Shown here: positions 1 to 64,000 of the stretch, one piece after another
Numbering within the stretch: position 1 is the stretch's first letter
How the letters are laid out: the number at the start of each line of letters is the position of its first letter
From: an uncultured virus (IMG/VR IMGVR_UViG_3300008108_000012)
Taxonomy: Duplodnaviria; Heunggongvirae; Uroviricota; Caudoviricetes
Virus record (IMG/VR): IMGVR_UViG_3300008108_000012
Reading direction: 5' to 3' (one strand)
DNA length: 64,000 nt
Program-made: the position numbers and the translations under genes
The notes under the pieces: model-generated
What the model saw: only the letters and a program-made list of their open reading frames with translations
Told to the model about the DNA's origin: nothing
Database searches by the model: none

Positions 1-506
1 GGCGGGGTGACGATTGGGTCACGCTGAATGGTACCGAACGAACCAGGTGTTCCTGATGGAAGTGCTGAGTAAACGTCCTTGACGCCGTAGTTTGTCAGTG
101 ACAAACCAGCCTGCCAAGGCGAAATCATGTTTGCACCATTCTTGCCACCCTGAAGTGACTTGAACTCTGGGGATTCGGTGAACATTTGACCAATTGACTT
201 GAAGCCCATATCGCGAGCTGCTTCGTATAGTGCATTTTCTGCACTCTTGGCGTTGTATTCAACTGCGACAGAGTTACCCTCTTCGCGGCTCCATCCGTCA
301 ACATCCTTCATCTGCTCTAGGCCATCGATGAGGCTGCGGATTTCACGGATGTCGCGCATGTTTGAATCGAATGCGGACTTTTGTTCTGAAGACACAACAA
401 CTGTGCCATCTTCAACCTTGAACGAATCAGCAATTGACTTGTTCTCGGCCATTTTTGTTCTGAGTGCGCCTTGTAGTTCGCGTACTCTTGCTTCGTCGTA
501 AGACAT
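1..506 (-). CDS. Major capsid protein, HK97-type, 5' part only (runs off window start)
   Basis: Not in the ORF track; translated by hand. ATG at 506, AAGGAGA RBS at 514-520, open to the window edge: MSYDEARVRELQGALRTKMAENKSIADSF...MGFKSIGQMFTESPEFKSLQGG...YGVKDVYSALPSG. Has a coiled-coil delta-domain-like N-terminus and the KSxGxxFxES motif of HK97-family capsids. Lies at the end of the portal-protease operon. Confidence 0.8.
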   Translation of the reverse strand, partial: MSYDEARVRELQGALRTKMAENKSIADSFKVEDGTVVVSSEQKSAFDSNMRDIREIRSLIDGLEQMKDVDGWSREEGNSVAVEYNAKSAENALYEAARDMGFKSIGQMFTESPEFKSLQGGKNGANMISPWQAGLSLTNYGVKDVYSALPSGTPGSFGTIQRDPIVTP

Positions 507-649
507 TTGTCTTTCTCCTTAGAAAGTTTGGATTTTTGGAATTTTGGGTCAGATACATCTGCTTAGGTAAGCACCCAGCTCCTGTTTCCTGATACCTAAT
601 GTACCAAACCTAATATCTGTTGTAGTGGAAGTATTGCAAGAAAACAGTA

Positions 650-835
650 TTAATTTGGAACTTGTAAAGCGTCGCCAGATTTAGCTAAATCGTTGGCAGC
701 AAAGCGCATTCGCCAGTACATGGCGATGTTTTCTGGAGTTTGTTTGACACCATACTTAGACATATCTTCATCTCGTATTGCAGCAAGATAAATCTTTTCA
801 ATGTCATCGGAAAGAATGTTGTTTTCCATCGTCAT
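650..835 (-). CDS. Small hypothetical protein (61 aa) coupled to the 3927-aa polyprotein
   Basis: ATGA overlap at 832-835 with the stop codon of the giant ORF. Confidence 0.65.
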   Translation of the reverse strand: MTMENNILSDDIEKIYLAAIRDEDMSKYGVKQTPENIAMYWRMRFAANDLAKSGDALQVPN

Positions 836-3800
836 GCACCTTTTCTTAAAATGTTTGTGACGTTGCCTGTTGTCATTCTGGCTACGTTCACTCCGTCAGG
901 AATTGGCATTGTGTTGATTATTTCTGCAATTTCTTTATGGGTCAAGTTCGGTCTTGATTTAATCAAACGCTGTACTTCTCTAATTCGTTTGTCAACAAAT
1001 TTTTGTGTCAAGCTTTTTTTAATTTTTCTAGCCGTTTGTTCTTTGTTGGGAAGGCGGTAGCTCTCGAGAATCCCAGCCTTACGCATGCGCGTCAACCGTG
1101 CTGTCCAATCTGTACGGTCCATAAGTATGTCGTACTCGTTCCGTAGCGCCTCTAGGGCGTCGGCGACCTGTAGACCGCGACCGTAAACATCCAGTATGGC
1201 GTCCTGTACGTCTTCCTTGGAGTATCTATCTTTGTCGTAGCGCGTAGCCATACTCCCGGATATTTGACCGCCAGAGTTTTCGGGAAGACGGCGCACAAAC
1301 TGGTTTACGAACCTGGCTCCCTCTTCTGAATACCGCTGCTGCCTTAAATCGACGTTGTAACGCTTAATTGCTTCAGACAGAAGGGTGCTGGCAATGCCCT
1401 TACGTTTTGAATCTGGAGAAATAAAGATGTTTACATTTCCTTTTTTCTCAAGAGGAAGGTCTTGAGGGTAGTGGTAAACAATTCCTTTTAATATTCCTTT
1501 TTCATCTCTCCACAGAAGACAGTCAACCCATTGTCCAGGCTGGAGACCGTTGCCCGTTCCTTTGAAATACGAAAATCCGGGAGGACCTTTTTTGTCAAAC
1601 TGAGAAGCTTGCCCCTTGAATGGCCATGGCTCTCCACCAAGACTTTCTTTTACGTCTTTCCATGGTTTGCCTCTATATTTAGGAGCGTTTCGCATCTCTC
1701 TTCTGCTGTTGAAAGACTCCCAGCCTTCTGCTGGTTGAGTTATTCGACCAGATATTGAGCCACCCATTCTGCCGGAAACGGATACGGGTTCAACAGCACG
1801 TCTGTAGCGAATTCTTGTATCAGGAAGTGTTACGCCATCGTCTTCCCATGCCAATAGCTCTTCGGGGGTAACGCCTTCACCAAACTTGTCTTTGCGCGAC
1901 TTTTTGATAAGCGCCCTAATTTCATCCCGGGTTTTTCTTTCAGAATCGCCTAACTTTCCTCTAAAAATATCGTTTACTGATTCAGAAAGTTTTTTCAGAA
2001 ATTTGTTTTTTGCATCCTCGTCGTACCAATAGTAACCGTTGCGCGGCCAGTGTGATGCTCCAAAGAGTCCTTCTGGGCTGTAATTATCTCCGTACAAAGA
2101 TATTTCTGATATGCCCAATTCTCTGTATATTTCTTCGTTTCGCGCGTTTAGTGCGGTTCCTATACCGAGTCCCTGTTGTTGAAATTTTACTACCATCCCC
2201 TTGTGTTCTGCTTCTGCTGAATTGTCGTCAAAGTACAAAACCCTGTCAAAAGATGCAAGGCTATTGTTATCGTTAAGTTGACTTGGATTGGTCCCTAAAT
2301 GTTTGGGGAAAACCAGTCCAGATATTTCTATGCGCGTTTTGTTTGCTGGGATGGTATAGCCACCCCTGTCATAACCTCCGTCGCCGGTGTTGGTTACCTT
2401 CACGTCTATAGGAATTACATTGAACTCATTGCCTCTGTTTGTTTTTGTTCTGTCTATGTAGTCTTTATTCCCAACTATTACACCGGTAAAAGCTTCCTTC
2501 ATTGCTTTTTTTATTTCGCTGTATTTGCCTTTATTTGCAATAAGCTGTCTTGCTTTTCTGGCTGCAGACCTCTCTCTGCCTGAAATAGCTTGATTTTCTG
2601 CAGATTTCTTTATACCGGCACTTGACATTCTTCCGGATATGTCACCGTTTTGTGCTGCCCAGATAATGATGTCCATCGGGAGCTCTTCATTTTCAAATGC
2701 GTCCATTGCTCCAGGTGTCTTGTTCAAAACATCTTTAACAATTGATTGCTGTGCTGGGGTAAGTGATTTCCATGTTGACTCAAGCGCGTCATCTGATACA
2801 AAGTCATCAATTTTCTTTTCAGGGGAAATCAGAGGTCTTGATGAAGGTTGTACCGGTGGGCGATATTGCATGTTGGGGTCAATTACGCCAGTTGTCACGA
2901 CGTTGAATATTCTGTCTTTTGACATGTCGGAGCTGCTAGCTATATCTTCTATCGACTGGCCGGCATCGAATGACTCTATTGCCTTTCCTTCTGGGCTTTC
3001 TGCCGCATATCGGTTTTGGAACAGACGCGCAGTTGGGCGTCCACCTCGCTTAACTTTCTGAGTAGCTTCATCAAAATCAGCATAGACATATGCGTCTTCA
3101 TGCTTAATTTCAAGAGGGCTTGAAGCTGATGGCTTGGAAGCAAGAAGGCGACGAGACGATATATCTGTCGAATCCCATAGGTAAAATTCGTCTGCTGCTT
3201 TTGCAACAGATGGCATTATTTGCCTATTTCTTCCCATTACAGCGCTGTTGAAGTGTCCAGGAAGGCTACGTGGGTCTGTTAAGGAGCGGCGTTCTAGTGA
3301 TTCCGCAAGCGCATCTGGCGTTGCCGTGTTGTAGTGCATGACAATGTCGTATCCGGCTGACCTGGCTGCTTGCAGAGTTTCAAAACCAGAGTTGTATTGT
3401 CCAGTTGAGTCGTATACAACGTCAAGACCCTGAGATATCGCTTCTTGCAGTGCAAGGTCCGCTATTACACGTGATTCTTCGTGAACAGCATTCGCCCACA
3501 TTGGGTTTCCGGCAGCATGAAGTGCTCTTGCCTCGGGTAGAAGGGTTTTTATTTCATCAGCATCAACATGGAGCGCAAACCCTGGTGTTGGGATATTGTG
3601 AGCGCCGGTTTTTCTGTCTGTAGTCTTGCCTGAACCAGCTGGCCCACCAACTGAAACAAATTTACGCTTTCCTCCAGTAGGGCGTTGTACTCCTGCTACC
3701 AATGCATCAATAATGGGGCGATAAACGTTGTCGTAGCGATACTTGCTGACATTTGACTTTCCGCCAAATGTTGTGGTTACTTCAACAGATGGTTCGCCAA

Positions 3801-6800
3801 TGTTGGCTTTGTAAACATCAAACGTAAGTTTTGGATGCTGTTTCGTAAGTTCAGATTGGTCATATGAACTAGGAAGATTTTGCAATCCAAGACGTTTTTG
3901 AACGCTGTCATCAAGAGGAGGGAACGACGATGACATGCGACCCGATATTGAACCAGGAGAAGAGCTCATTGATGGGCCACGCCCACCACCGGTCATTCTC
4001 CTGATTAGCTCAGCTAGCACTTCTTCGTCAGTTGCATCCGGACCAAGGTCACGCCTAACTTGTTGTTCTACGAAGTAGGCATTAGCAGGGCTACCTGAAG
4101 TTGGATTAAATGGCCCACGAGGTCCAGAAGATGGGCCAGGTCCTCCTTGTCCATCGTCATCAATCTCACCGTCACCACCAAGGTCTCGCGTACCTCTACC
4201 CTCACCCCATAGAGCACTTCCTGCTGGGCGTGATGGCTGTATGCCGTGGCGAGTCCAGTCTGACCATTCGTCAAATTCTTTTTCGACCCATTGGCGTTGC
4301 GGGAACACGGTTGACTGAGTAAACGGAGCGGTAGGCCAGTCGTCTCTATTTGCGTTATGCCGCGGCCATAGGCGACCCTTATCGTCATATAAATATAGGT
4401 CTTGGTCTGTGTATTGACTTACGTCAATGTCATCGTCAGCAATGTCTGTGTTATTTGGTCTCGCCGAAGAAGATTGGCGTGAAGTTCGTCCTGCTCGCCA
4501 TGAATCGTATTGGTTTCTTAACCTGCTATTGCTTAGTGTTTCCCATGCGAATCCAAGTTCTTTGAATTGCTCAGTAGCATCTGGAGAATTGTTAACGTCT
4601 GGGTGAAGCACGCGAGATTTAGCTCTAAAGGCTTTTTTTAGCTCTTCGTCTGTTGCTGTTTCCGAAACTCCAATTATGTCGTATAGGTCTCTAGATTGAG
4701 CCCACTGTCTCGGGTTTGACATTCTCCCGCTAATGGAATTGTTTTCCTCGACAGCATTTAGGAATTCAAACATCTCATTATCGCCAAGCGGCATGTAGAA
4801 GCCGGCATTTATATATGCCTGGCGACCCTTTGGCGTGTTCGTTTTGTATGTTTCCATCAGCTCTGGGATGTTCCTATGGCGCTGCCATTCAGGACTGTCT
4901 GGCTGCCACATTCTCCATGGCCAAGATGCGGATTCAATCATTTCATGCATGTCGAGAGAAAAATCAATCATTTCTCTCTTCATCCACAAATCTTCCATCA
5001 AAGATTTGCGAGCTTTATTCATTGCTCGCTTAGCAATTTCTTCTCTATCTCCTGAAAACCGTGAGCCTGACTTTCGTGCGGCATCCACGACAGCCTCTAG
5101 GACAGATTCATCTATTGTCCTTTTTATGTAAGCACCGAGCGCCGCCATTTTGTCTATGCCTTCTTGCCCTCCAAATACTGGATGCATATAAGCCGACGTA
5201 GATGAAAGATTCTGTATTTGGTCTCTCATTTCCTGGCGAATATCTTTTACTTTTTCGCGCAAAGCAGACATAGGGGATGTCATGTAAGAACGTTTTTCTG
5301 CGTTAAATTTGTTAGCGCTCTTTGCTACGTCTGACATTTTGCCAGATATTGCCCTAGTTGCCTTCGGTGGATTTTTTTCGAACAAGAATGACGGAGAAAT
5401 CCACTCTTTAGGTATCGCCTTATATATGTTGGCGTCAAAGTTTCTTGAAAGAGGAGAAACTCCGGATTCCATATGCATTTTACGCATTGCCGAGTTATAC
5501 ATGCGTATTGCAGCTTTCTTCGGCATGTTTGTTCTTTCGGAGAATTGGAATATATTTTCTCCGTCCGACAAGCGACGCATCATTTGAATTTCACCAGCGT
5601 TCAATGCTGAACCAAACTGCGAAATTGATTGTTTGATTGCTGCTCTCTCTAGAGGAGCATTTGAATTTTTCCATCTGGCGTATCGCTTTACTATGCCATC
5701 GACCATTTTTTCGGTCATGCCAAGGTCTTCTGCTATGCGGTTTAGTGGCTGCTTGCCATGAACATAACGCATAAAAATATCTTGTTCTGCAAATAAGGAT
5801 TCTGGATTTGAAGACCATGCACCGGCAGACTTAAACATTTTCGGGTTGCGAGCTTTTAGGTTGTCTATTATCGATGCTTCTACTTCCCCGTATCGCTCCA
5901 CCGACATACCCATAAATTTTGCTACAGAGGCACGCGATGCTCCATGTAGTCGCTGCACCATCGCCGCTTTTTCTGCTCCAGAAATAAAAGAATCATTCAT
6001 AATTGCTTTGCGCAATGCTGCATTTATGGCCGGCTCTCTATTGCCGATTGAAGACTCTACTTTTACAACAACATCCATTGCTTCCGTAAAAGATATTTTG
6101 TTCTTTTTTGCCAAGTCTCTAATTGAGCCTCCGCTGGATATCATCTCGTCAAACATTTTTCGCTCTGAAGCTGAAACATTGTCTGAAGTTTTAGACAACT
6201 GTATTCCGCTATAGAGAACGTAACGATTTATATCCTCTTCACTGACGCCATTTTCTTGGCGCAGCTTATTTTTTATTTCGTCAGACGACATGCCTCTTAA
6301 GTGCATGTCGTTCATGTTGTTTTCAAACCCTTCACCCATGCGTCCAGATATTGACGGACCAAAATTTGAACCAACTCTGGATAGACGGTTTTCACGGGTT
6401 CTTTCTACGTCCGCGGCAATAGATTCTGGAGTTACCTCTCTGCCCATTAGCCTCATGCGGGATATTGAGCCGAGCCTCATCATGTCGTCTGATGGAGCTA
6501 GTTCCCAAGCGGAATATGAACCAAGGTTTTTTTCGTCAAAAAGTTTTATCTTGTCGGCTTTTGCTCTGCCTTTATTCAGTTCTTTGCGCCAGCTGTTTGA
6601 AATTTCAATTAGTTCTTTATTCCTAGCACGCGTTGCTCTTTCAACACGGTCTAAACCTGTTCTTAAACTTTCGTAGTCAGGACCATAGTTTGCCGGGTCA
6701 TCAACTTCCAGAGCCATAGCGTTCTTAATCCACGCGACATGTCCGAACCCGATTGGAAGTTTTCCGTCCGCTATATCCTGAACAGGGAACCATTGCGCTC

Positions 6801-9800
6801 TCAGCGCGTCATCTCCAGCCTTAAAGGCAGCGTCTGGAGATACAAACAACGCAGTACCACTGACCTCTACGCCTTTTGTAAAGCGCACATCCCAGTCTGG
6901 TGCTGTTATTGTTCCTATCTGCTTAACGCGCGCATCTGTCGGACTTACTTTTAGTCCTACTTCCTCTTCTAGTTCACGCAATGCTGTCTCTAGTGCGGTT
7001 TCGCCAGGGTCAGCAAACCCTCCAGGGAGAACCCATGCACCGGTATCGTCTTTGTGTGGACCGAACGCTCTTTGTATAAGAAGAACCATTAGCGCCCCCG
7101 TATCAGGGTCGCGACTAAATATTGCCGTATCTGACGCTTTCTGTGGGACGCCCTTATCAAGGTCTAGTGCATATTGGTTAATTTTGCCTTCAATAGTGTC
7201 GTAAACAGTGCTGCGTATGTCGCTTATCTTGTGTGAGTCCAGCGTCATAAAATCACGCAATTCATTACTCACGCCGTTAGCAATTAGCTCCTGAATCTCA
7301 GGCATTTGCTCCCATGGACGAGGATAATTTTTAGATATAACGCTTGTTTCTGCGCCCTTGGCTTTTTCACTGGCCAATAAACCTAATTCATCTGATTTGA
7401 AAGGTCCGTCGATAACATTTTTTGTATCTGCATCTACAAGATAAAGACCTTCTACTGGCTTAAAAACGCTGTCTTTCAGAGTTATTTGTTCAAGCTTGTA
7501 GTTCTGCTTTTTCTTGCCCCTGAAAGGCGAGGTCATCCGGAAACTATTTCTAGCTGTTAAATATTCTCGCTGCCATCTCTCAGGGTTGTATCTTGCAACT
7601 CTGCTAGCGTTGCTTAGCGTTCTCCTCAATCCCATCTGACCAGAAATCGTTGGTCGCGTTGCATCCATAGACGAACGGAATGCATTTATTATTGCTTCGT
7701 CTGGGGAGACGGTGGAAGCACCGCGTGTTCTGTTCGGCAGCGGTGCAGTCACATCTTTTGATACGGCAACGACAAAGTCTGGATTTGAGTAGAGGGCTCT
7801 AAAGTAGTCTTTCTCCACCGGTGATAGATGTTTAAAGTAGTCAACGTTCTCGGGGTTCATTAATGCAGCAAATGAATGCTCATTAGATGCTCCAAGGAAC
7901 TTCCCACTTCCTCCAGAAAATGCCGTCCTCATTGCTCTTGTAATTGGCATTTCGTCAGAATCGTAGCCAAGCAGCATTGATGAAGGTTTGTTTTTGCGGC
8001 GTCCCGAAACAAGTACGCGAGCTGCTTTCCGTGAATATTCATCGTAAAGGTTCGGCCCACCGCTTCGCATGAAGCCAGATATTCCCATGCCTCGACCCTC
8101 TTGCCGCGCCCCCTCTATGGTTCTTTTTACTTCACGAAGCTGCTGGACTCGAGAATCTGCTGTTCTTGTTGCATACGCAGTTGTTCCAGCAAGACCTTCG
8201 TTTCCGTATTTACGTGCGTGAAGCTGATGAGCCTTTAGTGTTCCCTGCAGCGGACCTACATATTCGCGAGTAATTTCACCATTTTCGTTTCGCTCGATGT
8301 AACCCCAGTTTTGTCTCCACCAGCGATATATGCGGTTAGCATGGCGTGCCCGACTTATTTGTGTTGGGTCATAACCTTCATCAAACGCCTGAGGCCATCC
8401 CCTCGTGTCGTCGTCAGTTACTTCGCCAGTGTATGGCTCCTGATAGAGGGCTTTTGCTCTACGGCTTGGGCTGTCAGTTATGGTCCCATCTGGTTCCATA
8501 AATATTGCGCGACGAGCGGTTGGAACAGGATATGACTCAGCAAGGTCAAGAGCGGCTTTTCTTAACCGAGCATCATGTCCGCGTTCAATTCTGTATGCCT
8601 GGTCAGCAAACCATTTCTTTCTTTCTGTTTCTTCAATCAGACCATCAATAGAGCTAATGATTTGTTGTGGGCTTTGGCCGCTAAATAGACGGGTTAGGTC
8701 GTCACGCAAGCGCTCAAGCTGGCTTCTCCTAAACGCCTCTTGACGCGCTGTATCAGAATTGAAAGCCTGGTCTGCTGCATTGAGAAGTTTTGTTACATCT
8801 GAAGTTTTGATGTTGTTATCTATTGCGTACTGTGTTGCTGCAGCTTTAACCAAGTCACGCAAATCAATTGGCTGAGGAGGCCTATTTGTGTCCGGCTGGT
8901 CTGCACCAAAAATAATCAGTTCATGGCTTATTTCTTGCGGAGTTCTTCCTGATTGAAGAAGGTTCCAAACCTGCTCTCGAGCTTTGCGAGAATCTTGTCC
9001 AGTTCCCGTAACGTAAAGCTCGCGGGCTTCCTTTGCAGCCTCTACAAACTGGTTCTGTAGCTGTAGTGCACCCCAGTCGTCATAAACACCAAGTGCTGGG
9101 TCATACTGGCGACTTGCAGTTGCATAAGAGCCTTTTGACGATGCTTGTTTTCCTTGTTTATTTAGAATTCGCTGGAACATGCGCAATGCAGAGTCCCAGT
9201 TGATGTTCCTTGGTATAAAAGGTATGCCCTTGCGAAGTCTTGGTCCGCCCGGGTCGGAAAGTCCAACTCCATCACCTTGTATTCCACCAAGGTTTGGTGT
9301 TGGCATCTGTCCTGAGCTTGATGGGGTCGGCGGCATTGTTCCCATTGCTTGTCCGACAAAATAATCAATTAATTCGGGCGGGAGGTCAATGTATCTTTGG
9401 TCGATATGACCGTTGTGTGGGTCTGTCCACTCACTTGGCTTTAGTATTTCGAGAAGGTCAGCTTGAAACTGTTTCGGCGCATACTTGAGAATCAATTCTT
9501 CTAGTTCGTCAAGTGGGATTAGGGTTACGCCGTCGTCTTCGACGTTGTCCGGGTGTTGAGCCCACGTTGCTGGGTCGTCGGTTACGCCAAGCTCTTCGGG
9601 GGAACCGTGTTCTGTGTTCCATACCCAATCTTCATCGAGAACACCAAACTCATCACGTATTGGGCGCTCAGGCTGCGGTTCTTCAAACTCTTCGTCTTCT
9701 TCTGGCTCTTGAATCCATCCTGCCTCAAGACCAACCTGTGTCCATTGCTGATACTCTGCATTCAAAGCGTCTATGGCGTCTTTAGCTTCTAGTTCTCCGC

Positions 9801-12615
9801 CTTCTCTATAGACGCGTTCTGCTTCTGCGGCCCTCTCCTGTATGTCTTCTGACCAGTTCTCCCATTCAGGCTTGGTGATTGGACCCCATTCTGGGTGGAA
9901 GCCAATGTCATTGTTTTCCAACAAAAACATGATGTAATCATCTGCTGTTACTGGGTCTTCAAAACTAAGCGCCCTACGTCCGCCAGCCCATCTTGGCATT
10001 TGCCTCGGGTCGTCTAAAGGCTGCAACGGTATAGACGAATCTAAAGGCTTTCCAGCTTCGTAGTCAGCTATTAGTTTTGCTAGTTCTTCATCTAGGGCAT
10101 CAAGCGCATTTTGTGTTGCCTGCTGTTGAGCCGGGGTCATGGTTCCCTGAGCAACACCAGCGGCAAGTTTTTCTTGAAGAACTCTTCTTCTTGCTTCCAG
10201 GCTCATCGCATCGTCGCCGGCCATATATGCAAGATTGTCCAGCAGGCGCAGCGGTGAATTTTCTTGGCCCGGTTGAGAAATTCTCTGGGCAACATCAATT
10301 ACGCCAGCAGCATCGAGCTTTGTTGGGTCGACCATCTCTGGCAGTATGTAGCGATTAAACAGTTCTTCAATGTCTTCATTAGAGAGTACGTCAACATCAA
10401 GACGCGACAAAGTCCCATTCGGTGCCATTTTTTTGTACTCATCAAGGAAGCTTCTAACGAGAGGACGTTTGATTTGTGCTGCTGCAGCAACTTCAGACGG
10501 AAGAAGCGGAAGTTCATCTTTTCTTGGAGGTTTAATGGCTACGTTCGCTGCTTTGAGCGCGTCATTATGACCCTTGAACAGCTTGTCTAAATCTTGGTCA
10601 GATAGGTCAAGGATTGCTCTTGCTGCAGTTGCGGCATCAGGATACTTGGCAATATGTGTCTGCATTTCAGGTGATAAATTAACCCTTGCAGTACTTAGGG
10701 CTTCATCGAAGAGGAACCTCTTACGCCACTGACCGGCTTTCCACTGTGCTTTTTCTTGGTTTGTCCACTGTGAGTCTGGGCCAGACGGTGTTGCCATGCG
10801 TCCTGATATCCCACCCATGCGGCCGGAAATAGCGTCAAACCTTTCAAACGCCCTAGCTGTTGCCTCTATGTCTCTGCTTATTCTTCCAACGCGTCGCTCT
10901 CCACGACGTTCTGCTCGTTCGGCCGTGGAAGTAATTCTTCTAGCTGGCTGTATGGCTGTTCTCGGAGTCTTGTATCTACTAACGAAACCATCGGGAAGAT
11001 TGTTTGCTCGGGCAAAAGTCTTAGTCATTTCTCCTTGTTTCGTGCGCGACGGCACAAAACCAAGAACTACATCTGACTTTCCGTCTGGGTCAAGACCATT
11101 TGACACATTGTTAAATAGGTCGTTTACCGCCCTGTCGTTTAGTCTTTGGCGCTTTAAGTCATTGTCTTTAAACGCCCATGAAACAAGTGAGCCCCAGTTG
11201 TTAACTTTTCCTCTAGAAACCGCTTCCATTGCCTCGTCTTTAACAGCTCCAAAACTGTTAACAGCAGCAAAAAGTTTGGGGTTATTTTTGCGAAAAGCAC
11301 TGATGCGCTTTTTGCGTCGAGACTTTTGTCTTTCTACTGATTCACGAACGTCGTTAGCAAAAAGTCCGTTCTGTTTTGCAAATTCACCGTAAGAAAGACC
11401 GGAAGCTTTTTGCGTATCGAGCAACCTCTGGGCATCGTCTTCTGTCCATTTATCAGCATCTTCTGGGAGCCAATTAAGTTTAGATTCGCGTACTTTTTCA
11501 GCCTTTGGTTTTGGCAATCTTTCTGGTCGCTGGAGCAACTGCCTACGAGGCTGAGGTTTTTCTTCCGGTGTTGGCGCTTGCGTCCTTTGAGGCCGCATTC
11601 TTGGCACCCACCGACTCGGTCTTCCGCCCGGGGTTGGGTCAATTACACCGCGACCACGGTTAATTGTGGGAATTCCTTCAAGAACTAAGCCGTCTAGGTC
11701 TTCGTCTCTCGCTGTTGCGGGATTCATATCCTGTCCGGTTGCTCCCAATCTAGGACGCAACGCACCAGGAGTTCTAAGAGTTCTTCTGGAAGAACGACGA
11801 GATAATGCCTTTTCCTCTATCAGACCATCGATTGATTTTGTTTCGATGCCGTCATAAAACTCAACGTGTTTTACGCCCCTAACTGAACGTTTGCGTGCCG
11901 TTCTTGCCGCATCCGTATTAGGGACAAACTGTTCTCCGCTGCGAGAACCCTGTATTTTCTTCCTGTTGGTAGCCGCTCTTTGCGCCGGTGTCAGCTTTGA
12001 CCACGCTTTAGCTGGCAAGTATCTTCTGGTGTAGCTACCTCTGCGAGCTTTTTTACCGTCGCTCGTGGTCCATTTTTCTTTAGTCCACGAAGAAAGCGAA
12101 CGTTGCGTTTTGCTTTTTCCGCCAGTCTTGTATCCGCCACCTGCTTTTTTATACGCCTGAGCGAGCATTTGCGCTTTTCTTGCAGACCACTGTCCGGGGG
12201 CTCCACCCTCAGAGCCAGCCATAATTCGCTGCTTGATTCTCTCGCGCAATTCCGGCTTTGTGTAGTTATTTTTTTTGCTTGCTTTCGTTTCGACAGCTTC
12301 TTCTAAAGTCTTCTTTGCAAGCTTGCCTCGGCCGGTGATTTGCCTGATATCTCTTTCCAGCTGCTGGCGTCGGAACCTACGACCAGAAACACCTATCCCG
12401 CTATATTTTCTGTAGTCGGACTCATTGGTGCATGGCATCCATGACTCTCCGCCTGAGCGGTTTAGATATCTTCTAATCCCAATACATCCAAGACGTCGCG
12501 CAGCAACTCTGGCCGATTCTGGGTCAGAGAAAACGTCCGGGTCGGTAGTGCGCACTCTGCGCGGAGCCCCAAGAACGTCTTTTTGCTCAATGTCTATGTT
12601 CTGCGTATCAGTCAT
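832..12615 (-). CDS. Giant multidomain (polyvalent) protein, 3927 aa: WMPC/DUF3721-like, DUF5872-like, Nudix, HTH array, J-domain, zeta-toxin-like kinase, 2x GNAT, C-terminal HTH
   Basis: Uninterrupted 11.8 kb ORF. Motifs seen: Nudix box GGFADPGETALETALRELEEEVGL; J-domain with HPD; Walker A GGPAGSGKTT plus VDADEIK; GNAT acetyl-CoA loops QQQGLGIGT and KRKGIAS; 13 ISGRM-type linkers. Confidence 0.9.
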   Translation of the reverse strand: MTDTQNIDIEQKDVLGAPRRVRTTDPDVFSDPESARVAARRLGCIGIRRYLNRSGGESWMPCTNESDYRKYSGIGVSGRRFRRQQLERDIRQITGRGKLAKKTLEEAVETKASKKNNYTKPELRERIKQRIMAGSEGGAPGQWSARKAQMLAQAYKKAGGGYKTGGKSKTQRSLSSWTKEKWTTSDGKKARRGSYTRRYLPAKAWSKLTPAQRAATNRKKIQGSRSGEQFVPNTDAARTARKRSVRGVKHVEFYDGIETKSIDGLIEEKALSRRSSRRTLRTPGALRPRLGATGQDMNPATARDEDLDGLVLEGIPTINRGRGVIDPTPGGRPSRWVPRMRPQRTQAPTPEEKPQPRRQLLQRPERLPKPKAEKVRESKLNWLPEDADKWTEDDAQRLLDTQKASGLSYGEFAKQNGLFANDVRESVERQKSRRKKRISAFRKNNPKLFAAVNSFGAVKDEAMEAVSRGKVNNWGSLVSWAFKDNDLKRQRLNDRAVNDLFNNVSNGLDPDGKSDVVLGFVPSRTKQGEMTKTFARANNLPDGFVSRYKTPRTAIQPARRITSTAERAERRGERRVGRISRDIEATARAFERFDAISGRMGGISGRMATPSGPDSQWTNQEKAQWKAGQWRKRFLFDEALSTARVNLSPEMQTHIAKYPDAATAARAILDLSDQDLDKLFKGHNDALKAANVAIKPPRKDELPLLPSEVAAAAQIKRPLVRSFLDEYKKMAPNGTLSRLDVDVLSNEDIEELFNRYILPEMVDPTKLDAAGVIDVAQRISQPGQENSPLRLLDNLAYMAGDDAMSLEARRRVLQEKLAAGVAQGTMTPAQQQATQNALDALDEELAKLIADYEAGKPLDSSIPLQPLDDPRQMPRWAGGRRALSFEDPVTADDYIMFLLENNDIGFHPEWGPITKPEWENWSEDIQERAAEAERVYREGGELEAKDAIDALNAEYQQWTQVGLEAGWIQEPEEDEEFEEPQPERPIRDEFGVLDEDWVWNTEHGSPEELGVTDDPATWAQHPDNVEDDGVTLIPLDELEELILKYAPKQFQADLLEILKPSEWTDPHNGHIDQRYIDLPPELIDYFVGQAMGTMPPTPSSSGQMPTPNLGGIQGDGVGLSDPGGPRLRKGIPFIPRNINWDSALRMFQRILNKQGKQASSKGSYATASRQYDPALGVYDDWGALQLQNQFVEAAKEARELYVTGTGQDSRKAREQVWNLLQSGRTPQEISHELIIFGADQPDTNRPPQPIDLRDLVKAAATQYAIDNNIKTSDVTKLLNAADQAFNSDTARQEAFRRSQLERLRDDLTRLFSGQSPQQIISSIDGLIEETERKKWFADQAYRIERGHDARLRKAALDLAESYPVPTARRAIFMEPDGTITDSPSRRAKALYQEPYTGEVTDDDTRGWPQAFDEGYDPTQISRARHANRIYRWWRQNWGYIERNENGEITREYVGPLQGTLKAHQLHARKYGNEGLAGTTAYATRTADSRVQQLREVKRTIEGARQEGRGMGISGFMRSGGPNLYDEYSRKAARVLVSGRRKNKPSSMLLGYDSDEMPITRAMRTAFSGGSGKFLGASNEHSFAALMNPENVDYFKHLSPVEKDYFRALYSNPDFVVAVSKDVTAPLPNRTRGASTVSPDEAIINAFRSSMDATRPTISGQMGLRRTLSNASRVARYNPERWQREYLTARNSFRMTSPFRGKKKQNYKLEQITLKDSVFKPVEGLYLVDADTKNVIDGPFKSDELGLLASEKAKGAETSVISKNYPRPWEQMPEIQELIANGVSNELRDFMTLDSHKISDIRSTVYDTIEGKINQYALDLDKGVPQKASDTAIFSRDPDTGALMVLLIQRAFGPHKDDTGAWVLPGGFADPGETALETALRELEEEVGLKVSPTDARVKQIGTITAPDWDVRFTKGVEVSGTALFVSPDAAFKAGDDALRAQWFPVQDIADGKLPIGFGHVAWIKNAMALEVDDPANYGPDYESLRTGLDRVERATRARNKELIEISNSWRKELNKGRAKADKIKLFDEKNLGSYSAWELAPSDDMMRLGSISRMRLMGREVTPESIAADVERTRENRLSRVGSNFGPSISGRMGEGFENNMNDMHLRGMSSDEIKNKLRQENGVSEEDINRYVLYSGIQLSKTSDNVSASERKMFDEMISSGGSIRDLAKKNKISFTEAMDVVVKVESSIGNREPAINAALRKAIMNDSFISGAEKAAMVQRLHGASRASVAKFMGMSVERYGEVEASIIDNLKARNPKMFKSAGAWSSNPESLFAEQDIFMRYVHGKQPLNRIAEDLGMTEKMVDGIVKRYARWKNSNAPLERAAIKQSISQFGSALNAGEIQMMRRLSDGENIFQFSERTNMPKKAAIRMYNSAMRKMHMESGVSPLSRNFDANIYKAIPKEWISPSFLFEKNPPKATRAISGKMSDVAKSANKFNAEKRSYMTSPMSALREKVKDIRQEMRDQIQNLSSTSAYMHPVFGGQEGIDKMAALGAYIKRTIDESVLEAVVDAARKSGSRFSGDREEIAKRAMNKARKSLMEDLWMKREMIDFSLDMHEMIESASWPWRMWQPDSPEWQRHRNIPELMETYKTNTPKGRQAYINAGFYMPLGDNEMFEFLNAVEENNSISGRMSNPRQWAQSRDLYDIIGVSETATDEELKKAFRAKSRVLHPDVNNSPDATEQFKELGFAWETLSNSRLRNQYDSWRAGRTSRQSSSARPNNTDIADDDIDVSQYTDQDLYLYDDKGRLWPRHNANRDDWPTAPFTQSTVFPQRQWVEKEFDEWSDWTRHGIQPSRPAGSALWGEGRGTRDLGGDGEIDDDGQGGPGPSSGPRGPFNPTSGSPANAYFVEQQVRRDLGPDATDEEVLAELIRRMTGGGRGPSMSSSPGSISGRMSSSFPPLDDSVQKRLGLQNLPSSYDQSELTKQHPKLTFDVYKANIGEPSVEVTTTFGGKSNVSKYRYDNVYRPIIDALVAGVQRPTGGKRKFVSVGGPAGSGKTTDRKTGAHNIPTPGFALHVDADEIKTLLPEARALHAAGNPMWANAVHEESRVIADLALQEAISQGLDVVYDSTGQYNSGFETLQAARSAGYDIVMHYNTATPDALAESLERRSLTDPRSLPGHFNSAVMGRNRQIMPSVAKAADEFYLWDSTDISSRRLLASKPSASSPLEIKHEDAYVYADFDEATQKVKRGGRPTARLFQNRYAAESPEGKAIESFDAGQSIEDIASSSDMSKDRIFNVVTTGVIDPNMQYRPPVQPSSRPLISPEKKIDDFVSDDALESTWKSLTPAQQSIVKDVLNKTPGAMDAFENEELPMDIIIWAAQNGDISGRMSSAGIKKSAENQAISGRERSAARKARQLIANKGKYSEIKKAMKEAFTGVIVGNKDYIDRTKTNRGNEFNVIPIDVKVTNTGDGGYDRGGYTIPANKTRIEISGLVFPKHLGTNPSQLNDNNSLASFDRVLYFDDNSAEAEHKGMVVKFQQQGLGIGTALNARNEEIYRELGISEISLYGDNYSPEGLFGASHWPRNGYYWYDEDAKNKFLKKLSESVNDIFRGKLGDSERKTRDEIRALIKKSRKDKFGEGVTPEELLAWEDDGVTLPDTRIRYRRAVEPVSVSGRMGGSISGRITQPAEGWESFNSRREMRNAPKYRGKPWKDVKESLGGEPWPFKGQASQFDKKGPPGFSYFKGTGNGLQPGQWVDCLLWRDEKGILKGIVYHYPQDLPLEKKGNVNIFISPDSKRKGIASTLLSEAIKRYNVDLRQQRYSEEGARFVNQFVRRLPENSGGQISGSMATRYDKDRYSKEDVQDAILDVYGRGLQVADALEALRNEYDILMDRTDWTARLTRMRKAGILESYRLPNKEQTARKIKKSLTQKFVDKRIREVQRLIKSRPNLTHKEIAEIINTMPIPDGVNVARMTTGNVTNILRKGA

Positions 12616-12635
12616 GTGTTTTGTAAAGATTTCTT

Positions 12636-12842
12636 CTACTCTGGTTTAGTATCTGCGATAAATTCGTCAACGACTGTCCAAACTGGATTAGAGGCAACAA
12701 CGGACGATAAGTTAATTATTCCACCTTTTTCGCCGTTCCTGAGTATGTATCCAAAGTAGACAGGAGAATTTCCAACCATGACGGAATGGGTTTTAAACAT
12801 TTTTTGTCTCCCACCTGGCCCGGTGGCAAATAGCTCAATCAC
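12636..12842 (-). CDS. Small hypothetical protein (68 aa) coupled to the 1267-aa protein
   Basis: GTGA overlap at 12839-12842 with the upstream stop codon; fills the gap between two giant ORFs. Confidence 0.6.
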   Translation of the reverse strand: MIELFATGPGGRQKMFKTHSVMVGNSPVYFGYILRNGEKGGIINLSSVVASNPVWTVVDEFIADTKPE

Positions 12843-15800
12843 GGCCTCACCACCTCTTCGCCAGCATTTGTTATATCACTGAGCAGAACAACGGGAATGT
12901 TAAGAGATTCTGCAATTTTGGATATCTGAATAAATCCTTCATAATCCATAATGTCATCGGGAAATTCATCTGCTGCTTCCTCATAACCATCGTCGTCCTG
13001 CATCAGAATCATCCCATCAGGACCAAATGGAGGAAAATCAATATCCCCCCATCTAAAGTCGGTGTCGTCAACGACAATGTATTGAATGTCTTCCAGAGTT
13101 ATCTTTGAATGAATTTGAGCTTCTGCATATTTGGACCTACCTATGGCACTCTTGTCGTCTGCGCTATTTGATACATCTCGGCCACGCTCGATAAGAGAGA
13201 TAATGTCGGCTGCCGAAACCCTTGTAAAGGGGGTGTCAGAAGTAAGCCTTTGTCCAAAAAGCCCATGCTGTGACGGGTTCTTTAACGTTGAAGCTGTTGA
13301 CATCAAGGACAGTGAGTCAATTTCTGTCCAAGTAACCTTTTCATTCATGTCGGGGTTTAGGACAATTCTTATGGGTCCGTACTGGTTCGTGTTTTTTATT
13401 GCATCTTCTGTCATTCCGCCGACGTGCAAAATTCCGTAAGCAGGCCTCTTCCCCTTATATGAGGGGAGGATTCCGAACATCGCAAATTCTGCTGCGGCCC
13501 GAGCTGAAGTGTTGACATTGCCTTGGCTGGTGTTTGTTTCAAATAGCGTTTTAAACTCGTTATCAGCAAACATATTTAAAACAGCATTAATAGGCATGGC
13601 CACAGATACTTGCGACTCTTTCATTAGGTTTTCGTATCCAATATCGTCTATCGACTCATAATCGCTAGGAGATGTAGAAAGCAGGCCAGCGCCTATGGCA
13701 GAGTTCCACCAGTCAAGTGTGTCTTGGTTCGCCCTACGTCTATCGCTAATACCCATACGTTGCATGTTGTTGATTTTTAACCCTGCGTGTATGGCCCGCA
13801 TTGCTAGTCCGCTGGCTATGTCATTTACTTCTTGACTTAGGTCGCTTGTCATACTTCCCCCTGAACCAAATCCAGGAACACGAGAAATAAGGCCACGAAG
13901 CACTTGCATTGTGTTGCCGCCACGACCGTCAGGGTCTTCACGCGGTATGTCAGAGAAGCGGGTCATTGTGTCGGCCATGTCTCCTACGAAATTTCTTATG
14001 AAGTCCCTATGACCGTCGTCTAGTTCAAAATCTTCACCAAAATCACCCAAGGCCATTATCTTGGAAACAGTTGCTCCAATCCATCCTCCGAGCCAACCTC
14101 TGAATTCCGATGCTGCATCGCGACCAGCGGTATCTTTAGAGCCCATGTAGAAGTCTGGATTTGTTTGTAGGTAACTAGCAAACCCAAGCTCCAATACCTT
14201 GTCCGTCAGCCCATTGACTAATTCTTTTATTTCTGGGTGATACGAACCTGGTACGAGCCACTCCAGTGGTGCGCCGGTATTGCGCGCATCCAAGACGTTG
14301 TCTACAGGGTTAGGCCTAACGTCGTACCCTTCATGTTTCGATGTGAAATGGTTCCCTAAATGCTCTGGCGTGTCGGGGTCGTATTCAAGGTCTTTCGCTT
14401 CTATGTCATTTTCTGGGGTATTTCCCATTTTCCCAGAAATTTGTCCTCTAGCTATTCTGTTGCTGAGTTTGCTCTGCAACATCGGCTTTGCTGCGGATGT
14501 CCGCATTGAGGAATCCTGAACAAATGAATCAATGAAATTTTTAGAATCTGCGTCACTTACTACGCTCACATCGGCATTTTCGCTTATTAGTTTTTCTATA
14601 AATTCGTCAGCTAATTCTTCAATCAGGGACACCGTTTCGTCATCAACGGAGGGCATTAAATCTATTTGGGAGAAATTATCTCCTCTCCCCCAGTCCCTGT
14701 TTTTGAATTCTTCTTGAAGCAAGCCTCTAATAAAACTAGGAGATGTTCGTATTTGTTGCCTTATTTCATCAGGTAGCTTTGATTGCAGTCGCGAATCTAA
14801 AAGATATGCAAGGCGTTCTTCGCTGCGAGGTTTTTCTTGTTCAAGAATATTTGATACTTGTTGTTTGATTAAGTTGGAAGCCCATCTAGCATTTTCTGTT
14901 AGGTCTACCCAATCGTTCCCAGTATTGGTGCTGGATTTTCCTGATGAGTCTGTTAGGGGCTTAACCATTGTTTCGGCAACTTCGTCAACCTCGTTACCAA
15001 AATGAGAGTACAATGCATCTCGTAGCGCTATAACTCTACGCCGGTATTCATTTAAAAGCTTTTCTTTATCATTGTTGAAAGCAAGTCTTACGCCAACGTC
15101 TTTGCCGTTTTTTTGTGCTGTTACAAATGGATTTCTAATCCAAGCTTCAAAGTGTTCATAGAATGTATCAGGGCTAATTGTTTCTGCAAGATGAGATAAC
15201 AGCTGTTTTGCTGATGCTCCTTCTGCAGCAGACGCACCAGGGCTGCCGGAGAAAGAAATCCAGCTTCCATATTGGTCCCCCATTTTAGGGTGTTCTTGTG
15301 GGACGAGTGAAATTCCAAGTTCACGCAATTGATTCTTTACTGCAGCAATCCAGGAGTGAGTTCCCCCAGAATAATTCCCAGGCTCGTTACCCCCACCAAA
15401 TTTTGCCCATCCCACTTTTTTTCTATTTTTAGGATGAGTATTGGGAAATTTGCCAAATACTGATAAGTAGTAAAGCCTTGACTCTTCATTTTTCCAGTCA
15501 AATGTTAGGTTGGTGCCGTCCGCCTGTTCGTTTTCTTTGTCGCGGCGTTCCCACAGCTCATCGAAAGCTGGCGAACCATATTTTACAGTTCTTTCTGAAC
15601 CAGCCCTAATAGAAGAAGCTGATGGAGATATACTTTTACCCCCGCTGCCACCGGCTTTACGGAACCCAACTGTCGCGGAGCGTCTTCCGCCTCCGTCTTG
15701 CCTAACCCATAACTTTCCATCAAATTTCCATATTCTTGTATCTTCTGGGTCATCTGAAGAGAAAGTGTCGCCTTGTTTTGGGTTAAGTGGAAAATTTGGT

Positions 15801-16642
15801 CTATCAGGATTGCTCATCCTTCCAGAAATAGAATTCCAGTATTCATCATTTCCGGTTGGGATGCCGTTCGAACGCATGTCGTTGACCATGTGGCTCATCG
15901 AGCTGAGTTCATTATCTAGACCATGAGCTTCAGCTGACTGGGCAATTTTGAGCAAGCGAGCACGATTAAGGCTTCTAACTGGCTCTTGCCCACGTTCTAT
16001 TTCGGCGTTATTTATCCACTCTTGACTGTCCATGTCCCAGCCGATTGAACGTGTGTACATCCTCATTGCGCTCGCCAGCGTTGCCATGTAGCGTTTGTTT
16101 TGCCGTAGTTCTTCTAGCGGTTCCCCGGCAATGTTGTACTCATCCCTATATGAATTAGAACCGAGAGGGATTGGAAACATCCACCAGTCAAAATGGTTTC
16201 TATGGAATGCGTTCCAATCTTTATTTTTCGTCCATTCTTGAAACTTTGCAAACTGTGAAAAATGTTGGCGCAAAAGCTTGTCTACACCTACAAACTCTTC
16301 TTTATTTTGCTCCCTGCCCATTCGGCCGGCGACTTCGCCTCCCGGTGTGGGGTCTGGCATTCCTCTTCCTTGGCGAATTGTTGGTATGCCCTCTAAGACC
16401 ATTCCGTCCATGTCGGCGTCTCTTGCTGTAGTCGGATTCATATCCATTGGCTTAGAGGCTCCACCAATACGACGACCTATGCGTCCTCCCAGAGCTTTGC
16501 CCGATATTTGACCTGAAACAAGACCGCCACCAGACAGGGTATCGATAGCGACAATTGGTTTTTCTCTAAGCTTTTCCCAGTTTTTTTTGTTGCGTCGAAG
16601 CTTTCTGTTCCTAGGCTTCTCGTCTTCGTTTTCAATAAGCAT
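12839..16642 (-). CDS. Multidomain protein, 1267 aa: OGFr-N/DUF1810-like domain, unknown segment, C-terminal DUF3626-like (putative ADP-ribosyltransferase fold)
   Basis: HRNHFDWWMFP...NRARLLKIAQS; FKTLFETNTSQG...RPAYG...QYG...DSL...YAEAQIH; four ISGRM-type linkers. Confidence 0.8.
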   Translation of the reverse strand: MLIENEDEKPRNRKLRRNKKNWEKLREKPIVAIDTLSGGGLVSGQISGKALGGRIGRRIGGASKPMDMNPTTARDADMDGMVLEGIPTIRQGRGMPDPTPGGEVAGRMGREQNKEEFVGVDKLLRQHFSQFAKFQEWTKNKDWNAFHRNHFDWWMFPIPLGSNSYRDEYNIAGEPLEELRQNKRYMATLASAMRMYTRSIGWDMDSQEWINNAEIERGQEPVRSLNRARLLKIAQSAEAHGLDNELSSMSHMVNDMRSNGIPTGNDEYWNSISGRMSNPDRPNFPLNPKQGDTFSSDDPEDTRIWKFDGKLWVRQDGGGRRSATVGFRKAGGSGGKSISPSASSIRAGSERTVKYGSPAFDELWERRDKENEQADGTNLTFDWKNEESRLYYLSVFGKFPNTHPKNRKKVGWAKFGGGNEPGNYSGGTHSWIAAVKNQLRELGISLVPQEHPKMGDQYGSWISFSGSPGASAAEGASAKQLLSHLAETISPDTFYEHFEAWIRNPFVTAQKNGKDVGVRLAFNNDKEKLLNEYRRRVIALRDALYSHFGNEVDEVAETMVKPLTDSSGKSSTNTGNDWVDLTENARWASNLIKQQVSNILEQEKPRSEERLAYLLDSRLQSKLPDEIRQQIRTSPSFIRGLLQEEFKNRDWGRGDNFSQIDLMPSVDDETVSLIEELADEFIEKLISENADVSVVSDADSKNFIDSFVQDSSMRTSAAKPMLQSKLSNRIARGQISGKMGNTPENDIEAKDLEYDPDTPEHLGNHFTSKHEGYDVRPNPVDNVLDARNTGAPLEWLVPGSYHPEIKELVNGLTDKVLELGFASYLQTNPDFYMGSKDTAGRDAASEFRGWLGGWIGATVSKIMALGDFGEDFELDDGHRDFIRNFVGDMADTMTRFSDIPREDPDGRGGNTMQVLRGLISRVPGFGSGGSMTSDLSQEVNDIASGLAMRAIHAGLKINNMQRMGISDRRRANQDTLDWWNSAIGAGLLSTSPSDYESIDDIGYENLMKESQVSVAMPINAVLNMFADNEFKTLFETNTSQGNVNTSARAAAEFAMFGILPSYKGKRPAYGILHVGGMTEDAIKNTNQYGPIRIVLNPDMNEKVTWTEIDSLSLMSTASTLKNPSQHGLFGQRLTSDTPFTRVSAADIISLIERGRDVSNSADDKSAIGRSKYAEAQIHSKITLEDIQYIVVDDTDFRWGDIDFPPFGPDGMILMQDDDGYEEAADEFPDDIMDYEGFIQISKIAESLNIPVVLLSDITNAGEEVVRP

Positions 16643-16644
16643 AT

Positions 16645-17034
16645 TTAATCCACGCCGTAGAAATACGCTATCGCTTCGTCCATTCGTAGATTGTTGTCTT
16701 CAAACCATTTTTTTAACGCTAGGCCAAGCTTGGGCGCACTGTCGCGTATTTTGCGAGCTTCATTGAGTTCGTTTTCATATTTGGTTTTTATGTCTACAAG
16801 TGGCCTATATCTATCTGTGATGAAATCTTCTTCATCAATGTCTCGAAGGTGTTCATTTATGTCTTGTATGAATTCCCCAGCAAGTTCTGGAGTTTTTCCT
16901 GTCTTGTCAAAAGCAAATGGAGGCAACTCAGCAAGTTGATACATGTCCTCCACGGCTCGTTTTAGTTTTAACTTGCTCTGTGAATACATTGCAAATTCGT
17001 CTGACGTTAAAGATGATTTATCTATAGATTTCAT
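16645..17034 (-). CDS. Small hypothetical protein (~129 aa) coupled to the 2450-aa protein
   Basis: The track starts it at 17046, but the second Met (17034) forms an ATGA overlap with the upstream stop at 17031-17033, so 17034 is the preferred start. Confidence 0.7.
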   Translation of the reverse strand: MKSIDKSSLTSDEFAMYSQSKLKLKRAVEDMYQLAELPPFAFDKTGKTPELAGEFIQDINEHLRDIDEEDFITDRYRPLVDIKTKYENELNEARKIRDSAPKLGLALKKWFEDNNLRMDEAIAYFYGVD

Positions 17035-20000
17035 AGTCCGCCCCATAATTCTATATACCTAGTAAGAGTATCGGCGATATATTGTTCTTCAGGTGTTGTT
17101 GGATTTGCTGGTATCTCCTGCAATATGTCTGCGATTGTCAGTCCTGACCCATCAAGGAAATGCCCTCCGCTCCGGTTGCTTCTAACGGCCCATGTCTGAG
17201 AAGAATGGACACGCCTCAGCATCGGAGTGGCTGTTCTGTTTAACATCAGCAACACTTTCGGATTATGGAGTGTTATTCTGCTGCTGTCTTGCTCCCAGAA
17301 ATCATAATCGCCAAACCTATAACTGGCGTCTGTGTCGTATTGACTCCTGCTGCTCCAGTTATGACTGTTCTGGTCATGTCTAATCAGAACGTCATACCCC
17401 ATCATTGCTGCTCTGGCATTTGGGTCCATCATCACGATGGAGTGCTGAGCAGCATCTAGACGCCTATTCCACTGAGCGTTTTCCTTTCCGTTGACCCGGT
17501 CAGACTCATCTCGTCGCATTTGTGCCAGTTGAACCATCCAGCTCAAGTGTTGGCCAAGCCAGGCATTTAAAAATTGCCTTTCCCTGATTGCTGACTCATT
17601 GCGGTCGAAGTTTGAAGCTGCAGCTCCACCAGCAAGGTCTGGGATTATGGAATCTGTAACAAAATTTCTTCTGTCCGCCCACTTCTCAAGGGTCATCAGG
17701 CCAGCGCTACCGAGGCCTTGTGATGGGTCAAACGCCCTGGTCAGTTCCAGGATTTTTAGTTGTAGGTTATCCAGGTCGGCCTGGTCATACAGTCCGGTAA
17801 CAGGGTCTATTTTCACTGAATTAACTGGGATATCTGCTGCGTATTCTTGTCCGTGACTAGGATTTGTACCGCTGCCGAAACCTCTTGCACCAAGTGCGTT
17901 TGCAACAGCCCACGTGGCTTCGTAAAATAAATCCGACAAGATACCATTCGAGCCGTTAGTTCTTGCTGAGCTGTCGGTACCTACGAGCAATTCATGCGAA
18001 CCTACCCTGTGATTTCCGCGCACAATCATTCCGATTGCCGAAGACTCACTGTTTGAGCGCCATTCAAAAGGCTGAGCGCTCCAATATTCTCCCGTTCCAT
18101 GCTGTGCTCCGCCTGAACCAAGAAGCGAGCGTTTAGCTCTTAGGAGCAAGTTGGTGAGAAAACTTCCTGAGTTTCTTCCATGAGAATCGATACCTCTGGT
18201 TACAACTAGAGTTTGTCGTTTTCCTGATGAATCTTCAATTTTAGCTATTTCTTTAAATTCTTCTACATCAAGCAATAGTGGGTTTCCGTTGAATCCAGAA
18301 GCCTCCATAAGAGACCATACTGCAGCGGCTCCTGGGGATTGGCGTTGCCAGCCAGTTAGGTTCTCTGGAGGTAAATTGTCTAGCTCTAGGTGTCCAAATA
18401 CGGTGTTTGCTTCCGGCATGCCGGTATATCCGTATTCATCTGCTGGACTTCCTTGGCTTAGATTTCTACGGATTGAGTAATCTATTAGCGCCAATGCTTC
18501 CATTTGGTCGTCGGTTAAAATGGATGGAACATATTCTCCAGTTGCTGGGTCTATGTCTAAAGGAGCTCCAAATCCAAGAGATTTGTGGTCAGACAATATT
18601 TCGACTATTTCTGCTGGGTCGCGCAGTGATGCGTTTGTAACAACACCATCACCGTGTCTATCAAGTACTGGCAATAATTCAATGGGGTCAATGTCTTCTG
18701 GTGAATACCCAGGCATAGAGCGCCTACCTAGTGCGGTTTGCGCACTACGTATAGCTTCGAGCCTCTCCATTCTCTTGTTCGCTTCTCTTGAACGCGACTC
18801 TAAAGATACAAGCTCGGACTGAGCAAGGCTTTGCATTATTCGTGGATTGGTGAGTATGTGCTTAGTGAGTAGGTACTCCGCTTGCTCAGCAATAACACCA
18901 TTAGTGATGTATTCGGTGGCAATGCTGAGCTCAGCGTCTATCTCGCGATTCTCTGGGCGGAATTGGGAGCGATTACGCCACTGGTTAAGGAAGTCGTTTC
19001 TGCGGTCACCAGCATTTTTAGCAACGGACGAAAGGTCTTCCGCCGCACGCTGCCACGCTGCATCACGTAGCTGCTCGACAGACTCAATATCTGCTTGTGT
19101 TATGTCAAATCTTCCGCCGAATCTTTTACCCCATGTGTCGTTCCAGCCAGTTATTTCTTGTGGTGTGCCGCTATCCAGCAGCTGACGCATTTTTTGCGAC
19201 GCGTAATCCAACTGGAGTGCAGCGTTCAGCGACCGGAATATTTTTGTATCAAGTAATGTTCGGTTTGCATTCGCTAAACTATTGTGCTGCGCCACATTTG
19301 GAGCTATTGGTTGGGTGCTCGGTATATAAACAGTCTCAAACGGCAAGTCAGCAAATACGCCTATTGCGTCAAGTACCGTCTGCCCACGGGGTGCGTGGGG
19401 CCCAACTGCCATACCAGAATACGAGACAATGTCGCCTGATGAACCAGGTAAGTAATCAGAGAAAAGACCGTTTTCTGTTGGTGATTTTCTTGATGCGTTT
19501 CTTATTGCCCTCAATATTCCTGCGGCATTGTCGCTACCGGAAAGCGTAGGGGAATGAATTGGTGCTGAATATAGAGACACGCCTTCTTCTGATTCCAGAC
19601 CGTCTGCCTTAGAAAGAAGCGGGCTCAACAGCGACGACAGCATAAATGCAGTCGGAGCTGGGTCTGCGCCAATCTTGTCTGTCAGCTTTCGGTATGGCTC
19701 AGTCTGGTCGGCAGGTTTTGTTGCGGCAATCTGACGCCATCTATTTCTTACTAAGTAAAATGCTTCGGTAAATGAATTCGGTTTTGCTACGACGGCATTA
19801 ACAGCATCTGGCCTAGAAGTAAGAGCGGCTTCTGGATTCGTGCTTGAAACTCCAGGAGCTATGACTGCCGATTGTCGACTAGGAGCACCAGGTCCGGAAG
19901 TAAGAAGAATTTTAGGAAACTCCCCGCCTAAATCGTCGATTCCGTTTGTAGAAGATTCCTCTAAAGGAACAGGAACATGGACAAAGTCTGCTGATTCAAA

Positions 20001-23000
20001 ATCGAGACCACTTAAGTCTTCTACGTAACGGTTTGTTGACGTATCAAAATACATTCCGTTTTGATAAACAATTGTTCCAGTAGCATCGCCCTCCCCCGGA
20101 ATGAGGGCTGGTCCAGTTTGCGGCCTTGGCGATGAAGGCGTAAACGACTCTTCAGACGGTTCGTAGAGATTTATTGCTCCACTCGGATATGTTCTCTTAG
20201 ACGTTGCTGGGTCTGTGTCCCCTCTGTCTGAAAGCCTTGAATCCATTGCTCTTGAATCACTGGAAACGTGAATCATGTCTGGCGTCATTGCGCGGCGGCG
20301 CTTTTGCTCGGAGTCTGGTACTGGGTTTACGCTTGTGCCTAAAAGTAGATGCCTGCGGCCCGGCTTTAGGTTGTTGACATGCATAACGTCTCGTGACTGC
20401 AACATGTCATCAAGTACGGCAAGGTCGTGAAGGTTGTTTGTTGCAATTCCAGCTTCGCGTTTTTTGCCACGACGTTGGAGGTCATCAATGAGGTCTTTGA
20501 TTGCCTCTTCGGTCAGTTGGTCTTTTTTGTTTAGACCCAATTGACGTCTAAAGTCATCGGCGATTTGTACCTGCAGTTTATCTGCTTCTTCTAGCAGTGA
20601 CTCCTCCTGAAGAGTTGTAAGAGAAGTTGGAGCTAATGCGCCAGTACGTTGCTTTGTTGCAAATGAGTATGGGAACGTATCTGAAGGTGTCCCATTCTCA
20701 AACTGGGAACGAACGTCCTCAATTGTATTGTCGCCACGAGTGAATGCTCGTTCTCTGGAACGAAGACCAGGGATAATCTGCTCTGGGTTTATGTCTTGCT
20801 GTTGGCGTCTACGGAATTTACCTAAAACTGTCTGCAAGAATCCCGGCTGCTCAGTGATGTTGTCGAGCCGTTTATGCGTCGAGTTTGAGCCAACGGGCAA
20901 AAATACAGTTTCTCCAGATGGAGCCACTCTCGTGACCAGAGTCATAAGGTGTTGGCCATCTTTGCCAATCATGTGCGTTGTGCCGGATTCGTTGTTTACG
21001 ATTGCAATGGGCGGTTTTGTTTCGTTCCTCGAATCGTAAACGTATGTATATCCTCCATACTCTTTCCATTCGGCAAAACCCCAGTTGGATACTTCTCCAG
21101 GAGCAGAATCCTTGTCAGGGTCATTTATGTCTTCTAGCCACTTTCTGCCTTCTTCAGCAAGCTGCGGCAAACGGTCAATATCGCGTTGCGATACGAGCGG
21201 GAAGAATGAACCTCCAAGCTCGTGTAATGAAGCATTAAGGGTGTCTATTCGTTGCTGGTTTACGCCAGAGCCCCACCAATCATTGCCAGCGGAAAAGTTA
21301 TCTGGGAGCAACCAGTCATATACGCCATCTATCGGTGGAAGTGCATTGCGTGCCTCTATCGACTCTCCGCTTTCTTCCATTCTGCGAAGCTCGTCGGAGT
21401 AAACGTTTATGTCGATATCCGGTGCCTGCATTGAAATGGGTCTTGGCTCGCCTGACCGACGACGTGACCTCTCATACAGCGCAGCTTCTATGCGTTGACG
21501 TATCGGGCGTGTGTCTTTTGGTGTACGCCCCTTTAGCATCCTTCTTGCGCTGCGGCGTTCTCTACTTAGTTGGCGACCTTCTCCATCAAGGAAGCGCGAT
21601 ACAACACCAGGAGACTGGGGCGTAGGACCAGATGTGCGACGACGCCGGCGTCCGCGCCCGGGTGCAGGGCCTCCGTCAAGCACCAGAAAGTTTTGTTCAC
21701 CAGTCCAAATATTCACATTAGGGTCGTCTAGGGCTCGCTGACCTTCTGGGGTGATTATTGTTTCTTGGCTCATGCGGCCAGAAATAAGACCACCGGTTCT
21801 CGTGTCTACGACAGAATTTGATGTGCCAGGGATATGTACCGACGTTGACCCGGTCCGACCCCTCCCGCCTGCACCCTTGATATATAGCGGAGCACCCTTT
21901 TGGTTGAAGCCGATAACCCTGTAATGTTCGTGCCATTTAGTGGCCTGGTCATAATAGAAAGCAGGCGGCTGAGCACCGTGATACCCTGGGTCCACCCATT
22001 GTTTCGCAGCAAGCTCTACGAGCTCAAACGTAGGCATTTGCCCACTAGCTGCTCTCTCTACGACATCTTCCGGAACATCTAAAAACGTTGTGTTTGACCA
22101 CAGCATATATAGACCTGCATCAGTTGCCGTAATTGGTTGTCTGTTCTCGTCTAATGGATTATCCGTCCAGCGATTTAGACTTATTGAATCTACAGCTATT
22201 TGTCGTACTTCTTCAACGCCATCAGTCCTTGTTACAACACGCACGTTGTATACATTCCCAATTTGACCAGACCTAAACTTTGTACTGAAGTCGTAATCTT
22301 GAAAAATAAATTTGGTTATATCGGGGTCTTCTGAGTCGTCCGCTGTAATCAGTACGCCAGCGGCGTGTTCTGACACTATTCCGTCTATAAGGTTTTTGAG
22401 CCGAGCAAAATGAGGTGTCGGTTCGCCAATTACACTATTGAATCCAAAGTTCCAATCTTCGCGACGCTCAGGTACTGGTTTGTTGTTTGTGGTGTAGTCG
22501 TACCAGTCTCTGAACTCTGGTTCTTTAAAGTTGGACAGTTGTGCGTATCGCACGGTTGCCTCTATCGGGTCATCAATATCAGAGAATAGAGACTGAAGAA
22601 TGTTTGCACCGTTTATGGCGCTCGAGTCTTTAGATTTTGAAGCTTTTTGGCGGCGACGCTTTTCGCGACGTGTTTTCTGGTCTTCATCTAGCAAGGGGTC
22701 AAGGTTTGCAATCCACGAACCAAGACGTTTTCTGCTATCGCGCCATGCATCTCCAAACCTTTTTGCGACGGTTGGCGGCAATTCATCTGGCTCAAATTCC
22801 ATGTCGCCGATGGAGCCGCCTTGCGCTGGTTTTGTCTTCTTCTTGCCTTTGCCGCGAGTGTCTCCGTCAAAACGGCCTTTGCCTTTGTCTTTTAAGCTTG
22901 ACCGAACTCCAATAAATCCATTGTCTTTTTGAATTTTACGAAGTTCTTTTGCTTCAACAAACTCAATGGTTTCATCACCAGGGAAACCTCGCCCCTTACG

Positions 23001-24383
23001 CATTTCAATCCAGTCATGTGCTGGTTTGGTCGCGCGATTGATAGACGCCATAGCGAGTACTTCTTCTACGGTGACCCACTTATGATTGGCATGGAAATTT
23101 TCTACTTGATTACCGGAATCATCTGTTAAAAATTCTCTTCCGTAGTATGGATTAGAGTGCATTTCATCCATGTCCACAAGAACACGAGGGACCATGAGTT
23201 CGCCATTGATGTCGACAGCCTGCCCTTTGTCGTCTGCCATCATCTTGTCGTACTGGACATAGCCTCCAAGTTTTGAACCAGGTATTTTTCCACCAAAATC
23301 GCGGAGCTTGCGTATCTTCTTACTGTCTAGCTTTTCCTCTGATACGTCCCTAACCCTGCGGTCTCTGCGCTGTTGACTCGCCCCAATATTCCTGAGTGAT
23401 TCTTGCTCTACGTTGGATGCAAACCGACGAAGCTTTACTGCTCCAGCAGCACGTGCGCGAGACACTCTGCTTGCGTCTGGCGTAAAACTTGAATAAATAT
23501 CTCTTAGAGATTCCCCAGAACGATGTTTGCGTTTGTTTTCTTTAGCTAAACGCTCTTGTTCTTTTTTTCCTTCTTTTTCGATAAGACTGCGAACGCGGCG
23601 TGCTGCGCGACGTTCTTGTCGGTCAGCAAATTCACGCTGTCTAGTTTCTGCTCGCTGGTCAATTAATGAACCAGAGCGATACAGGAAACCTCTCGGGTCT
23701 TCTAGTCCTGGGAGCTGCATCTGAAGTTTATTTCTGTCTTCAATGCTCATCAGAGATTGACCAAGACGTCGAACAAGACCAGTGGTGCAACCAAGACCCA
23801 TTCTGTTAGTGAACTGGCCGCCATTGGTGGTCTCTGGTGGGCAACGCCATCCTTGACGGTCGTTATCCCAAATAGCTCTAGCCCACTTCACCTCAAGAGC
23901 AAGCGCCCGCCTGTTTCTGTCGGCGTTGAAAGCTTTAGCCTTGTAATCAGCAAGCTGAGATTTGTATGCAACATCTATGGAAGCCAGCGATATTTCAGAC
24001 AACGGCCACACCGATATGGGCGTGTAGTCCGGAAGGTCTTCCTCGTCATACTCCTGCGGCTGACTTTCTGACTTAACTTGAACTATTTCTAGCAGAGCTT
24101 TTTTATTTAACTCTGCCATTAGCAAGTCCATTGCTTCTTGACCTAAGTAGCTACTGATTGAGCTCTCGTTAAATTTTTTTGCTGGAATTGATGGTTCAGC
24201 AACCAGGCGAACATCTAGAACATCTTGTATTTCTTCTACGGATGTTTCTTGACTATTGACCCATTCTGCCCAGTCTTCTCCTTGTCCAGGAGAGCCATAT
24301 GCCGTGACAGAACCTTTGTCTATCAGGAGGACAGCAAAAGGGGACCCGTCTATTTTGTCTTTAACAAGAGAAATTTGTTTCAT
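17031..24383 (-). CDS. Giant protein, 2450 aa, with N-terminal RCP..FT..C module and putative C-terminal ADP-ribosyltransferase-like domain
   Basis: Uninterrupted ORF; LEVK followed by WRCPPETTNGGQFTNRMGLGC; one ISGRM at 21771-21785; C-terminal SGFNGNP..VEEF..VTRGI..HGTGEYWS..AAMMGYDVL..LLMLNR pattern resembling ART domains of phage head proteins. The ORF is solid; the ART call is tentative. Confidence 0.75.
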   Translation of the reverse strand: MKQISLVKDKIDGSPFAVLLIDKGSVTAYGSPGQGEDWAEWVNSQETSVEEIQDVLDVRLVAEPSIPAKKFNESSISSYLGQEAMDLLMAELNKKALLEIVQVKSESQPQEYDEEDLPDYTPISVWPLSEISLASIDVAYKSQLADYKAKAFNADRNRRALALEVKWARAIWDNDRQGWRCPPETTNGGQFTNRMGLGCTTGLVRRLGQSLMSIEDRNKLQMQLPGLEDPRGFLYRSGSLIDQRAETRQREFADRQERRAARRVRSLIEKEGKKEQERLAKENKRKHRSGESLRDIYSSFTPDASRVSRARAAGAVKLRRFASNVEQESLRNIGASQQRRDRRVRDVSEEKLDSKKIRKLRDFGGKIPGSKLGGYVQYDKMMADDKGQAVDINGELMVPRVLVDMDEMHSNPYYGREFLTDDSGNQVENFHANHKWVTVEEVLAMASINRATKPAHDWIEMRKGRGFPGDETIEFVEAKELRKIQKDNGFIGVRSSLKDKGKGRFDGDTRGKGKKKTKPAQGGSIGDMEFEPDELPPTVAKRFGDAWRDSRKRLGSWIANLDPLLDEDQKTRREKRRRQKASKSKDSSAINGANILQSLFSDIDDPIEATVRYAQLSNFKEPEFRDWYDYTTNNKPVPERREDWNFGFNSVIGEPTPHFARLKNLIDGIVSEHAAGVLITADDSEDPDITKFIFQDYDFSTKFRSGQIGNVYNVRVVTRTDGVEEVRQIAVDSISLNRWTDNPLDENRQPITATDAGLYMLWSNTTFLDVPEDVVERAASGQMPTFELVELAAKQWVDPGYHGAQPPAFYYDQATKWHEHYRVIGFNQKGAPLYIKGAGGRGRTGSTSVHIPGTSNSVVDTRTGGLISGRMSQETIITPEGQRALDDPNVNIWTGEQNFLVLDGGPAPGRGRRRRRTSGPTPQSPGVVSRFLDGEGRQLSRERRSARRMLKGRTPKDTRPIRQRIEAALYERSRRRSGEPRPISMQAPDIDINVYSDELRRMEESGESIEARNALPPIDGVYDWLLPDNFSAGNDWWGSGVNQQRIDTLNASLHELGGSFFPLVSQRDIDRLPQLAEEGRKWLEDINDPDKDSAPGEVSNWGFAEWKEYGGYTYVYDSRNETKPPIAIVNNESGTTHMIGKDGQHLMTLVTRVAPSGETVFLPVGSNSTHKRLDNITEQPGFLQTVLGKFRRRQQQDINPEQIIPGLRSRERAFTRGDNTIEDVRSQFENGTPSDTFPYSFATKQRTGALAPTSLTTLQEESLLEEADKLQVQIADDFRRQLGLNKKDQLTEEAIKDLIDDLQRRGKKREAGIATNNLHDLAVLDDMLQSRDVMHVNNLKPGRRHLLLGTSVNPVPDSEQKRRRAMTPDMIHVSSDSRAMDSRLSDRGDTDPATSKRTYPSGAINLYEPSEESFTPSSPRPQTGPALIPGEGDATGTIVYQNGMYFDTSTNRYVEDLSGLDFESADFVHVPVPLEESSTNGIDDLGGEFPKILLTSGPGAPSRQSAVIAPGVSSTNPEAALTSRPDAVNAVVAKPNSFTEAFYLVRNRWRQIAATKPADQTEPYRKLTDKIGADPAPTAFMLSSLLSPLLSKADGLESEEGVSLYSAPIHSPTLSGSDNAAGILRAIRNASRKSPTENGLFSDYLPGSSGDIVSYSGMAVGPHAPRGQTVLDAIGVFADLPFETVYIPSTQPIAPNVAQHNSLANANRTLLDTKIFRSLNAALQLDYASQKMRQLLDSGTPQEITGWNDTWGKRFGGRFDITQADIESVEQLRDAAWQRAAEDLSSVAKNAGDRRNDFLNQWRNRSQFRPENREIDAELSIATEYITNGVIAEQAEYLLTKHILTNPRIMQSLAQSELVSLESRSREANKRMERLEAIRSAQTALGRRSMPGYSPEDIDPIELLPVLDRHGDGVVTNASLRDPAEIVEILSDHKSLGFGAPLDIDPATGEYVPSILTDDQMEALALIDYSIRRNLSQGSPADEYGYTGMPEANTVFGHLELDNLPPENLTGWQRQSPGAAAVWSLMEASGFNGNPLLLDVEEFKEIAKIEDSSGKRQTLVVTRGIDSHGRNSGSFLTNLLLRAKRSLLGSGGAQHGTGEYWSAQPFEWRSNSESSAIGMIVRGNHRVGSHELLVGTDSSARTNGSNGILSDLFYEATWAVANALGARGFGSGTNPSHGQEYAADIPVNSVKIDPVTGLYDQADLDNLQLKILELTRAFDPSQGLGSAGLMTLEKWADRRNFVTDSIIPDLAGGAAASNFDRNESAIRERQFLNAWLGQHLSWMVQLAQMRRDESDRVNGKENAQWNRRLDAAQHSIVMMDPNARAAMMGYDVLIRHDQNSHNWSSRSQYDTDASYRFGDYDFWEQDSSRITLHNPKVLLMLNRTATPMLRRVHSSQTWAVRSNRSGGHFLDGSGLTIADILQEIPANPTTPEEQYIADTLTRYIELWGGL

Positions 24384-24384
24384 T

Positions 24385-26445
24385 TTACTTTAGACCGAGA
24401 ACTTTTATAAATGCTGCCCGCGACGTGCGAAGCGTTTCAAGCCGCCTATTAAAAAGGTTTTCGATAATTCCAAGGTGTCGTTTTTCTGCCTGAGATAAAG
24501 AACCGTCTAAAGTTAGACGCCTTCTCATGTCCGCAAAGTCTATATCTTGCGCACGCTCTATATATGCAGCAATGATTTGTAAAGCTTTTTTGCGTTGCTC
24601 AGCCTGCAAGCGCTCGAAATTTTTGCGATACATTTCGCGCAACTGCTGGCCAAAAAAATCATCAATCGAAGAATCCATTCTGACTCTTACATTTCGAGCA
24701 TTTGATGTCGGCAAACCAGCCATCGGATTTATTGATGAGACAGCACGCATTGAGCCGCTAATGTTCACCGGAGCAATATTCGCCGGAGACCTACCGTATG
24801 TATCGGTAAGCCAGTCAGCAATAGCCAGTCCAACCAAATCCTCTGCAGCGACGTTTTTAAGACCGTCTGAACGTGATTGCGAGCCCTTGGTGGCAGCATC
24901 CTGTGCTTCCCCAATAAGATACGGACGCCTATTTCCGCTTCCAGCAACCCTCACTTTTGGCGCGATTAGACCTAGAGACCTTTGCACTTCTGATGCAAAT
25001 GCTGCACCTAGATGCTCAAAGTCTTTTTTCGGTTTCATTTCAAAGACAGTTTGTCCATCTGCACGCTCGTGAAGAATTACTCCTTCTTTGAGTTTCCCAG
25101 TCTTGTAAAGTCGACTACGTCTTAGAGCCTCTACGCGAATTGCGCTAGATATATTTTCTAAAGAACCGCCTGCGTTTAAGTGACGTACGGCTCCAGAAAG
25201 ATTGTCAATTTTTTTGCCGGGGGACAGCGTGTCGCCGTCCTCTGTATCTACTTCTGCTGGCGTTTTTTTAGTTGGTTTTTTGGCGTAAAACGCTTCATAA
25301 ACCCATCTTTTCACACGTGTTTTAACGTTCGAGCCAGGAATCTTTGCCACAACTATTTCGTTGGGGTTTGATATTTGCTCGAAAGACTCTTCATATCTAA
25401 CAGCGTCGCCCATTTCTTCTGCTACAAGTCTCAATCTTGCTGCTGGGTCGGAACTGTTGTCGGCCCTCATTGCGACATTCACGGTTTTACCGAGTTTGCG
25501 TCTTTCACCAACAGTCAGGGGCCTGGCTTTTTCAATATTAAGGGTTGAGCCACCATTAAGGACATAGACAAGCTTCTGAATTCCTGTGTTGGAAAGTAGA
25601 CCTAGTTCGTCTTGTCCAATCGTCTTCGGCTCAAGAGCTGTCTGTATGAACGTTGCACCTTCCATGTCTCTGTTGTCAGGAATCGTTCGTAGCACAGCAT
25701 TGCTAACAACTGGCTCAAGAACAAATCCATCACGACGCACCATTCTTCTGTACGGTTCCGTAACGCTCGACATTGCAGAGACGATTGATTCTGTATTGGA
25801 GTTTCTTACTCTTTTATTGAGGGAAGATACTCTAGGTATCTGTGGTGCCCTGCTTTGAATTATGTCTCCGGACACAGAAAGCGCACCCACGCGACTTGTC
25901 GTGGGTTTAAAACCGTCAATTAAAGAATCTGCAGACCGCCTAAGCGCTGTTCCTATTACGGCACCAATCGTGCCTGGAAGGTCAAATAACTGCTTGCCGC
26001 ATGTAGAAAAACGTGAGTCAGTGAATCTTCCGCCGAACTGGTAACCCTCTGGGCATCTGTAGCCACGGTTTGGCTTGCCATAAGCAAAAGGGTTGGCACC
26101 ACGAACACCACCGGGGGTAACAAGCCTGGCTAGTCCTGACCGTACTGGGCTTCGCAGTGGGGCAGTGTCTCCAGGGACAAGCATTGAACCAACGGATTGA
26201 ACCCCTTGTAAGAATGGGCTTGTCGACGTGATTGAACCAACTTTTACTTCTAGCCCCTGACGTCCGCCTCGGCGCTGCATTGCACACTTGTACAGAACTG
26301 CAGCACGATAACTGGAGTCTTTGGGTAGTGGCTCTTCAAATGCGTTGACGTGCGTCAGCGCTAACTCTGGCATCACGTGCCGAGTCTGGATTATTGGTTG
26401 CAGCCCTTTTTCGCTGCAGCAATCAGAAAGAGATACTGTCTTCAT
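24385..26445 (-). CDS. 686-aa protein with RCP..FT..C module and C-terminal HipA/PI3-4-kinase-like domain (probably degenerate)
   Basis: YRCPEGYQFGGRFTDSRFSTC; AFASEVQRSLGLIAPKVR...LAIADWLTDTYGRSPANI resembles the D..xxNxDRHxxN catalytic region of PI3/4K/HipA-like kinases. Confidence 0.7.
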   Translation of the reverse strand: MKTVSLSDCCSEKGLQPIIQTRHVMPELALTHVNAFEEPLPKDSSYRAAVLYKCAMQRRGGRQGLEVKVGSITSTSPFLQGVQSVGSMLVPGDTAPLRSPVRSGLARLVTPGGVRGANPFAYGKPNRGYRCPEGYQFGGRFTDSRFSTCGKQLFDLPGTIGAVIGTALRRSADSLIDGFKPTTSRVGALSVSGDIIQSRAPQIPRVSSLNKRVRNSNTESIVSAMSSVTEPYRRMVRRDGFVLEPVVSNAVLRTIPDNRDMEGATFIQTALEPKTIGQDELGLLSNTGIQKLVYVLNGGSTLNIEKARPLTVGERRKLGKTVNVAMRADNSSDPAARLRLVAEEMGDAVRYEESFEQISNPNEIVVAKIPGSNVKTRVKRWVYEAFYAKKPTKKTPAEVDTEDGDTLSPGKKIDNLSGAVRHLNAGGSLENISSAIRVEALRRSRLYKTGKLKEGVILHERADGQTVFEMKPKKDFEHLGAAFASEVQRSLGLIAPKVRVAGSGNRRPYLIGEAQDAATKGSQSRSDGLKNVAAEDLVGLAIADWLTDTYGRSPANIAPVNISGSMRAVSSINPMAGLPTSNARNVRVRMDSSIDDFFGQQLREMYRKNFERLQAEQRKKALQIIAAYIERAQDIDFADMRRRLTLDGSLSQAEKRHLGIIENLFNRRLETLRTSRAAFIKVLGLK

Positions 26446-27067
26446 CTACCGGGACCATCTTAATTTTAGGAGTTTCAAAACCATGCGTATGCTCCCAGCT
26501 GGATTCGTCTATGAGCATTTTGCAAAAGTCTGGTTCCATTTCAAAGAAATCTTGTAAAACCTTAAAAGCATGGTCGTAATCTTCATTAGTGATTACTGGC
26601 GCAAACGGCTCATCGGGGGTTACTACACCAGAAAATTGTAGACTCTTTCTGGTCGCCCTAGATGTAAGTTTTCTCATCCTGTCATCAAAGTCTTTGTCTG
26701 TCCAAAGGCTGCCCTGGGTGCCCTTTTTAAGCTTCTTTTTGCAGTTCTTCATGCCGGGGTGGTGGCATCCCTCGTTAGGCCATAGACCCGTTGTTTCATG
26801 ATGCAACCAAGCGCAGATATTCTCCAGTGGGTAAAGCTCAGGATGGTCTGCCAGGATTACGCGACAACGCCTGAAGCCGCCCGGTTTTTTCATTATTGGA
26901 CGCCAGTATCTAAGGAGTCTTTCGAGATTTCCCCTTCTGGGCCCCCGACCTTTTAGTACGTCGCCAGTAAGTCTTTCCTGGGGGATGACAGCACCGGCAG
27001 GTCCGCCCGCCTTTTCTTCGTCTACAATTATAATTTTATTGGAGAGAAATTTCTCAAAAGTATCCAC
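26423..27067 (-). CDS. Head-associated hypothetical protein (214 aa) with Cys/His motif
   Basis: NLERLLRYW..PGGFRRC..ICAWLHHETTGLWP resembles a small Cys/His domain I recall from actinophage head-region proteins. Confidence 0.7.
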   Translation of the reverse strand: MDTFEKFLSNKIIIVDEEKAGGPAGAVIPQERLTGDVLKGRGPRRGNLERLLRYWRPIMKKPGGFRRCRVILADHPELYPLENICAWLHHETTGLWPNEGCHHPGMKNCKKKLKKGTQGSLWTDKDFDDRMRKLTSRATRKSLQFSGVVTPDEPFAPVITNEDYDHAFKVLQDFFEMEPDFCKMLIDESSWEHTHGFETPKIKMVPVDEDSISF

Positions 27068-27093
27068 TAGGTATCCTTGCGGCAGGGCTAATT

Positions 27094-27417
27094 CTAGAAC
27101 AGATAATCTGTCGTAGTTCTTATTGTATCTAATGCGCGACTCACTTTGAGGTTGTATGGGTTTTCATCCTCGCTAACCCTCCATTGCGGTGGCATAAAGC
27201 GGGAAACCCACTCCGCATTTGAGACATTTCTTGACCAGAGCATTTTCTGTGTTTTGGTTATTGTTAGTTCTTCTAAATCTGGTCTTTTGTCAACAAAATC
27301 CCAAAAACTGATTTCAGTCATTCTGTTTCTGGTTTGATAAATGCCGTCTGTCTTGCCGCCTATGACAAAGTAGAGCTTGCCTCCGTCTCCAGTTTTCCCA
27401 ACCAATACCTTTTTCAT
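27094..27417 (-). CDS. Small hypothetical protein (107 aa) coupled to the 1723-aa protein
   Basis: ATGA overlap at 27414-27417. Confidence 0.7.
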   Translation of the reverse strand: MKKVLVGKTGDGGKLYFVIGGKTDGIYQTRNRMTEISFWDFVDKRPDLEELTITKTQKMLWSRNVSNAEWVSRFMPPQWRVSEDENPYNLKVSRALDTIRTTTDYLF

Positions 27418-30400
27418 GCTGTCGCCTTAGCTAGCTGGTCTTTGATTGACCACATGATTCTTTGCCGCATACGCGCCTCCGCAACGTCTTCCATTGACTT
27501 GTCTTTCATGTCCTGAATCCAGCTGTCTGGGTTAAAGAAGTCCACGCCCGTATCGTTGCGGACTGTCATTTTTGCTCCAGCAGCCTCAAGTTGTTTGCGG
27601 ATTTTTTCTGCCGCAAGGAGTCGGGCTAAATTAACATTAGAACCAACGGACAATAATTTTTTATTGGCTATTTCTCTAGCTATAATTTCGGCATCTTCGG
27701 CGCTTACACCGGCGTTGTCAACCCAATACTGAGATTCTTTCATTTTTGAAAAAGAAGGTATGGTTGCGTCCGTGTCGTATCCCCTTGCAATTCTGTCTTC
27801 GTTTCTTTGCCCAGGCAACGATTCTGACTCAAAAAGCACCTCAACAGGGATTACCTCTGGAGAAGGGATTATTACTTCCTCTATGTCGGCAGCATCAAAT
27901 CCCCCAACAACGAGGGCTTCATAATACTCTTTTGATGGGCTGTTTGCTTCATAGCGCCTAGAAGAATAGTCACCCTTCCATTTCCCATGAAGCAAATCGA
28001 GCATATTTTCTACCGGTGTTGTTCCACCAAAAATAATCGACCGAGCAACTTCGTCTGGGTCGACCGACTCGACGCTGGCAGGGGTAAACCTAGTTCTCAG
28101 TGAATCACCATATCCATAAAAAGTTCTTCCGCTAGTTTCTGGGCGTAATATAACTTCAGCTCCGCCGTATACATGAACAGGACCGCGCATTGTTTCCGCA
28201 TTTCCTCGGGAAGTGAATTCAGGTAAATTGACTTCAGGGTCAGCGCCGGGGACTAGCTGTACCAAATCTGCTGCAGCTTTGTCTTCTGCGTTGAGCCAAT
28301 CTGTATGAACTATATAACCAGAAGCTGGCCTCATTGTGTCAGGGACGTCGGGGTGTATGCCTATTTCTGCTTCATAGACTTTTCTCATTGGACTATTGCT
28401 GTGGTCACTATCGACCTGATGGGTTGTCTTGTAGCCATTCTGAATAATGCGCGTCAAGTCCCCTTGCCATACCTGAATATGCGGGCGAGGGTCTATTCCG
28501 GCGTGAAACTCTGATATGGCATCAATTACTTCTTGCTCAAGTTCATCTTCAGACATTTCTGCTATGTGTGCCATGAAGTCAAGCTCAACGCCTCTTAAGT
28601 ACGGCGACATAACTGTTTGCTGTGGGTCTCTACCTTCTCCACCTATTGCATCTTGCAATGCTTTAGCAAACCATTGAATTCCACTTCTAGTCCTTTGACG
28701 GGCTTCTGATTTAGTCAATGGCTTACGAGCAAGGATTTCGCTTTGATTTAGCTTTGATTCAATTTCAGGCCAGGAATCAATGTACTCATCCGACATTGCT
28801 GCACCAACAGAGCTTTTCGTCGAGGCAAGCATCTCTTTAACCTGCACTGTTTTTGCCAAAGATGCTCGTTGAGGATTTCCCATCCTGCCAGATATTTGCT
28901 GGCTTGTCTCCATGGTTATCGAAGAAACAGGGCTACCGACATGAAATTTGTTGTCTTTGTTGTTCCACTCAATTGGCTTTAAACCGCTCTGCGGTTCTCT
29001 GCTGATACGAACTGCTGGTATTTTTTCTTCCTGAACCGTGCCACCTGCTTTTTTATATGCAGTATCGAAGTCGTCTCCCTCGCGGCGGAATGACATGAAC
29101 TTTGCACTGTCCAAATCTGTGTCGTCGTATCGCCTACCAACTAGGTCCCCATCTTTATCGATGATTGCGCCTCTTTGACCCTGCGCCATAATCAAATAAG
29201 CATCATCAGCGTCGACAAATACTGTGTTGTCATATGTTGACTCTATGTCGGTGTCTTCGATTGTGGTTCCGAGCATTGCGCTCTTTTTTCTGCGGAATGT
29301 TCCATCTTGCTGGCGCGTATATACAGAACCGTTTGCTGTCTCGAACTGGGAAGCACCCATGCGTCCTGAGATTAACTGGTCGTATTCGGCTTTTTTCTTT
29401 GAGTAATCCGCCATGTCTCTGTCGTACTGGGCACGGCGCTCCTGAACAATTAGCGGCACTTGGTCAACGTCGAGTATGCGTCTTGGTGTGTCTGGCCTTG
29501 ATGCGGCTCTATCTAGCATTCTTTCAATAATCATTGCTGACGCTTCAGAGTCAGCATCGGCTGTGTGCCAACCATCTCCCAGGTCAACTTCCAAGTATTC
29601 TGCTAAAGGACCAAGGCTATTAGAACCTTTTTTAGCACCAGTTTTTGGGTCAATCATTGTTGGACCATCTGGGTTTTCCGGTGTCCATCGTGGCAGTATT
29701 TCGTCGGCCATTGCCTTTGAGTCGATAACCCCAGCCGGTTTGTACTCCAGGCCAACCTGCCCAAGTATTCGTTCTAAAACTTCTAGGTCGAATGGAGTGT
29801 ATTGACCTCCCAGTAAAGCATCTTCACCAAAAAACTCTAATAGCTTTTCGTGAGATTCTTTTAGTGATGCTTTTGAAGCAAGCCATTCATCAGTCAATGG
29901 TTGCCCCTTGTCGTCTTTAAGATTCTTCTTGGCCCAATCACCCAGCGGTATTCCAGGGTTTACAAAGACATTGAAACGCTCAACAACTTTCCCATTCTTC
30001 ATTTTTACTGCGCCAATTTGCACTGGCATGTTGCCGTCATCACCAAACCCGGTGGTCTCATAATCAAAGAAAACAACTTCTTGGTCGCGGTATTTTTTTG
30101 CAAATTGTTTCCACGTAGATGAACCACGGAGTACATCCAGGAATTTTCCAGTAAATGGTCCGTTGTCTGGTTCGCGAGGACGCTGTGGTTTTACTGGGTC
30201 TGGGTTTCCCATCCGACCACTTATTCCATAGCTGACGCTGGGTTGCTTTTTGCCACGTGTAGTGCGTATGTTGTTGGAGCGAACAGCAGTTCTTACTCTT
30301 TGAGCATGAAGTGATGGTGGTCTGCTCGAAGGGCCTTGGATGTTCCCCATTCGACCACTGATGTTCCATTGATTTGGGGCTACACCAAAAACATCCTGCC

Positions 30401-32585
30401 CCAGTTTGTTCAGTCTTGCCAACGTATCCGCGGCAACGTTTCTTTCAAAGTCTTCAATAATGCTTTGCGGTATGGCTTGCCCTGGTGGTAATTGCTGAAT
30501 GATTTGATACAAAGCTCCACCAGGCTCTAACGCTCTCTGTCTTTCCTGTGTTGCCCATGCATCCAAGAAATGAGTGAGCAGGTTGTTGCTCTGATTCTTT
30601 CTAGCGGAAGTTGTTCGCAAGTCAATATCGCTTGGAGTCGCGTCAAATGGACCGCTCTGCAATTGGTCTTTGAAAGGGTTGAAACCAGGTGTTGCTGATT
30701 GCGCTCCTCTTAGTTCTCCAAATAAACGCCTATAGACAAAATACTCAGCTCTTGTCTCTACACCGGAGTCTGTCGCATATGCGCCACCAACGAGCGCAGC
30801 CATAAGTGGCAAGTCGCTTGGGTCGTGGTTTATGTTGTTTTGAAAGCCCCAAACAAGGTTTGCATAAAAAGCATTCATGTCATCTTGTAGGTCTATTTTT
30901 CGGCCACTAAAACGTGAACCGGTATACTGGGTGCCCTTTAGTCGTGCAGCAGCTTGAATCATGTCATCTATGAACGGGTTGTTCATAGGATTCGACACTT
31001 GTGACCAGTCAATTATCCACGCGCCGTTATATTTGTCTTGCTGAACAGAGGGACCAGCACCTGGTACGTTAACGACTCTTTGTGGAGCCGTATATCTTTG
31101 CATAGCATTAGGGTCTAATCCAAAAGCCTTCAGTTTTTGATAGAAGTCGACAACGTGGCCTGTTTCATGAACAGCGATGTAATGCATCCTGCCCTCGCGG
31201 CTATCCCACCACCCAGAGCCGTCGCTGTCCATATTGCGCCCAACATTATTGGCTTGCTGCCACATGCCAAATGGGCTTATTTTGAACCTTACGTGAGCGC
31301 CACCTTCTGCCATAAGGCCAGCTTGTCTAGCCATTTGTATGGCACCAACACCAGCCAGTCTTCCTCCGCTTTGAGGACTAGGGGAAAACGGGTCAACCTG
31401 GATTTCTACAGCAGTGTTAATGTCATCCATCATCTCAAATGTTGTGATGATTTTGTAAGCGTCTGGCTGTTCGGTCATCTGCTGAATTGTTGCTTGCCAA
31501 AAAGCTTCGAACATTCTCACGTACGCTCTGCGGTCGTTAAGACTCAAAACACCAGGAATTGCATTGTCGAAGTATTCAGAAAATTCATTGGGGTCAACAT
31601 TGGGCATGAATTCTTCCATTGCCCTCATGAAGTCAGCCTTATTTAGAACATCTCCAATTGGTTGACCTGCAAACCGTGAGCCAGGGGGGTAAACGATTGC
31701 CTCTGAAGCTTGCGCACTTGTCGAGTATCGTCTTTTTAATTCAGCCGCAGCGCGCGTTAGGTCCTTACCTCTTGCTATCGCTTCTCTTTTGCCGATGTAG
31801 TAAATGGGCATACCGGTTTTGGATGCCCCTCCCGTTCCTCGTGTTTGTCTCAAGCTTGGAGATGCTCCGCCTAGCATCGCCATTCTTCCGCCAATGTCCA
31901 TTCCTGCCTGAAGCATCGCCAAGTCTGAAGGAGAATATCTTGCTGCAGCATTAGAGCGACCAGATGGACTGCGGTCAACACGTTGCCCCATGCCCGCTGC
32001 CATTTGTTCTGCTGTACCAAATGCTCTTCTTGCTGCCCGAGCACCACTTTGCGCTGCGGCAGACGGCGAAGGTATAAAGCAGTTACTTCCGGTTATGTCT
32101 GTAAATTGGTTGGCAGCTGGTGTTCCTTCTGGACAACGCAATTTATTTTTGTCATCTACCCACAACCCTCTAGACCTAGCAACCATTGCCAGAAGAGAAG
32201 AAAGACCACGACTCAGTTTTGGCCCAAGGTTTTTAACCTCTAAAAACTCTTCTTCAATACTTTTTTTATTAGGTTTATAAGCTTTTTTAGTTGTTTCAGG
32301 GTTGTCTATGTAATAGTCCGACCCAGTAACCATTGGGTTATTGCTTAGGTGGCATAGCTTGATAATTTTTCCAGGTGGGAAAAACGGCAATGGGTCTGAC
32401 GGCTCCCAGTCAATTAAAAACTGCTCGTATTCAGACTGAGCCTTAGACGGCTTCTCTGGTTTATCTTCTTTTTTGACTTCATCGTCTGTATTTTTTTTAG
32501 AAGATGAAGAAGGAGCCGTGCTTAGTTTTGCATCTTTAGAAGATGCCATTCCTAGCAGTTTGTTTTTTAGTACATCATCCTGCAC
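27414..32585 (-). CDS. Multidomain protein, 1723 aa: RCP..FT..C module, zincin metallopeptidase, DEDDh 3'-5' exonuclease, unknown segment, DUF3626-like domain
   Basis: HETGH (31155-31169) with downstream YAT...VETRAE; FFDYETTG...PFDLEVL...WHTADAD; RPASGY..VYG..GDSL..YYEALV; five ISGRM-type linkers. Confidence 0.85.
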   Translation of the reverse strand: MQDDVLKNKLLGMASSKDAKLSTAPSSSSKKNTDDEVKKEDKPEKPSKAQSEYEQFLIDWEPSDPLPFFPPGKIIKLCHLSNNPMVTGSDYYIDNPETTKKAYKPNKKSIEEEFLEVKNLGPKLSRGLSSLLAMVARSRGLWVDDKNKLRCPEGTPAANQFTDITGSNCFIPSPSAAAQSGARAARRAFGTAEQMAAGMGQRVDRSPSGRSNAAARYSPSDLAMLQAGMDIGGRMAMLGGASPSLRQTRGTGGASKTGMPIYYIGKREAIARGKDLTRAAAELKRRYSTSAQASEAIVYPPGSRFAGQPIGDVLNKADFMRAMEEFMPNVDPNEFSEYFDNAIPGVLSLNDRRAYVRMFEAFWQATIQQMTEQPDAYKIITTFEMMDDINTAVEIQVDPFSPSPQSGGRLAGVGAIQMARQAGLMAEGGAHVRFKISPFGMWQQANNVGRNMDSDGSGWWDSREGRMHYIAVHETGHVVDFYQKLKAFGLDPNAMQRYTAPQRVVNVPGAGPSVQQDKYNGAWIIDWSQVSNPMNNPFIDDMIQAAARLKGTQYTGSRFSGRKIDLQDDMNAFYANLVWGFQNNINHDPSDLPLMAALVGGAYATDSGVETRAEYFVYRRLFGELRGAQSATPGFNPFKDQLQSGPFDATPSDIDLRTTSARKNQSNNLLTHFLDAWATQERQRALEPGGALYQIIQQLPPGQAIPQSIIEDFERNVAADTLARLNKLGQDVFGVAPNQWNISGRMGNIQGPSSRPPSLHAQRVRTAVRSNNIRTTRGKKQPSVSYGISGRMGNPDPVKPQRPREPDNGPFTGKFLDVLRGSSTWKQFAKKYRDQEVVFFDYETTGFGDDGNMPVQIGAVKMKNGKVVERFNVFVNPGIPLGDWAKKNLKDDKGQPLTDEWLASKASLKESHEKLLEFFGEDALLGGQYTPFDLEVLERILGQVGLEYKPAGVIDSKAMADEILPRWTPENPDGPTMIDPKTGAKKGSNSLGPLAEYLEVDLGDGWHTADADSEASAMIIERMLDRAASRPDTPRRILDVDQVPLIVQERRAQYDRDMADYSKKKAEYDQLISGRMGASQFETANGSVYTRQQDGTFRRKKSAMLGTTIEDTDIESTYDNTVFVDADDAYLIMAQGQRGAIIDKDGDLVGRRYDDTDLDSAKFMSFRREGDDFDTAYKKAGGTVQEEKIPAVRISREPQSGLKPIEWNNKDNKFHVGSPVSSITMETSQQISGRMGNPQRASLAKTVQVKEMLASTKSSVGAAMSDEYIDSWPEIESKLNQSEILARKPLTKSEARQRTRSGIQWFAKALQDAIGGEGRDPQQTVMSPYLRGVELDFMAHIAEMSEDELEQEVIDAISEFHAGIDPRPHIQVWQGDLTRIIQNGYKTTHQVDSDHSNSPMRKVYEAEIGIHPDVPDTMRPASGYIVHTDWLNAEDKAAADLVQLVPGADPEVNLPEFTSRGNAETMRGPVHVYGGAEVILRPETSGRTFYGYGDSLRTRFTPASVESVDPDEVARSIIFGGTTPVENMLDLLHGKWKGDYSSRRYEANSPSKEYYEALVVGGFDAADIEEVIIPSPEVIPVEVLFESESLPGQRNEDRIARGYDTDATIPSFSKMKESQYWVDNAGVSAEDAEIIAREIANKKLLSVGSNVNLARLLAAEKIRKQLEAAGAKMTVRNDTGVDFFNPDSWIQDMKDKSMEDVAEARMRQRIMWSIKDQLAKATA

Positions 32586-32605
32586 TGGAGTACCACCAGT
32601 GCTTG

Positions 32606-32857
32606 TTACTCAGCTGACCTAGGAAGCTCCGGTGACAAAGACAAGACAGGTTTTGTTTGTTTTGCTGGTGTGTCAACATCGTCGGCTGCGTCTTTCGTTT
32701 TCTTAGGCTTGCTTTCCTTTTTGGGAGCTTCCTCTTCCTTTTCCGCATCAGGCTCAACTTCTGCGATAGGGGCAATTTTTTGTGCCTCAACAACAGGTGC
32801 TGTCTCTGTTTTTCCTGCGCGGCGCTGTTCGCGCTCCTCTGGCGTAAGCTTTCTCAT
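32606..32857 (-). CDS. Small charged, low-complexity hypothetical protein (83 aa)
   Basis: ATG directly after the upstream stop, with a GGAG just upstream; fits the operon packing. Confidence 0.6.
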   Translation of the reverse strand: MRKLTPEEREQRRAGKTETAPVVEAQKIAPIAEVEPDAEKEEEAPKKESKPKKTKDAADDVDTPAKQTKPVLSLSPELPRSAE

Positions 32858-32859
32858 TA

Positions 32860-34311
32860 CTACTCCGATTCTGTTTCTGTATCTTCGGCGACGGTGAGCA
32901 TTTCAAATTCCATCAGCGTTGATAAGAAATTGTCATCTGCTGACTTTTCTCCAGCCTTTGCTTTTTCAATGTCTTCCTTTGAAACCCATGAAACTGGAAT
33001 CAAGTCTTCTTTACCAAGAGCAACTGCACGCTTCATGATGTGCGCTTTGGCTGCTGTTTTATCTTTTGCTCGGCCGTAAGCCTGAATTGCGTTGCGAAGG
33101 TCAGCTTCGTCGGCGATTGGGTAAGAGCCATCAGGAAGGGCTTGACCCTTGTCTGACATTGCCTTACGAGTGTCCTCGCTGTAAGCACGCTTCAGAGCAA
33201 TCTCGGCAGCTTCTGCTTCAATCTCTGTTGCTTCTTCCATTGTGTACTCGTCGTAACCAAGAACTTCACCATCGAGTGAAACGAAGACGTCGTAGGACTT
33301 GCCGTTAATGCCGTCAATCTCCACTGCGTAAACGTCGTATCCTTCGAATACGTCTGGTTCAACAGCAACGATGTCACCAGTGACTGTCTTTACCGCAATG
33401 TCAGCAGCATCGCCAAAGCTAATCATTGCTTTATTTACAAGCGCAGACTTTACTTCAACTAAATCGCTGTTCAAAAGGTGCCATCCCATAACTTCGCCAG
33501 ATGAACCATCGAAGAAAATCTCTACTGGCTTGCCATCTTTTCTTTCAATGTCAACCACAAATAGGTCTGCTTCGTCGGAGTAGCCAGAGTCAAGAACTTT
33601 ACCCTTGAACATGTCTTCTGCCATTCCTTCAACTTCAAGAAGAGAAGGCATTCCATCTTCTGGAACACATCCACCAGGGCATGAATCACAAACAGGAGAA
33701 CCGCCTGGGTAAACCTTGCGGTCGAAAGAGCAAAGGAATGCATCTTTATCAAATTCGGATGACTTGTATCCCATGCTGCCAAGACGACGATTTCTCATCT
33801 TTTGGCGAGAGGCCATCATGGAGTCTTCCATGTCGTCCTCTTCTTCCATCATGTCTTCTTCCATGTCAGCATCTTCCATGGCAACAACATTACGCTTGCG
33901 CTTTGGTGCCGCACGGCGGACGTACATTTCTGATTCATCATCATCAAGGTCGTCGTAACCCATCATCTTGCCGTCTTCGGTATCCATCATGTCGTCTTCG
34001 TCGTCCATCATGTCGTCTTCTTCCATGCCTTCCATGCCAACAAGGTCATCGTCCTCTTCGTCGTCAAGACTTGGGGGACCCATTGGGCGAGGCTTTTTGC
34101 GCATTGGTGTAGCGACTGGCATGCCAGCAGGTCCGCCACCCATGCCCATCATTCCTCCAATTGAAGCTGACTTCATTTGCTGTGCGACAGCGCCGCACTT
34201 ACCGCATACCTTTGCTCCAGGTGTGTAGCCACACTCGCCAGAGTCCATGCCCTTGGCACACTGAACCACTTCACCGTCAGCGTCAAGCTTTACTACTGGT
34301 GTCTCAGCCAT
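32860..34311 (-). CDS. Acidic head-operon protein (~483 aa): Cys clusters, Asp/Glu/Met-rich tract, two PepSY-like repeats, C-terminal DUF6582-like domain; possible scaffold or core protein
   Basis: Start moved to ATG 34311 (AGGAG RBS; TAATG overlap with the upstream stop). ISFGDAADIAVKTVTGDIVAVE..YAVEI..YDVFVSLDGEVL is PepSY-like; KGQALPDGSYPIADEADLRNAIQAYGRA is DUF6582-like. Confidence 0.75.
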   Translation of the reverse strand: MAETPVVKLDADGEVVQCAKGMDSGECGYTPGAKVCGKCGAVAQQMKSASIGGMMGMGGGPAGMPVATPMRKKPRPMGPPSLDDEEDDDLVGMEGMEEDDMMDDEDDMMDTEDGKMMGYDDLDDDESEMYVRRAAPKRKRNVVAMEDADMEEDMMEEEDDMEDSMMASRQKMRNRRLGSMGYKSSEFDKDAFLCSFDRKVYPGGSPVCDSCPGGCVPEDGMPSLLEVEGMAEDMFKGKVLDSGYSDEADLFVVDIERKDGKPVEIFFDGSSGEVMGWHLLNSDLVEVKSALVNKAMISFGDAADIAVKTVTGDIVAVEPDVFEGYDVYAVEIDGINGKSYDVFVSLDGEVLGYDEYTMEEATEIEAEAAEIALKRAYSEDTRKAMSDKGQALPDGSYPIADEADLRNAIQAYGRAKDKTAAKAHIMKRAVALGKEDLIPVSWVSKEDIEKAKAGEKSADDNFLSTLMEFEMLTVAEDTETESE

Positions 34312-34514
34312 TACTTCATCTCCTTGTACTGCATCGAATTTGATAAACAACCTTTAGGGTTGACGCATCCTCCACAAGGAAGAGCGCGTTTATCGCCCGT
34401 GACCATGCAGTGATACTTGTACGATTTTTTTTGATTGTCTACAGGTTTAGAATAACCTATTTGCGGTTTATTCTGGCTGACGTTCTTCTTCGGACGAGAG
34501 AATCTGGAAGACAT
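34311..34514 (-). CDS. Small Cys-rich protein (67 aa)
   Basis: Packed between the protease and the 483-aa gene; YHCMVTGDKRALPCGGCVNPKGCL four-Cys cluster. Confidence 0.6.
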   Translation of the reverse strand: MSSRFSRPKKNVSQNKPQIGYSKPVDNQKKSYKYHCMVTGDKRALPCGGCVNPKGCLSNSMQYKEMK

Positions 34515-34516
34515 TT

Positions 34517-36874
34517 CTACCAGCCTCTAACGACGTTGCTCATTGCGTCCAGTGCTGCCACTGTCAACTTTGAAGCCTCGAATATTTTCAGACCAGAGTC
34601 CACGGCGACAACACTAATTCGATGATAGTCCGCTACGGGGTCAATAAGTGACTTGAATTCGTAGATGTACTCAACTGGCATCTCAAGCAGCAACGAGTCA
34701 ATGTCACGACTATTGACATTTTGTGCACTTTTTATATTGATGTCGTGATTTTCCGAAACAGTCATATAGACGGCATACGTGTCTGCTTTGCCTCGTGAAG
34801 CCATGTACTGGCGGCGGAGCAGCTCCATCATCTGTTTACGTATTTCTTCTCTGCGACGCTGTCCTGCTGGGACCGCAGGGCGCTGTGGCTGCGGAACCGA
34901 TGGGGCTGGTGCTGGAGTCGGTCTAGATGGAGTTCTGTCCGGATTTGGTTTAGGAATACGAGTTGGCTCTGGTACTGGTATCTCTTCCGGAATCTCGATT
35001 GGCTCATCGGTACGCGGCATTCGTGGCATCATGTCACGTCTACCAGCAGGGACTGCAGGACGCTGCGGTTGAGGAACAGAGGGTGCTGGGGCCGGCGCTG
35101 GCCTAGAAGGCGTTCTGTCTGGATTTGGCTTAGGGATACGAGTTGGTTCTGGGACCGGGATTTCTTCAGGTATCTCGATTGGCTCGTCAGTCCTTGGCAT
35201 TCTTGGCTTGTATGGAATATTGTCCCTACCGTCTCGGCCGGTCATGAAACCGTCACCATCTCCGTCAAACACAGAAGGTTTTACAAGTTTTCTTGCTCTT
35301 TTTGCTGTTGACCTAGCACTCCTGCCAAAAGCAAACTTTTCTGCAATCCCATCCATTGCCGTGACAAGTGCATCTGATGCGCCCTCGCCATACCAGTCAA
35401 TGTTTGGCACAGCAAAGCCGTCGGACAGAAGCTCAACATCAAACCCGTGATGAAACCCTATTTCCTGAGCGGCTTGATACATGTCCATATCCGCTGTCTT
35501 GATAAACAAGTGCACGCCAGGATTATCAGACTTAAAGTCGTTCCATGATTTCATCTGATTTGTCGAGCAAGAGCCGCCACAAGAACCACCACATTGGCAT
35601 TCTGATTTTGCGCCCCCGCAGGAGCCTCCACAACCACAGCCATGCGGCTTTGATGGCAAATCTATGCCAGACACCCTGCTACCCATTGACCCGTCAACGG
35701 GAATGTATACAACCTCTTGACGCACTTTGGTTGCTGGGCCAAACATGAAGTCCACCTCATTGGGGGTGTGGTAACTGGCCCTAAGGGTTTCTGTTGCTCC
35801 GTCTTTAGCGAGGTCGAATACCACCATGTTTTCGTCGGCGCTTCGTATGACGACTTCGCCACCGAAATGCATTCCTATGCCTCGTGCAAGTCCGCCCATT
35901 CTCCCGGAAGATGGATTTGACATTCCTGCGGCCTGTGGTGCGTAAATCAACGCATGGTTTTTTGAATCAACATCGGCGTCAAGCGATTTTTCTTTCGAGT
36001 TTTCGTATCTTTCCAGAAGGCGACGACCCTTTGCTGCAAGAGCAGCGGCGTCAGACCTATCTTGCGGCACAGGCTCACCCCATGCTGCCGCAGATAGAGC
36101 CAGTCTCGTTGGCTTGCCTTTGTCGTCTTTCATTGGGCCAGAAGGGTTTGTAAAGAATCTCGTCAGGAACGAACCTTTGCGTCTCATCTTCTCAGGAGTG
36201 TTGGCTGGGCCTTTTACTCCTGGTTTCAGGTTTGCACCTTCCGTGCGCTTAAAGTGTGCTCGACCAGCAGCAGTCAGTCCACCACTGGGGTCCTTTAATT
36301 TTGAACCTTTTTCTGAATAATTATCCTTCTGGTTCTCAGACTTAATCGACAGCGTTGCAGTTAGCTGGTTTGCTCCGTGGAGTACTGGAGACACCTCATA
36401 GAGTTCTACTTCTTTTAGAAGGTTTGCCTGCTGGCCATTGTCATATACTGCGTCAAGGGTTTTGTAGCCTATTGACCACTCTTGCTCAAGACCAAAAAAA
36501 GCTACGTTGGCAAATGCTTCTTTGCCTTTTTCTGCACCAAGATTAAACTGCACTTTGGCAAATAGGCCGCCAACACCCCTCTGCTTCATCTTCTGAGGGA
36601 GGCGCGGGTCGTTTGGCCCGACCTCATATATTTCAAGAACCTTGCCGATTGGCTCATTCCAGTTATGTCCCCATACGACACGAGGCTTCCGTCGCTTAAG
36701 GCTTTCGGTAAAACATCCTGGTAGACAAATGTCGCCGACACTGTCCTTGTTTCCCAAAGCGGCAACGAAGCACTCAACAACGCCCTTAGCCTCGTTTACA
36801 TTTATTTGACCTGAAAGTGACTTGTAGTTAGTTTCAGTAAAGTCACGACTTTCAGTAAAGTTGCTGAAGTGCAT
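34517..36874 (-). CDS. HK97-family prohead (maturation) protease with long C-terminal extension (DUF6321-like domain, Cys/Gly tract, Pro-rich tandem repeat)
   Basis: GNKDSVGD...VVWGHNWNEPIGK...EWSIGY...LYEVSPVLHGAN carries the His/Ser catalytic motifs of peptidase S78; directly downstream of the portal. Confidence 0.92.
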   Translation of the reverse strand: MHFSNFTESRDFTETNYKSLSGQINVNEAKGVVECFVAALGNKDSVGDICLPGCFTESLKRRKPRVVWGHNWNEPIGKVLEIYEVGPNDPRLPQKMKQRGVGGLFAKVQFNLGAEKGKEAFANVAFFGLEQEWSIGYKTLDAVYDNGQQANLLKEVELYEVSPVLHGANQLTATLSIKSENQKDNYSEKGSKLKDPSGGLTAAGRAHFKRTEGANLKPGVKGPANTPEKMRRKGSFLTRFFTNPSGPMKDDKGKPTRLALSAAAWGEPVPQDRSDAAALAAKGRRLLERYENSKEKSLDADVDSKNHALIYAPQAAGMSNPSSGRMGGLARGIGMHFGGEVVIRSADENMVVFDLAKDGATETLRASYHTPNEVDFMFGPATKVRQEVVYIPVDGSMGSRVSGIDLPSKPHGCGCGGSCGGAKSECQCGGSCGGSCSTNQMKSWNDFKSDNPGVHLFIKTADMDMYQAAQEIGFHHGFDVELLSDGFAVPNIDWYGEGASDALVTAMDGIAEKFAFGRSARSTAKRARKLVKPSVFDGDGDGFMTGRDGRDNIPYKPRMPRTDEPIEIPEEIPVPEPTRIPKPNPDRTPSRPAPAPAPSVPQPQRPAVPAGRRDMMPRMPRTDEPIEIPEEIPVPEPTRIPKPNPDRTPSRPTPAPAPSVPQPQRPAVPAGQRRREEIRKQMMELLRRQYMASRGKADTYAVYMTVSENHDINIKSAQNVNSRDIDSLLLEMPVEYIYEFKSLIDPVADYHRISVVAVDSGLKIFEASKLTVAALDAMSNVVRGW
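34862..35206 (-). repeat. Two copies of a 55-codon Pro-rich unit (period 180 nt) inside the protease gene
   Basis: PRMPRTDEPIEIPEEIPVPEPTRIPKPNPDRTPSRP(A/T)PAPAPSVPQPQRPAVPAG at 35042-35206 and 34862-35026. Confidence 0.95.
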
Positions 36875-36964
36875 TTAAAATAGCCTTTCGACGTTCACCT
36901 ACTAAATAATAATCTGTCGACACCGTCTTGCGGTATAAGAAATTGCGTACTTTACTGTAAGTCG

Positions 36965-39253
36965 TCAGTCAACACTGAACCGAAGCTTGCAGCGACAGTT
37001 CATTGTCAAATGAGGAGGCGCAAGTGGGTCTCCGGGGAATCTAAGTGTTTCCTGACCCAAGGCGAAATCATCCATCACGTCAACGGTTTTATTTTCGAGC
37101 AACTTGTGCTCTCCTCTTACCTTTGCGTCTTTACGGGTGACCCATGTTTTTGTTGTTGCGCCAGATTGGCGTGCGCCAAAATATGTTCCGGCGTTATACG
37201 AGCTTTGCGCTTCATGCTCGGCAATAGACCTCTTGCGCTTAGCCAAGATATTTATGAATATTGCAGACAAAGCAGCCTTCAACATTCCAACCCTGTCCTC
37301 ATCGTCCGATAGCGCCAAGGCAATCAATATTGCTGATGCGACTTCGTCTTTTGTGGTGTTGTTGGCTTTGCGCACTCTTAGCATTTGAGCGTCAATTAGC
37401 TCTTTAACCTCATCGTCGCCCATGTCGACGGGGATTCCAGTTTGTTCGGATGCAAGCTGTGATGCGTCTTTTACGATTCCTGACAAAATAGGTCGTATAT
37501 CGTCTTCAATTTGTTTGTCCCAAACTGCTGTGTCGTAAATTGAATCAACAGAAAGATTTCCAGAATCTATGGCTTTTTTAGATTTTGCACCCATTGCTTT
37601 TTCAAGGACAACACGTTGCTGCCTTTCGAAGAATCTTTCTAGGGTTCTATCAAGTATTTCCGTCCACGTATCGGATGATTGGTCGGCTTTGAATTCCCAA
37701 TCGTTGCGTATCTCTGCGGACTTGGCTTGCATCTCCTTATCAAAAGCAGACAGTGCGCTTGGCGATGCCATTGTCGGCATTTGTGGCTGCTGTGATGCTT
37801 CTGCATTCAACGTGGCAGTCATGCCTTCTTGTGGCTGGCCGGCGTTCAAGTTGATTATTTCTGCTGGGATAGAACCCATTTCAGGCATGGCTGGTTGTCC
37901 CTCTGCGCCAGGAGCGCCAGGAGGAGGTGCCTGAGGCATCATCCCTGCTGCAGCAACGCCAGGCATTCCTGGCTGGCCCATCATTGCCGCTTGCTGCTGT
38001 GCCTGCTCTTGAGAATCAAATCTTCTGTCCGTATAACCAATTGGCGTCAGGTTCGGGTTTGCCAACATTGCCTGCATAAGGTCTGAGTCAACCCTCTTGC
38101 GCCCTGTCTCTGCTCTGTATTCATTTCCGCTAATCAGGCCATTTTGGAATTCGTCCAAGAGGTAGCGTTCGCGTTCTTGCTTATACAGAATAAGAATGGG
38201 AACATCAGATGTATCAAAGTCGATGTAATGGTCTGGGTCGAGTTCGTCTAATCCTCTGGCAATTAGCTCCAAATGAGGCAACAGTGTCTCGTTCCAGAAA
38301 ACCCGATGTTCTTCGCCGGCGTTGCTGAAAGTCCTTCCAGATGCATTCCCAATTACGGACTCAGGAACACCAAAAGCAGCAAGTATTTCTTCTTTGGTGA
38401 TTTGACGCATCTGTATGTAGTTGGCGTCTCTCGGGCTTGCGCCAGTGTCTACATAGTCGACACCTTCGTCGGAAGAAACAACAGTAATCGCACCAGCGCG
38501 ATTGACGTTACCCCTAAATCGAGCACGCAATTCGTCTTTGTCGTCGTCGTCAATCTCACCACGAACGACAATCATTCCACCCGGACGACCGTCATTAAGC
38601 AGGAAGTTTCTGTTGTAAATTTTTGAGAGATTCTCAATCTCTATGGCAATCCCTGCTGATTCAAGCGGCGTCAGGGACAGATACGGGTCTAAAGGATGTG
38701 GCTTTCTAATCCAGATGACATCCTTCGGTGGCAACGTAATTTTGGTGCCGTTTCGCATGTCAACTTCAAATCCGGCGACAAATTTCTTTGGGTCCGGTAT
38801 TGGTGCAGTGTGCTGTGGGGGTAGAAGCTGTAGAGCAACAACTGAGCCATCTTTACCGCGAACTTTTTCGATAAATGCTCCGCGTGAAGAAAGAAGCAAC
38901 TGGGACGAAAGGCGATACCGGAAGACAAAAGAATTTTCACCCATATTGGACTTGGTGTTCAATATGTCCAATATTGTGTTGTTTCGGTTGTCGGTGATTA
39001 TTTTCCCTGAAGGGGAATTGTCTTTTCTGAGAATTACCGGCAGGCGCGATTGGTTTCCTGCAATAGCATCAATGCACCTTGTTACCCAAGTTACCTTGGA
39101 CATTCCCTCTCGGTAAGCCCGTTCGATGTCCCACGAATCTCGATATGGCTTTCCGGCGATGCCGGTATTGAACGCCACTGGCGCTCCCGGTGTTAAAATA
39201 GATTTTTGAGAGCCGGACTGTAAAGCCTTGTCGCTACCGGAGTTCCACGCCAT
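36965..39253 (-). CDS. Portal protein (HK97 family) fused to a C-terminal MuF / SPP1 gp7-like minor head domain
   Basis: WVTRCIDAIA..GAFIEKVR..LTPLESA..NFLLNDGRPGGMI..EEILAAFGVP..ISGNEYR; C-terminal KTWVTRKDAKVRGEH...FPGDP...NCRC. Confidence 0.92.
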   Translation of the reverse strand: MAWNSGSDKALQSGSQKSILTPGAPVAFNTGIAGKPYRDSWDIERAYREGMSKVTWVTRCIDAIAGNQSRLPVILRKDNSPSGKIITDNRNNTILDILNTKSNMGENSFVFRYRLSSQLLLSSRGAFIEKVRGKDGSVVALQLLPPQHTAPIPDPKKFVAGFEVDMRNGTKITLPPKDVIWIRKPHPLDPYLSLTPLESAGIAIEIENLSKIYNRNFLLNDGRPGGMIVVRGEIDDDDKDELRARFRGNVNRAGAITVVSSDEGVDYVDTGASPRDANYIQMRQITKEEILAAFGVPESVIGNASGRTFSNAGEEHRVFWNETLLPHLELIARGLDELDPDHYIDFDTSDVPILILYKQERERYLLDEFQNGLISGNEYRAETGRKRVDSDLMQAMLANPNLTPIGYTDRRFDSQEQAQQQAAMMGQPGMPGVAAAGMMPQAPPPGAPGAEGQPAMPEMGSIPAEIINLNAGQPQEGMTATLNAEASQQPQMPTMASPSALSAFDKEMQAKSAEIRNDWEFKADQSSDTWTEILDRTLERFFERQQRVVLEKAMGAKSKKAIDSGNLSVDSIYDTAVWDKQIEDDIRPILSGIVKDASQLASEQTGIPVDMGDDEVKELIDAQMLRVRKANNTTKDEVASAILIALALSDDEDRVGMLKAALSAIFINILAKRKRSIAEHEAQSSYNAGTYFGARQSGATTKTWVTRKDAKVRGEHKLLENKTVDVMDDFALGQETLRFPGDPLAPPHLTMNCRCKLRFSVD

Positions 39254-39264
39254 ATTTACCTAAT

Positions 39265-39456
39265 TTACTCTAGACCCAAAAGCAAGCCCAATAGGCCACA
39301 AGACACACCGAGGGTTATGAAGCCCACGGACACGTCAATAAAAAATGCGCCAATCGATGTCATAATTATAAATGACGCCATCATTAAATTGGCGGCTGCT
39401 GCTCTGGACCTTCTTTTTTTGATAAATGCTATGACTGAAACTAGCCGTTGCTTCAC
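39265..39456 (-). CDS. Small membrane protein upstream of portal
   Basis: Basic N-terminus and two hydrophobic segments; a position commonly occupied by a small membrane protein in HK97-like head operons. Confidence 0.6.
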   Translation of the reverse strand: MKQRLVSVIAFIKKRRSRAAAANLMMASFIIMTSIGAFFIDVSVGFITLGVSCGLLGLLLGLE

Positions 39457-39513
39457 TGTTGCGACCTTCTTTGCACTTGCACAAACCTATACTAGTCATA
39501 CCACTTGCTTGCG

Positions 39514-39519
39514 TAGGAT
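39514..39519 (+). promoter_or_regulatory. Putative -10 element (TAGGAT) for a leaderless terminase transcript
   Basis: TAnnnT hexamer exactly 6 nt before the GTG start, no clear SD; same geometry at 43781 and 44321. Confidence 0.45.
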
Positions 39520-39525
39520 ATAGAT

Positions 39526-40830
39526 GTGACTAATTGGAATGAAATATTAGAATACCTGCAGCCTAAGGCTCCACTGTTCTGCCCAGAGGAACCTTCGCTA
39601 ACGCAGAAAGTCTTCTTGAGGACAATGACCCTGGAAGCCCTATTTGGTGGCGCAGCAGGTGGAGGTAAAAGCTCAGCACTCCTCATGTCTGCCCTTCAAT
39701 ATGTTGACGTTCCTGGCTACTCGGCGATTTTGTTTAGACGTACATATGCGGACTTGTCCCTCCCTGGAGCCCTCATGGACCGCTTCCGTTCATGGATATC
39801 AACCCAGGACGACATCCATTGGAACGCAAACCAATATGTAGCCACATTCCCCTCTGGGGCCAGAATTTCCTTCGGGTATCTCAACAACACCAACGACTAC
39901 CTCAGATACAAGGGTTCGGAATTCCAGTTCATCGGCATGGACGAAGTCACCGAAATCCGCGAGTCTGATTACAGATACCTTTTCTCTCGCTTGCGCCGTC
40001 CTGCCAACGGCGAACTATCTAAGGTCCCTTTGCGAATGCGGGCAGCATCAAACCCAGCGCCCAATTGGGTTCGTCAACGGTTTATCGTAGAAGGCCAAGA
40101 CACCGGCAGGATATTTGTTCCATCAATGTTGACGGATAACCCAGGAATTGACGCAGAGTCTTACCGTATGGCCCTGTCCGCCCTGGACCCCATAGAGCGC
40201 AGAAGGCTGGAAATGGGTGACTGGTGGGCAACGACGCTAGGTACGTTGTTTGACAGAACTGACTTCCCAATCATTGACCACCATGAAGTGCCACAAGTCA
40301 CATCTGCGGCCAGGGCTGTTAGGTTTTGGGACATGGCAGCAACAGAACCAAGCCACTCGAACCCAAATCCAGACTGGACAGTTGGGACGTTGATGCTGTT
40401 TGACCAGGGAATTGCTTACGTTTTAGACGTAAAGCGCGCACGTGTCAAGAACGAAAAGGTTGAGCAGCTTATTGCGCAAACAGCCGCAGAAGACGGGCAC
40501 ACGGTTTCTATACGGATGGAGCAAGAACCAGGTTCATCAGGCAAGGCTCTGATTGACCAGTATGCCCGCTATGTACTTCCAGGCTATGACTTTCAGGGAA
40601 TCCGTTCTACTGGAGACAAATTCACAAGAGCAAGACCTTTTGCCGCCGCCGCAGCCAATGGCAATGTCCGTCTCGTGAGGTCCAGTTGGATATCCGACTG
40701 GCTAGATGAAGTTTCCTCATTCCCCGAGGCATGCGACCACGACGACCAAGTTGACTCTGCAGTTGGGGCTTTTACATATTTAGCCGGATTGGGGTTGCCA
40801 CAACGCAGACCTATGGCTATACTCATCTAA
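39526..40830 (+). CDS. terL: Terminase large subunit
   Basis: Walker A FGGAAGGGKS, Walker B FIGMDE, coupling motif ASNP, nuclease RFWDMAAT and HDDQVDS. Confidence 0.95.
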   Translation: MTNWNEILEYLQPKAPLFCPEEPSLTQKVFLRTMTLEALFGGAAGGGKSSALLMSALQYVDVPGYSAILFRRTYADLSLPGALMDRFRSWISTQDDIHWNANQYVATFPSGARISFGYLNNTNDYLRYKGSEFQFIGMDEVTEIRESDYRYLFSRLRRPANGELSKVPLRMRAASNPAPNWVRQRFIVEGQDTGRIFVPSMLTDNPGIDAESYRMALSALDPIERRRLEMGDWWATTLGTLFDRTDFPIIDHHEVPQVTSAARAVRFWDMAATEPSHSNPNPDWTVGTLMLFDQGIAYVLDVKRARVKNEKVEQLIAQTAAEDGHTVSIRMEQEPGSSGKALIDQYARYVLPGYDFQGIRSTGDKFTRARPFAAAAANGNVRLVRSSWISDWLDEVSSFPEACDHDDQVDSAVGAFTYLAGLGLPQRRPMAILI

Positions 40831-40861
40831 ACCAACCCCTAACTAACTAAGTAGGAGAAAT

Positions 40862-41377
40862 ATGACAAGCGAAGGGAAAACGCCTGATTGGCGTTCCATC
40901 GTCGACGAACTGAACTCAAAAATCAGTGCTGCCGACACAATGATGTCAGAGCTTAAAAACTCTGGCACAGACATGAACGAGATTGCTGAATATGTATCTG
41001 CTCTTCATGCTGTTAAGGCTGACGTTGCAATCGTGTACGACAGTGCGTGTGGCGTCCTCAGTTCAGTTATGCGTTCAGTGCCAGAGATGGTTCTGAGCGA
41101 TGGGACAAAAATAGAAAAGCGCGCAGCAGCAGACCGTAAGAAGTGGCAGCACGAAAGCATCGCTCAGAACGTCGCGAGTCGCATTAGTGATATGGCGGTT
41201 GACCTCGAGACTGGTGAAGTAGTCATGACACCTCAGGACATGATGGTGAAAATGTTGGACTACTGTGCGCCGTCATATTGGCGTGTCAAGGAGCTTGCAA
41301 AAATCGGTATTAATGCCGATAAGTTCTGTGACGTATCCGAATCCAAAGAAAGCATCATCGTACGGAGAGCAAAATAA
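40862..41377 (+). CDS. Hypothetical protein (171 aa)
   Basis: AGGAG RBS; TAATG coupling to the SSAP gene. Confidence 0.8.
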   Translation: MTSEGKTPDWRSIVDELNSKISAADTMMSELKNSGTDMNEIAEYVSALHAVKADVAIVYDSACGVLSSVMRSVPEMVLSDGTKIEKRAAADRKKWQHESIAQNVASRISDMAVDLETGEVVMTPQDMMVKMLDYCAPSYWRVKELAKIGINADKFCDVSESKESIIVRRAK

Positions 41378-42045
41378 TGTTGTATCAAGACCTATCAGCA
41401 CCCTTCCCACCAGAAATGGAGCGCGAGCTTCGTAAAGGGGGGACATCCCTTGTCTATATTCCTGTCAGCGAGGTGATTACTCGTTTAAACAAAGTTATTG
41501 GCGTCGATTCCTGGTCAATGCGCATCATCAGCTGTGAGCGCGACAAAATCGATAGCGATTTCATAGTTGCCCATGTATCCCTTGATGCTGTCATCAAAGA
41601 TGAAAAAGGTGATACCCGTGTAATCCATCGTGACGGCATTGGTGGGCAGAAAATAAAGCGCACCAAGCAGGGAGACATTGTCGACCTTGGCGATGAAATG
41701 AAAGGCGCTGTTTCTGACGCACTAAAGAAAGCCGCTCAAACATTGGGGATAGGCCTGTATCTTGCTCGCTCGGAAGACGCCATGGAGATTGAAGAAGTAA
41801 TCGCTGCTTCTCAAGCACCAGTATCGGCAGGAGAAGCAGAGCGTCTTGAGTTGTGGGACAACTTTATGGGGCTTGCTAAGTCTCTTAATGCAGAGCAGAA
41901 AGAGCAACTCAACACTCATTGGAAGCAATACAGTGGTGGCCGCGCAAAGCCGACAAAAGCATCTGCCAGCATAGACGAACTTACGGAACTGATTGCCGCA
42001 TGTGTCCAAGTTTCTTTTGGCGTAATGGAGCAAAGCGATGAGTGA
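41377..42045 (+). CDS. Rad52/Rad22-family single-strand annealing protein (Sak-like)
   Basis: LVYIPVSEVITRLNKVIG..RDGIG..KGAVSDALKKAAQTLGIGLYL. Confidence 0.88.
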   Translation: MLYQDLSAPFPPEMERELRKGGTSLVYIPVSEVITRLNKVIGVDSWSMRIISCERDKIDSDFIVAHVSLDAVIKDEKGDTRVIHRDGIGGQKIKRTKQGDIVDLGDEMKGAVSDALKKAAQTLGIGLYLARSEDAMEIEEVIAASQAPVSAGEAERLELWDNFMGLAKSLNAEQKEQLNTHWKQYSGGRAKPTKASASIDELTELIAACVQVSFGVMEQSDE

Positions 42046-42811
42046 GGCTGGCTCACTACCCGAGCACCTATCGGCATCATCTATCTCAACATTCCAGCAA
42101 TGTCCGTTGAAGTTCAAGCTATCGCGTGTCGACAAGCACTCTGAACCTCCGACAATCCATACCTTGATGGGGAACTTTGTTCACGAGGTTCTTGAGAACA
42201 TGTACCGTGATTTTCCGCCAGAAGAACGACACATACGAACAGCAAAAATGTTATGTACCACAACATGGGAATCCGGAGAGTGGGAGTCGCGGGTTAAGCC
42301 GTATTTAGGGAAAACAACCTTAAATGAATTCCGCTGGTCGTGTTGGTGGTGCGTAGAAAATCTTTTCGATATGGAAGACCCATCATCCCTGTTCCCAGAT
42401 GGCGTTGAGTATGAACTAAACGACGACATAGATGGCGTTCTTGTAAAAGGTTTTATCGACAGATGGCATCGACTGTCTCTCACCGAAGCGCGAATTACAG
42501 ACTACAAAACTGGCAAAACCCCCAATCCACGGTACGCCAAGGACAAGTTTTTTCAGCTAACTCTGTACGCAGCAATGTTGGAAAAACTAGAGAACATAGA
42601 TACATTTGAACTAGAACTTCTATATTTAAAAGACGGCGCTCGACTTACCCACAAGCCGACAAAAGCCGAAGTAGAAGCAGTAAAAGAAACTGTAGTAACA
42701 GTAAGAAGGGAAATAGAAAACTGTCATGCCAACGATGACTGGAAGCCACAGCCAACACCATTATGTAACTGGTGCATCTTCAAGCAAGGACTATGCACGT
42801 ATTGGAATTGA
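42038..42811 (+). CDS. PD-(D/E)xK RecB/Cas4-like exonuclease with putative Fe-S cysteines
   Basis: LSASSISTFQQCP..GNFVHEVLE..GFIDR..ITDYKTGK..QLTLYA..LCNWCIFKQGLC. Confidence 0.9.
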   Translation: MSEAGSLPEHLSASSISTFQQCPLKFKLSRVDKHSEPPTIHTLMGNFVHEVLENMYRDFPPEERHIRTAKMLCTTTWESGEWESRVKPYLGKTTLNEFRWSCWWCVENLFDMEDPSSLFPDGVEYELNDDIDGVLVKGFIDRWHRLSLTEARITDYKTGKTPNPRYAKDKFFQLTLYAAMLEKLENIDTFELELLYLKDGARLTHKPTKAEVEAVKETVVTVRREIENCHANDDWKPQPTPLCNWCIFKQGLCTYWN

Positions 42812-42812
42812 A

Positions 42813-43292
42813 ATGAATGATGACGCATTTGCACGTATTGTCGCTGACGACGTAAAGAATAAAGCCAGCATTAGCCAACGCGAGTATCTGGAGATGCCGG
42901 CTAATCGCGAGAGATGGAAGAAGGCGCTTTCTGCGCTCATCAATAATCTAGATGACCAAATCTCTGATTTGCTCGACGATGAAGATTCTGACCGTGAGCG
43001 CTATGAGCGCATGGGCAGCGCTGGCGCTGGGTTACTCGCAGAAGCAATCGCCACATACGGTTCACGCCGCCACAAGGTTGAGCGTTTCAAGCACTATGTC
43101 CAATCGAAGCTTGACCGTGTTTGTTCAATGCCGGAGACGGTGGAATTCATTTCCCGCACTGAGCTTTTTGAAAAAGCAATCCTTGAGCACAAACGCTTAA
43201 TGGACGAATTTGATATGGAGCCATCTGCTGCTGACGAGGCTCTATGGGCAACTCTTGATGGCAAATGGGAGTTCGACGGCGTTACTATGTAG
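42813..43292 (+). CDS. Hypothetical protein (~159 aa)
   Basis: Start moved to ATG 42813, just after the nuclease stop; helical, charged protein. Confidence 0.7.
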   Translation: MNDDAFARIVADDVKNKASISQREYLEMPANRERWKKALSALINNLDDQISDLLDDEDSDRERYERMGSAGAGLLAEAIATYGSRRHKVERFKHYVQSKLDRVCSMPETVEFISRTELFEKAILEHKRLMDEFDMEPSAADEALWATLDGKWEFDGVTM

Positions 43293-43294
43293 CC

Positions 43295-43597
43295 ATGCGC
43301 TATAGGTCTAAGAAAAAAGAAGCCGAATACAAACTACGCCGTCCTTTGGTTGCTCGATTACTTGAGCAACGACCTTATTGTGAAGCCTGTCCTGTTTTTG
43401 CAGAGCATGATGAACTTGCCATGTACGTGCGCCAAAAAAGCGTAGATATACATGAACTAAAACGCCGTTCTCAGGGTGGCTCGATTCTTGACGAACAAAA
43501 TCTTCTTGCTGTATGCAGAAAATGTCACGACAGAATCGGCAGATACCCTGCGTTGGCATTTGAGTTAGGTCTAGCAAAACACGGTTGGGAAGAATAG
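43295..43597 (+). CDS. HNH endonuclease-like protein
   Basis: CEAC...DIHELKRRSQGGS..NLLAVCRKCHD; start moved to ATG 43295. Confidence 0.85.
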   Translation: MRYRSKKKEAEYKLRRPLVARLLEQRPYCEACPVFAEHDELAMYVRQKSVDIHELKRRSQGGSILDEQNLLAVCRKCHDRIGRYPALAFELGLAKHGWEE

Positions 43598-43739
43598 CAC
43601 TTCACCATTTACGCCACATGCAAAACAGCACTGGTAATCTATAGCCAGCGCGCAATCCTTATCAATGGGCAAGGAAAGCAGGTGGTCGAATCTAGCGGAG
43701 AACAGTCCACTCCGTGGCAGCGAGGTTAACTCCCTCAGT

Positions 43740-43767
43740 ACCCGCCTGTTCGCGACCGGCGGGTTTT
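43740..43767 (+). terminator. Intrinsic terminator-like hairpin
   Basis: ACCCGCC/GGCGGGT stem followed by TTTT, in the HNH-RuvC intergenic region. Confidence 0.55.
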
Positions 43768-43792
43768 CTGCTGTCTAGGCTATTGTTTTCTT

Positions 43793-44323
43793 ATGAACAT
43801 CGCCGGCATTGACCTGTCTCTCACCTCAACCGGGTACTCAATAAACGGAGACACGGGAGTAATTGCAACAAAGCATAGAGGGGCTGAACGACTTAGCTAT
43901 ATATCTACAACACTTCTTGAGCTATGTGAAGAATTCTGCATTGACGTTGCGGTTATTGAAGGTTACTCATTTGCTTCTAGGAATTCACAGGCTCACAGCA
44001 TCGGTGAATTAGGTGGAGCCGTGAGAATGAGGCTATGGGAAAACGGCATACCCTACGTAGACGTCCCTCCTACATGTAGAGCCAAGTTTGCTGCAGGGAA
44101 AGGCAATGCGAGTAAAAACGAAGTTATATCTGCAATATCTGCAAAAACTGGAATTGTATGGTCTGGTGCTGGCTCTGACGATAGGTGTGACGCTTGGATT
44201 TTAGAACAAATGGGTTTGGCCTCAATAGGTCTGTCCACCCACGAATGGCCAGTTGAGAATTTGTCGGCGCTAGAAAAAATTGATTGGTCGCCGATGGATG
44301 GACTTTCTCGTAAAACGCTGTAG
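43793..44323 (+). CDS. RuvC-like Holliday junction resolvase
   Basis: IAGIDLSLTSTG..AVIEGY..GELGG..KFAAGKGNASK..DDRCDA. Confidence 0.9.
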   Translation: MNIAGIDLSLTSTGYSINGDTGVIATKHRGAERLSYISTTLLELCEEFCIDVAVIEGYSFASRNSQAHSIGELGGAVRMRLWENGIPYVDVPPTCRAKFAAGKGNASKNEVISAISAKTGIVWSGAGSDDRCDAWILEQMGLASIGLSTHEWPVENLSALEKIDWSPMDGLSRKTL

Positions 44324-44332
44324 ACTCACCTT

Positions 44333-44674
44333 GTGCGTAACCGACCAATAAGCCAAGTCGACGTAGAAGAAACGCTACTCGAATTAATAGAAGAACTAGA
44401 GACAGAGACAGAAGCCTTCGAGCGTTTAGCCGAGGATTCAGCTAAAAAAGAAGCTATGTACAAAACAAATTGGGCAAAGGAATATTTGTCCGCTAAGGGT
44501 TCCATTAAGGAGCGTGAAGCCTGGTCCGACTACAAAATGGACGAGTTGATGTTTGATTACAAAATTGCTGAATCATTGCTAAAAGCAAAGCGCGAAAAAC
44601 TTTTGTCTCTTCGTACGAGCATCGATGCTCTCCGTACTTTGAATGCCAACATTCGTGCCCAGGTGGGACCATGA
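44333..44674 (+). CDS. Hypothetical coiled-coil protein (113 aa)
   Basis: GTG start 6 nt after TAGACT; ATGA coupling to the next gene. Confidence 0.75.
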   Translation: MRNRPISQVDVEETLLELIEELETETEAFERLAEDSAKKEAMYKTNWAKEYLSAKGSIKEREAWSDYKMDELMFDYKIAESLLKAKREKLLSLRTSIDALRTLNANIRAQVGP

Positions 44675-45210
44675 CAACATCCAAAATTGAGTTGTTGCGT
44701 CCTGCCCCATGGCGCACTACACATGTTCTTCGCCCTGACCTAAAGCTTCTTGCTCAATCAATAGAGCAATATGGAATTATCAGCCCCATAGTCGTTCAGC
44801 GCAGTACTGGATTCATTATTGACGGGTTTCACCGAGTCGTCACCGTGGCTACCAATAAGCGTCTTGCAGCAAAACATTCCAAATCTATGCCGGTGCATTA
44901 TGTTGACTGCGATGAAGTTGAAGCCATGGTCATGCATATCACTTTGAACAGAGCGCGCGGTTCCATAGTCAACCATCATTTGTCAAGAACAATTAAAAAA
45001 ATACACCAATCTGGACGCTACAGCGCAGCCAAGATGGAAGAAGTTTTTGGCATGTCAATGATTGAAGTAGACATGTTGCTTGACGGCTCTCTCATAAAAA
45101 TGAGAAAAGTTTCTGAGCATAAATACTCGAAAGCGTGGGTTCCAATTGAAGCTCCAGCCGGTGCAGTTGATTCGATGCAATTCGAGCGCCCCCCAAACGC
45201 CGACGAATAA
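44671..45210 (+). CDS. ParB/Sulfiredoxin-like (IbrB-like) protein
   Basis: LAQSIEQYGIISPIVV..IIDGFHR..HITLNRARG. Confidence 0.85.
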   Translation: MTTSKIELLRPAPWRTTHVLRPDLKLLAQSIEQYGIISPIVVQRSTGFIIDGFHRVVTVATNKRLAAKHSKSMPVHYVDCDEVEAMVMHITLNRARGSIVNHHLSRTIKKIHQSGRYSAAKMEEVFGMSMIEVDMLLDGSLIKMRKVSEHKYSKAWVPIEAPAGAVDSMQFERPPNADE

Positions 45211-45247
45211 AGTAAAATATTTGCATTGTCTACACTGCGAGGTAGCT

Positions 45248-45472
45248 ATGCCAACTCCAAATAATACCAGCGATACTGAAATCCCATCTCCTACACGGAG
45301 AATAGCCAGACCTGGCTCAACGCTGCCTTCATGGTGGAAGAGGGCTACGTCCTACGCTCTACGACGCTTAAGCGACACCGTAGGCGGCGGCGGCAGAGGA
45401 AGGACTCGTGCTGGGGAGGGTAGAGGCTTGTTGCGTGAACGACGCAACGTGCGTCTTGGTCGGGCGGTATAA
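45248..45472 (+). CDS. Small Arg-rich protein (~74 aa)
   Basis: GAGG RBS before ATG 45248 and TACACT upstream; ends 2 nt before the adaptor gene. Confidence 0.55.
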   Translation: MPTPNNTSDTEIPSPTRRIARPGSTLPSWWKRATSYALRRLSDTVGGGGRGRTRAGEGRGLLRERRNVRLGRAV

Positions 45473-45474
45473 CC

Positions 45475-46335
45475 GTGCTGGTATCCGTTAGCGAGCTGAC
45501 GACCTATATGGACATCAGCTTTAGTCTTAGACAGCAAGATGCTGCTGACATGGTTCTGTCCGGTCTTCAAAGTGAACTTGAAGGCTTTTTACGTCGCCCC
45601 ATAGAAGTTGACGAGTTTGTTGAAACTCACGTAATTCCCCCTCACTTTCAGGGTGTACCCGCTACATCATTTTTTTATGACCATAGCCTTGACACCACGG
45701 GAACAACAATTAACTACATACAGCCGTCCGTAATGATTAGCTTACGCAATACTCCCGTTGTGTCTGTGTCCAAGGTAATGATAAAGAACCTTTCGGAATC
45801 CGGAGTTCTTCTCGGCGAAGCAATGCGCAGACAGGTATCTGTAAGTAACGCAACTTTCTCTGGTTCGTCCGTTACGTATAGTTCTACATCCGCACATAAG
45901 TTCACTGTCGGCCAATTCGTCGCAATAAACGGCATGGCCCCCAGTGCTCTTAATGTCCCAGGAAGGCAAATAACAGCAGTCACGAACACTACTTTTACCG
46001 TAGGTGGTTTTAGCACAAATCCTGGAGCGTTTGTTACGGGTGGAACCGCTGTGGCCACCGGGAATGACTATACGGTCCACAGATACGGCCTGGAGATGTA
46101 CAGGGGTTTCCCTAACGACTTGGTAGAGGTTACGTACTCTGGCGGGTTGGATGGAGAAAACATTTCTATGTTTAAGTTGTTTATTCTTCGTGCAGCAACA
46201 CGCGAAATGCAAAACATGCATGATGACGTTGTTGGCGTTAAGGACCTTAACCCTAGAAATGTTGCCCCACTCGAGACAGGGTTTACCGAAAAAGAACTTC
46301 TAGCCCTAAGACGATATAGACGCCGGAGAATTTAA
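45475..46335 (+). CDS. Head-to-tail adaptor/connector with an inserted beta-rich domain
   Basis: MLVSVSELTTYM..ELEGFLRRPI..LRNTPVVSVSKV..VEVTYSGG..ELLALRRYRR; first gene of the neck/tail block. Confidence 0.75.
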   Translation: MLVSVSELTTYMDISFSLRQQDAADMVLSGLQSELEGFLRRPIEVDEFVETHVIPPHFQGVPATSFFYDHSLDTTGTTINYIQPSVMISLRNTPVVSVSKVMIKNLSESGVLLGEAMRRQVSVSNATFSGSSVTYSSTSAHKFTVGQFVAINGMAPSALNVPGRQITAVTNTTFTVGGFSTNPGAFVTGGTAVATGNDYTVHRYGLEMYRGFPNDLVEVTYSGGLDGENISMFKLFILRAATREMQNMHDDVVGVKDLNPRNVAPLETGFTEKELLALRRYRRRRI

Positions 46336-46796
46336 TGGCGTCTGTTGATGTGCGTATAGAGGGCGTAGAAAAAGCTCAAGCCAGCTTGACTGCCGCTTTT
46401 GTAAGAAGCCAAAATTTTCTCCCGCTTTTTACCAAGGCCAAAGCAGAGATAAGTGCCATGAATACGGCGAACTTTGCGCTCGGTGGCCTCCCATCTGGTG
46501 GCTGGTCGCCTCTGGACCCGGAATATGGAGCCTGGAAATCTTCAAGATTCCCCGGCGCTCCTCCGATGGTTAGAACCGGCAAACTTCTTGCAAGTCTTTC
46601 TGGAATTGGGCCAGATGCAACTTTTTCGGTAACACCCAAGTCAATGACACTCGGTACAAAAGTTGAATACGCTAAATTTCACCAGTACGGAACAACGAAA
46701 ATGCCAAAGCGCAAAATCATTTTTGAACCTGCTGGTTTTGCAGAAAAATATGCAAATGATGCTGCCGATTGGGTTGTGGATGGACAGGTGACCTAA
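46335..46796 (+). CDS. Phage virion morphogenesis / tail completion protein (Mu gpG-like)
   Basis: WSPL..MVRTGKLLASL..GTKVEYAKFHQYGTTKMPKR. Confidence 0.85.
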   Translation: MASVDVRIEGVEKAQASLTAAFVRSQNFLPLFTKAKAEISAMNTANFALGGLPSGGWSPLDPEYGAWKSSRFPGAPPMVRTGKLLASLSGIGPDATFSVTPKSMTLGTKVEYAKFHQYGTTKMPKRKIIFEPAGFAEKYANDAADWVVDGQVT

Positions 46797-47416
46797 TGCC
46801 AAAAGAGTTAATGCAGGGGCCTCATTCGGCCAAATATTACGTTACTGAGTATCTTAAAAACGATATTCCAACAAGGTTGGTGAAGTATCGTAATGGATGG
46901 TCCGTTGACGACCTTACGCTTCCTACCCCGGCTGAATATCTGACGTATGAGCCAATAGCTCTCGATGCATGGCCATCAATAATTACCGTTGTAATCAACG
47001 CCAAATCTTTTACCAGGCTGGAGTATGACGGCACAACGCTAGACCCTCTTTACCGCGTTGCTTATGGGATGAGAACATACGTTTGGGTGAGGACTGAGGG
47101 CCCATATGAATCGACGCTAATGCGAGACAGGCTCACAACGGTAGTTAGGTCGGCCTTGCTTGATTACCCATGCCTTACAAGGCTCGATACGTCTCGCTCG
47201 GCCAGGGTTGAGGAAACTACAATGTCAGAAGAATATTCGGACCTTACGATGCTTAAGGGCGACCGCATTCTTGCCGGAGCTTTTGTCAGTTATGACCTAT
47301 TATTGGATGAGGTCATAACGAGAGAAGACGTTGGGACTGTTACCGAGTATGACCTTAGTGTTAAGGGCACCGGCGACACTTCCAACATTAACCTCGAAAG
47401 TCTTTTTCAGGAGTAA
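46796..47416 (+). CDS. Putative tail terminator / neck protein
   Basis: Position between the morphogenesis gene and the sheath; TAATG coupling, start moved to 46796. Confidence 0.6.
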   Translation: MPKELMQGPHSAKYYVTEYLKNDIPTRLVKYRNGWSVDDLTLPTPAEYLTYEPIALDAWPSIITVVINAKSFTRLEYDGTTLDPLYRVAYGMRTYVWVRTEGPYESTLMRDRLTTVVRSALLDYPCLTRLDTSRSARVEETTMSEEYSDLTMLKGDRILAGAFVSYDLLLDEVITREDVGTVTEYDLSVKGTGDTSNINLESLFQE

Positions 47417-47419
47417 AAC

Positions 47420-47905
47420 ATGACACAGAATATAGATTTTTTTCATCATCTTGACAAGCCGGTAAAAGAACTGCCTGTTGAGTTTTCCGGCTGTATCCAG
47501 GTGCAAAATGTTTCCGGCAGAACACTTGAGGTTGCCGATGATTTGTTTGTTACCCCGTTGTCAACATTTGTAGTGCACGAACGAAACACCAAAACACTAC
47601 AACTAATAGATAGAAAAATGTTGAAAGTTAGGCCATTTACGGTATCTACATCTGCAGAACCGCTAGAAGCCAAAGAAATTTCAAAAAAAAAGCGAGCCAA
47701 AAAAGGCCAGTCAACTTCATCCCCCCAGGAACTAGAAGGTGCTGTGGCTGACTTAGCGGCCGTCATTACTGGTGAAGTTGTTGCTGACGCTGCAGAGCCA
47801 GAAAACGTGGAACAATTAATGCATACAGATTCTGCTGAGCAGGATGAGAAAATTGGTGAATCTTCTGAAGAAGGTTCGCCAGAAACAGATAATCAGTCAG
47901 TATAA
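47420..47905 (+). CDS. Hypothetical protein (161 aa) with acidic tail
   Basis: AGGAG RBS; sits just before the sheath gene. Confidence 0.7.
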   Translation: MTQNIDFFHHLDKPVKELPVEFSGCIQVQNVSGRTLEVADDLFVTPLSTFVVHERNTKTLQLIDRKMLKVRPFTVSTSAEPLEAKEISKKKRAKKGQSTSSPQELEGAVADLAAVITGEVVADAAEPENVEQLMHTDSAEQDEKIGESSEEGSPETDNQSV

Positions 47906-47959
47906 TCTGAGTAGTCTCGGAATAAATAGCCCATAAAATTATATGGTACGGAGGAACAA

Positions 47960-49417
47960 ATGCCAGGTGTAATTGTAACAACGGCGGTCAGAACAGGACC
48001 AACAACTGCACAGACCGCAGCGACTGCGACCTTGTTTGTCGCCGGTTTGACCGAGCGCGGACCAGATGGCACGGTGCATCTGATTACCAGCCTTTCCGAT
48101 TATCAGGACGTTTTTGGTAACTCCGTTGCGGCAGGGTGGACGTACGAGACAATCGAAACCTTCTTTGAAGAGGGTGGCGCTCGTGCTTATGTGTCGCGCG
48201 TGGTTTCTTCAACAGCTACAGAGGCAACGCTTGAGTTGCAAAACGCAGATGACGACGTTGTCATGACGCTGACCGCTGCAGGCAAGGGTACTTGGGCACA
48301 CAGTGGTGTTCTTAGTGCCGCAGTTTCCCAGCCTTCAGCTGGCACAAACTTCCGAGTGTCTGTTTATCTCAATGGGGCACTTGCGTATAGAACCCAAATT
48401 CACACAACCGTTGCTGCTGCTGTAAACGAAATTAACAACAGTGCTATTGCTGCACTGTACGTAACAGCCACAGACGAGGGCGAGACAGGAATTCCTGCCG
48501 TAATCCCAGACACCGACTTTACTGGCGGAACAGCTGGTGGTTCAATTGCTGCTGCTGACGTTGTCGATGCAGTTGACCTCTTCACTGAGAATCTAGGACC
48601 TGGTTCCGTTTGTGCTCCTGGGTACACTTCGCAAACAGTTCGCGAAGCATTGATAGCTCATGCTGCCGGAAACAGGAGAATCGCCCTTCTCGGATTTGAC
48701 AAGGACGACTCAGTCAATGACGCGATTGGCGCACTCGAAGACTATTCCGACATCGAAAACGCAGAGTTTGCAGCATTCTTCTACCCATGGGTGAAGATAC
48801 CAAGCGGCACTCTCACCAAGACAATCCCTTGCGAGGGATATGTTGCGGCGAAGAGAGCATTGGTGCATAACACTTATGGTTCATGGAACCCATATGCTGG
48901 CGAGCGCACACAGTCAAACTTCGTTACTTCCCCTCATATCGTGTTGTCAAACTCGGAAGCAGAAGCTCTCGACGCAGGGTTTGTTAACGCAATCAAGGTA
49001 ATCAACGGTACGACACGAATCTACGGTGCTCGTTCGGCTTCGAACGACACAGACAACTTCAGATTCATTATCGCTCGTGAGGTTCTTAACCAGGTGGTCT
49101 ACGAAGCAGAAATCGCTCTAGAGGCTCTACTGTTTTTGCCAATCGACGGACGTCGTTCCACTTTCTCCAGAGTCGCAGCAACGCTTACTGGAATTATGGA
49201 AAGAATTCGTATTGGCGGTGGCTTTTATGAAGCATTTGACGCCAACGGCAAGCAGATTGACCCTGGTTACACAGTCCAGGTCAACGATGCGATTAACCCG
49301 CTTACACAGTTGGCTACAGGAGTTATCAAGGCAAAAGTTGGCGCTCGCGTCAGTTCTGTGGGTGACCGCATAGAAGTCGAAATAACAAAGTCCAATTTAA
49401 CTTCAACATTGGTATAA
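47960..49417 (+). CDS. Contractile tail sheath protein
   Basis: MPGVIV..FVAGLTERGP..FFEEGGARAYVSRV..FFYPWV..VNAIKVING..IYGARS; GGAGG RBS. Confidence 0.93.
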   Translation: MPGVIVTTAVRTGPTTAQTAATATLFVAGLTERGPDGTVHLITSLSDYQDVFGNSVAAGWTYETIETFFEEGGARAYVSRVVSSTATEATLELQNADDDVVMTLTAAGKGTWAHSGVLSAAVSQPSAGTNFRVSVYLNGALAYRTQIHTTVAAAVNEINNSAIAALYVTATDEGETGIPAVIPDTDFTGGTAGGSIAAADVVDAVDLFTENLGPGSVCAPGYTSQTVREALIAHAAGNRRIALLGFDKDDSVNDAIGALEDYSDIENAEFAAFFYPWVKIPSGTLTKTIPCEGYVAAKRALVHNTYGSWNPYAGERTQSNFVTSPHIVLSNSEAEALDAGFVNAIKVINGTTRIYGARSASNDTDNFRFIIAREVLNQVVYEAEIALEALLFLPIDGRRSTFSRVAATLTGIMERIRIGGGFYEAFDANGKQIDPGYTVQVNDAINPLTQLATGVIKAKVGARVSSVGDRIEVEITKSNLTSTLV

Positions 49418-49431
49418 CGGAGGAATAGCAA

Positions 49432-49878
49432 ATGACAACTTCAAAGTTGGCTCAGAGGCAAATTATTGCAGAAATCACACCACTCACTGGTGGTGATGTT
49501 ACAGGGCCTACCCTGAGTGGATATTTTGCACAAGTTTCTGGTGGCGAGATTACAGCGTCAGTGGAAAAAATATACACAGGCGGAAATCCTTTCCCGGAGA
49601 CGCTCTGCGCACCATCCGAGGTGGGTGACATCACACTGACAAAGCACTACGATTCTAGCCTCAGAACCGTATTGAAGGATGCGCGTACCAAAGTTGGCCG
49701 CGCATACTACGAAATCAAGATTTACGACACCGACTGTGACCTCAAAAACTCTCAGTCAGAGCGCATTTACGCCAAGGCGCTCCTTGTCGGACTTTCCGAA
49801 CCAGAGGGTGACGCATCATCTGGTGCGCCAGCAACATTCGCTCTTACATTCGCTATCTCGGGCGCTCCGACACAATAA
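49432..49878 (+). CDS. Tail tube protein
   Basis: Follows the sheath; FAQVSGGEI..DITLTK pattern; GGAGG RBS. Confidence 0.85.
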   Translation: MTTSKLAQRQIIAEITPLTGGDVTGPTLSGYFAQVSGGEITASVEKIYTGGNPFPETLCAPSEVGDITLTKHYDSSLRTVLKDARTKVGRAYYEIKIYDTDCDLKNSQSERIYAKALLVGLSEPEGDASSGAPATFALTFAISGAPTQ

Positions 49879-49925
49879 CTATTAACATCCACTAGCGCCA
49901 CAGATATGGTGCTAGTGTGACGTGC

Positions 49926-50438
49926 ATGAGCAATCTATACGAACCACTCGATGAAAACATTAGCGCCCCTTCGTTCGCTGATGAAGTAGACACAGACAAT
50001 GTTCTTGAGCAACTCAAGGCTGTCGTGAGCAAGAAAGTCATGCGCCCTGAGATATTTATTAATGTCCCAGAACGCCCGGGCGTTCAACTTGTGATTAGCC
50101 CAAACATCACGCAGCAGCAGCTAAAAGCATGGCAAAAAAACTCCGGCTCGGAAACCAAAAACGGTATTGACGCCACAAAGTTTGCTTGTCAAGTTATTGG
50201 CCACACGACTCGCGGCATTTACCTCAATGGTGAAGAAGTGTTTGAGGATGGAAAGTCGCTCGGATTTGCCTCTCCTTCAATCCTCAAGATGACAGGCGCT
50301 GCACGAGCACTCCCTGACGCAGTGATGGCGTTTTTTGGTCTTGACCCGCACGTTGAAGCTGCCGCCTTGGCAATTATTGATGCCGCAGGATACGGCGACA
50401 CGGTAGAACAAACCGAAAACCCTACGAAACACTCCTAG
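49926..50438 (+). CDS. Tail assembly chaperone
   Basis: Between tube and tape measure; ends in ENPT over a slippery heptamer. Confidence 0.8.
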   Translation: MSNLYEPLDENISAPSFADEVDTDNVLEQLKAVVSKKVMRPEIFINVPERPGVQLVISPNITQQQLKAWQKNSGSETKNGIDATKFACQVIGHTTRGIYLNGEEVFEDGKSLGFASPSILKMTGAARALPDAVMAFFGLDPHVEAAALAIIDAAGYGDTVEQTENPTKHS

Positions 50439-50614
50439 ATGAATTGACGGAGGACGGCCGAATAGCGACGGCCGCTCGTCTAGGGGAACTGTTCGGCACA
50501 GACCCAATACAGTTGCTCAATTGCAGCGAACAGGAATGGATAATACGCGTCTCATGTGCTAAAGTTATTGAGGCGGACCGCGCCGCTGCCGAGCGTAAAG
50601 CTCAAGGATATTGA
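50417..50614 (+). CDS. -1 frameshift extension of the tail assembly chaperone (gpGT-like)
   Basis: A AAC CCT heptamer at 50417-50423; the -1 frame reads PYETLLDELTEDGRIATAARLGELFGTDPIQLLNCSEQEWIIRVSCAKVIEADRAAAERKAQGY* to TGA 50612-50614, filling the gap before the tape measure. Confidence 0.75.
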   Translation, partial: KPYETLLDELTEDGRIATAARLGELFGTDPIQLLNCSEQEWIIRVSCAKVIEADRAAAERKAQGY

Positions 50615-50631
50615 GCATATTTGGGGTATAA

Positions 50632-53600
50632 GTGGCTGCTGACAGTCGTATAAATATTGTTCTCGACGTCGACACGAAGAACACGGAGCAGATTGAGGCA
50701 ACAGCAGCTCGCCTCACCGCTCTTGGCCGTGCCCAAAGAACCCTTGCTAACGACACCCAGCGTTTAAACGCAAGAATGGGTGACCTCAACGCTCGCATGG
50801 GAGCCATGACTGGGACTATGGCTCGCCTGAATGGAGCAAACCTAACTTTTATCAAACACGCTAGAAAAATAATGTATCTAGTTGTTGGTTTGGGTATTGA
50901 GTTTCTTGCTGTAACAGCAGCCTTAGTCAGCGTGAACGCAGCATTTGCTATAGGCAACGCCGCTATGAAAGTCTACAACTGGGGCATGCAGGGTCTTGCT
51001 GGGGCCGTGGCGGCGGCGGGCGCTGCAGCAATAACAGCAGCGGCAGCGTTCCAAGAGTTCAACGCTGCGGCATATTCTTTTAGGTACAAAGAATCAGCAG
51101 CTCTTGGGAGTGCATTATCTCAATCGGCTGATGCGCTGCGGATGCTTCAAGTGAATTCAACCCTTGCGTCCTACGGCATGACGACACTGAACCAAGCCTA
51201 CGCAGCTTTTAGTAAAAACGCCAAACTTGACCCTCAGGCAGTTAAGCAGCTCCAGATGATGGCTGACTTTGGAACAGGACTCAATAGAGATAAGAGCATG
51301 GCTGCTGCCGCTGAATATATTTCTCTACTCAAAAAGAACAAAGGTTTTAGCGATGAGACTACTCAGTTAGCAAAACAAATAGGTCCTGAATTTGAAAAAG
51401 CAGCTAAAAAATATGGAAGCGCTTCTAGTCTCCTAAAAGCTTTAGAGTCAGGGAAGTTGGCTAAAGATGCTGGCGTTGAAGGTTTTGGCAAAACGATAAA
51501 CCAAACCCTTATTGCACAGCTGAAGTCCTATCTAACCAGAGCGTTTGTTGAGCTTGCTGATGCGGGTAGGTATCTGCTTGAGCCAGTAAAAAAGACTTTT
51601 AATAGTATTTTTCAAGGCCTTACCCGTTCTTTTAGAATGGTCCGCGGAGACATAATCAACTTTGGTCGCGGTGGACTACTTGGTTCTTTGGAAAAACTTT
51701 CGGAGAAAACTGAAGAATTTGCCATAAAACTATTTAGGGAATTCCTTCCAGCAGCAGCTGGATGGTGGAAACGCACTGGTGACTTTTTCGAAGCATTCGT
51801 AAATGATTTTAAAGATGCTAGAGACATGTTGGAATCAATGCGCGACGGAGGCTCTGTTGTAATCAAAATGTTTGGCGAGCCACTTGTTCAAGTATTTAGG
51901 AGAATTGGCCAAAACGCCCAAGCTTTTGCTGACTTAGCAAAAAACAACAAAGAAGACTTTTTGGCATTTGGCGATGCCCTTAAGAATGTCGTTGACGGTT
52001 TCTTCGACATCGGCAACGCTGTGAGAAGGGCTTTTACGACTGCCCTTCCAGTCATTACGCAGGTTGTTGATGCTATTGCTATTCTATTCAGGCAAATAGC
52101 GGGGGTTATTGGTCTCATGGCCCAACTCGGCCCAATTGGTGGAACCATGGCCGTTGCCGCAATGACTCGCTATGCGCTTAAAGGTCGTCGCTCAGAAAGG
52201 TATGAGCGCCGTAACGCTGCTGCAATGGCGGCTGGTATGAGCACCGCGATATCCAACAGTCCGAACTTTTCAGCAGCATCTCCATACAAGCTTGCCGGTG
52301 CAATGGGCAATAGCGGCATGGGTGGTGCTGCTGGGATGGCGGGAGTAAACGCAGCTCAAGCAACAGTTAATGCCGGAACAGTCGTTGTAAACGGAAAGTT
52401 CCCCGGAGGAGGTGGCGGTGGCGGCGGCCGAGGCAGTAGGGGTGGAAGAAGTACTGGTGATAGGAGTTATGGTAGTAGTTCATTTGTTTCTACTGCTGGT
52501 GTAGCTGCAGGAAATCAATTCGGCGTCTCCACCGCTGGTGGAACAGTCCAGATGTTGCCAGTAGGGCCAAATGGTCAACTTGTACCTACGTTTGTTGCTA
52601 ACTCCATGCCTGCGCAGCGCAGGCTTTCCCCCGTCAGCCCGGGAGCCAAGGGTTACGTAACCCCATATGGCGGGCTTGAGGCAAGCGGTCCCCTTCAAAG
52701 AGACGCAAACGGAAATCTGGTAGTTACCAACGGCAGGGTTGGGGCAGGAACTAGAAGTACAGATGTGGGTCAGGCTCGCGGTGGAGCTAGAGCCGGACTG
52801 GGAATTGAGTACGGTAGAGGCGGTAATGCCAAAGTAGTAACTGCCGCACGCGCCGAAAGTGTTGAGAGAGGAAGAGCGCTAGCCGCACGGATAGGCGACT
52901 TTAATGCCCACCTTCAAAGGTTTGGAACACCTCACCCTGAAGACCCGAGAAGACCAGACCAAATAAATAAAGTCATGTCTCGTATGCATGGTCCATTCCT
53001 TGGTCAAGCGGGCGTTTCGCCTGGACAACCGATGGGAGGCACGAGTTTAGGCCAAACAATGAGGTCTAACTACTCGGCAAGATTTAAGGCTAGAGCCTTA
53101 TTCGACGCTGCAAAAAATGCTTCTGGAAAAGTCATGGGAAGAATTGGACCCTTCCTTCCCGGCATAAACCCTGGAGCAGCATATGGATATGGTGTTCAAC
53201 ATGGTCCCCCGACACCGCCGGGGATATCTGGAGCAGTAGGTCCAGGAGGTGCTAGTGGAGCGCCGATGACTCGCATGAGGGCAATGGGTACAAACGCAAT
53301 GAACTTTATGTTCGGCCCCTCGCCTGCTGGTCAGCAAATGATTGGCAAGACACCAAAAACACGTTTGGGTGGATTTTTGACTGGCGCTGCAATGCGTACT
53401 AACGCTTTTCAAGTGCAAAATGCTAACGCTCAACTTAGGCAAATAGCTTCAAACTTAGGTCCTGGCGCAACACCCGGTGCCATCATGCAGGAAGCAATGA
53501 ACCAGGGGATGGACCCAGACATGGCTCAGCGCGCTTTTAACAAGGGTAAGCCAATGGGCAAAGGCAAAGCTTTCATGAATGCCGCAAAAATGAAAACTTC

Positions 53601-55779
53601 CATGATGGGCGGAGGAATGCTGGCCTCCATAGGAACCGGAATGTTCCTTGAAAGCGGCATGGGTCAAAAAATGTTTGGCGACGAGTCGGCTCAAAAATGG
53701 ATGAGCACCGGCGCTATGTTGATGCCGTTCTCTCCTGCTTTGGGTCTTGGAGTGGGTTTAGCTGGTACGGCCCTAAATGCACGAACATATAAGGGTGGTA
53801 TGGGTGCTGGTGCTGCTTCTGGCGCTGCAATTGGTGGAATGCTTGGCGGTCCAGTAGGCGCAGCTGTTGGTGCCGGCGTTGGTGCAGTCGTTGGGTTTTT
53901 CTCAGCCAAACGAAACAAAGACAAAATGGCCAGGAAAGCAGCGACTGCGATTGCGGATTCAAAACTCGTTGACGTAACCGTAAACACTCTTGCTGGCGCT
54001 TTAAAGACCGGTACAGCGGCTGGCGGGCGTCAGACAGTAAAAGATTTTAGAAAATTTGTTACAGACTTTGAGAAAATGGACAAAGGTGCTCGTAGTACAG
54101 CTTTGGACAACTTTGTTAAAGCTGGAATTATCTCTAAAGAAGACGCAAAACTTATGTCTAGCGGAGGAACTGGTAAGCAGGCAGTTAGTCGCCTAAAGAA
54201 AGAAGCGACAGACATAGAGCAGGCTGTAACGCCAATGTTCGACCAATTTGACAACGCAATGAGCGGCTTGCAACTTGCTACAGGTATGTCGTCAGATGAA
54301 ATCATGAAGCTAGCAGCCGAAATGAACGTCAACTTGTTTGACCCAACAATCAAGCTAACGGACTTGATTGGCAAACTCGGAGCCGGCATGGTGAAAACCG
54401 CTAAGCAGATAAATCAAGCCTTAAGAGACATCACTATTGAGTCGACAGACGTTTTGACAAAGTACTTGGAAAGTGAGGAAATGCAAGATGCCCTTAATTC
54501 TGCAAGAAGCAGAATTTTAGGCGGAGACGCATCGACCGAAGCATTCATTGATTACTACCAAAAATACATAGACCTCGAACAGTTAACGGGCGGAGAAGCT
54601 GGAGTTGGAGCATTTTTAGCAAGGTCAGAAAACTTCAAGACTGGAAACATATTTACTGGGGCCCTAGCTGGGGCAGCACAAGATGAAAAATTCAAGGGTC
54701 TCGTCGGAGAACAGTTGACTGAAGAGCGTTCTGGTATTTCAAAAGAATTTGCTACGAATATAGGAAGCCAGTTAGTCGCTAAAAACATAGGATTTAAAGA
54801 TGCTGCAGCTGCTACTGAAATGCTTCAAACTGGTATCAGTAGCCTAATTACGAAAGCTGAATCTGGCGACACCAATGCCCAAACAAAACTGTTCCAGCTC
54901 GAAAAAGAAATAAAAGCTGGAACGCTATTTAAGGGTGTTGGAACACGAATTGGTGCGGCAAGAAGAATAGCTTCGTACACTGGCCAGACGGTTGAGACAG
55001 AAGGCAGATACGGCGCTGTGCTAGGCGGAGAAAGTATGTCCAAACTAAAAACAGGACAAACAACCCAAGAAACCCTTGATGCGATGACTGCGGGCGCAAA
55101 AGAAATATACAACCAGATGCTCGCAGCATTTACGGATGGGCTTTCAAGCATTTCTGGAGAACCTCAATGGTGGCAGAACGCTCCGCCCTGGTGGAATTCG
55201 GCTCCTAGCGGCATGGGAGGAGGAGCCCCAGCAGGAATGACTCCACCAGCCGGCCATCCCAACGCAGTATACAATGCTTCTGGACCTAGTGGTCCAGGTT
55301 GGTACACCGGGAGACAAAGAAACATAAAAGTTGGTGACACATCTACCAGTAAGGCATTGCGCGCAACAATGGGTGCGCATTCACGGTTTAACGGAATGCT
55401 CCCAGGCAAGAGAATGATTACCTCTTCGTGGCGCGAATGGGGTCTAGGTTCTCCCAGTTCAGACCACGCAACAGGCAGAGCATATGACTTGACCGGAGAC
55501 AACCTTGGTCAGTATTCCAAGTTCATCAATGACGCTGGTGGATTCGCTGAGTTCCATGGTGTCGGCGGAGAAAGACACCTACATGTTGTTCCACCGATTG
55601 GCCCGATGGGTGACCGCACATCGCCAGTTTCGATGGGTGCATCTGGAGGCGCAAGCCCAACATATGGCGGGGACAGCTTTAACATAACTGTTGTAGAGTC
55701 TGGAAGCGCTAGAGAAACAGCAGATGAAGTTGTACAGAAGATTATTGCTCTACAGCGTCAGAATCGTAGGAGAATGTAA
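50632..55779 (+). CDS. Tape measure protein with a C-terminal putative M15-like zinc peptidase domain
   Basis: 1715 aa, Ala/Gly-rich and helical with hydrophobic segments; C-terminal ITSSWR..SDHATGRAYDL..RHLHV. Confidence 0.9.
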   Translation: MAADSRINIVLDVDTKNTEQIEATAARLTALGRAQRTLANDTQRLNARMGDLNARMGAMTGTMARLNGANLTFIKHARKIMYLVVGLGIEFLAVTAALVSVNAAFAIGNAAMKVYNWGMQGLAGAVAAAGAAAITAAAAFQEFNAAAYSFRYKESAALGSALSQSADALRMLQVNSTLASYGMTTLNQAYAAFSKNAKLDPQAVKQLQMMADFGTGLNRDKSMAAAAEYISLLKKNKGFSDETTQLAKQIGPEFEKAAKKYGSASSLLKALESGKLAKDAGVEGFGKTINQTLIAQLKSYLTRAFVELADAGRYLLEPVKKTFNSIFQGLTRSFRMVRGDIINFGRGGLLGSLEKLSEKTEEFAIKLFREFLPAAAGWWKRTGDFFEAFVNDFKDARDMLESMRDGGSVVIKMFGEPLVQVFRRIGQNAQAFADLAKNNKEDFLAFGDALKNVVDGFFDIGNAVRRAFTTALPVITQVVDAIAILFRQIAGVIGLMAQLGPIGGTMAVAAMTRYALKGRRSERYERRNAAAMAAGMSTAISNSPNFSAASPYKLAGAMGNSGMGGAAGMAGVNAAQATVNAGTVVVNGKFPGGGGGGGGRGSRGGRSTGDRSYGSSSFVSTAGVAAGNQFGVSTAGGTVQMLPVGPNGQLVPTFVANSMPAQRRLSPVSPGAKGYVTPYGGLEASGPLQRDANGNLVVTNGRVGAGTRSTDVGQARGGARAGLGIEYGRGGNAKVVTAARAESVERGRALAARIGDFNAHLQRFGTPHPEDPRRPDQINKVMSRMHGPFLGQAGVSPGQPMGGTSLGQTMRSNYSARFKARALFDAAKNASGKVMGRIGPFLPGINPGAAYGYGVQHGPPTPPGISGAVGPGGASGAPMTRMRAMGTNAMNFMFGPSPAGQQMIGKTPKTRLGGFLTGAAMRTNAFQVQNANAQLRQIASNLGPGATPGAIMQEAMNQGMDPDMAQRAFNKGKPMGKGKAFMNAAKMKTSMMGGGMLASIGTGMFLESGMGQKMFGDESAQKWMSTGAMLMPFSPALGLGVGLAGTALNARTYKGGMGAGAASGAAIGGMLGGPVGAAVGAGVGAVVGFFSAKRNKDKMARKAATAIADSKLVDVTVNTLAGALKTGTAAGGRQTVKDFRKFVTDFEKMDKGARSTALDNFVKAGIISKEDAKLMSSGGTGKQAVSRLKKEATDIEQAVTPMFDQFDNAMSGLQLATGMSSDEIMKLAAEMNVNLFDPTIKLTDLIGKLGAGMVKTAKQINQALRDITIESTDVLTKYLESEEMQDALNSARSRILGGDASTEAFIDYYQKYIDLEQLTGGEAGVGAFLARSENFKTGNIFTGALAGAAQDEKFKGLVGEQLTEERSGISKEFATNIGSQLVAKNIGFKDAAAATEMLQTGISSLITKAESGDTNAQTKLFQLEKEIKAGTLFKGVGTRIGAARRIASYTGQTVETEGRYGAVLGGESMSKLKTGQTTQETLDAMTAGAKEIYNQMLAAFTDGLSSISGEPQWWQNAPPWWNSAPSGMGGGAPAGMTPPAGHPNAVYNASGPSGPGWYTGRQRNIKVGDTSTSKALRATMGAHSRFNGMLPGKRMITSSWREWGLGSPSSDHATGRAYDLTGDNLGQYSKFINDAGGFAEFHGVGGERHLHVVPPIGPMGDRTSPVSMGASGGASPTYGGDSFNITVVESGSARETADEVVQKIIALQRQNRRRM

Positions 55780-56702
55780 TGCCAAGAGGAATAAGCATCA
55801 CTGGGCGCGAGTACAACATTGACAGTAATAATCCCAGCCCAATTTTAGATAATAGTTCCAAACAATGGACATTCCAGGCTACGCAAGACAGGGTTATGTA
55901 CACCATTTCGGGAACAAAATTGTCATACACTTTTCAAGCTCCTCCTACGCAGTTTCAGCTAGAAGGATTTGGAGCAGATATTAGTGAGCTTAAGCGCCCA
56001 TACTCAATACCAATCCCAGATATAAATGGTGGAAAACTAAGGCGCTTATCTTTTGAGTTCGCTCTTGTCAAAAAAGTAACAGCATCAACAACCATTGTTC
56101 GTAGACCAACGCGATTCAACTTACGTGAAACTACGGATGAGTACCTGAGCGACAACAGGGCAAATCCAACACTTCGGCAACCCGAATTTACTACAACAAA
56201 TTCTAATTTCTCTTACTATGACGGTTTCAGTAATCCTATTGAAGACCAAATATTACGTTTGCAGACAATAGCTGACCTTGGCATACCAGTTGCGTTTGAA
56301 AACATGTCACCTAGCATTCAGTTAAATTCTTGGTATATCGACGACATGAAATTCACACTGACTCGCGACGACGCTACCGGTAAGGCCGTTGCGGGAACAT
56401 GCTCGATATCCTGCATTGAGTACAAAAACCTCAGACAACGGTTTATTCTTCTTCCAAGGTTCAGGTATGGTGTGCCAGACAAATTGAACAAGACCGACAG
56501 AAGAACAGGAGGAGGGGGTTCTGGGGGTAGAGCTAGCCTTGAAGTTCTTAGGGGTCTATTGCAGCAAAAAATTAGGGCGAACTTAGCAAACGGCATACCT
56601 GGCTATCCATACTCTGTGGCAACATTGCGTAGACAGCTGGGTACTCCGTCTTATATAGATATTCCGGACTGGTTAATTAAAGAGCTACAGCCGCCTAGAT
56701 AG
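55779..56702 (+). CDS. Putative tail tube initiator / baseplate protein
   Basis: Coupled to the tape measure; ELKRPYSIP..LRRLSFEF..WYIDDMKFT..ISCIEY. Confidence 0.6.
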   Translation: MPRGISITGREYNIDSNNPSPILDNSSKQWTFQATQDRVMYTISGTKLSYTFQAPPTQFQLEGFGADISELKRPYSIPIPDINGGKLRRLSFEFALVKKVTASTTIVRRPTRFNLRETTDEYLSDNRANPTLRQPEFTTTNSNFSYYDGFSNPIEDQILRLQTIADLGIPVAFENMSPSIQLNSWYIDDMKFTLTRDDATGKAVAGTCSISCIEYKNLRQRFILLPRFRYGVPDKLNKTDRRTGGGGSGGRASLEVLRGLLQQKIRANLANGIPGYPYSVATLRRQLGTPSYIDIPDWLIKELQPPR

Positions 56703-56713
56703 GCAGGAGTTAC

Positions 56714-58576
56714 ATGATTACCACTCCGCCAAATGTTTACATAACAGCTAAAGCTGCCAGAATAACTGCTTCGTCGATATGGTCTTATGGGACTATTAAT
56801 TTGTCTTCTAGATTTATTAAGCGCCTCGGCAAAACCGTACAAGGATTAAATCCGGTAGCCCTAATGGTTACTGGTCCAGTTTATAACGGCTCCGCAATGT
56901 ATTCATTTAGTTCAAAAACGAAACATTATATTGTTGTCCCAAGATTTGATGCGGATGGAAACGCTGTAACTGACAAGCAAGCAAGAGATGCATATACTGC
57001 TACAGGTTTGCATTTGGGCATTTTTAAAAGCAATGCTGCAGCAACAAAATACGCTACAGCTTTAGAAAAAGCATATAAGTCATGGGCCGTCAGAAGCATT
57101 GAGACCGAATTTCTTAGAGACAAACAGCTGGTTGACGCAACTTTTCAGTATTCAGATAATGAGTCTTTAAGTTGGTATACGGGAAATATTGATTTATTTT
57201 CGAGACCAGTTGTTGAGAATGCTGACAAGACAGTATCCACCTTGTTGTCAATATCCGTATTTCTTGGTGGTAAACACGTACTAATACCAAGGGTTGTTCT
57301 TAGAGCAAACAGGCCGACAATAGTTTCTTCCGAGGAAGCAATAAAAGAATACCAAGCAACTGGGCAGCATCTTGGCAAATTTGCGACATCGAAAGAAGCA
57401 AGAATCGCCGCTAAAATGTTGTCCAAACAACAGGACACATACTATAAGAAATTTTATAAAGAGCCATCTGAAGCAGCCTTGTCAAGAGCTTGGCAGCCAG
57501 TTGAAACTTTACTCAAATCCGGAAAAGGAACACCACCTTTTGCTGGCATTATTCGCCTTCCGGATATTGCAGACGCCACAGCACAGCAGTATTTTTATGA
57601 CAACTTATTAAGCGTTAGGGTCCAATACAACATGGACCTAACATCTGCCGTGACCTTAACCATACGAGATGAAAATTTTTTAATGATGGACAACAATTAT
57701 TTTGTTCCACGAAGGCTGGTTGAATACAGAGGACGAAGTTACGAGATAGCAGACATATCCTGCGGACCAGGGCAATCAGGCTCACCAGAAGTAAGTATTT
57801 CAATTTGCAGTCGTGCCGTACAGCAGATGAAAAGAGACAAAAAACGTGGTTCTGTTAAAGGCAACTCAGGGTATGATTACGCTAGAAATGCTGCAATAAA
57901 ATACAACCTTGGATTCGTAGGTCAAAAAACAGCTAAAACTAAATCTCAATTTAATGCAAAAAGCGGAGACCAAGAAGAATCTGTTTGGAATGTTTTAAAC
58001 AGAACAGCAGGCTCAAATCAATACGTCTGTTTTGAAGTTGACGGCATACTTTTTTATGCACAACACGAATATTTAATGTGGAGATTTGGGCTCATAGAAG
58101 CGCTTGTGCGTAGCGGCGGAAAGTCCCTCATAAGAAAATACACACCGTTGCTGCATCTTCCAGGAAACGACGGACCTGTGTCGCAATTTGAATTAGAAAA
58201 AGCTGGTATAGCAGAACAAACTGGAATTAAATATTCTCGTCATTTGGTTGACAGATTTGGTTTCAGGCTAGAAACATGGCCGCAATTTGAAACGTCAGAC
58301 AACGACCCTCTAGCCGCTACGGGCTCATGCCGTGTACAGATGCCCAATGGTGGACAATTACGTCCTGGGCATACAGTTATAGTGGGACCTAAACCTGATT
58401 ATTTTTTTGGCGCGTATTTGATTACATCTGTTTCGTTCACGGAAGGTTCTCCAGAGTCTGCACAGGTTTCTTTCCGTACACCATTAGAGCCACTTACTCA
58501 AAAAGGAAAACCCATAACGAGCTTGGCGGCAACTTCGCCAGTGTCTTTGGGCCAGAGAAGCATAGGAATTTTATAA
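56714..58576 (+). CDS. Baseplate hub-like protein with a duplicated N-terminal accessory domain
   Basis: C-terminal LTIRD..ESVWNVLNRTA..FEVDGILFY..LRPGHTVIV..GAYLITSVSF resembles gp27/gpD-like hubs; two THLG-type repeats at the N-terminus. Confidence 0.75.
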   Translation: MITTPPNVYITAKAARITASSIWSYGTINLSSRFIKRLGKTVQGLNPVALMVTGPVYNGSAMYSFSSKTKHYIVVPRFDADGNAVTDKQARDAYTATGLHLGIFKSNAAATKYATALEKAYKSWAVRSIETEFLRDKQLVDATFQYSDNESLSWYTGNIDLFSRPVVENADKTVSTLLSISVFLGGKHVLIPRVVLRANRPTIVSSEEAIKEYQATGQHLGKFATSKEARIAAKMLSKQQDTYYKKFYKEPSEAALSRAWQPVETLLKSGKGTPPFAGIIRLPDIADATAQQYFYDNLLSVRVQYNMDLTSAVTLTIRDENFLMMDNNYFVPRRLVEYRGRSYEIADISCGPGQSGSPEVSISICSRAVQQMKRDKKRGSVKGNSGYDYARNAAIKYNLGFVGQKTAKTKSQFNAKSGDQEESVWNVLNRTAGSNQYVCFEVDGILFYAQHEYLMWRFGLIEALVRSGGKSLIRKYTPLLHLPGNDGPVSQFELEKAGIAEQTGIKYSRHLVDRFGFRLETWPQFETSDNDPLAATGSCRVQMPNGGQLRPGHTVIVGPKPDYFFGAYLITSVSFTEGSPESAQVSFRTPLEPLTQKGKPITSLAATSPVSLGQRSIGIL

Positions 58577-58846
58577 ATGATTAACGACCCTCTATCAAGA
58601 TTTACGAGCTCATCTCGAGGTTCAAGCGGAGCCCCTTTTCGGGTTGGGGTTCATATTGCAAAAGTGTCAAGAGTTGCTGCTAATGGGAAACTTTTTATAG
58701 TTATTCCGACAGTAAATCCCACCCAAACCATAGGGCCATGTTCTGTTTTTACAGAATCGGAAATTGAGGCTGGAGACAAGGTTCTTGTTGCATTCTTGGA
58801 TGCAAAGCTAGATGATGTCGTTGTGGTGGCAAAACAGACCGCCTAG
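58577..58846 (+). CDS. Short baseplate spike-like (OB-fold) protein
   Basis: GVHIAKVSRV..IEAGDKVLVAFLD..VVV; follows the hub gene. Confidence 0.7.
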   Translation: MINDPLSRFTSSSRGSSGAPFRVGVHIAKVSRVAANGKLFIVIPTVNPTQTIGPCSVFTESEIEAGDKVLVAFLDAKLDDVVVVAKQTA

Positions 58847-58886
58847 ATGGGCAAACTGTTATAAAATGAATATTGGCAGGTAACGC

Positions 58887-59183
58887 ATGGACACTCTAAA
58901 ATTTCCATTATCATTCAGCAGGGGCCGTGCTGTTGTCATACCCGAAAACACGGACGAGTACAAATCTCAAGCTGTGGCAATACTGGTTAGGACTAACATC
59001 GGAGAAATGCCGATGGAGCCAACATTTGGTATTACAGACCCGAGTTTTAATGTTTTCTTTAATTCAGAATTTTTGAGAAATATGAACACTTTTTGGCCAG
59101 ACATAAAAATTTCTGATGTTTCTGTTGACGCTCGTGGAAGCGCATCTGGAGCCATTCGTCTAAACGTGAAATTTGAGGATTAA
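58887..59183 (+). CDS. gp25/GPW-like baseplate wedge protein
   Basis: LKFPL..ILVRTNIGEMPMEPTFGI. Confidence 0.8.
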   Translation: MDTLKFPLSFSRGRAVVIPENTDEYKSQAVAILVRTNIGEMPMEPTFGITDPSFNVFFNSEFLRNMNTFWPDIKISDVSVDARGSASGAIRLNVKFED

Positions 59184-59185
59184 AC

Positions 59186-60679
59186 ATGGCTTCACCAGAC
59201 TTCTCCCAATATATTGACTTATCGATTGATGATAGAGACGCCGCAGACATCTATGACGATTCAGTAGAGTACGCTCGTCTAGCTTTACCAGAGTTCACCC
59301 CGAGAGTTGGAACAGTAGAAGACTCGATACTTCAGGCATGCGCGCTAATAGGTTCTCTCAACATTGCTGCAATCAACAGAATTCCCCATGGTCTTATGGA
59401 GGGAATACTCCAGCTAATGGGTGTAATTAGGTATGAGGCAACATTTTCTACAGTAGAAGTTGAATTTACGTTGTCCAACGACGGAGAAACAGTTCCTGTT
59501 GATTTCTTCGTTGTATACGAAGCAGTAGTGGGAGAAGAAACCGTCCAATACCCATTTAGGACAACATCTCAAGTGACAGCAGGAGTTGGCGACTCTGTAG
59601 TGACGGCTACCCTAACATGCGAAATATCGGGCGTTATCCCAACACTACTTTCTGGAACAGAGTTGGTGATAGTTCAGCCAAACGCAACAGTTCTTTCTTG
59701 TGTGACTACGGCTTTAGTTCAGCAGGGTGATGAACCAGAGACTGATGACGAATACTTTGCACGAGCAACGTCTCATCTAGCTTCCTTGAGCTCCTCTCTC
59801 GTTACTGCAACACAAATTGAAGAATTCATAATCACCCAATACCCAGACGTGCATAGATGCAAGGTTTACGACCTGTGCAATCCAGTTGTTGATTTCGATG
59901 CAACTTTTGCCCCTGGAGCGCTAACTGGTACTAATTCCGGGCCGGCAGTAGGCAACACGACTGCTGATTTTATATCTGATTCTACGTTTTCTGACTACAC
60001 AAGGGTTATAAACACAAGCACTGTCACTGCGGAAAAAAATTATTTAATTTCCGGTGTTTATAATACAACTGCTTCTACTGCAACTGCTTTTACGTTTACT
60101 AGGAATGCTTATGAAGCACCTCCAGGCGAGATAGACGTAGATGGAGCGTTCATTGACCTATTTAGGCTTCGAAACGACTTATCAGAACCTGCAGCTGGAT
60201 ATTTCGTAATAGTTCTTTGCGACGACGACGGAAATCCAATTTCTGACACTGTTAAAACTTCGATTACGCAAGATGTTTCCGCAAGAATAGTTGCCGGGTT
60301 GTCATTTGTGATACTTGATGCTCTTGTATGCGATGCTTCGTTTTCTGTTGATATATCAGTAGACAGCGAGTACTCTGCCGCAAGCGTTGTGACAAACGTT
60401 GCTGAAGAACTTGAATCTTTTGTTTCTCCGGCTAACTGGCCTAACTGGAATCCGTCTGTACGACTATTTGACCTTGTTGTTAGGGCCAATTCTGTTGAAG
60501 GCGTAGCATATGTCAACTCCGTTACAGCGACCATACCCGAATTTGGAGATTATACGTACGTATCCCCAGGCAACGAGCTAGTAATCCTAGAGACCACATC
60601 AGGCTCTGCAGTAACAGGATTGCAAATGGTTTACAAGGGAAGTCTTCCTAGAGCAACAGTGGAAGTGACTGTTTCGTGA
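59186..60679 (+). CDS. Baseplate J-like protein
   Basis: LQLMGVIRYEATFSTVEVEFT..GDEPETDDEYFAR..SVEGVAYV. Confidence 0.88.
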   Translation: MASPDFSQYIDLSIDDRDAADIYDDSVEYARLALPEFTPRVGTVEDSILQACALIGSLNIAAINRIPHGLMEGILQLMGVIRYEATFSTVEVEFTLSNDGETVPVDFFVVYEAVVGEETVQYPFRTTSQVTAGVGDSVVTATLTCEISGVIPTLLSGTELVIVQPNATVLSCVTTALVQQGDEPETDDEYFARATSHLASLSSSLVTATQIEEFIITQYPDVHRCKVYDLCNPVVDFDATFAPGALTGTNSGPAVGNTTADFISDSTFSDYTRVINTSTVTAEKNYLISGVYNTTASTATAFTFTRNAYEAPPGEIDVDGAFIDLFRLRNDLSEPAAGYFVIVLCDDDGNPISDTVKTSITQDVSARIVAGLSFVILDALVCDASFSVDISVDSEYSAASVVTNVAEELESFVSPANWPNWNPSVRLFDLVVRANSVEGVAYVNSVTATIPEFGDYTYVSPGNELVILETTSGSAVTGLQMVYKGSLPRATVEVTVS

Positions 60680-61890
60680 TTACTAATAGGTTGGTGGGCG
60701 ATGCTTTTACATTACACAGCATCAACAATCTTAGTTCTTGGTCTGCTGGCGCATCTACAGTTATAAGCGATGGAGGTCCGACCGAACTATTACCTAGACT
60801 CAACTGTAGACAAATAGAAATTGGCGGCGGATTAAATAACTCTATTTACATAGAACCACTTCCTGGAGACGAATCTCTAAACAACTCCGCCGCAGTTTTT
60901 ACTTTTGCTATAAAAATACCAAATGGCGGACTGGTAGATGTATCTGTTGAAGACGTTTCAACACTATCTATTGCATCTATATATAGCTTCGTAATTAATG
61001 CATCTAGCCCTTCTATCAATGCTGAAGGAGTTGCCTCCCCTCAGTGGTCAATAGTGAGAGTGCTTACTGATGTTTTTGACTCTTCAACTCCCGCTGTAAA
61101 AATAACCATTAGCATCGAAAAAAACCAATCAGAAACAGCTTATTTTTCGAGTCCGGTTTTTGTCCCGCAAATGGAGTTTGCTAACGAAAGCACAGCGTTG
61201 GGCAAAGTGGCTTCTCTTCTACCTCAGTTCATGCTTGAAGACGATTTTTCCATTACAGAACCAATCGACATGCCATTAATGAGATTTATAGATGTCTGTA
61301 CTGTTGGTTTAGATTCCGTTATAAACAAAACACTCGACATGTCCTACCTTGATGCCCAAGACGGGAAAGACGAACAGTCCATTAATACACTAAGCACGCT
61401 CGTCAACCCACGCGCAGCGCAAGTGTCAGATTTGCTCTGGTTGGCAAAATTTGTTGGAACAAAACCGGTTACACGCTTTACATCCTCAACGGAAGAGGAA
61501 ACTGATGCTTTTGTCCTAAACAGCTCAGAACTAAACAGTGCCGACACATTAAGAATTACATCTTACTCATCTTTGAATCCTCCTGTTTTCGACCTTGAAG
61601 TACAAAGAGATTTACTTGATTGGCAAGTGTCCACAGGGTCGTTTGGGTTCAATGCCGGAACAACATCAGCAATTGAAGATTCAGTAAAGCTGATGCTCAT
61701 CGGAAACAAAACTGTGAACCTGGATTATGACTACTCTACGAATCCGTTCGAAATAGAAATTCAAACGCCATGGTATGAAACACTAGGCGCTGATGAAACA
61801 AAAATAGGAGAAAGCTCTGTTTTAGTCATGGAAGCAGTGCAAAGAGCTAAACCTGTAGGTGTTTTGCTAACGCATGTCATGACGGCATAG
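60676..61890 (+). CDS. Baseplate wedge / tail protein (P2 gpI-like C-terminal half)
   Basis: LLPQFM..LLWLAKFVG..AGTTSAIEDSVK..RAKPVGVLL; follows J. Confidence 0.7.
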   Translation: MITNRLVGDAFTLHSINNLSSWSAGASTVISDGGPTELLPRLNCRQIEIGGGLNNSIYIEPLPGDESLNNSAAVFTFAIKIPNGGLVDVSVEDVSTLSIASIYSFVINASSPSINAEGVASPQWSIVRVLTDVFDSSTPAVKITISIEKNQSETAYFSSPVFVPQMEFANESTALGKVASLLPQFMLEDDFSITEPIDMPLMRFIDVCTVGLDSVINKTLDMSYLDAQDGKDEQSINTLSTLVNPRAAQVSDLLWLAKFVGTKPVTRFTSSTEEETDAFVLNSSELNSADTLRITSYSSLNPPVFDLEVQRDLLDWQVSTGSFGFNAGTTSAIEDSVKLMLIGNKTVNLDYDYSTNPFEIEIQTPWYETLGADETKIGESSVLVMEAVQRAKPVGVLLTHVMTA

Positions 61891-61914
61891 TTAAAAACGG
61901 CAAGGAGTCATTTA

Positions 61915-62154
61915 GTGTTTGACAACGAAGAGCAAGCCCTAAGGGAACAATTTGAACACCTGATACGCGACATATTGCCTTCCAGATTGGTGACAAATTT
62001 TATAATTATCGCGGAAGTGGCAGGAAATGAAGCGAGCGAGCTGTCTGTTTCAGTTTCTTCTGGAATGAGTCCCTGGCTTGCGAACGGCATGCTCGAATAT
62101 GCATCTGACATAATTATGTCGGGGGAATGTTCCTATCCAGGCGAATTCGAATAA
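61915..62154 (+). CDS. Hypothetical protein (79 aa)
   Basis: AAGGAG RBS before GTG. Confidence 0.65.
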   Translation: MFDNEEQALREQFEHLIRDILPSRLVTNFIIIAEVAGNEASELSVSVSSGMSPWLANGMLEYASDIIMSGECSYPGEFE

Positions 62155-62221
62155 TGTCAAGAAGTTATTGGCTAATCAAGCCAAGAACCTTAATCTACAA
62201 TATATTAATGGAGAAAAAGCC

Positions 62222-62587
62222 GTGATATCCGGAACGTATAACATTCTGTGCGAGCAGGGAACTACGTTTGTCCGCGTACTCGAACTTCAGGCACCCTCTC
62301 CTGATGACCCTTCGGTTTACGAAGTTTATGACCTAACGGGTCATACTGCACGAATGCAGGTTAGGAGAACTATTGACTCTTCTGCGGTAATGATTGAGTT
62401 GACCACAGAAAACGAGGGAATAGAAATAGACGGCGATGAGGGGAAAATAACCATCGTGATGAGCGATGCTCAAACTGGTTCCCTCACTTCCAGTGGCGTT
62501 TATGACCTTGAAATCGAAGATGGCGGCGGGAATGTATCACGGGTGATACAAGGAACGTTTACCTTGTCGCAAGAGGTAACGCGATGA
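62222..62587 (+). CDS. Tail/baseplate-associated Ig-like protein
   Basis: YNILCEQGTTF..DLTGHTARMQVR..GVYDLEI..RVIQGTF; GGAG RBS before GTG 62222. Confidence 0.7.
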   Translation: MISGTYNILCEQGTTFVRVLELQAPSPDDPSVYEVYDLTGHTARMQVRRTIDSSAVMIELTTENEGIEIDGDEGKITIVMSDAQTGSLTSSGVYDLEIEDGGGNVSRVIQGTFTLSQEVTR

Positions 62588-62895
62588 GCAATACCGTCCC
62601 TAACAATGTCAACGTTTATCAAGATACCCCTAATCAGGTATTAATTGACCAAGAAGCGCCGAACCAAGTAATTGTTCGCACTGGTGGCGCTGCTGGCAAT
62701 ACGCGTCGATTTGTATATGCCCAGTCGACACCATCTGCAACTTGGGTAATCACACATACGCTTGGTGGAAAGCCAGTAGTGGTAATAGTTGATTCTGCTG
62801 ATACCTACGTTATAGGTGAGGTAACATATAACAGTACATCACAAATAACCGTTAGCTTCACAGCTCCCTTTTCCGGATTCGCATACTTGACATAA
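62584..62895 (+). CDS. Small tail-fibre-associated protein
   Basis: QSTPSATWVITHTLG..ITVSFTAPFSGFAYL; ATGA coupling. Confidence 0.7.
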   Translation: MSNTVPNNVNVYQDTPNQVLIDQEAPNQVIVRTGGAAGNTRRFVYAQSTPSATWVITHTLGGKPVVVIVDSADTYVIGEVTYNSTSQITVSFTAPFSGFAYLT

Positions 62896-62904
62896 GGCAG
62901 GACC

Positions 62905-64000
62905 ATGGCAACCAAGTTTTTAACAAATCTTGACCTCAACCAGAACCAGATTCTCAACGGAAGGTTCGAGGTTGTAGCAACAGACCCATCTTCGAACAAC
63001 TTCGAAGGTCGGATGATTTATAACAGCACTGAAGACACTATCAAGGTGTACTCAGGCTCCGCATGGCGCAAGATGCTTCACAATGTCCAATCTGGTGGAA
63101 CCCATACGGACGCTATTACCATTTCGGAATCAAACGGACAGGTAACTCTCACTCTAAACCTCGCTGACACAGACAGCGCCGGTTTGCTTTCTAGCGCTTT
63201 CTGGAACGACCTTACTGATGCTACCTCGGATGCCACAGCCTCAAAGCTGGTCAAGCGTGACGCAAACGGCAATATTAAGGTCGCGACTCCAACAGATGCT
63301 GCGCATGCCGCAACTAAAGGTTATGTAGATGCCGCCCGCCAAGGCCTTGATGTTAAGAAGTCAGTCCGTGTTGCGACAACAGTAGAAGTTAATCTTTCTA
63401 CAGAACTTGAAGCTGGCGATACCCTTGATACAAGCGTTACCCTTGTAGCTGGTGACCGCGTTCTTGTTAAAAACCAGTCAACAGCATCGCAAAACGGTAT
63501 CTACGTTGTCCAAGCAACCGGTGCAGCAGTACGCGCTACAGACGCTAACGGCACAGCTGACACTGGAGAAGTATCTGGCGGAACATTCACCTTCGTTGAA
63601 GAAGGTTCTGTAAACGCAGACTCCGGCTGGGTTGTTTCGAGCAACGGAGCAATCAATGTTGGCACAGACCCAATGACTTGGGTTCAATTCTCAGGTGCTG
63701 GCCAAGTAATCGCTGGTGACGGTCTCACAAAAGACGGCAACACTCTCAATGTGGGTGGGACAACCGACCGTATTACTGTTACCGCAAACGCAGTTGACAT
63801 TGCATCAACATATGTCGGCCAAAACACGATTACTACTCTTGGAACAATTACCACCGGTACGTGGAATGGCGTAGACGTTGCTGTGGCAGATGGTGGTACT
63901 GGTTCAAGCACCGCTTCTGGGGCTCGTACAAATCTCGCTGAAACATCCGCTTCCGGGCTAACAACAAGCACGCCGGTTATAGCGAGAATATCCAAGCAAG
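62905..64000 (+). CDS. Tail fibre-like protein, 5' part (runs off window end)
   Basis: Not in the ORF track; translated by hand from ATG 62905: MATKFLTNLDLNQNQILN...AATKGYVDAARQGLDVKKSVRVATT...DRVLVKNQSTASQNGIYVV...GTITTGTWNG...VADGGTG. Confidence 0.85.
   Translation, partial: MATKFLTNLDLNQNQILNGRFEVVATDPSSNNFEGRMIYNSTEDTIKVYSGSAWRKMLHNVQSGGTHTDAITISESNGQVTLTLNLADTDSAGLLSSAFWNDLTDATSDATASKLVKRDANGNIKVATPTDAAHAATKGYVDAARQGLDVKKSVRVATTVEVNLSTELEAGDTLDTSVTLVAGDRVLVKNQSTASQNGIYVVQATGAAVRATDANGTADTGEVSGGTFTFVEEGSVNADSGWVVSSNGAINVGTDPMTWVQFSGAGQVIAGDGLTKDGNTLNVGGTTDRITVTANAVDIASTYVGQNTITTLGTITTGTWNGVDVAVADGGTGSSTASGARTNLAETSASGLTTSTPVIARISKQ

Follow-up and report, generated by a model that had tools for sequence, protein, structure and literature searches.

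Four giant proteins are coded between the capsid-protease and capsid genes of an uncultured tailed phage, with dozens of enzymes strung together in them, and the question raised by this locus is why a single short peptide, ISGRM, keeps returning along these chains. The window analysed is the whole stretch of 64,000 nt, and the full genome comprises 105,678 bp (105.7 kb). The motif is real, limited to these genes, placed at the borders of modules and conserved across the family in the form of dialects. Most likely it is the signal at which a phage protease cuts the giant proteins apart. In the explanation preferred here, which is given even chances as a whole, capsid-loaded polyvalent cargo polyproteins would have their linkers cut by the S78 prohead protease, probably after Met, and their modules ejected with the DNA; the seven genes between the prohead-protease and capsid genes are accordingly predicted, at those same even chances, to encode capsid-internal proteins.

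A recurrent peptide in the head module

Pfam and PHROG matches give the head module the order portal-MuF, S78 protease, seven genes and major capsid gene, and the order of portal-MuF, S78 protease, cargo genes and capsid is syntenic in 5/5 relatives examined in full; TerL, tail sheath and baseplate genes also lie inside the 64-kb window. These matches confirm the head-operon placement that an earlier note, made from the letters of this DNA, had proposed for the motif genes, and the Pfam score does the same for its S78 prohead-protease call (Table 1). The 24 sites listed there all translate, in the frame of the gene named, to the pentapeptide given; one site, ISGSM in the 686-aa gene, was absent from that list.

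Exact ISGRM occurs 12 times (six copies in the 3927-aa gene, one each in the 1267-aa and 2450-aa genes, four in the 1723-aa gene) and is the commonest 5-mer across 29 translated ORFs of at least 150 aa. From the composition of the four giant proteins (9367 aa) 0.006 copies would be expected, and 300 shuffles of these proteins gave a mean of 0.007 and a maximum of 1, so that the comparison with shuffled controls recommended in the earlier note yields a strong enrichment. A six-frame scan of the 105,678 bp found [IV]SG[RK]M 16 times, 15 of them within the four giant ORFs and the sixteenth in a 63-codon frame antisense to the tail-chaperone gene. None occurs in the 19 plus-strand ORFs, including terminase, replication and tail genes, in agreement with the earlier remark that tail genes lack ISG[RK]M; genome-wide, the motif is restricted to the genes that separate the S78 prohead protease from the major capsid gene. 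Its codons vary from site to site (Ser as TCC, TCA, TCT, TCG, AGC or AGT; Arg as CGC, CGA, CGG, AGA or AGG; Ile as ATT, ATA or ATC), and the motif is therefore conserved at the peptide level, as had been argued from the mixed Ser and Arg codons.

Across relatives the motif generalises to [ILV/P]-[ST/V]-[G/A]-x-Met-small. In this form it occurs 18 times in the cargo ORFs of this phage, against a shuffle mean of 0.85, and 8 to 18 times in the complete protease-to-capsid regions of five relatives, against shuffle means of 0.70 to 0.90; the expression used yields some false positives, such as ITGYM of relatives, which lies inside a folded strand. Gly/Ala in third place, Met in fifth and a small residue in sixth are kept throughout the family, whereas the residues at positions 1, 2 and 4 are uniform inside a genome but vary from one genome to the next (for each of the three, 0/5000 permutations come up to the observed value), giving genome-specific dialects such as ISGRM, ITGAM, LSGSM and GPVGxM. 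Together with the varied codons, these dialects point to a genome-encoded reader of the peptide. Position 4 is R/K only in this phage and its near kin G001, A in G002 and S in L021/L046; single genomes can also mix residues there (A, R, F, K, Y), and Q, E, G and P are seen as well. The motif is absent where the same core is made of separate genes of up to 950 aa (L024, L036, L042/43, L045/48) and from some giant proteins (1469 to 2108 aa) of G002, G004 and G005, and its strict form has no occurrence in the cultured relatives Gordonia phage DalanDe and Streptomyces phage Gilgamesh.

Modules and their borders

Polyprotein A runs through three unassigned segments, NUDIX, HTH, another unassigned segment, J-domain, zeta-type kinase, two weak GNAT segments and a last unassigned one, with three short spacers. 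Most domain calls of the earlier note stand in Pfam (NUDIX, DnaJ, Zeta_toxin and the HTH at aa 2093-2426), both GNAT segments match weakly, under the Pfam cut-off, and the HTH called at aa 3789-3927 has no match. Alignments of A with its counterpart in G002 begin exactly at motifs (2628 to 2510; 3621 to 2687), with the module order permuted. In the AlphaFold model of A, 4/4 covered sites fall in low-confidence segments (pLDDT <50), and the kinase fold modelled with confidence (residues 521-945 of the model) has sites on either side, at 511-515 and 947-951.

Polyprotein F consists of a conserved N-terminal domain, a zincin-like module (HETGH at aa 473), a 46-aa spacer, a DnaQ-like exonuclease (aa 792-1075), a 159-aa module and a 489-aa module. 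A tblastn search of 50,697 phage records gave no match to its first module. The exonuclease call holds (Pfam RNase_T; Foldseek match to Pol III epsilon, TM 0.8), and this module reappears, motif-bounded and at differing positions, in 10 non-redundant relatives. The "DUF3626-like" call for F does not hold, as Pfam assigns DUF3626 to the 1267-aa protein and a BLASTP comparison of the two modules yields E 0.78. All four sites in the model of F lie in coil with pLDDT <50, a range that takes in 24% of the model residues. Polyprotein B has a conserved N-terminal box closing in VAGRM, two further sites and a C-terminal DUF3626 module (Pfam), and protein C a conserved N-terminus of ~217 aa and a single ISGRM, after which 1580 aa run on without a motif or a recognisable family.

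No site interrupts a Pfam envelope. The pieces between motifs recur elsewhere in relatives, with alignments that start or end at motifs, and on this comparison they qualify as evolutionary modules. Across the AlphaFold models, 8/8 covered sites lie outside folded domains, in low-confidence linker segments. Envelopes, alignment borders and models thus agree with the original suggestion that the motif falls between domains. Many of the inter-motif modules are without a match in Pfam, PDB or Atlas.

In the protease protein itself, S78 (aa 30-175) and DUF6321 (aa 194-265) are followed by SSGRM at aa 322 and a 460-aa extension, the post-protease site being kept as [AIST][STM]G[RK]MG in 5/6 genomes. 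This protein was matched by 285 IMG/VR relatives, and in the G004, L040 and L065 lineages it forms the N-terminus of a motif-punctuated polyprotein. The capsid protein (48% identity to that of DalanDe) begins with a delta-like region of ~127 aa, at whose junction SIGQM (aa 104-108) and GANM (aa 124-127) are conserved, and a motif-like G/A-x-M is present at this delta/mature junction in 6/6 genomes. The 496-aa acidic protein, with a weak PepSY match in Pfam, contains a candidate site RLGSM|G at aa ~188-193; RLG[ST]MG is found in 3/6 genomes.

Table 1. Features of the head module, in window coordinates; aa, residue number in the protein named.
Feature	Positions	Strand	Support
Major capsid protein gene, 5' part (447 aa in full; runs off the window's left edge)	3..506	-	phrog_10 8e-57; full ORF and ribosome-binding site
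Polyprotein A, 3927 aa, 14 segments	832..12615	-	Pfam, translation, alignment, AlphaFold model
ISGSM, A aa 3785	1249..1263	-	translation
Doubled site VSGRMGGSISGRI, A aa 3613-3625, second copy without Met	1741..1779	-	aligns with ITGSM, G002 aa 2687
ISGRM, A aa 3326, zeta-kinase module C-terminal border	2626..2640	-	Pfam, alignment, AlphaFold model
ISGRM, A aa 2890, zeta-kinase module N-terminal border	3934..3948	-	Pfam, alignment, AlphaFold model
ISGRM, A aa 2628, 12 residues N-terminal of J-domain	4720..4734	-	aligns with ITGAM, G002 aa 2510
ISGKM, A aa 2423	5335..5349	-	translation, AlphaFold model
ISGRM, A aa 2089	6337..6351	-	translation
ISGQM, A aa 1657	7633..7647	-	translation
ISGFM, A aa 1512	8068..8082	-	translation
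Doubled site ISGRMGGISGRM, A aa 596-607	10795..10830	-	translation
Polyprotein B, 1267 aa	12839..16642	-	Pfam, translation
ISGKM in B	14426..14440		
ISGRM in B	15815..15829		
VAGRM in B	16319..16333		
Protein C, 2450 aa	17031..24383	-	translation, Pfam, relatives
ISGRM, C aa 867	21771..21785		
Conserved core head-module protein, 686 aa	24385..26445	-	translation, relatives
ISGSM, 686-aa protein, aa 562	24748..24762		
214-aa protein; homologue fused inside protease protein in relatives	26423..27067	-	relatives
Cargo polyprotein F (putative), 1723 aa	27414..32585	-	Pfam RNase_T, Foldseek, HExGH conservation, AlphaFold model
ISGRM, F aa 1231	28881..28895	-	translation, relatives, AlphaFold model
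ISGRM, F aa 1072, exonuclease C-terminal border	29358..29372	-	translation, relatives, AlphaFold model
ISGRM, F aa 788, exonuclease N-terminal border	30210..30224	-	translation, relatives, AlphaFold model
ISGRM, F aa 742, positionally conserved WN-ISGRM	30348..30362	-	translation, relatives, AlphaFold model
IGGRM, F aa 231, degenerate site	31881..31895	-	full motif at equivalent place in L012, L058, L021
Acidic protein, 496 aa, candidate scaffold or internal protein	32860..34350	-	translation; homologues in every relative
Prohead protease protein, 785 aa	34517..36874	-	Pfam Peptidase_S78 43.9 bits (cut-off 21), DUF6321 1.2e-29
SSGRM, C-terminal of protease and DUF6321 domains	35897..35911	-	translation, relatives
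Portal with C-terminal MuF-like domain, 762 aa	36965..39253	-	Pfam Phage_portal 1.9e-50, Phage_Mu_F 4e-07; phrog_2662 6e-100

Candidate readers of the motif

In the preferred explanation the four giants would be cargo polyproteins, unrelated enzymes and DNA-binding modules chained by disordered linkers whose recognition peptide, specific to the lineage, is [I/L/V or P]-[S/T/V]-[G/A]-x-Met-[G/S/A], with ISGRM-[G/S] as its form in this phage. They would enter the procapsid as single chains via their conserved N-terminal parts, after which the phage's own S78 (HK97 gp4-type) prohead protease would cut every linker, the likeliest bond being the one C-terminal of the invariant Met (Met as P1, a small residue at P3 and P1', any at P2). 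The protease would also free itself at SSGRM|G and trim the capsid delta domain near GANM, and roughly 25 released modules would remain in the head to be ejected with the DNA. Ties between motif and S78 are the conserved post-protease site, the motif-like capsid-junction sites and the lineages whose protease heads a motif-punctuated polyprotein.

The earlier note placed the cut at ISG(R/K)|M, by analogy with HK97 gp4, which cuts after Lys. A cut defined by R/K is not supported family-wide, since position 4 varies and Met is invariant, and the analogy does not carry the motif, as it lacks a constant basic P1 and Lys-Ser sites are at chance level (7 [ILV]KS in about 12,000 aa of head proteins). 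The likeness to HK97 gp4/gp5 lies in the protease family, S78 in MEROPS and Pfam, and in a capsid protein with an N-terminal delta-like domain; the Lys-type site is visible in the cultured relative DalanDe, whose delta domain has EIKS four times, but not above chance here. "SIKS" directly after the protease domain is kept in the family and aligns with "SVKS" of DalanDe, which together with EIKS suggests an ancestral Lys-P1 specificity, not Met. On these sequences, a cut on the C-terminal side of Met made by the S78 protease, or on its N-terminal side made by the conserved zincin, appears more likely than one set by R/K.

The consensus is strongly shared among the cargo proteins and present after the protease domain, whereas the capsid junction has only the core G/A-x-M, with I/V/P or F and not a small residue next, which counts against a cut after Met by S78; as DalanDe also has such sites (RATM, LGEM), they may be structural. 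A further point against is the mismatch in G002 between the post-protease ISGRM and the cargo dialect ITGAM. His70 and Ser134, the putative S78 catalytic pair by analogy with HK97, are invariant in 23 family sequences, and the S78 domain as a whole is near-invariant across dialects, the R/K and S/A groups differing at two columns only (E14/A, F105/Y), so that no co-evolving pocket is evident, which argues against S78 as reader. The preferred explanation as a whole also has against it the giants with few or no sites, among them C and those of G002, G004 and G005, the lack of the motif in the cultured relatives and the false positives of the motif expression.

It is possible, though clearly less probable, that the linkers of the same cargo system are cut before Met (x|M) by the zincin-like metallopeptidase module of F, in the head or after ejection in the host. 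Its HExGH is kept in the F homologues of this phage, G001, G002, G003 and G005 and in most motif-bearing loci, with HEFFH in L039/L046 and, in G004, HEFGH in a 1759-aa ORF of equivalent position. Zincins of the thermolysin type usually select a hydrophobic P1' residue, and an invariant Met after a variable residue would suit such a P1'-driven enzyme. The zincin region is divergent (33-35% identity between this phage and G002, G003 or G005) and leaves room for co-evolution with the dialects, unlike the near-invariant S78. Such a role would also match the autoprocessing of polyvalent proteins by embedded MPTases proposed in the available text of Iyer et al. 2017 (PMC5512222). Against it, the peptidase assignment comes from one short motif, the module having no Pfam and no PDB sequence match, and its presence does not track the motif, HExxH being found also in the equivalent protein of the motif-less L043 and L045. 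Were the cut made before assembly, the downstream modules would be left behind, and the motif stands also after the S78 domain and at the delta junction of the capsid protein, both of them classic substrates of S78.

The motif might instead be an uncut docking or hinge element that tethers modules to the scaffold, capsid inner surface or a chaperone, the giants working intact; this is judged improbable. The sites do lie, like short linear motifs, in disordered segments of the AlphaFold models, and a precedent is the N4 virion RNA polymerase, packaged unprocessed according to the available text of Iyer et al. 2017 (PMC5512222). However, doubled copies 7-8 residues apart (ISGRMGGISGRM) and presence at every border speak rather for excision than for docking, a copy stands C-terminal of the protease domain and the shape of the motif parallels known prohead-protease sites, and relatives with unfused genes drop the motif although their proteins would still need docking. 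Very improbable is, finally, that a host protease cuts the linkers after injection, the genome-specific dialects arguing for a phage-encoded reader, or that Met is an internal translation start giving separate modules: every site ends in ATG, and Shine-Dalgarno cores occur at 2/9 true operon gene starts and 3/19 motif Met codons, so that their scarcity at both does not discriminate against internal starts, but a start signal would not need three preceding residues kept as amino acids across codon families (TCN and AGY; CGN and AGR), and separately translated modules would have no route into the capsid.

Known systems and biological meaning

The concept behind the proposed cargo system is already known, from polyvalent proteins and from the protease motifs of T4, phiKZ and SPN3US. 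The T4 gp21 motif is L/I-x-E and that of phiKZ gp175 is S/A/G-x-E. The SPN3US enzyme, gp245, cleaves C-terminally of A-x-E, P4 being V and P1' being S (PMC10052503, available text), a site of the same shape as [S/T]-G-x-M|small here. Common to these systems, as far as that text describes them, are a phage maturation protease and a short consensus, small-x-P1|small, found in capsid, protease and later-ejected internal proteins. They rely on gp21-type enzymes cutting after Glu, whereas the present enzyme is of HK97 gp4 type (Pfam S78) and the invariant residue of the putative sites is Met. Nearly all cuts described there remove N-terminal propeptides of single-function proteins, whereas the present sites lie between at least 20 unrelated modules, so that a cut would release products and not trim.

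Polyvalent proteins carry 2-15 unrelated conflict-type domains per chain, are coded beside virion genes and are predicted to be packaged and injected, with release by embedded peptidases, including MPTase and assemblin-like ones, and an analogy drawn to RNA-virus polyproteins (Iyer et al. 2017, PMC5512222, available text). The present proteins resemble them in content (A with NUDIX, HTH, DnaJ, Zeta_toxin and weak GNAT; F with HExGH and RNase_T; B with DUF3626) and in placement among virion genes of a phage with a portal/terminase system. They differ in the ISGRM-type peptide, no recurrent junction cleavage peptide being described in that text, and in the protease, which is a separate gene here and N-terminal in relatives, whereas the assemblin-like peptidases stand at C-termini. 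Giant genes are also found in cluster EK Microbacterium phages (Burro gp27; genes >13 kb, proteins >4400 aa, few recognisable domains), whose virion-associated products are "likely processed" in the authors' words (Jacobs-Sera et al. 2020, PMC7302621); the available text, with which the comparison is one of description, attributes this processing to neither a motif nor a protease.

The proposed scheme, in which one chain is loaded and a protease of the particle itself then cuts it at a short consensus, is shared with retroviral and RNA-virus polyproteins and with assemblin, the differences being a dsDNA tailed phage, a cargo of accessory enzymes and not replication proteins, and no sequence relation. 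Herpesvirus assemblin, whose site is V/L/I-x-A|S, has a fold class in common with prohead proteases. MuF-toxin polymorphic systems, in which, reportedly (work of Jamet et al. from 2017), MuF stands at the N-terminus of a variable toxin or cargo protein, were rejected as a model: Pfam places MuF here at the portal C-terminus (aa 671-757), and the cargo proteins have no MuF fusion.

The module set (zeta-type kinase, Nudix, J-domain, DnaQ-like exonuclease, HTH and weak acetyltransferase-like domains) suggests a multi-pronged payload for host take-over or anti-defence. If the linkers are cut, the motif would serve as a parsing rule for the true borders of dozens of orphan modules, labelling them as virion-delivered early effectors. 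If S78 is the reader, it would have a Met-P1 specificity that was found described nowhere for prohead proteases, hundreds of orphan domains of phage "dark matter" could be resolved into discrete injected proteins, and the prohead-protease consensus idea would extend from propeptide trimming to enzyme release, and to the HK97-type family. The polyvalent-protein hypothesis of 2017 would gain a concrete, testable processing signal, and the dialects found within genomes are a natural experiment in how protease and substrate co-evolve. With somewhat less than even confidence, it may be proposed that this large lineage of uncultured myoviruses works in a Gag-Pol-like manner, each set of accessory enzymes, over 1 MDa in all, being loaded into the capsid as a few polyproteins from which a Met-centred code, [ILV/P]-[ST]-G-x-M|small, would yield ~25 free effectors, the code having drifted with its reader and the motif serving as the joint where phages swap modules.

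The junction motif and module borders

Twelve copies of ISGRM are present in this phage, against 0.006 expected from the composition of its four giant minus-strand proteins (A, 3927 aa; B, 1267 aa; C, 2450 aa; F, 1723 aa) and a maximum of one in 300 shuffles. All 24 motif coordinates listed in the earlier note are correct and in frame, and a further site, ISGSM in the 686-aa protein, had been overlooked there. Conservation lies at the peptide level, as had been proposed, with the Ile, Ser, Gly and Arg codons varying freely, including TCN versus AGY and CGN versus AGR. The claimed restriction to head genes holds for 15 of the 16 [IV]SG[RK]M matches across all six reading frames of the genome, which fall in the four giant ORFs, but not for the sixteenth, located in a 63-codon antisense frame. 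A whole-word literature search for ISGRM returned no paper, and the motif was not found described in the other literature searches.

The motif was also said to fall between domains, and none of the Pfam envelopes is crossed by a site. Foldseek classes the exonuclease module of F (284 aa) as DnaQ/epsilon-like (TM of about 0.8 against Pol III epsilon). Homologous proteins carry this motif-bounded unit elsewhere, either centrally or at their C-terminal end and with a similar length, and alignments extend from its first residues to its last few. The motif or a variant lies no more than ~20 residues upstream of this unit in nine of ten non-redundant relatives examined (IVGKM in locus L052); in the remaining one, L040, no motif precedes it. 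Between A and the relative G002, BLAST alignments start exactly at motifs (J-domain, 2628 to 2510; acetyltransferase-like module, 3621 to 2687), and the kinase and acetyltransferase-like modules come in a different order.

An AlphaFold model of F aa 680-1723, built from an 11-row alignment, has a mean pLDDT of 64.6, and 24% of its residues score below 50. Each of the four sites is placed in one of three long, low-confidence coils (pLDDT below 50) at model residues 50-120, 390-440 and 543-588. The four Met-containing sites in the model of A aa 2380-3420 (7 rows, mean pLDDT 55.9) also lie in segments below 50, a weak test because 48% of that model is below this value. More telling is the bracketing of a confidently predicted kinase fold (model residues 521-945) by sites at 511-515 and 947-951; the predicted J-domain, from residue 261, comes after a site at 249-253. 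Judged from alignments and predicted folds, the motif marks the borders of evolutionary and structural modules.

A "DUF3626-like" domain had been assigned to F as well; this assignment is rejected, since the module has no Pfam match and BLASTP against the DUF3626 module of B, where Pfam places DUF3626, yields an E of 0.78. PDB sequence searches with F 235-745, A 607-1515, C 1-870 and C 871-2450 returned nothing usable. The last of these pieces, 1580 aa long, also lacks junction motifs and Pfam and PHROG matches, and ESM Atlas gave no usable match for it. Homologues of C in three relatives (G002, G004 and G005; 1469-2108 aa) contain no motif, and C aa 871-2450 may be one large virion protein with a single function.

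Head module, dialects and unfused relatives

The virus record is a single contig of 105,678 bp, and the window corresponds to its bases 3442-67441 read on the reverse strand. On the plus strand of the window, this contractile-tailed phage has its TerL, tail sheath, tail chaperone and baseplate wedge genes; the head module is on the minus strand, where the portal and protease genes are followed by those for a 496-aa acidic protein, F, 214-aa and 686-aa proteins, C, B and A. The major capsid gene starts at window 506 and continues past the left edge, so that the giant genes are all flanked by the protease gene on one side and the capsid gene on the other. The complete capsid ORF is 447 aa long, of which ~127 aa form a delta-like N-terminus; it matches phrog_10 (8e-57) and, across almost its entire length, shares 48% identity with the protein annotated as capsid in Gordonia phage DalanDe. 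An internal ATG gives rise to a misleading 321-aa ORF. The capsid gene has the sole strong Shine-Dalgarno site seen in the operon, and just two of nine head-module gene starts (window 832-39253, minus strand) have a Shine-Dalgarno-like core of 4 nt no more than 20 nt away. Several head-module genes touch or overlap their neighbours (24383/24385; 26423-26445), pointing to translational coupling or, in some cases, to mis-called starts.

The protease protein contains a Cys/Gly-rich patch, CGCGGSCGG…CQCGGSCGGSC, kept in relatives, upstream of a ~60-aa proline-rich unit in two tandem copies (…MPRTDEPIEIPEEIPVPEPTRIPKPNPDRTPSRP…). The 214-aa protein is 50-59% identical to a segment within the protease protein of relatives, and its domain, by this similarity, is free in this phage and fused in four other loci. 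Elsewhere in the genome are genes for a WhiB-like regulator and a ribonucleotide reductase, along with one PAPS-reductase-like and two ParB-like genes. The WhiB-like gene hints at an actinobacterial host; a host search of genome contigs returned just two contigs of one "Gammaproteobacteria" MAG and a 34-residue match and is uninformative.

Coordinates of features in the window, in the rest of the genome and in cultured relatives (segments are bounded by motif sites)
Feature	Position	Strand	Remark
Portal with C-terminal MuF-like domain	window 36965-39253	-	first gene of head module
785-aa protein, Pfam S78 prohead protease domain and DUF6321	window 34517-36874	-	second gene of head module
Cys/Gly-rich patch	protease protein aa 412-437
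Proline-rich repeat	window 34835-35203	-	protease protein aa ~558-680
214-aa gene	window 26423-27067	-
Fused counterpart of 214-aa protein	protease protein aa ~445-690		L024, L036, L043, L045
RNase_T	F aa 838-1018		inside segment 792-1075
C-terminal piece of C	window 17034-21773	-	C aa 871-2450
~45-aa box in B	window 16328-16477	-	B aa ~56-105
DUF3626	B aa 1023-1202		inside segment 739-1267
~45-aa box in A	window 11566-11736	-	A aa ~294-350
NUDIX	A aa 1831-1950		inside segment 1661-2092
DnaJ	A aa 2643-2704		begins 12 residues past a site
Zeta	A aa 2979-3134		inside segment 2894-3329
Major capsid gene, part within window	window 3-506	-	whole gene, genome 66936-68279
WhiB-like regulator	L085 2208-2774	-
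Ribonucleotide reductase	L084 15305-17230	+
PAPS-reductase-like gene	L085 6050-7201	+
ParB-like gene	window 44671-45210	+
ParB-like gene	L084 5270-6022	+
DalanDe (L002), EIKS in capsid delta domain and SVKS, EIKS and ELKS after protease domain	21477-22847, 16425-21326		EIKS at capsid aa 20, 37, 55, 134
Gilgamesh (L001), gene for 4624-aa protein	4979-18853

Among 285 IMG/VR relatives of the protease protein, 80 loci were retained. The junction peptide in relatives takes the form [ILV]-[ST]-G-x-M, two sub-lineages using G-P-[VI]-G-x-M or P-T-A-[SA]-M. Gene order and sizes are the same in all five relatives with complete protease-to-capsid regions (G001-G005), and the proposed enrichment over shuffled sequence extends from this phage to each of them.

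Generalised motif in cargo ORFs compared with 200 shuffles, and genome-specific dialects
Genome	Dialect	Observed	Shuffle mean
This phage	ISGRM	18	0.85
G001	ISGRM	18	0.90
G002	ITGAM	13	0.70
G003	[IV][STV]G[RKA]M	11	0.70
G004	P[VI]GxM	8 (leaving out eight sites in its protease-fused polyprotein)	0.84
G005		14	0.74

Motif positions 1, 2 and 4 are associated with genome, none of 5000 permutations reaching the observed value at each, and 125 of 5000 reach it at position 6, in a test run without G001, a close relative of this phage. The search pattern itself imposes Gly/Ala at the third position and Met at the fifth; the Met is invariant in looser motif listings as well. Dialects follow protease similarity as seen in average-linkage clustering of protease identities, which is not a supported phylogeny.

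Four lineages (L024, L036, L042/43 and L045/48) keep a conserved core made up of the protease, the ~500-aa and 686-aa proteins and the N-terminal parts of F and C, with every gene at most 950 aa, and the motif is absent from them altogether. In F (aa ~101-173) and C (aa 1-217), a conserved N-terminal part precedes modules that vary, an arrangement that at the sequence level resembles an anchor-plus-cargo design. A and B have in common, within their N-terminal regions, a ~45-aa box, NPxTARDADxDxxVLEGxPTINxGRGxxDPTPGG, which also occurs in three G004 polyproteins and several protease-fused relatives and was not found by jackhmmer in G002, G003 and G005. A junction motif directly follows the box in B (VAGRM), in the G001 homologue of B (ISGRM) and in an 870-aa protein of G004 (PVGQM); the box may serve in capsid targeting or as a propeptide.

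Candidate enzyme and scissile bond

By analogy with HK97, the cut had been defined by Arg or Lys in the earlier note. The fourth position is unconserved across the family and mixed within single genomes (A, R, A, F, K and Y in L058), and therefore cannot be the P1 residue that defines the cut. What is conserved, small-x-Met-small, has the shape of the site measured for SPN3US gp245, given as A-x-E|S with V at P4 in the available text of PMC10052503, and this likeness favours a putative cut of the linkers after Met by the S78 protease. Counted as support are a motif copy just past the protease and DUF6321 domains, kept in five of six genomes (VVGRA in G004); core G/A-x-M elements at the capsid delta/mature junction (SIGQM in five of six genomes, GANM in all six); and, in three lineages, a protease that forms the N-terminus of a motif-punctuated polyprotein. 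Against S78 count a domain nearly unchanged between dialects, the presence of the capsid-junction elements in DalanDe too, and an invariant SIKS after the protease domain, aligned with SVKS of DalanDe. Together with EIKS of DalanDe, SIKS/SVKS points to a putative ancestral Lys site.

Only two columns of the S78 alignment A2 separate the dialect groups, namely positions 14 and 105 of WIN, the row of this phage: Glu14 and Phe105 occur in all eight R/K-dialect genomes, and Ala and Tyr in most S/A-dialect genomes. As candidates for a co-varying pocket residue, these differences are too little to interpret, and the pattern may reflect phylogeny instead of specificity.

The main rival explanation is that the zincin-like module of F (HETGH) would cut the linkers, with Met read as P1', which is the natural reading for a zincin-type enzyme. 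Its HExGH is widely conserved and is present also in the G004 ORF at the equivalent position, although zincin-type HExxH is also present in two motif-less lineages, L043 and L045, and for this reason the attempt to tell the two enzymes apart by presence and absence failed. A Shine-Dalgarno test of internal initiation is not discriminating (two of nine gene starts versus three of 19 motif Met codons).

Cultured relatives and published systems

The phages DalanDe and Gilgamesh have portal, protease and capsid genes in common with this phage and possess giant head genes; ISGRM is absent from both, and the generalised motif is not enriched in them. A tblastn search of 50,697 phage records gave no match to the first module of F. 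The DalanDe protease forms the C-terminal part of a 1633-aa protein, with SVKS, EIKS and ELKS directly after the protease domain, and EIKS occurs four times in the capsid delta domain; in this tractable phage, these sites look like a Lys|Ser cleavage code of the HK97 kind. In Gilgamesh, a 4624-aa "hypothetical protein" is encoded between a portal-MuF fusion and the protease gene, a genome position matching that of the cargo genes here; simple k-mer counting revealed no over-represented junction peptide in it.

Protease consensus sites are present in internal proteins of T4 and phiKZ. The available part of PMC10052503 describes such a site in internal proteins of SPN3US, and that of Jacobs-Sera et al. 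2020 (PMC7302621) describes virion-associated Microbacterium phage proteins of >4400 aa as "likely processed". Polyvalent proteins were defined by Iyer et al. 2017 (PMC5512222), with packaging and release by embedded peptidases predicted and an analogy to polyproteins drawn; in the accessible portions of that paper no recurrent junction peptide was found described for them, whereas an ISGRM-type one is present here. The original interpretation is supported in part: its R/K-defined bond finds no support, but cargo polyproteins with protease-site linkers are the best reading of the giant head genes, whose products would be packaged, cleaved and injected.
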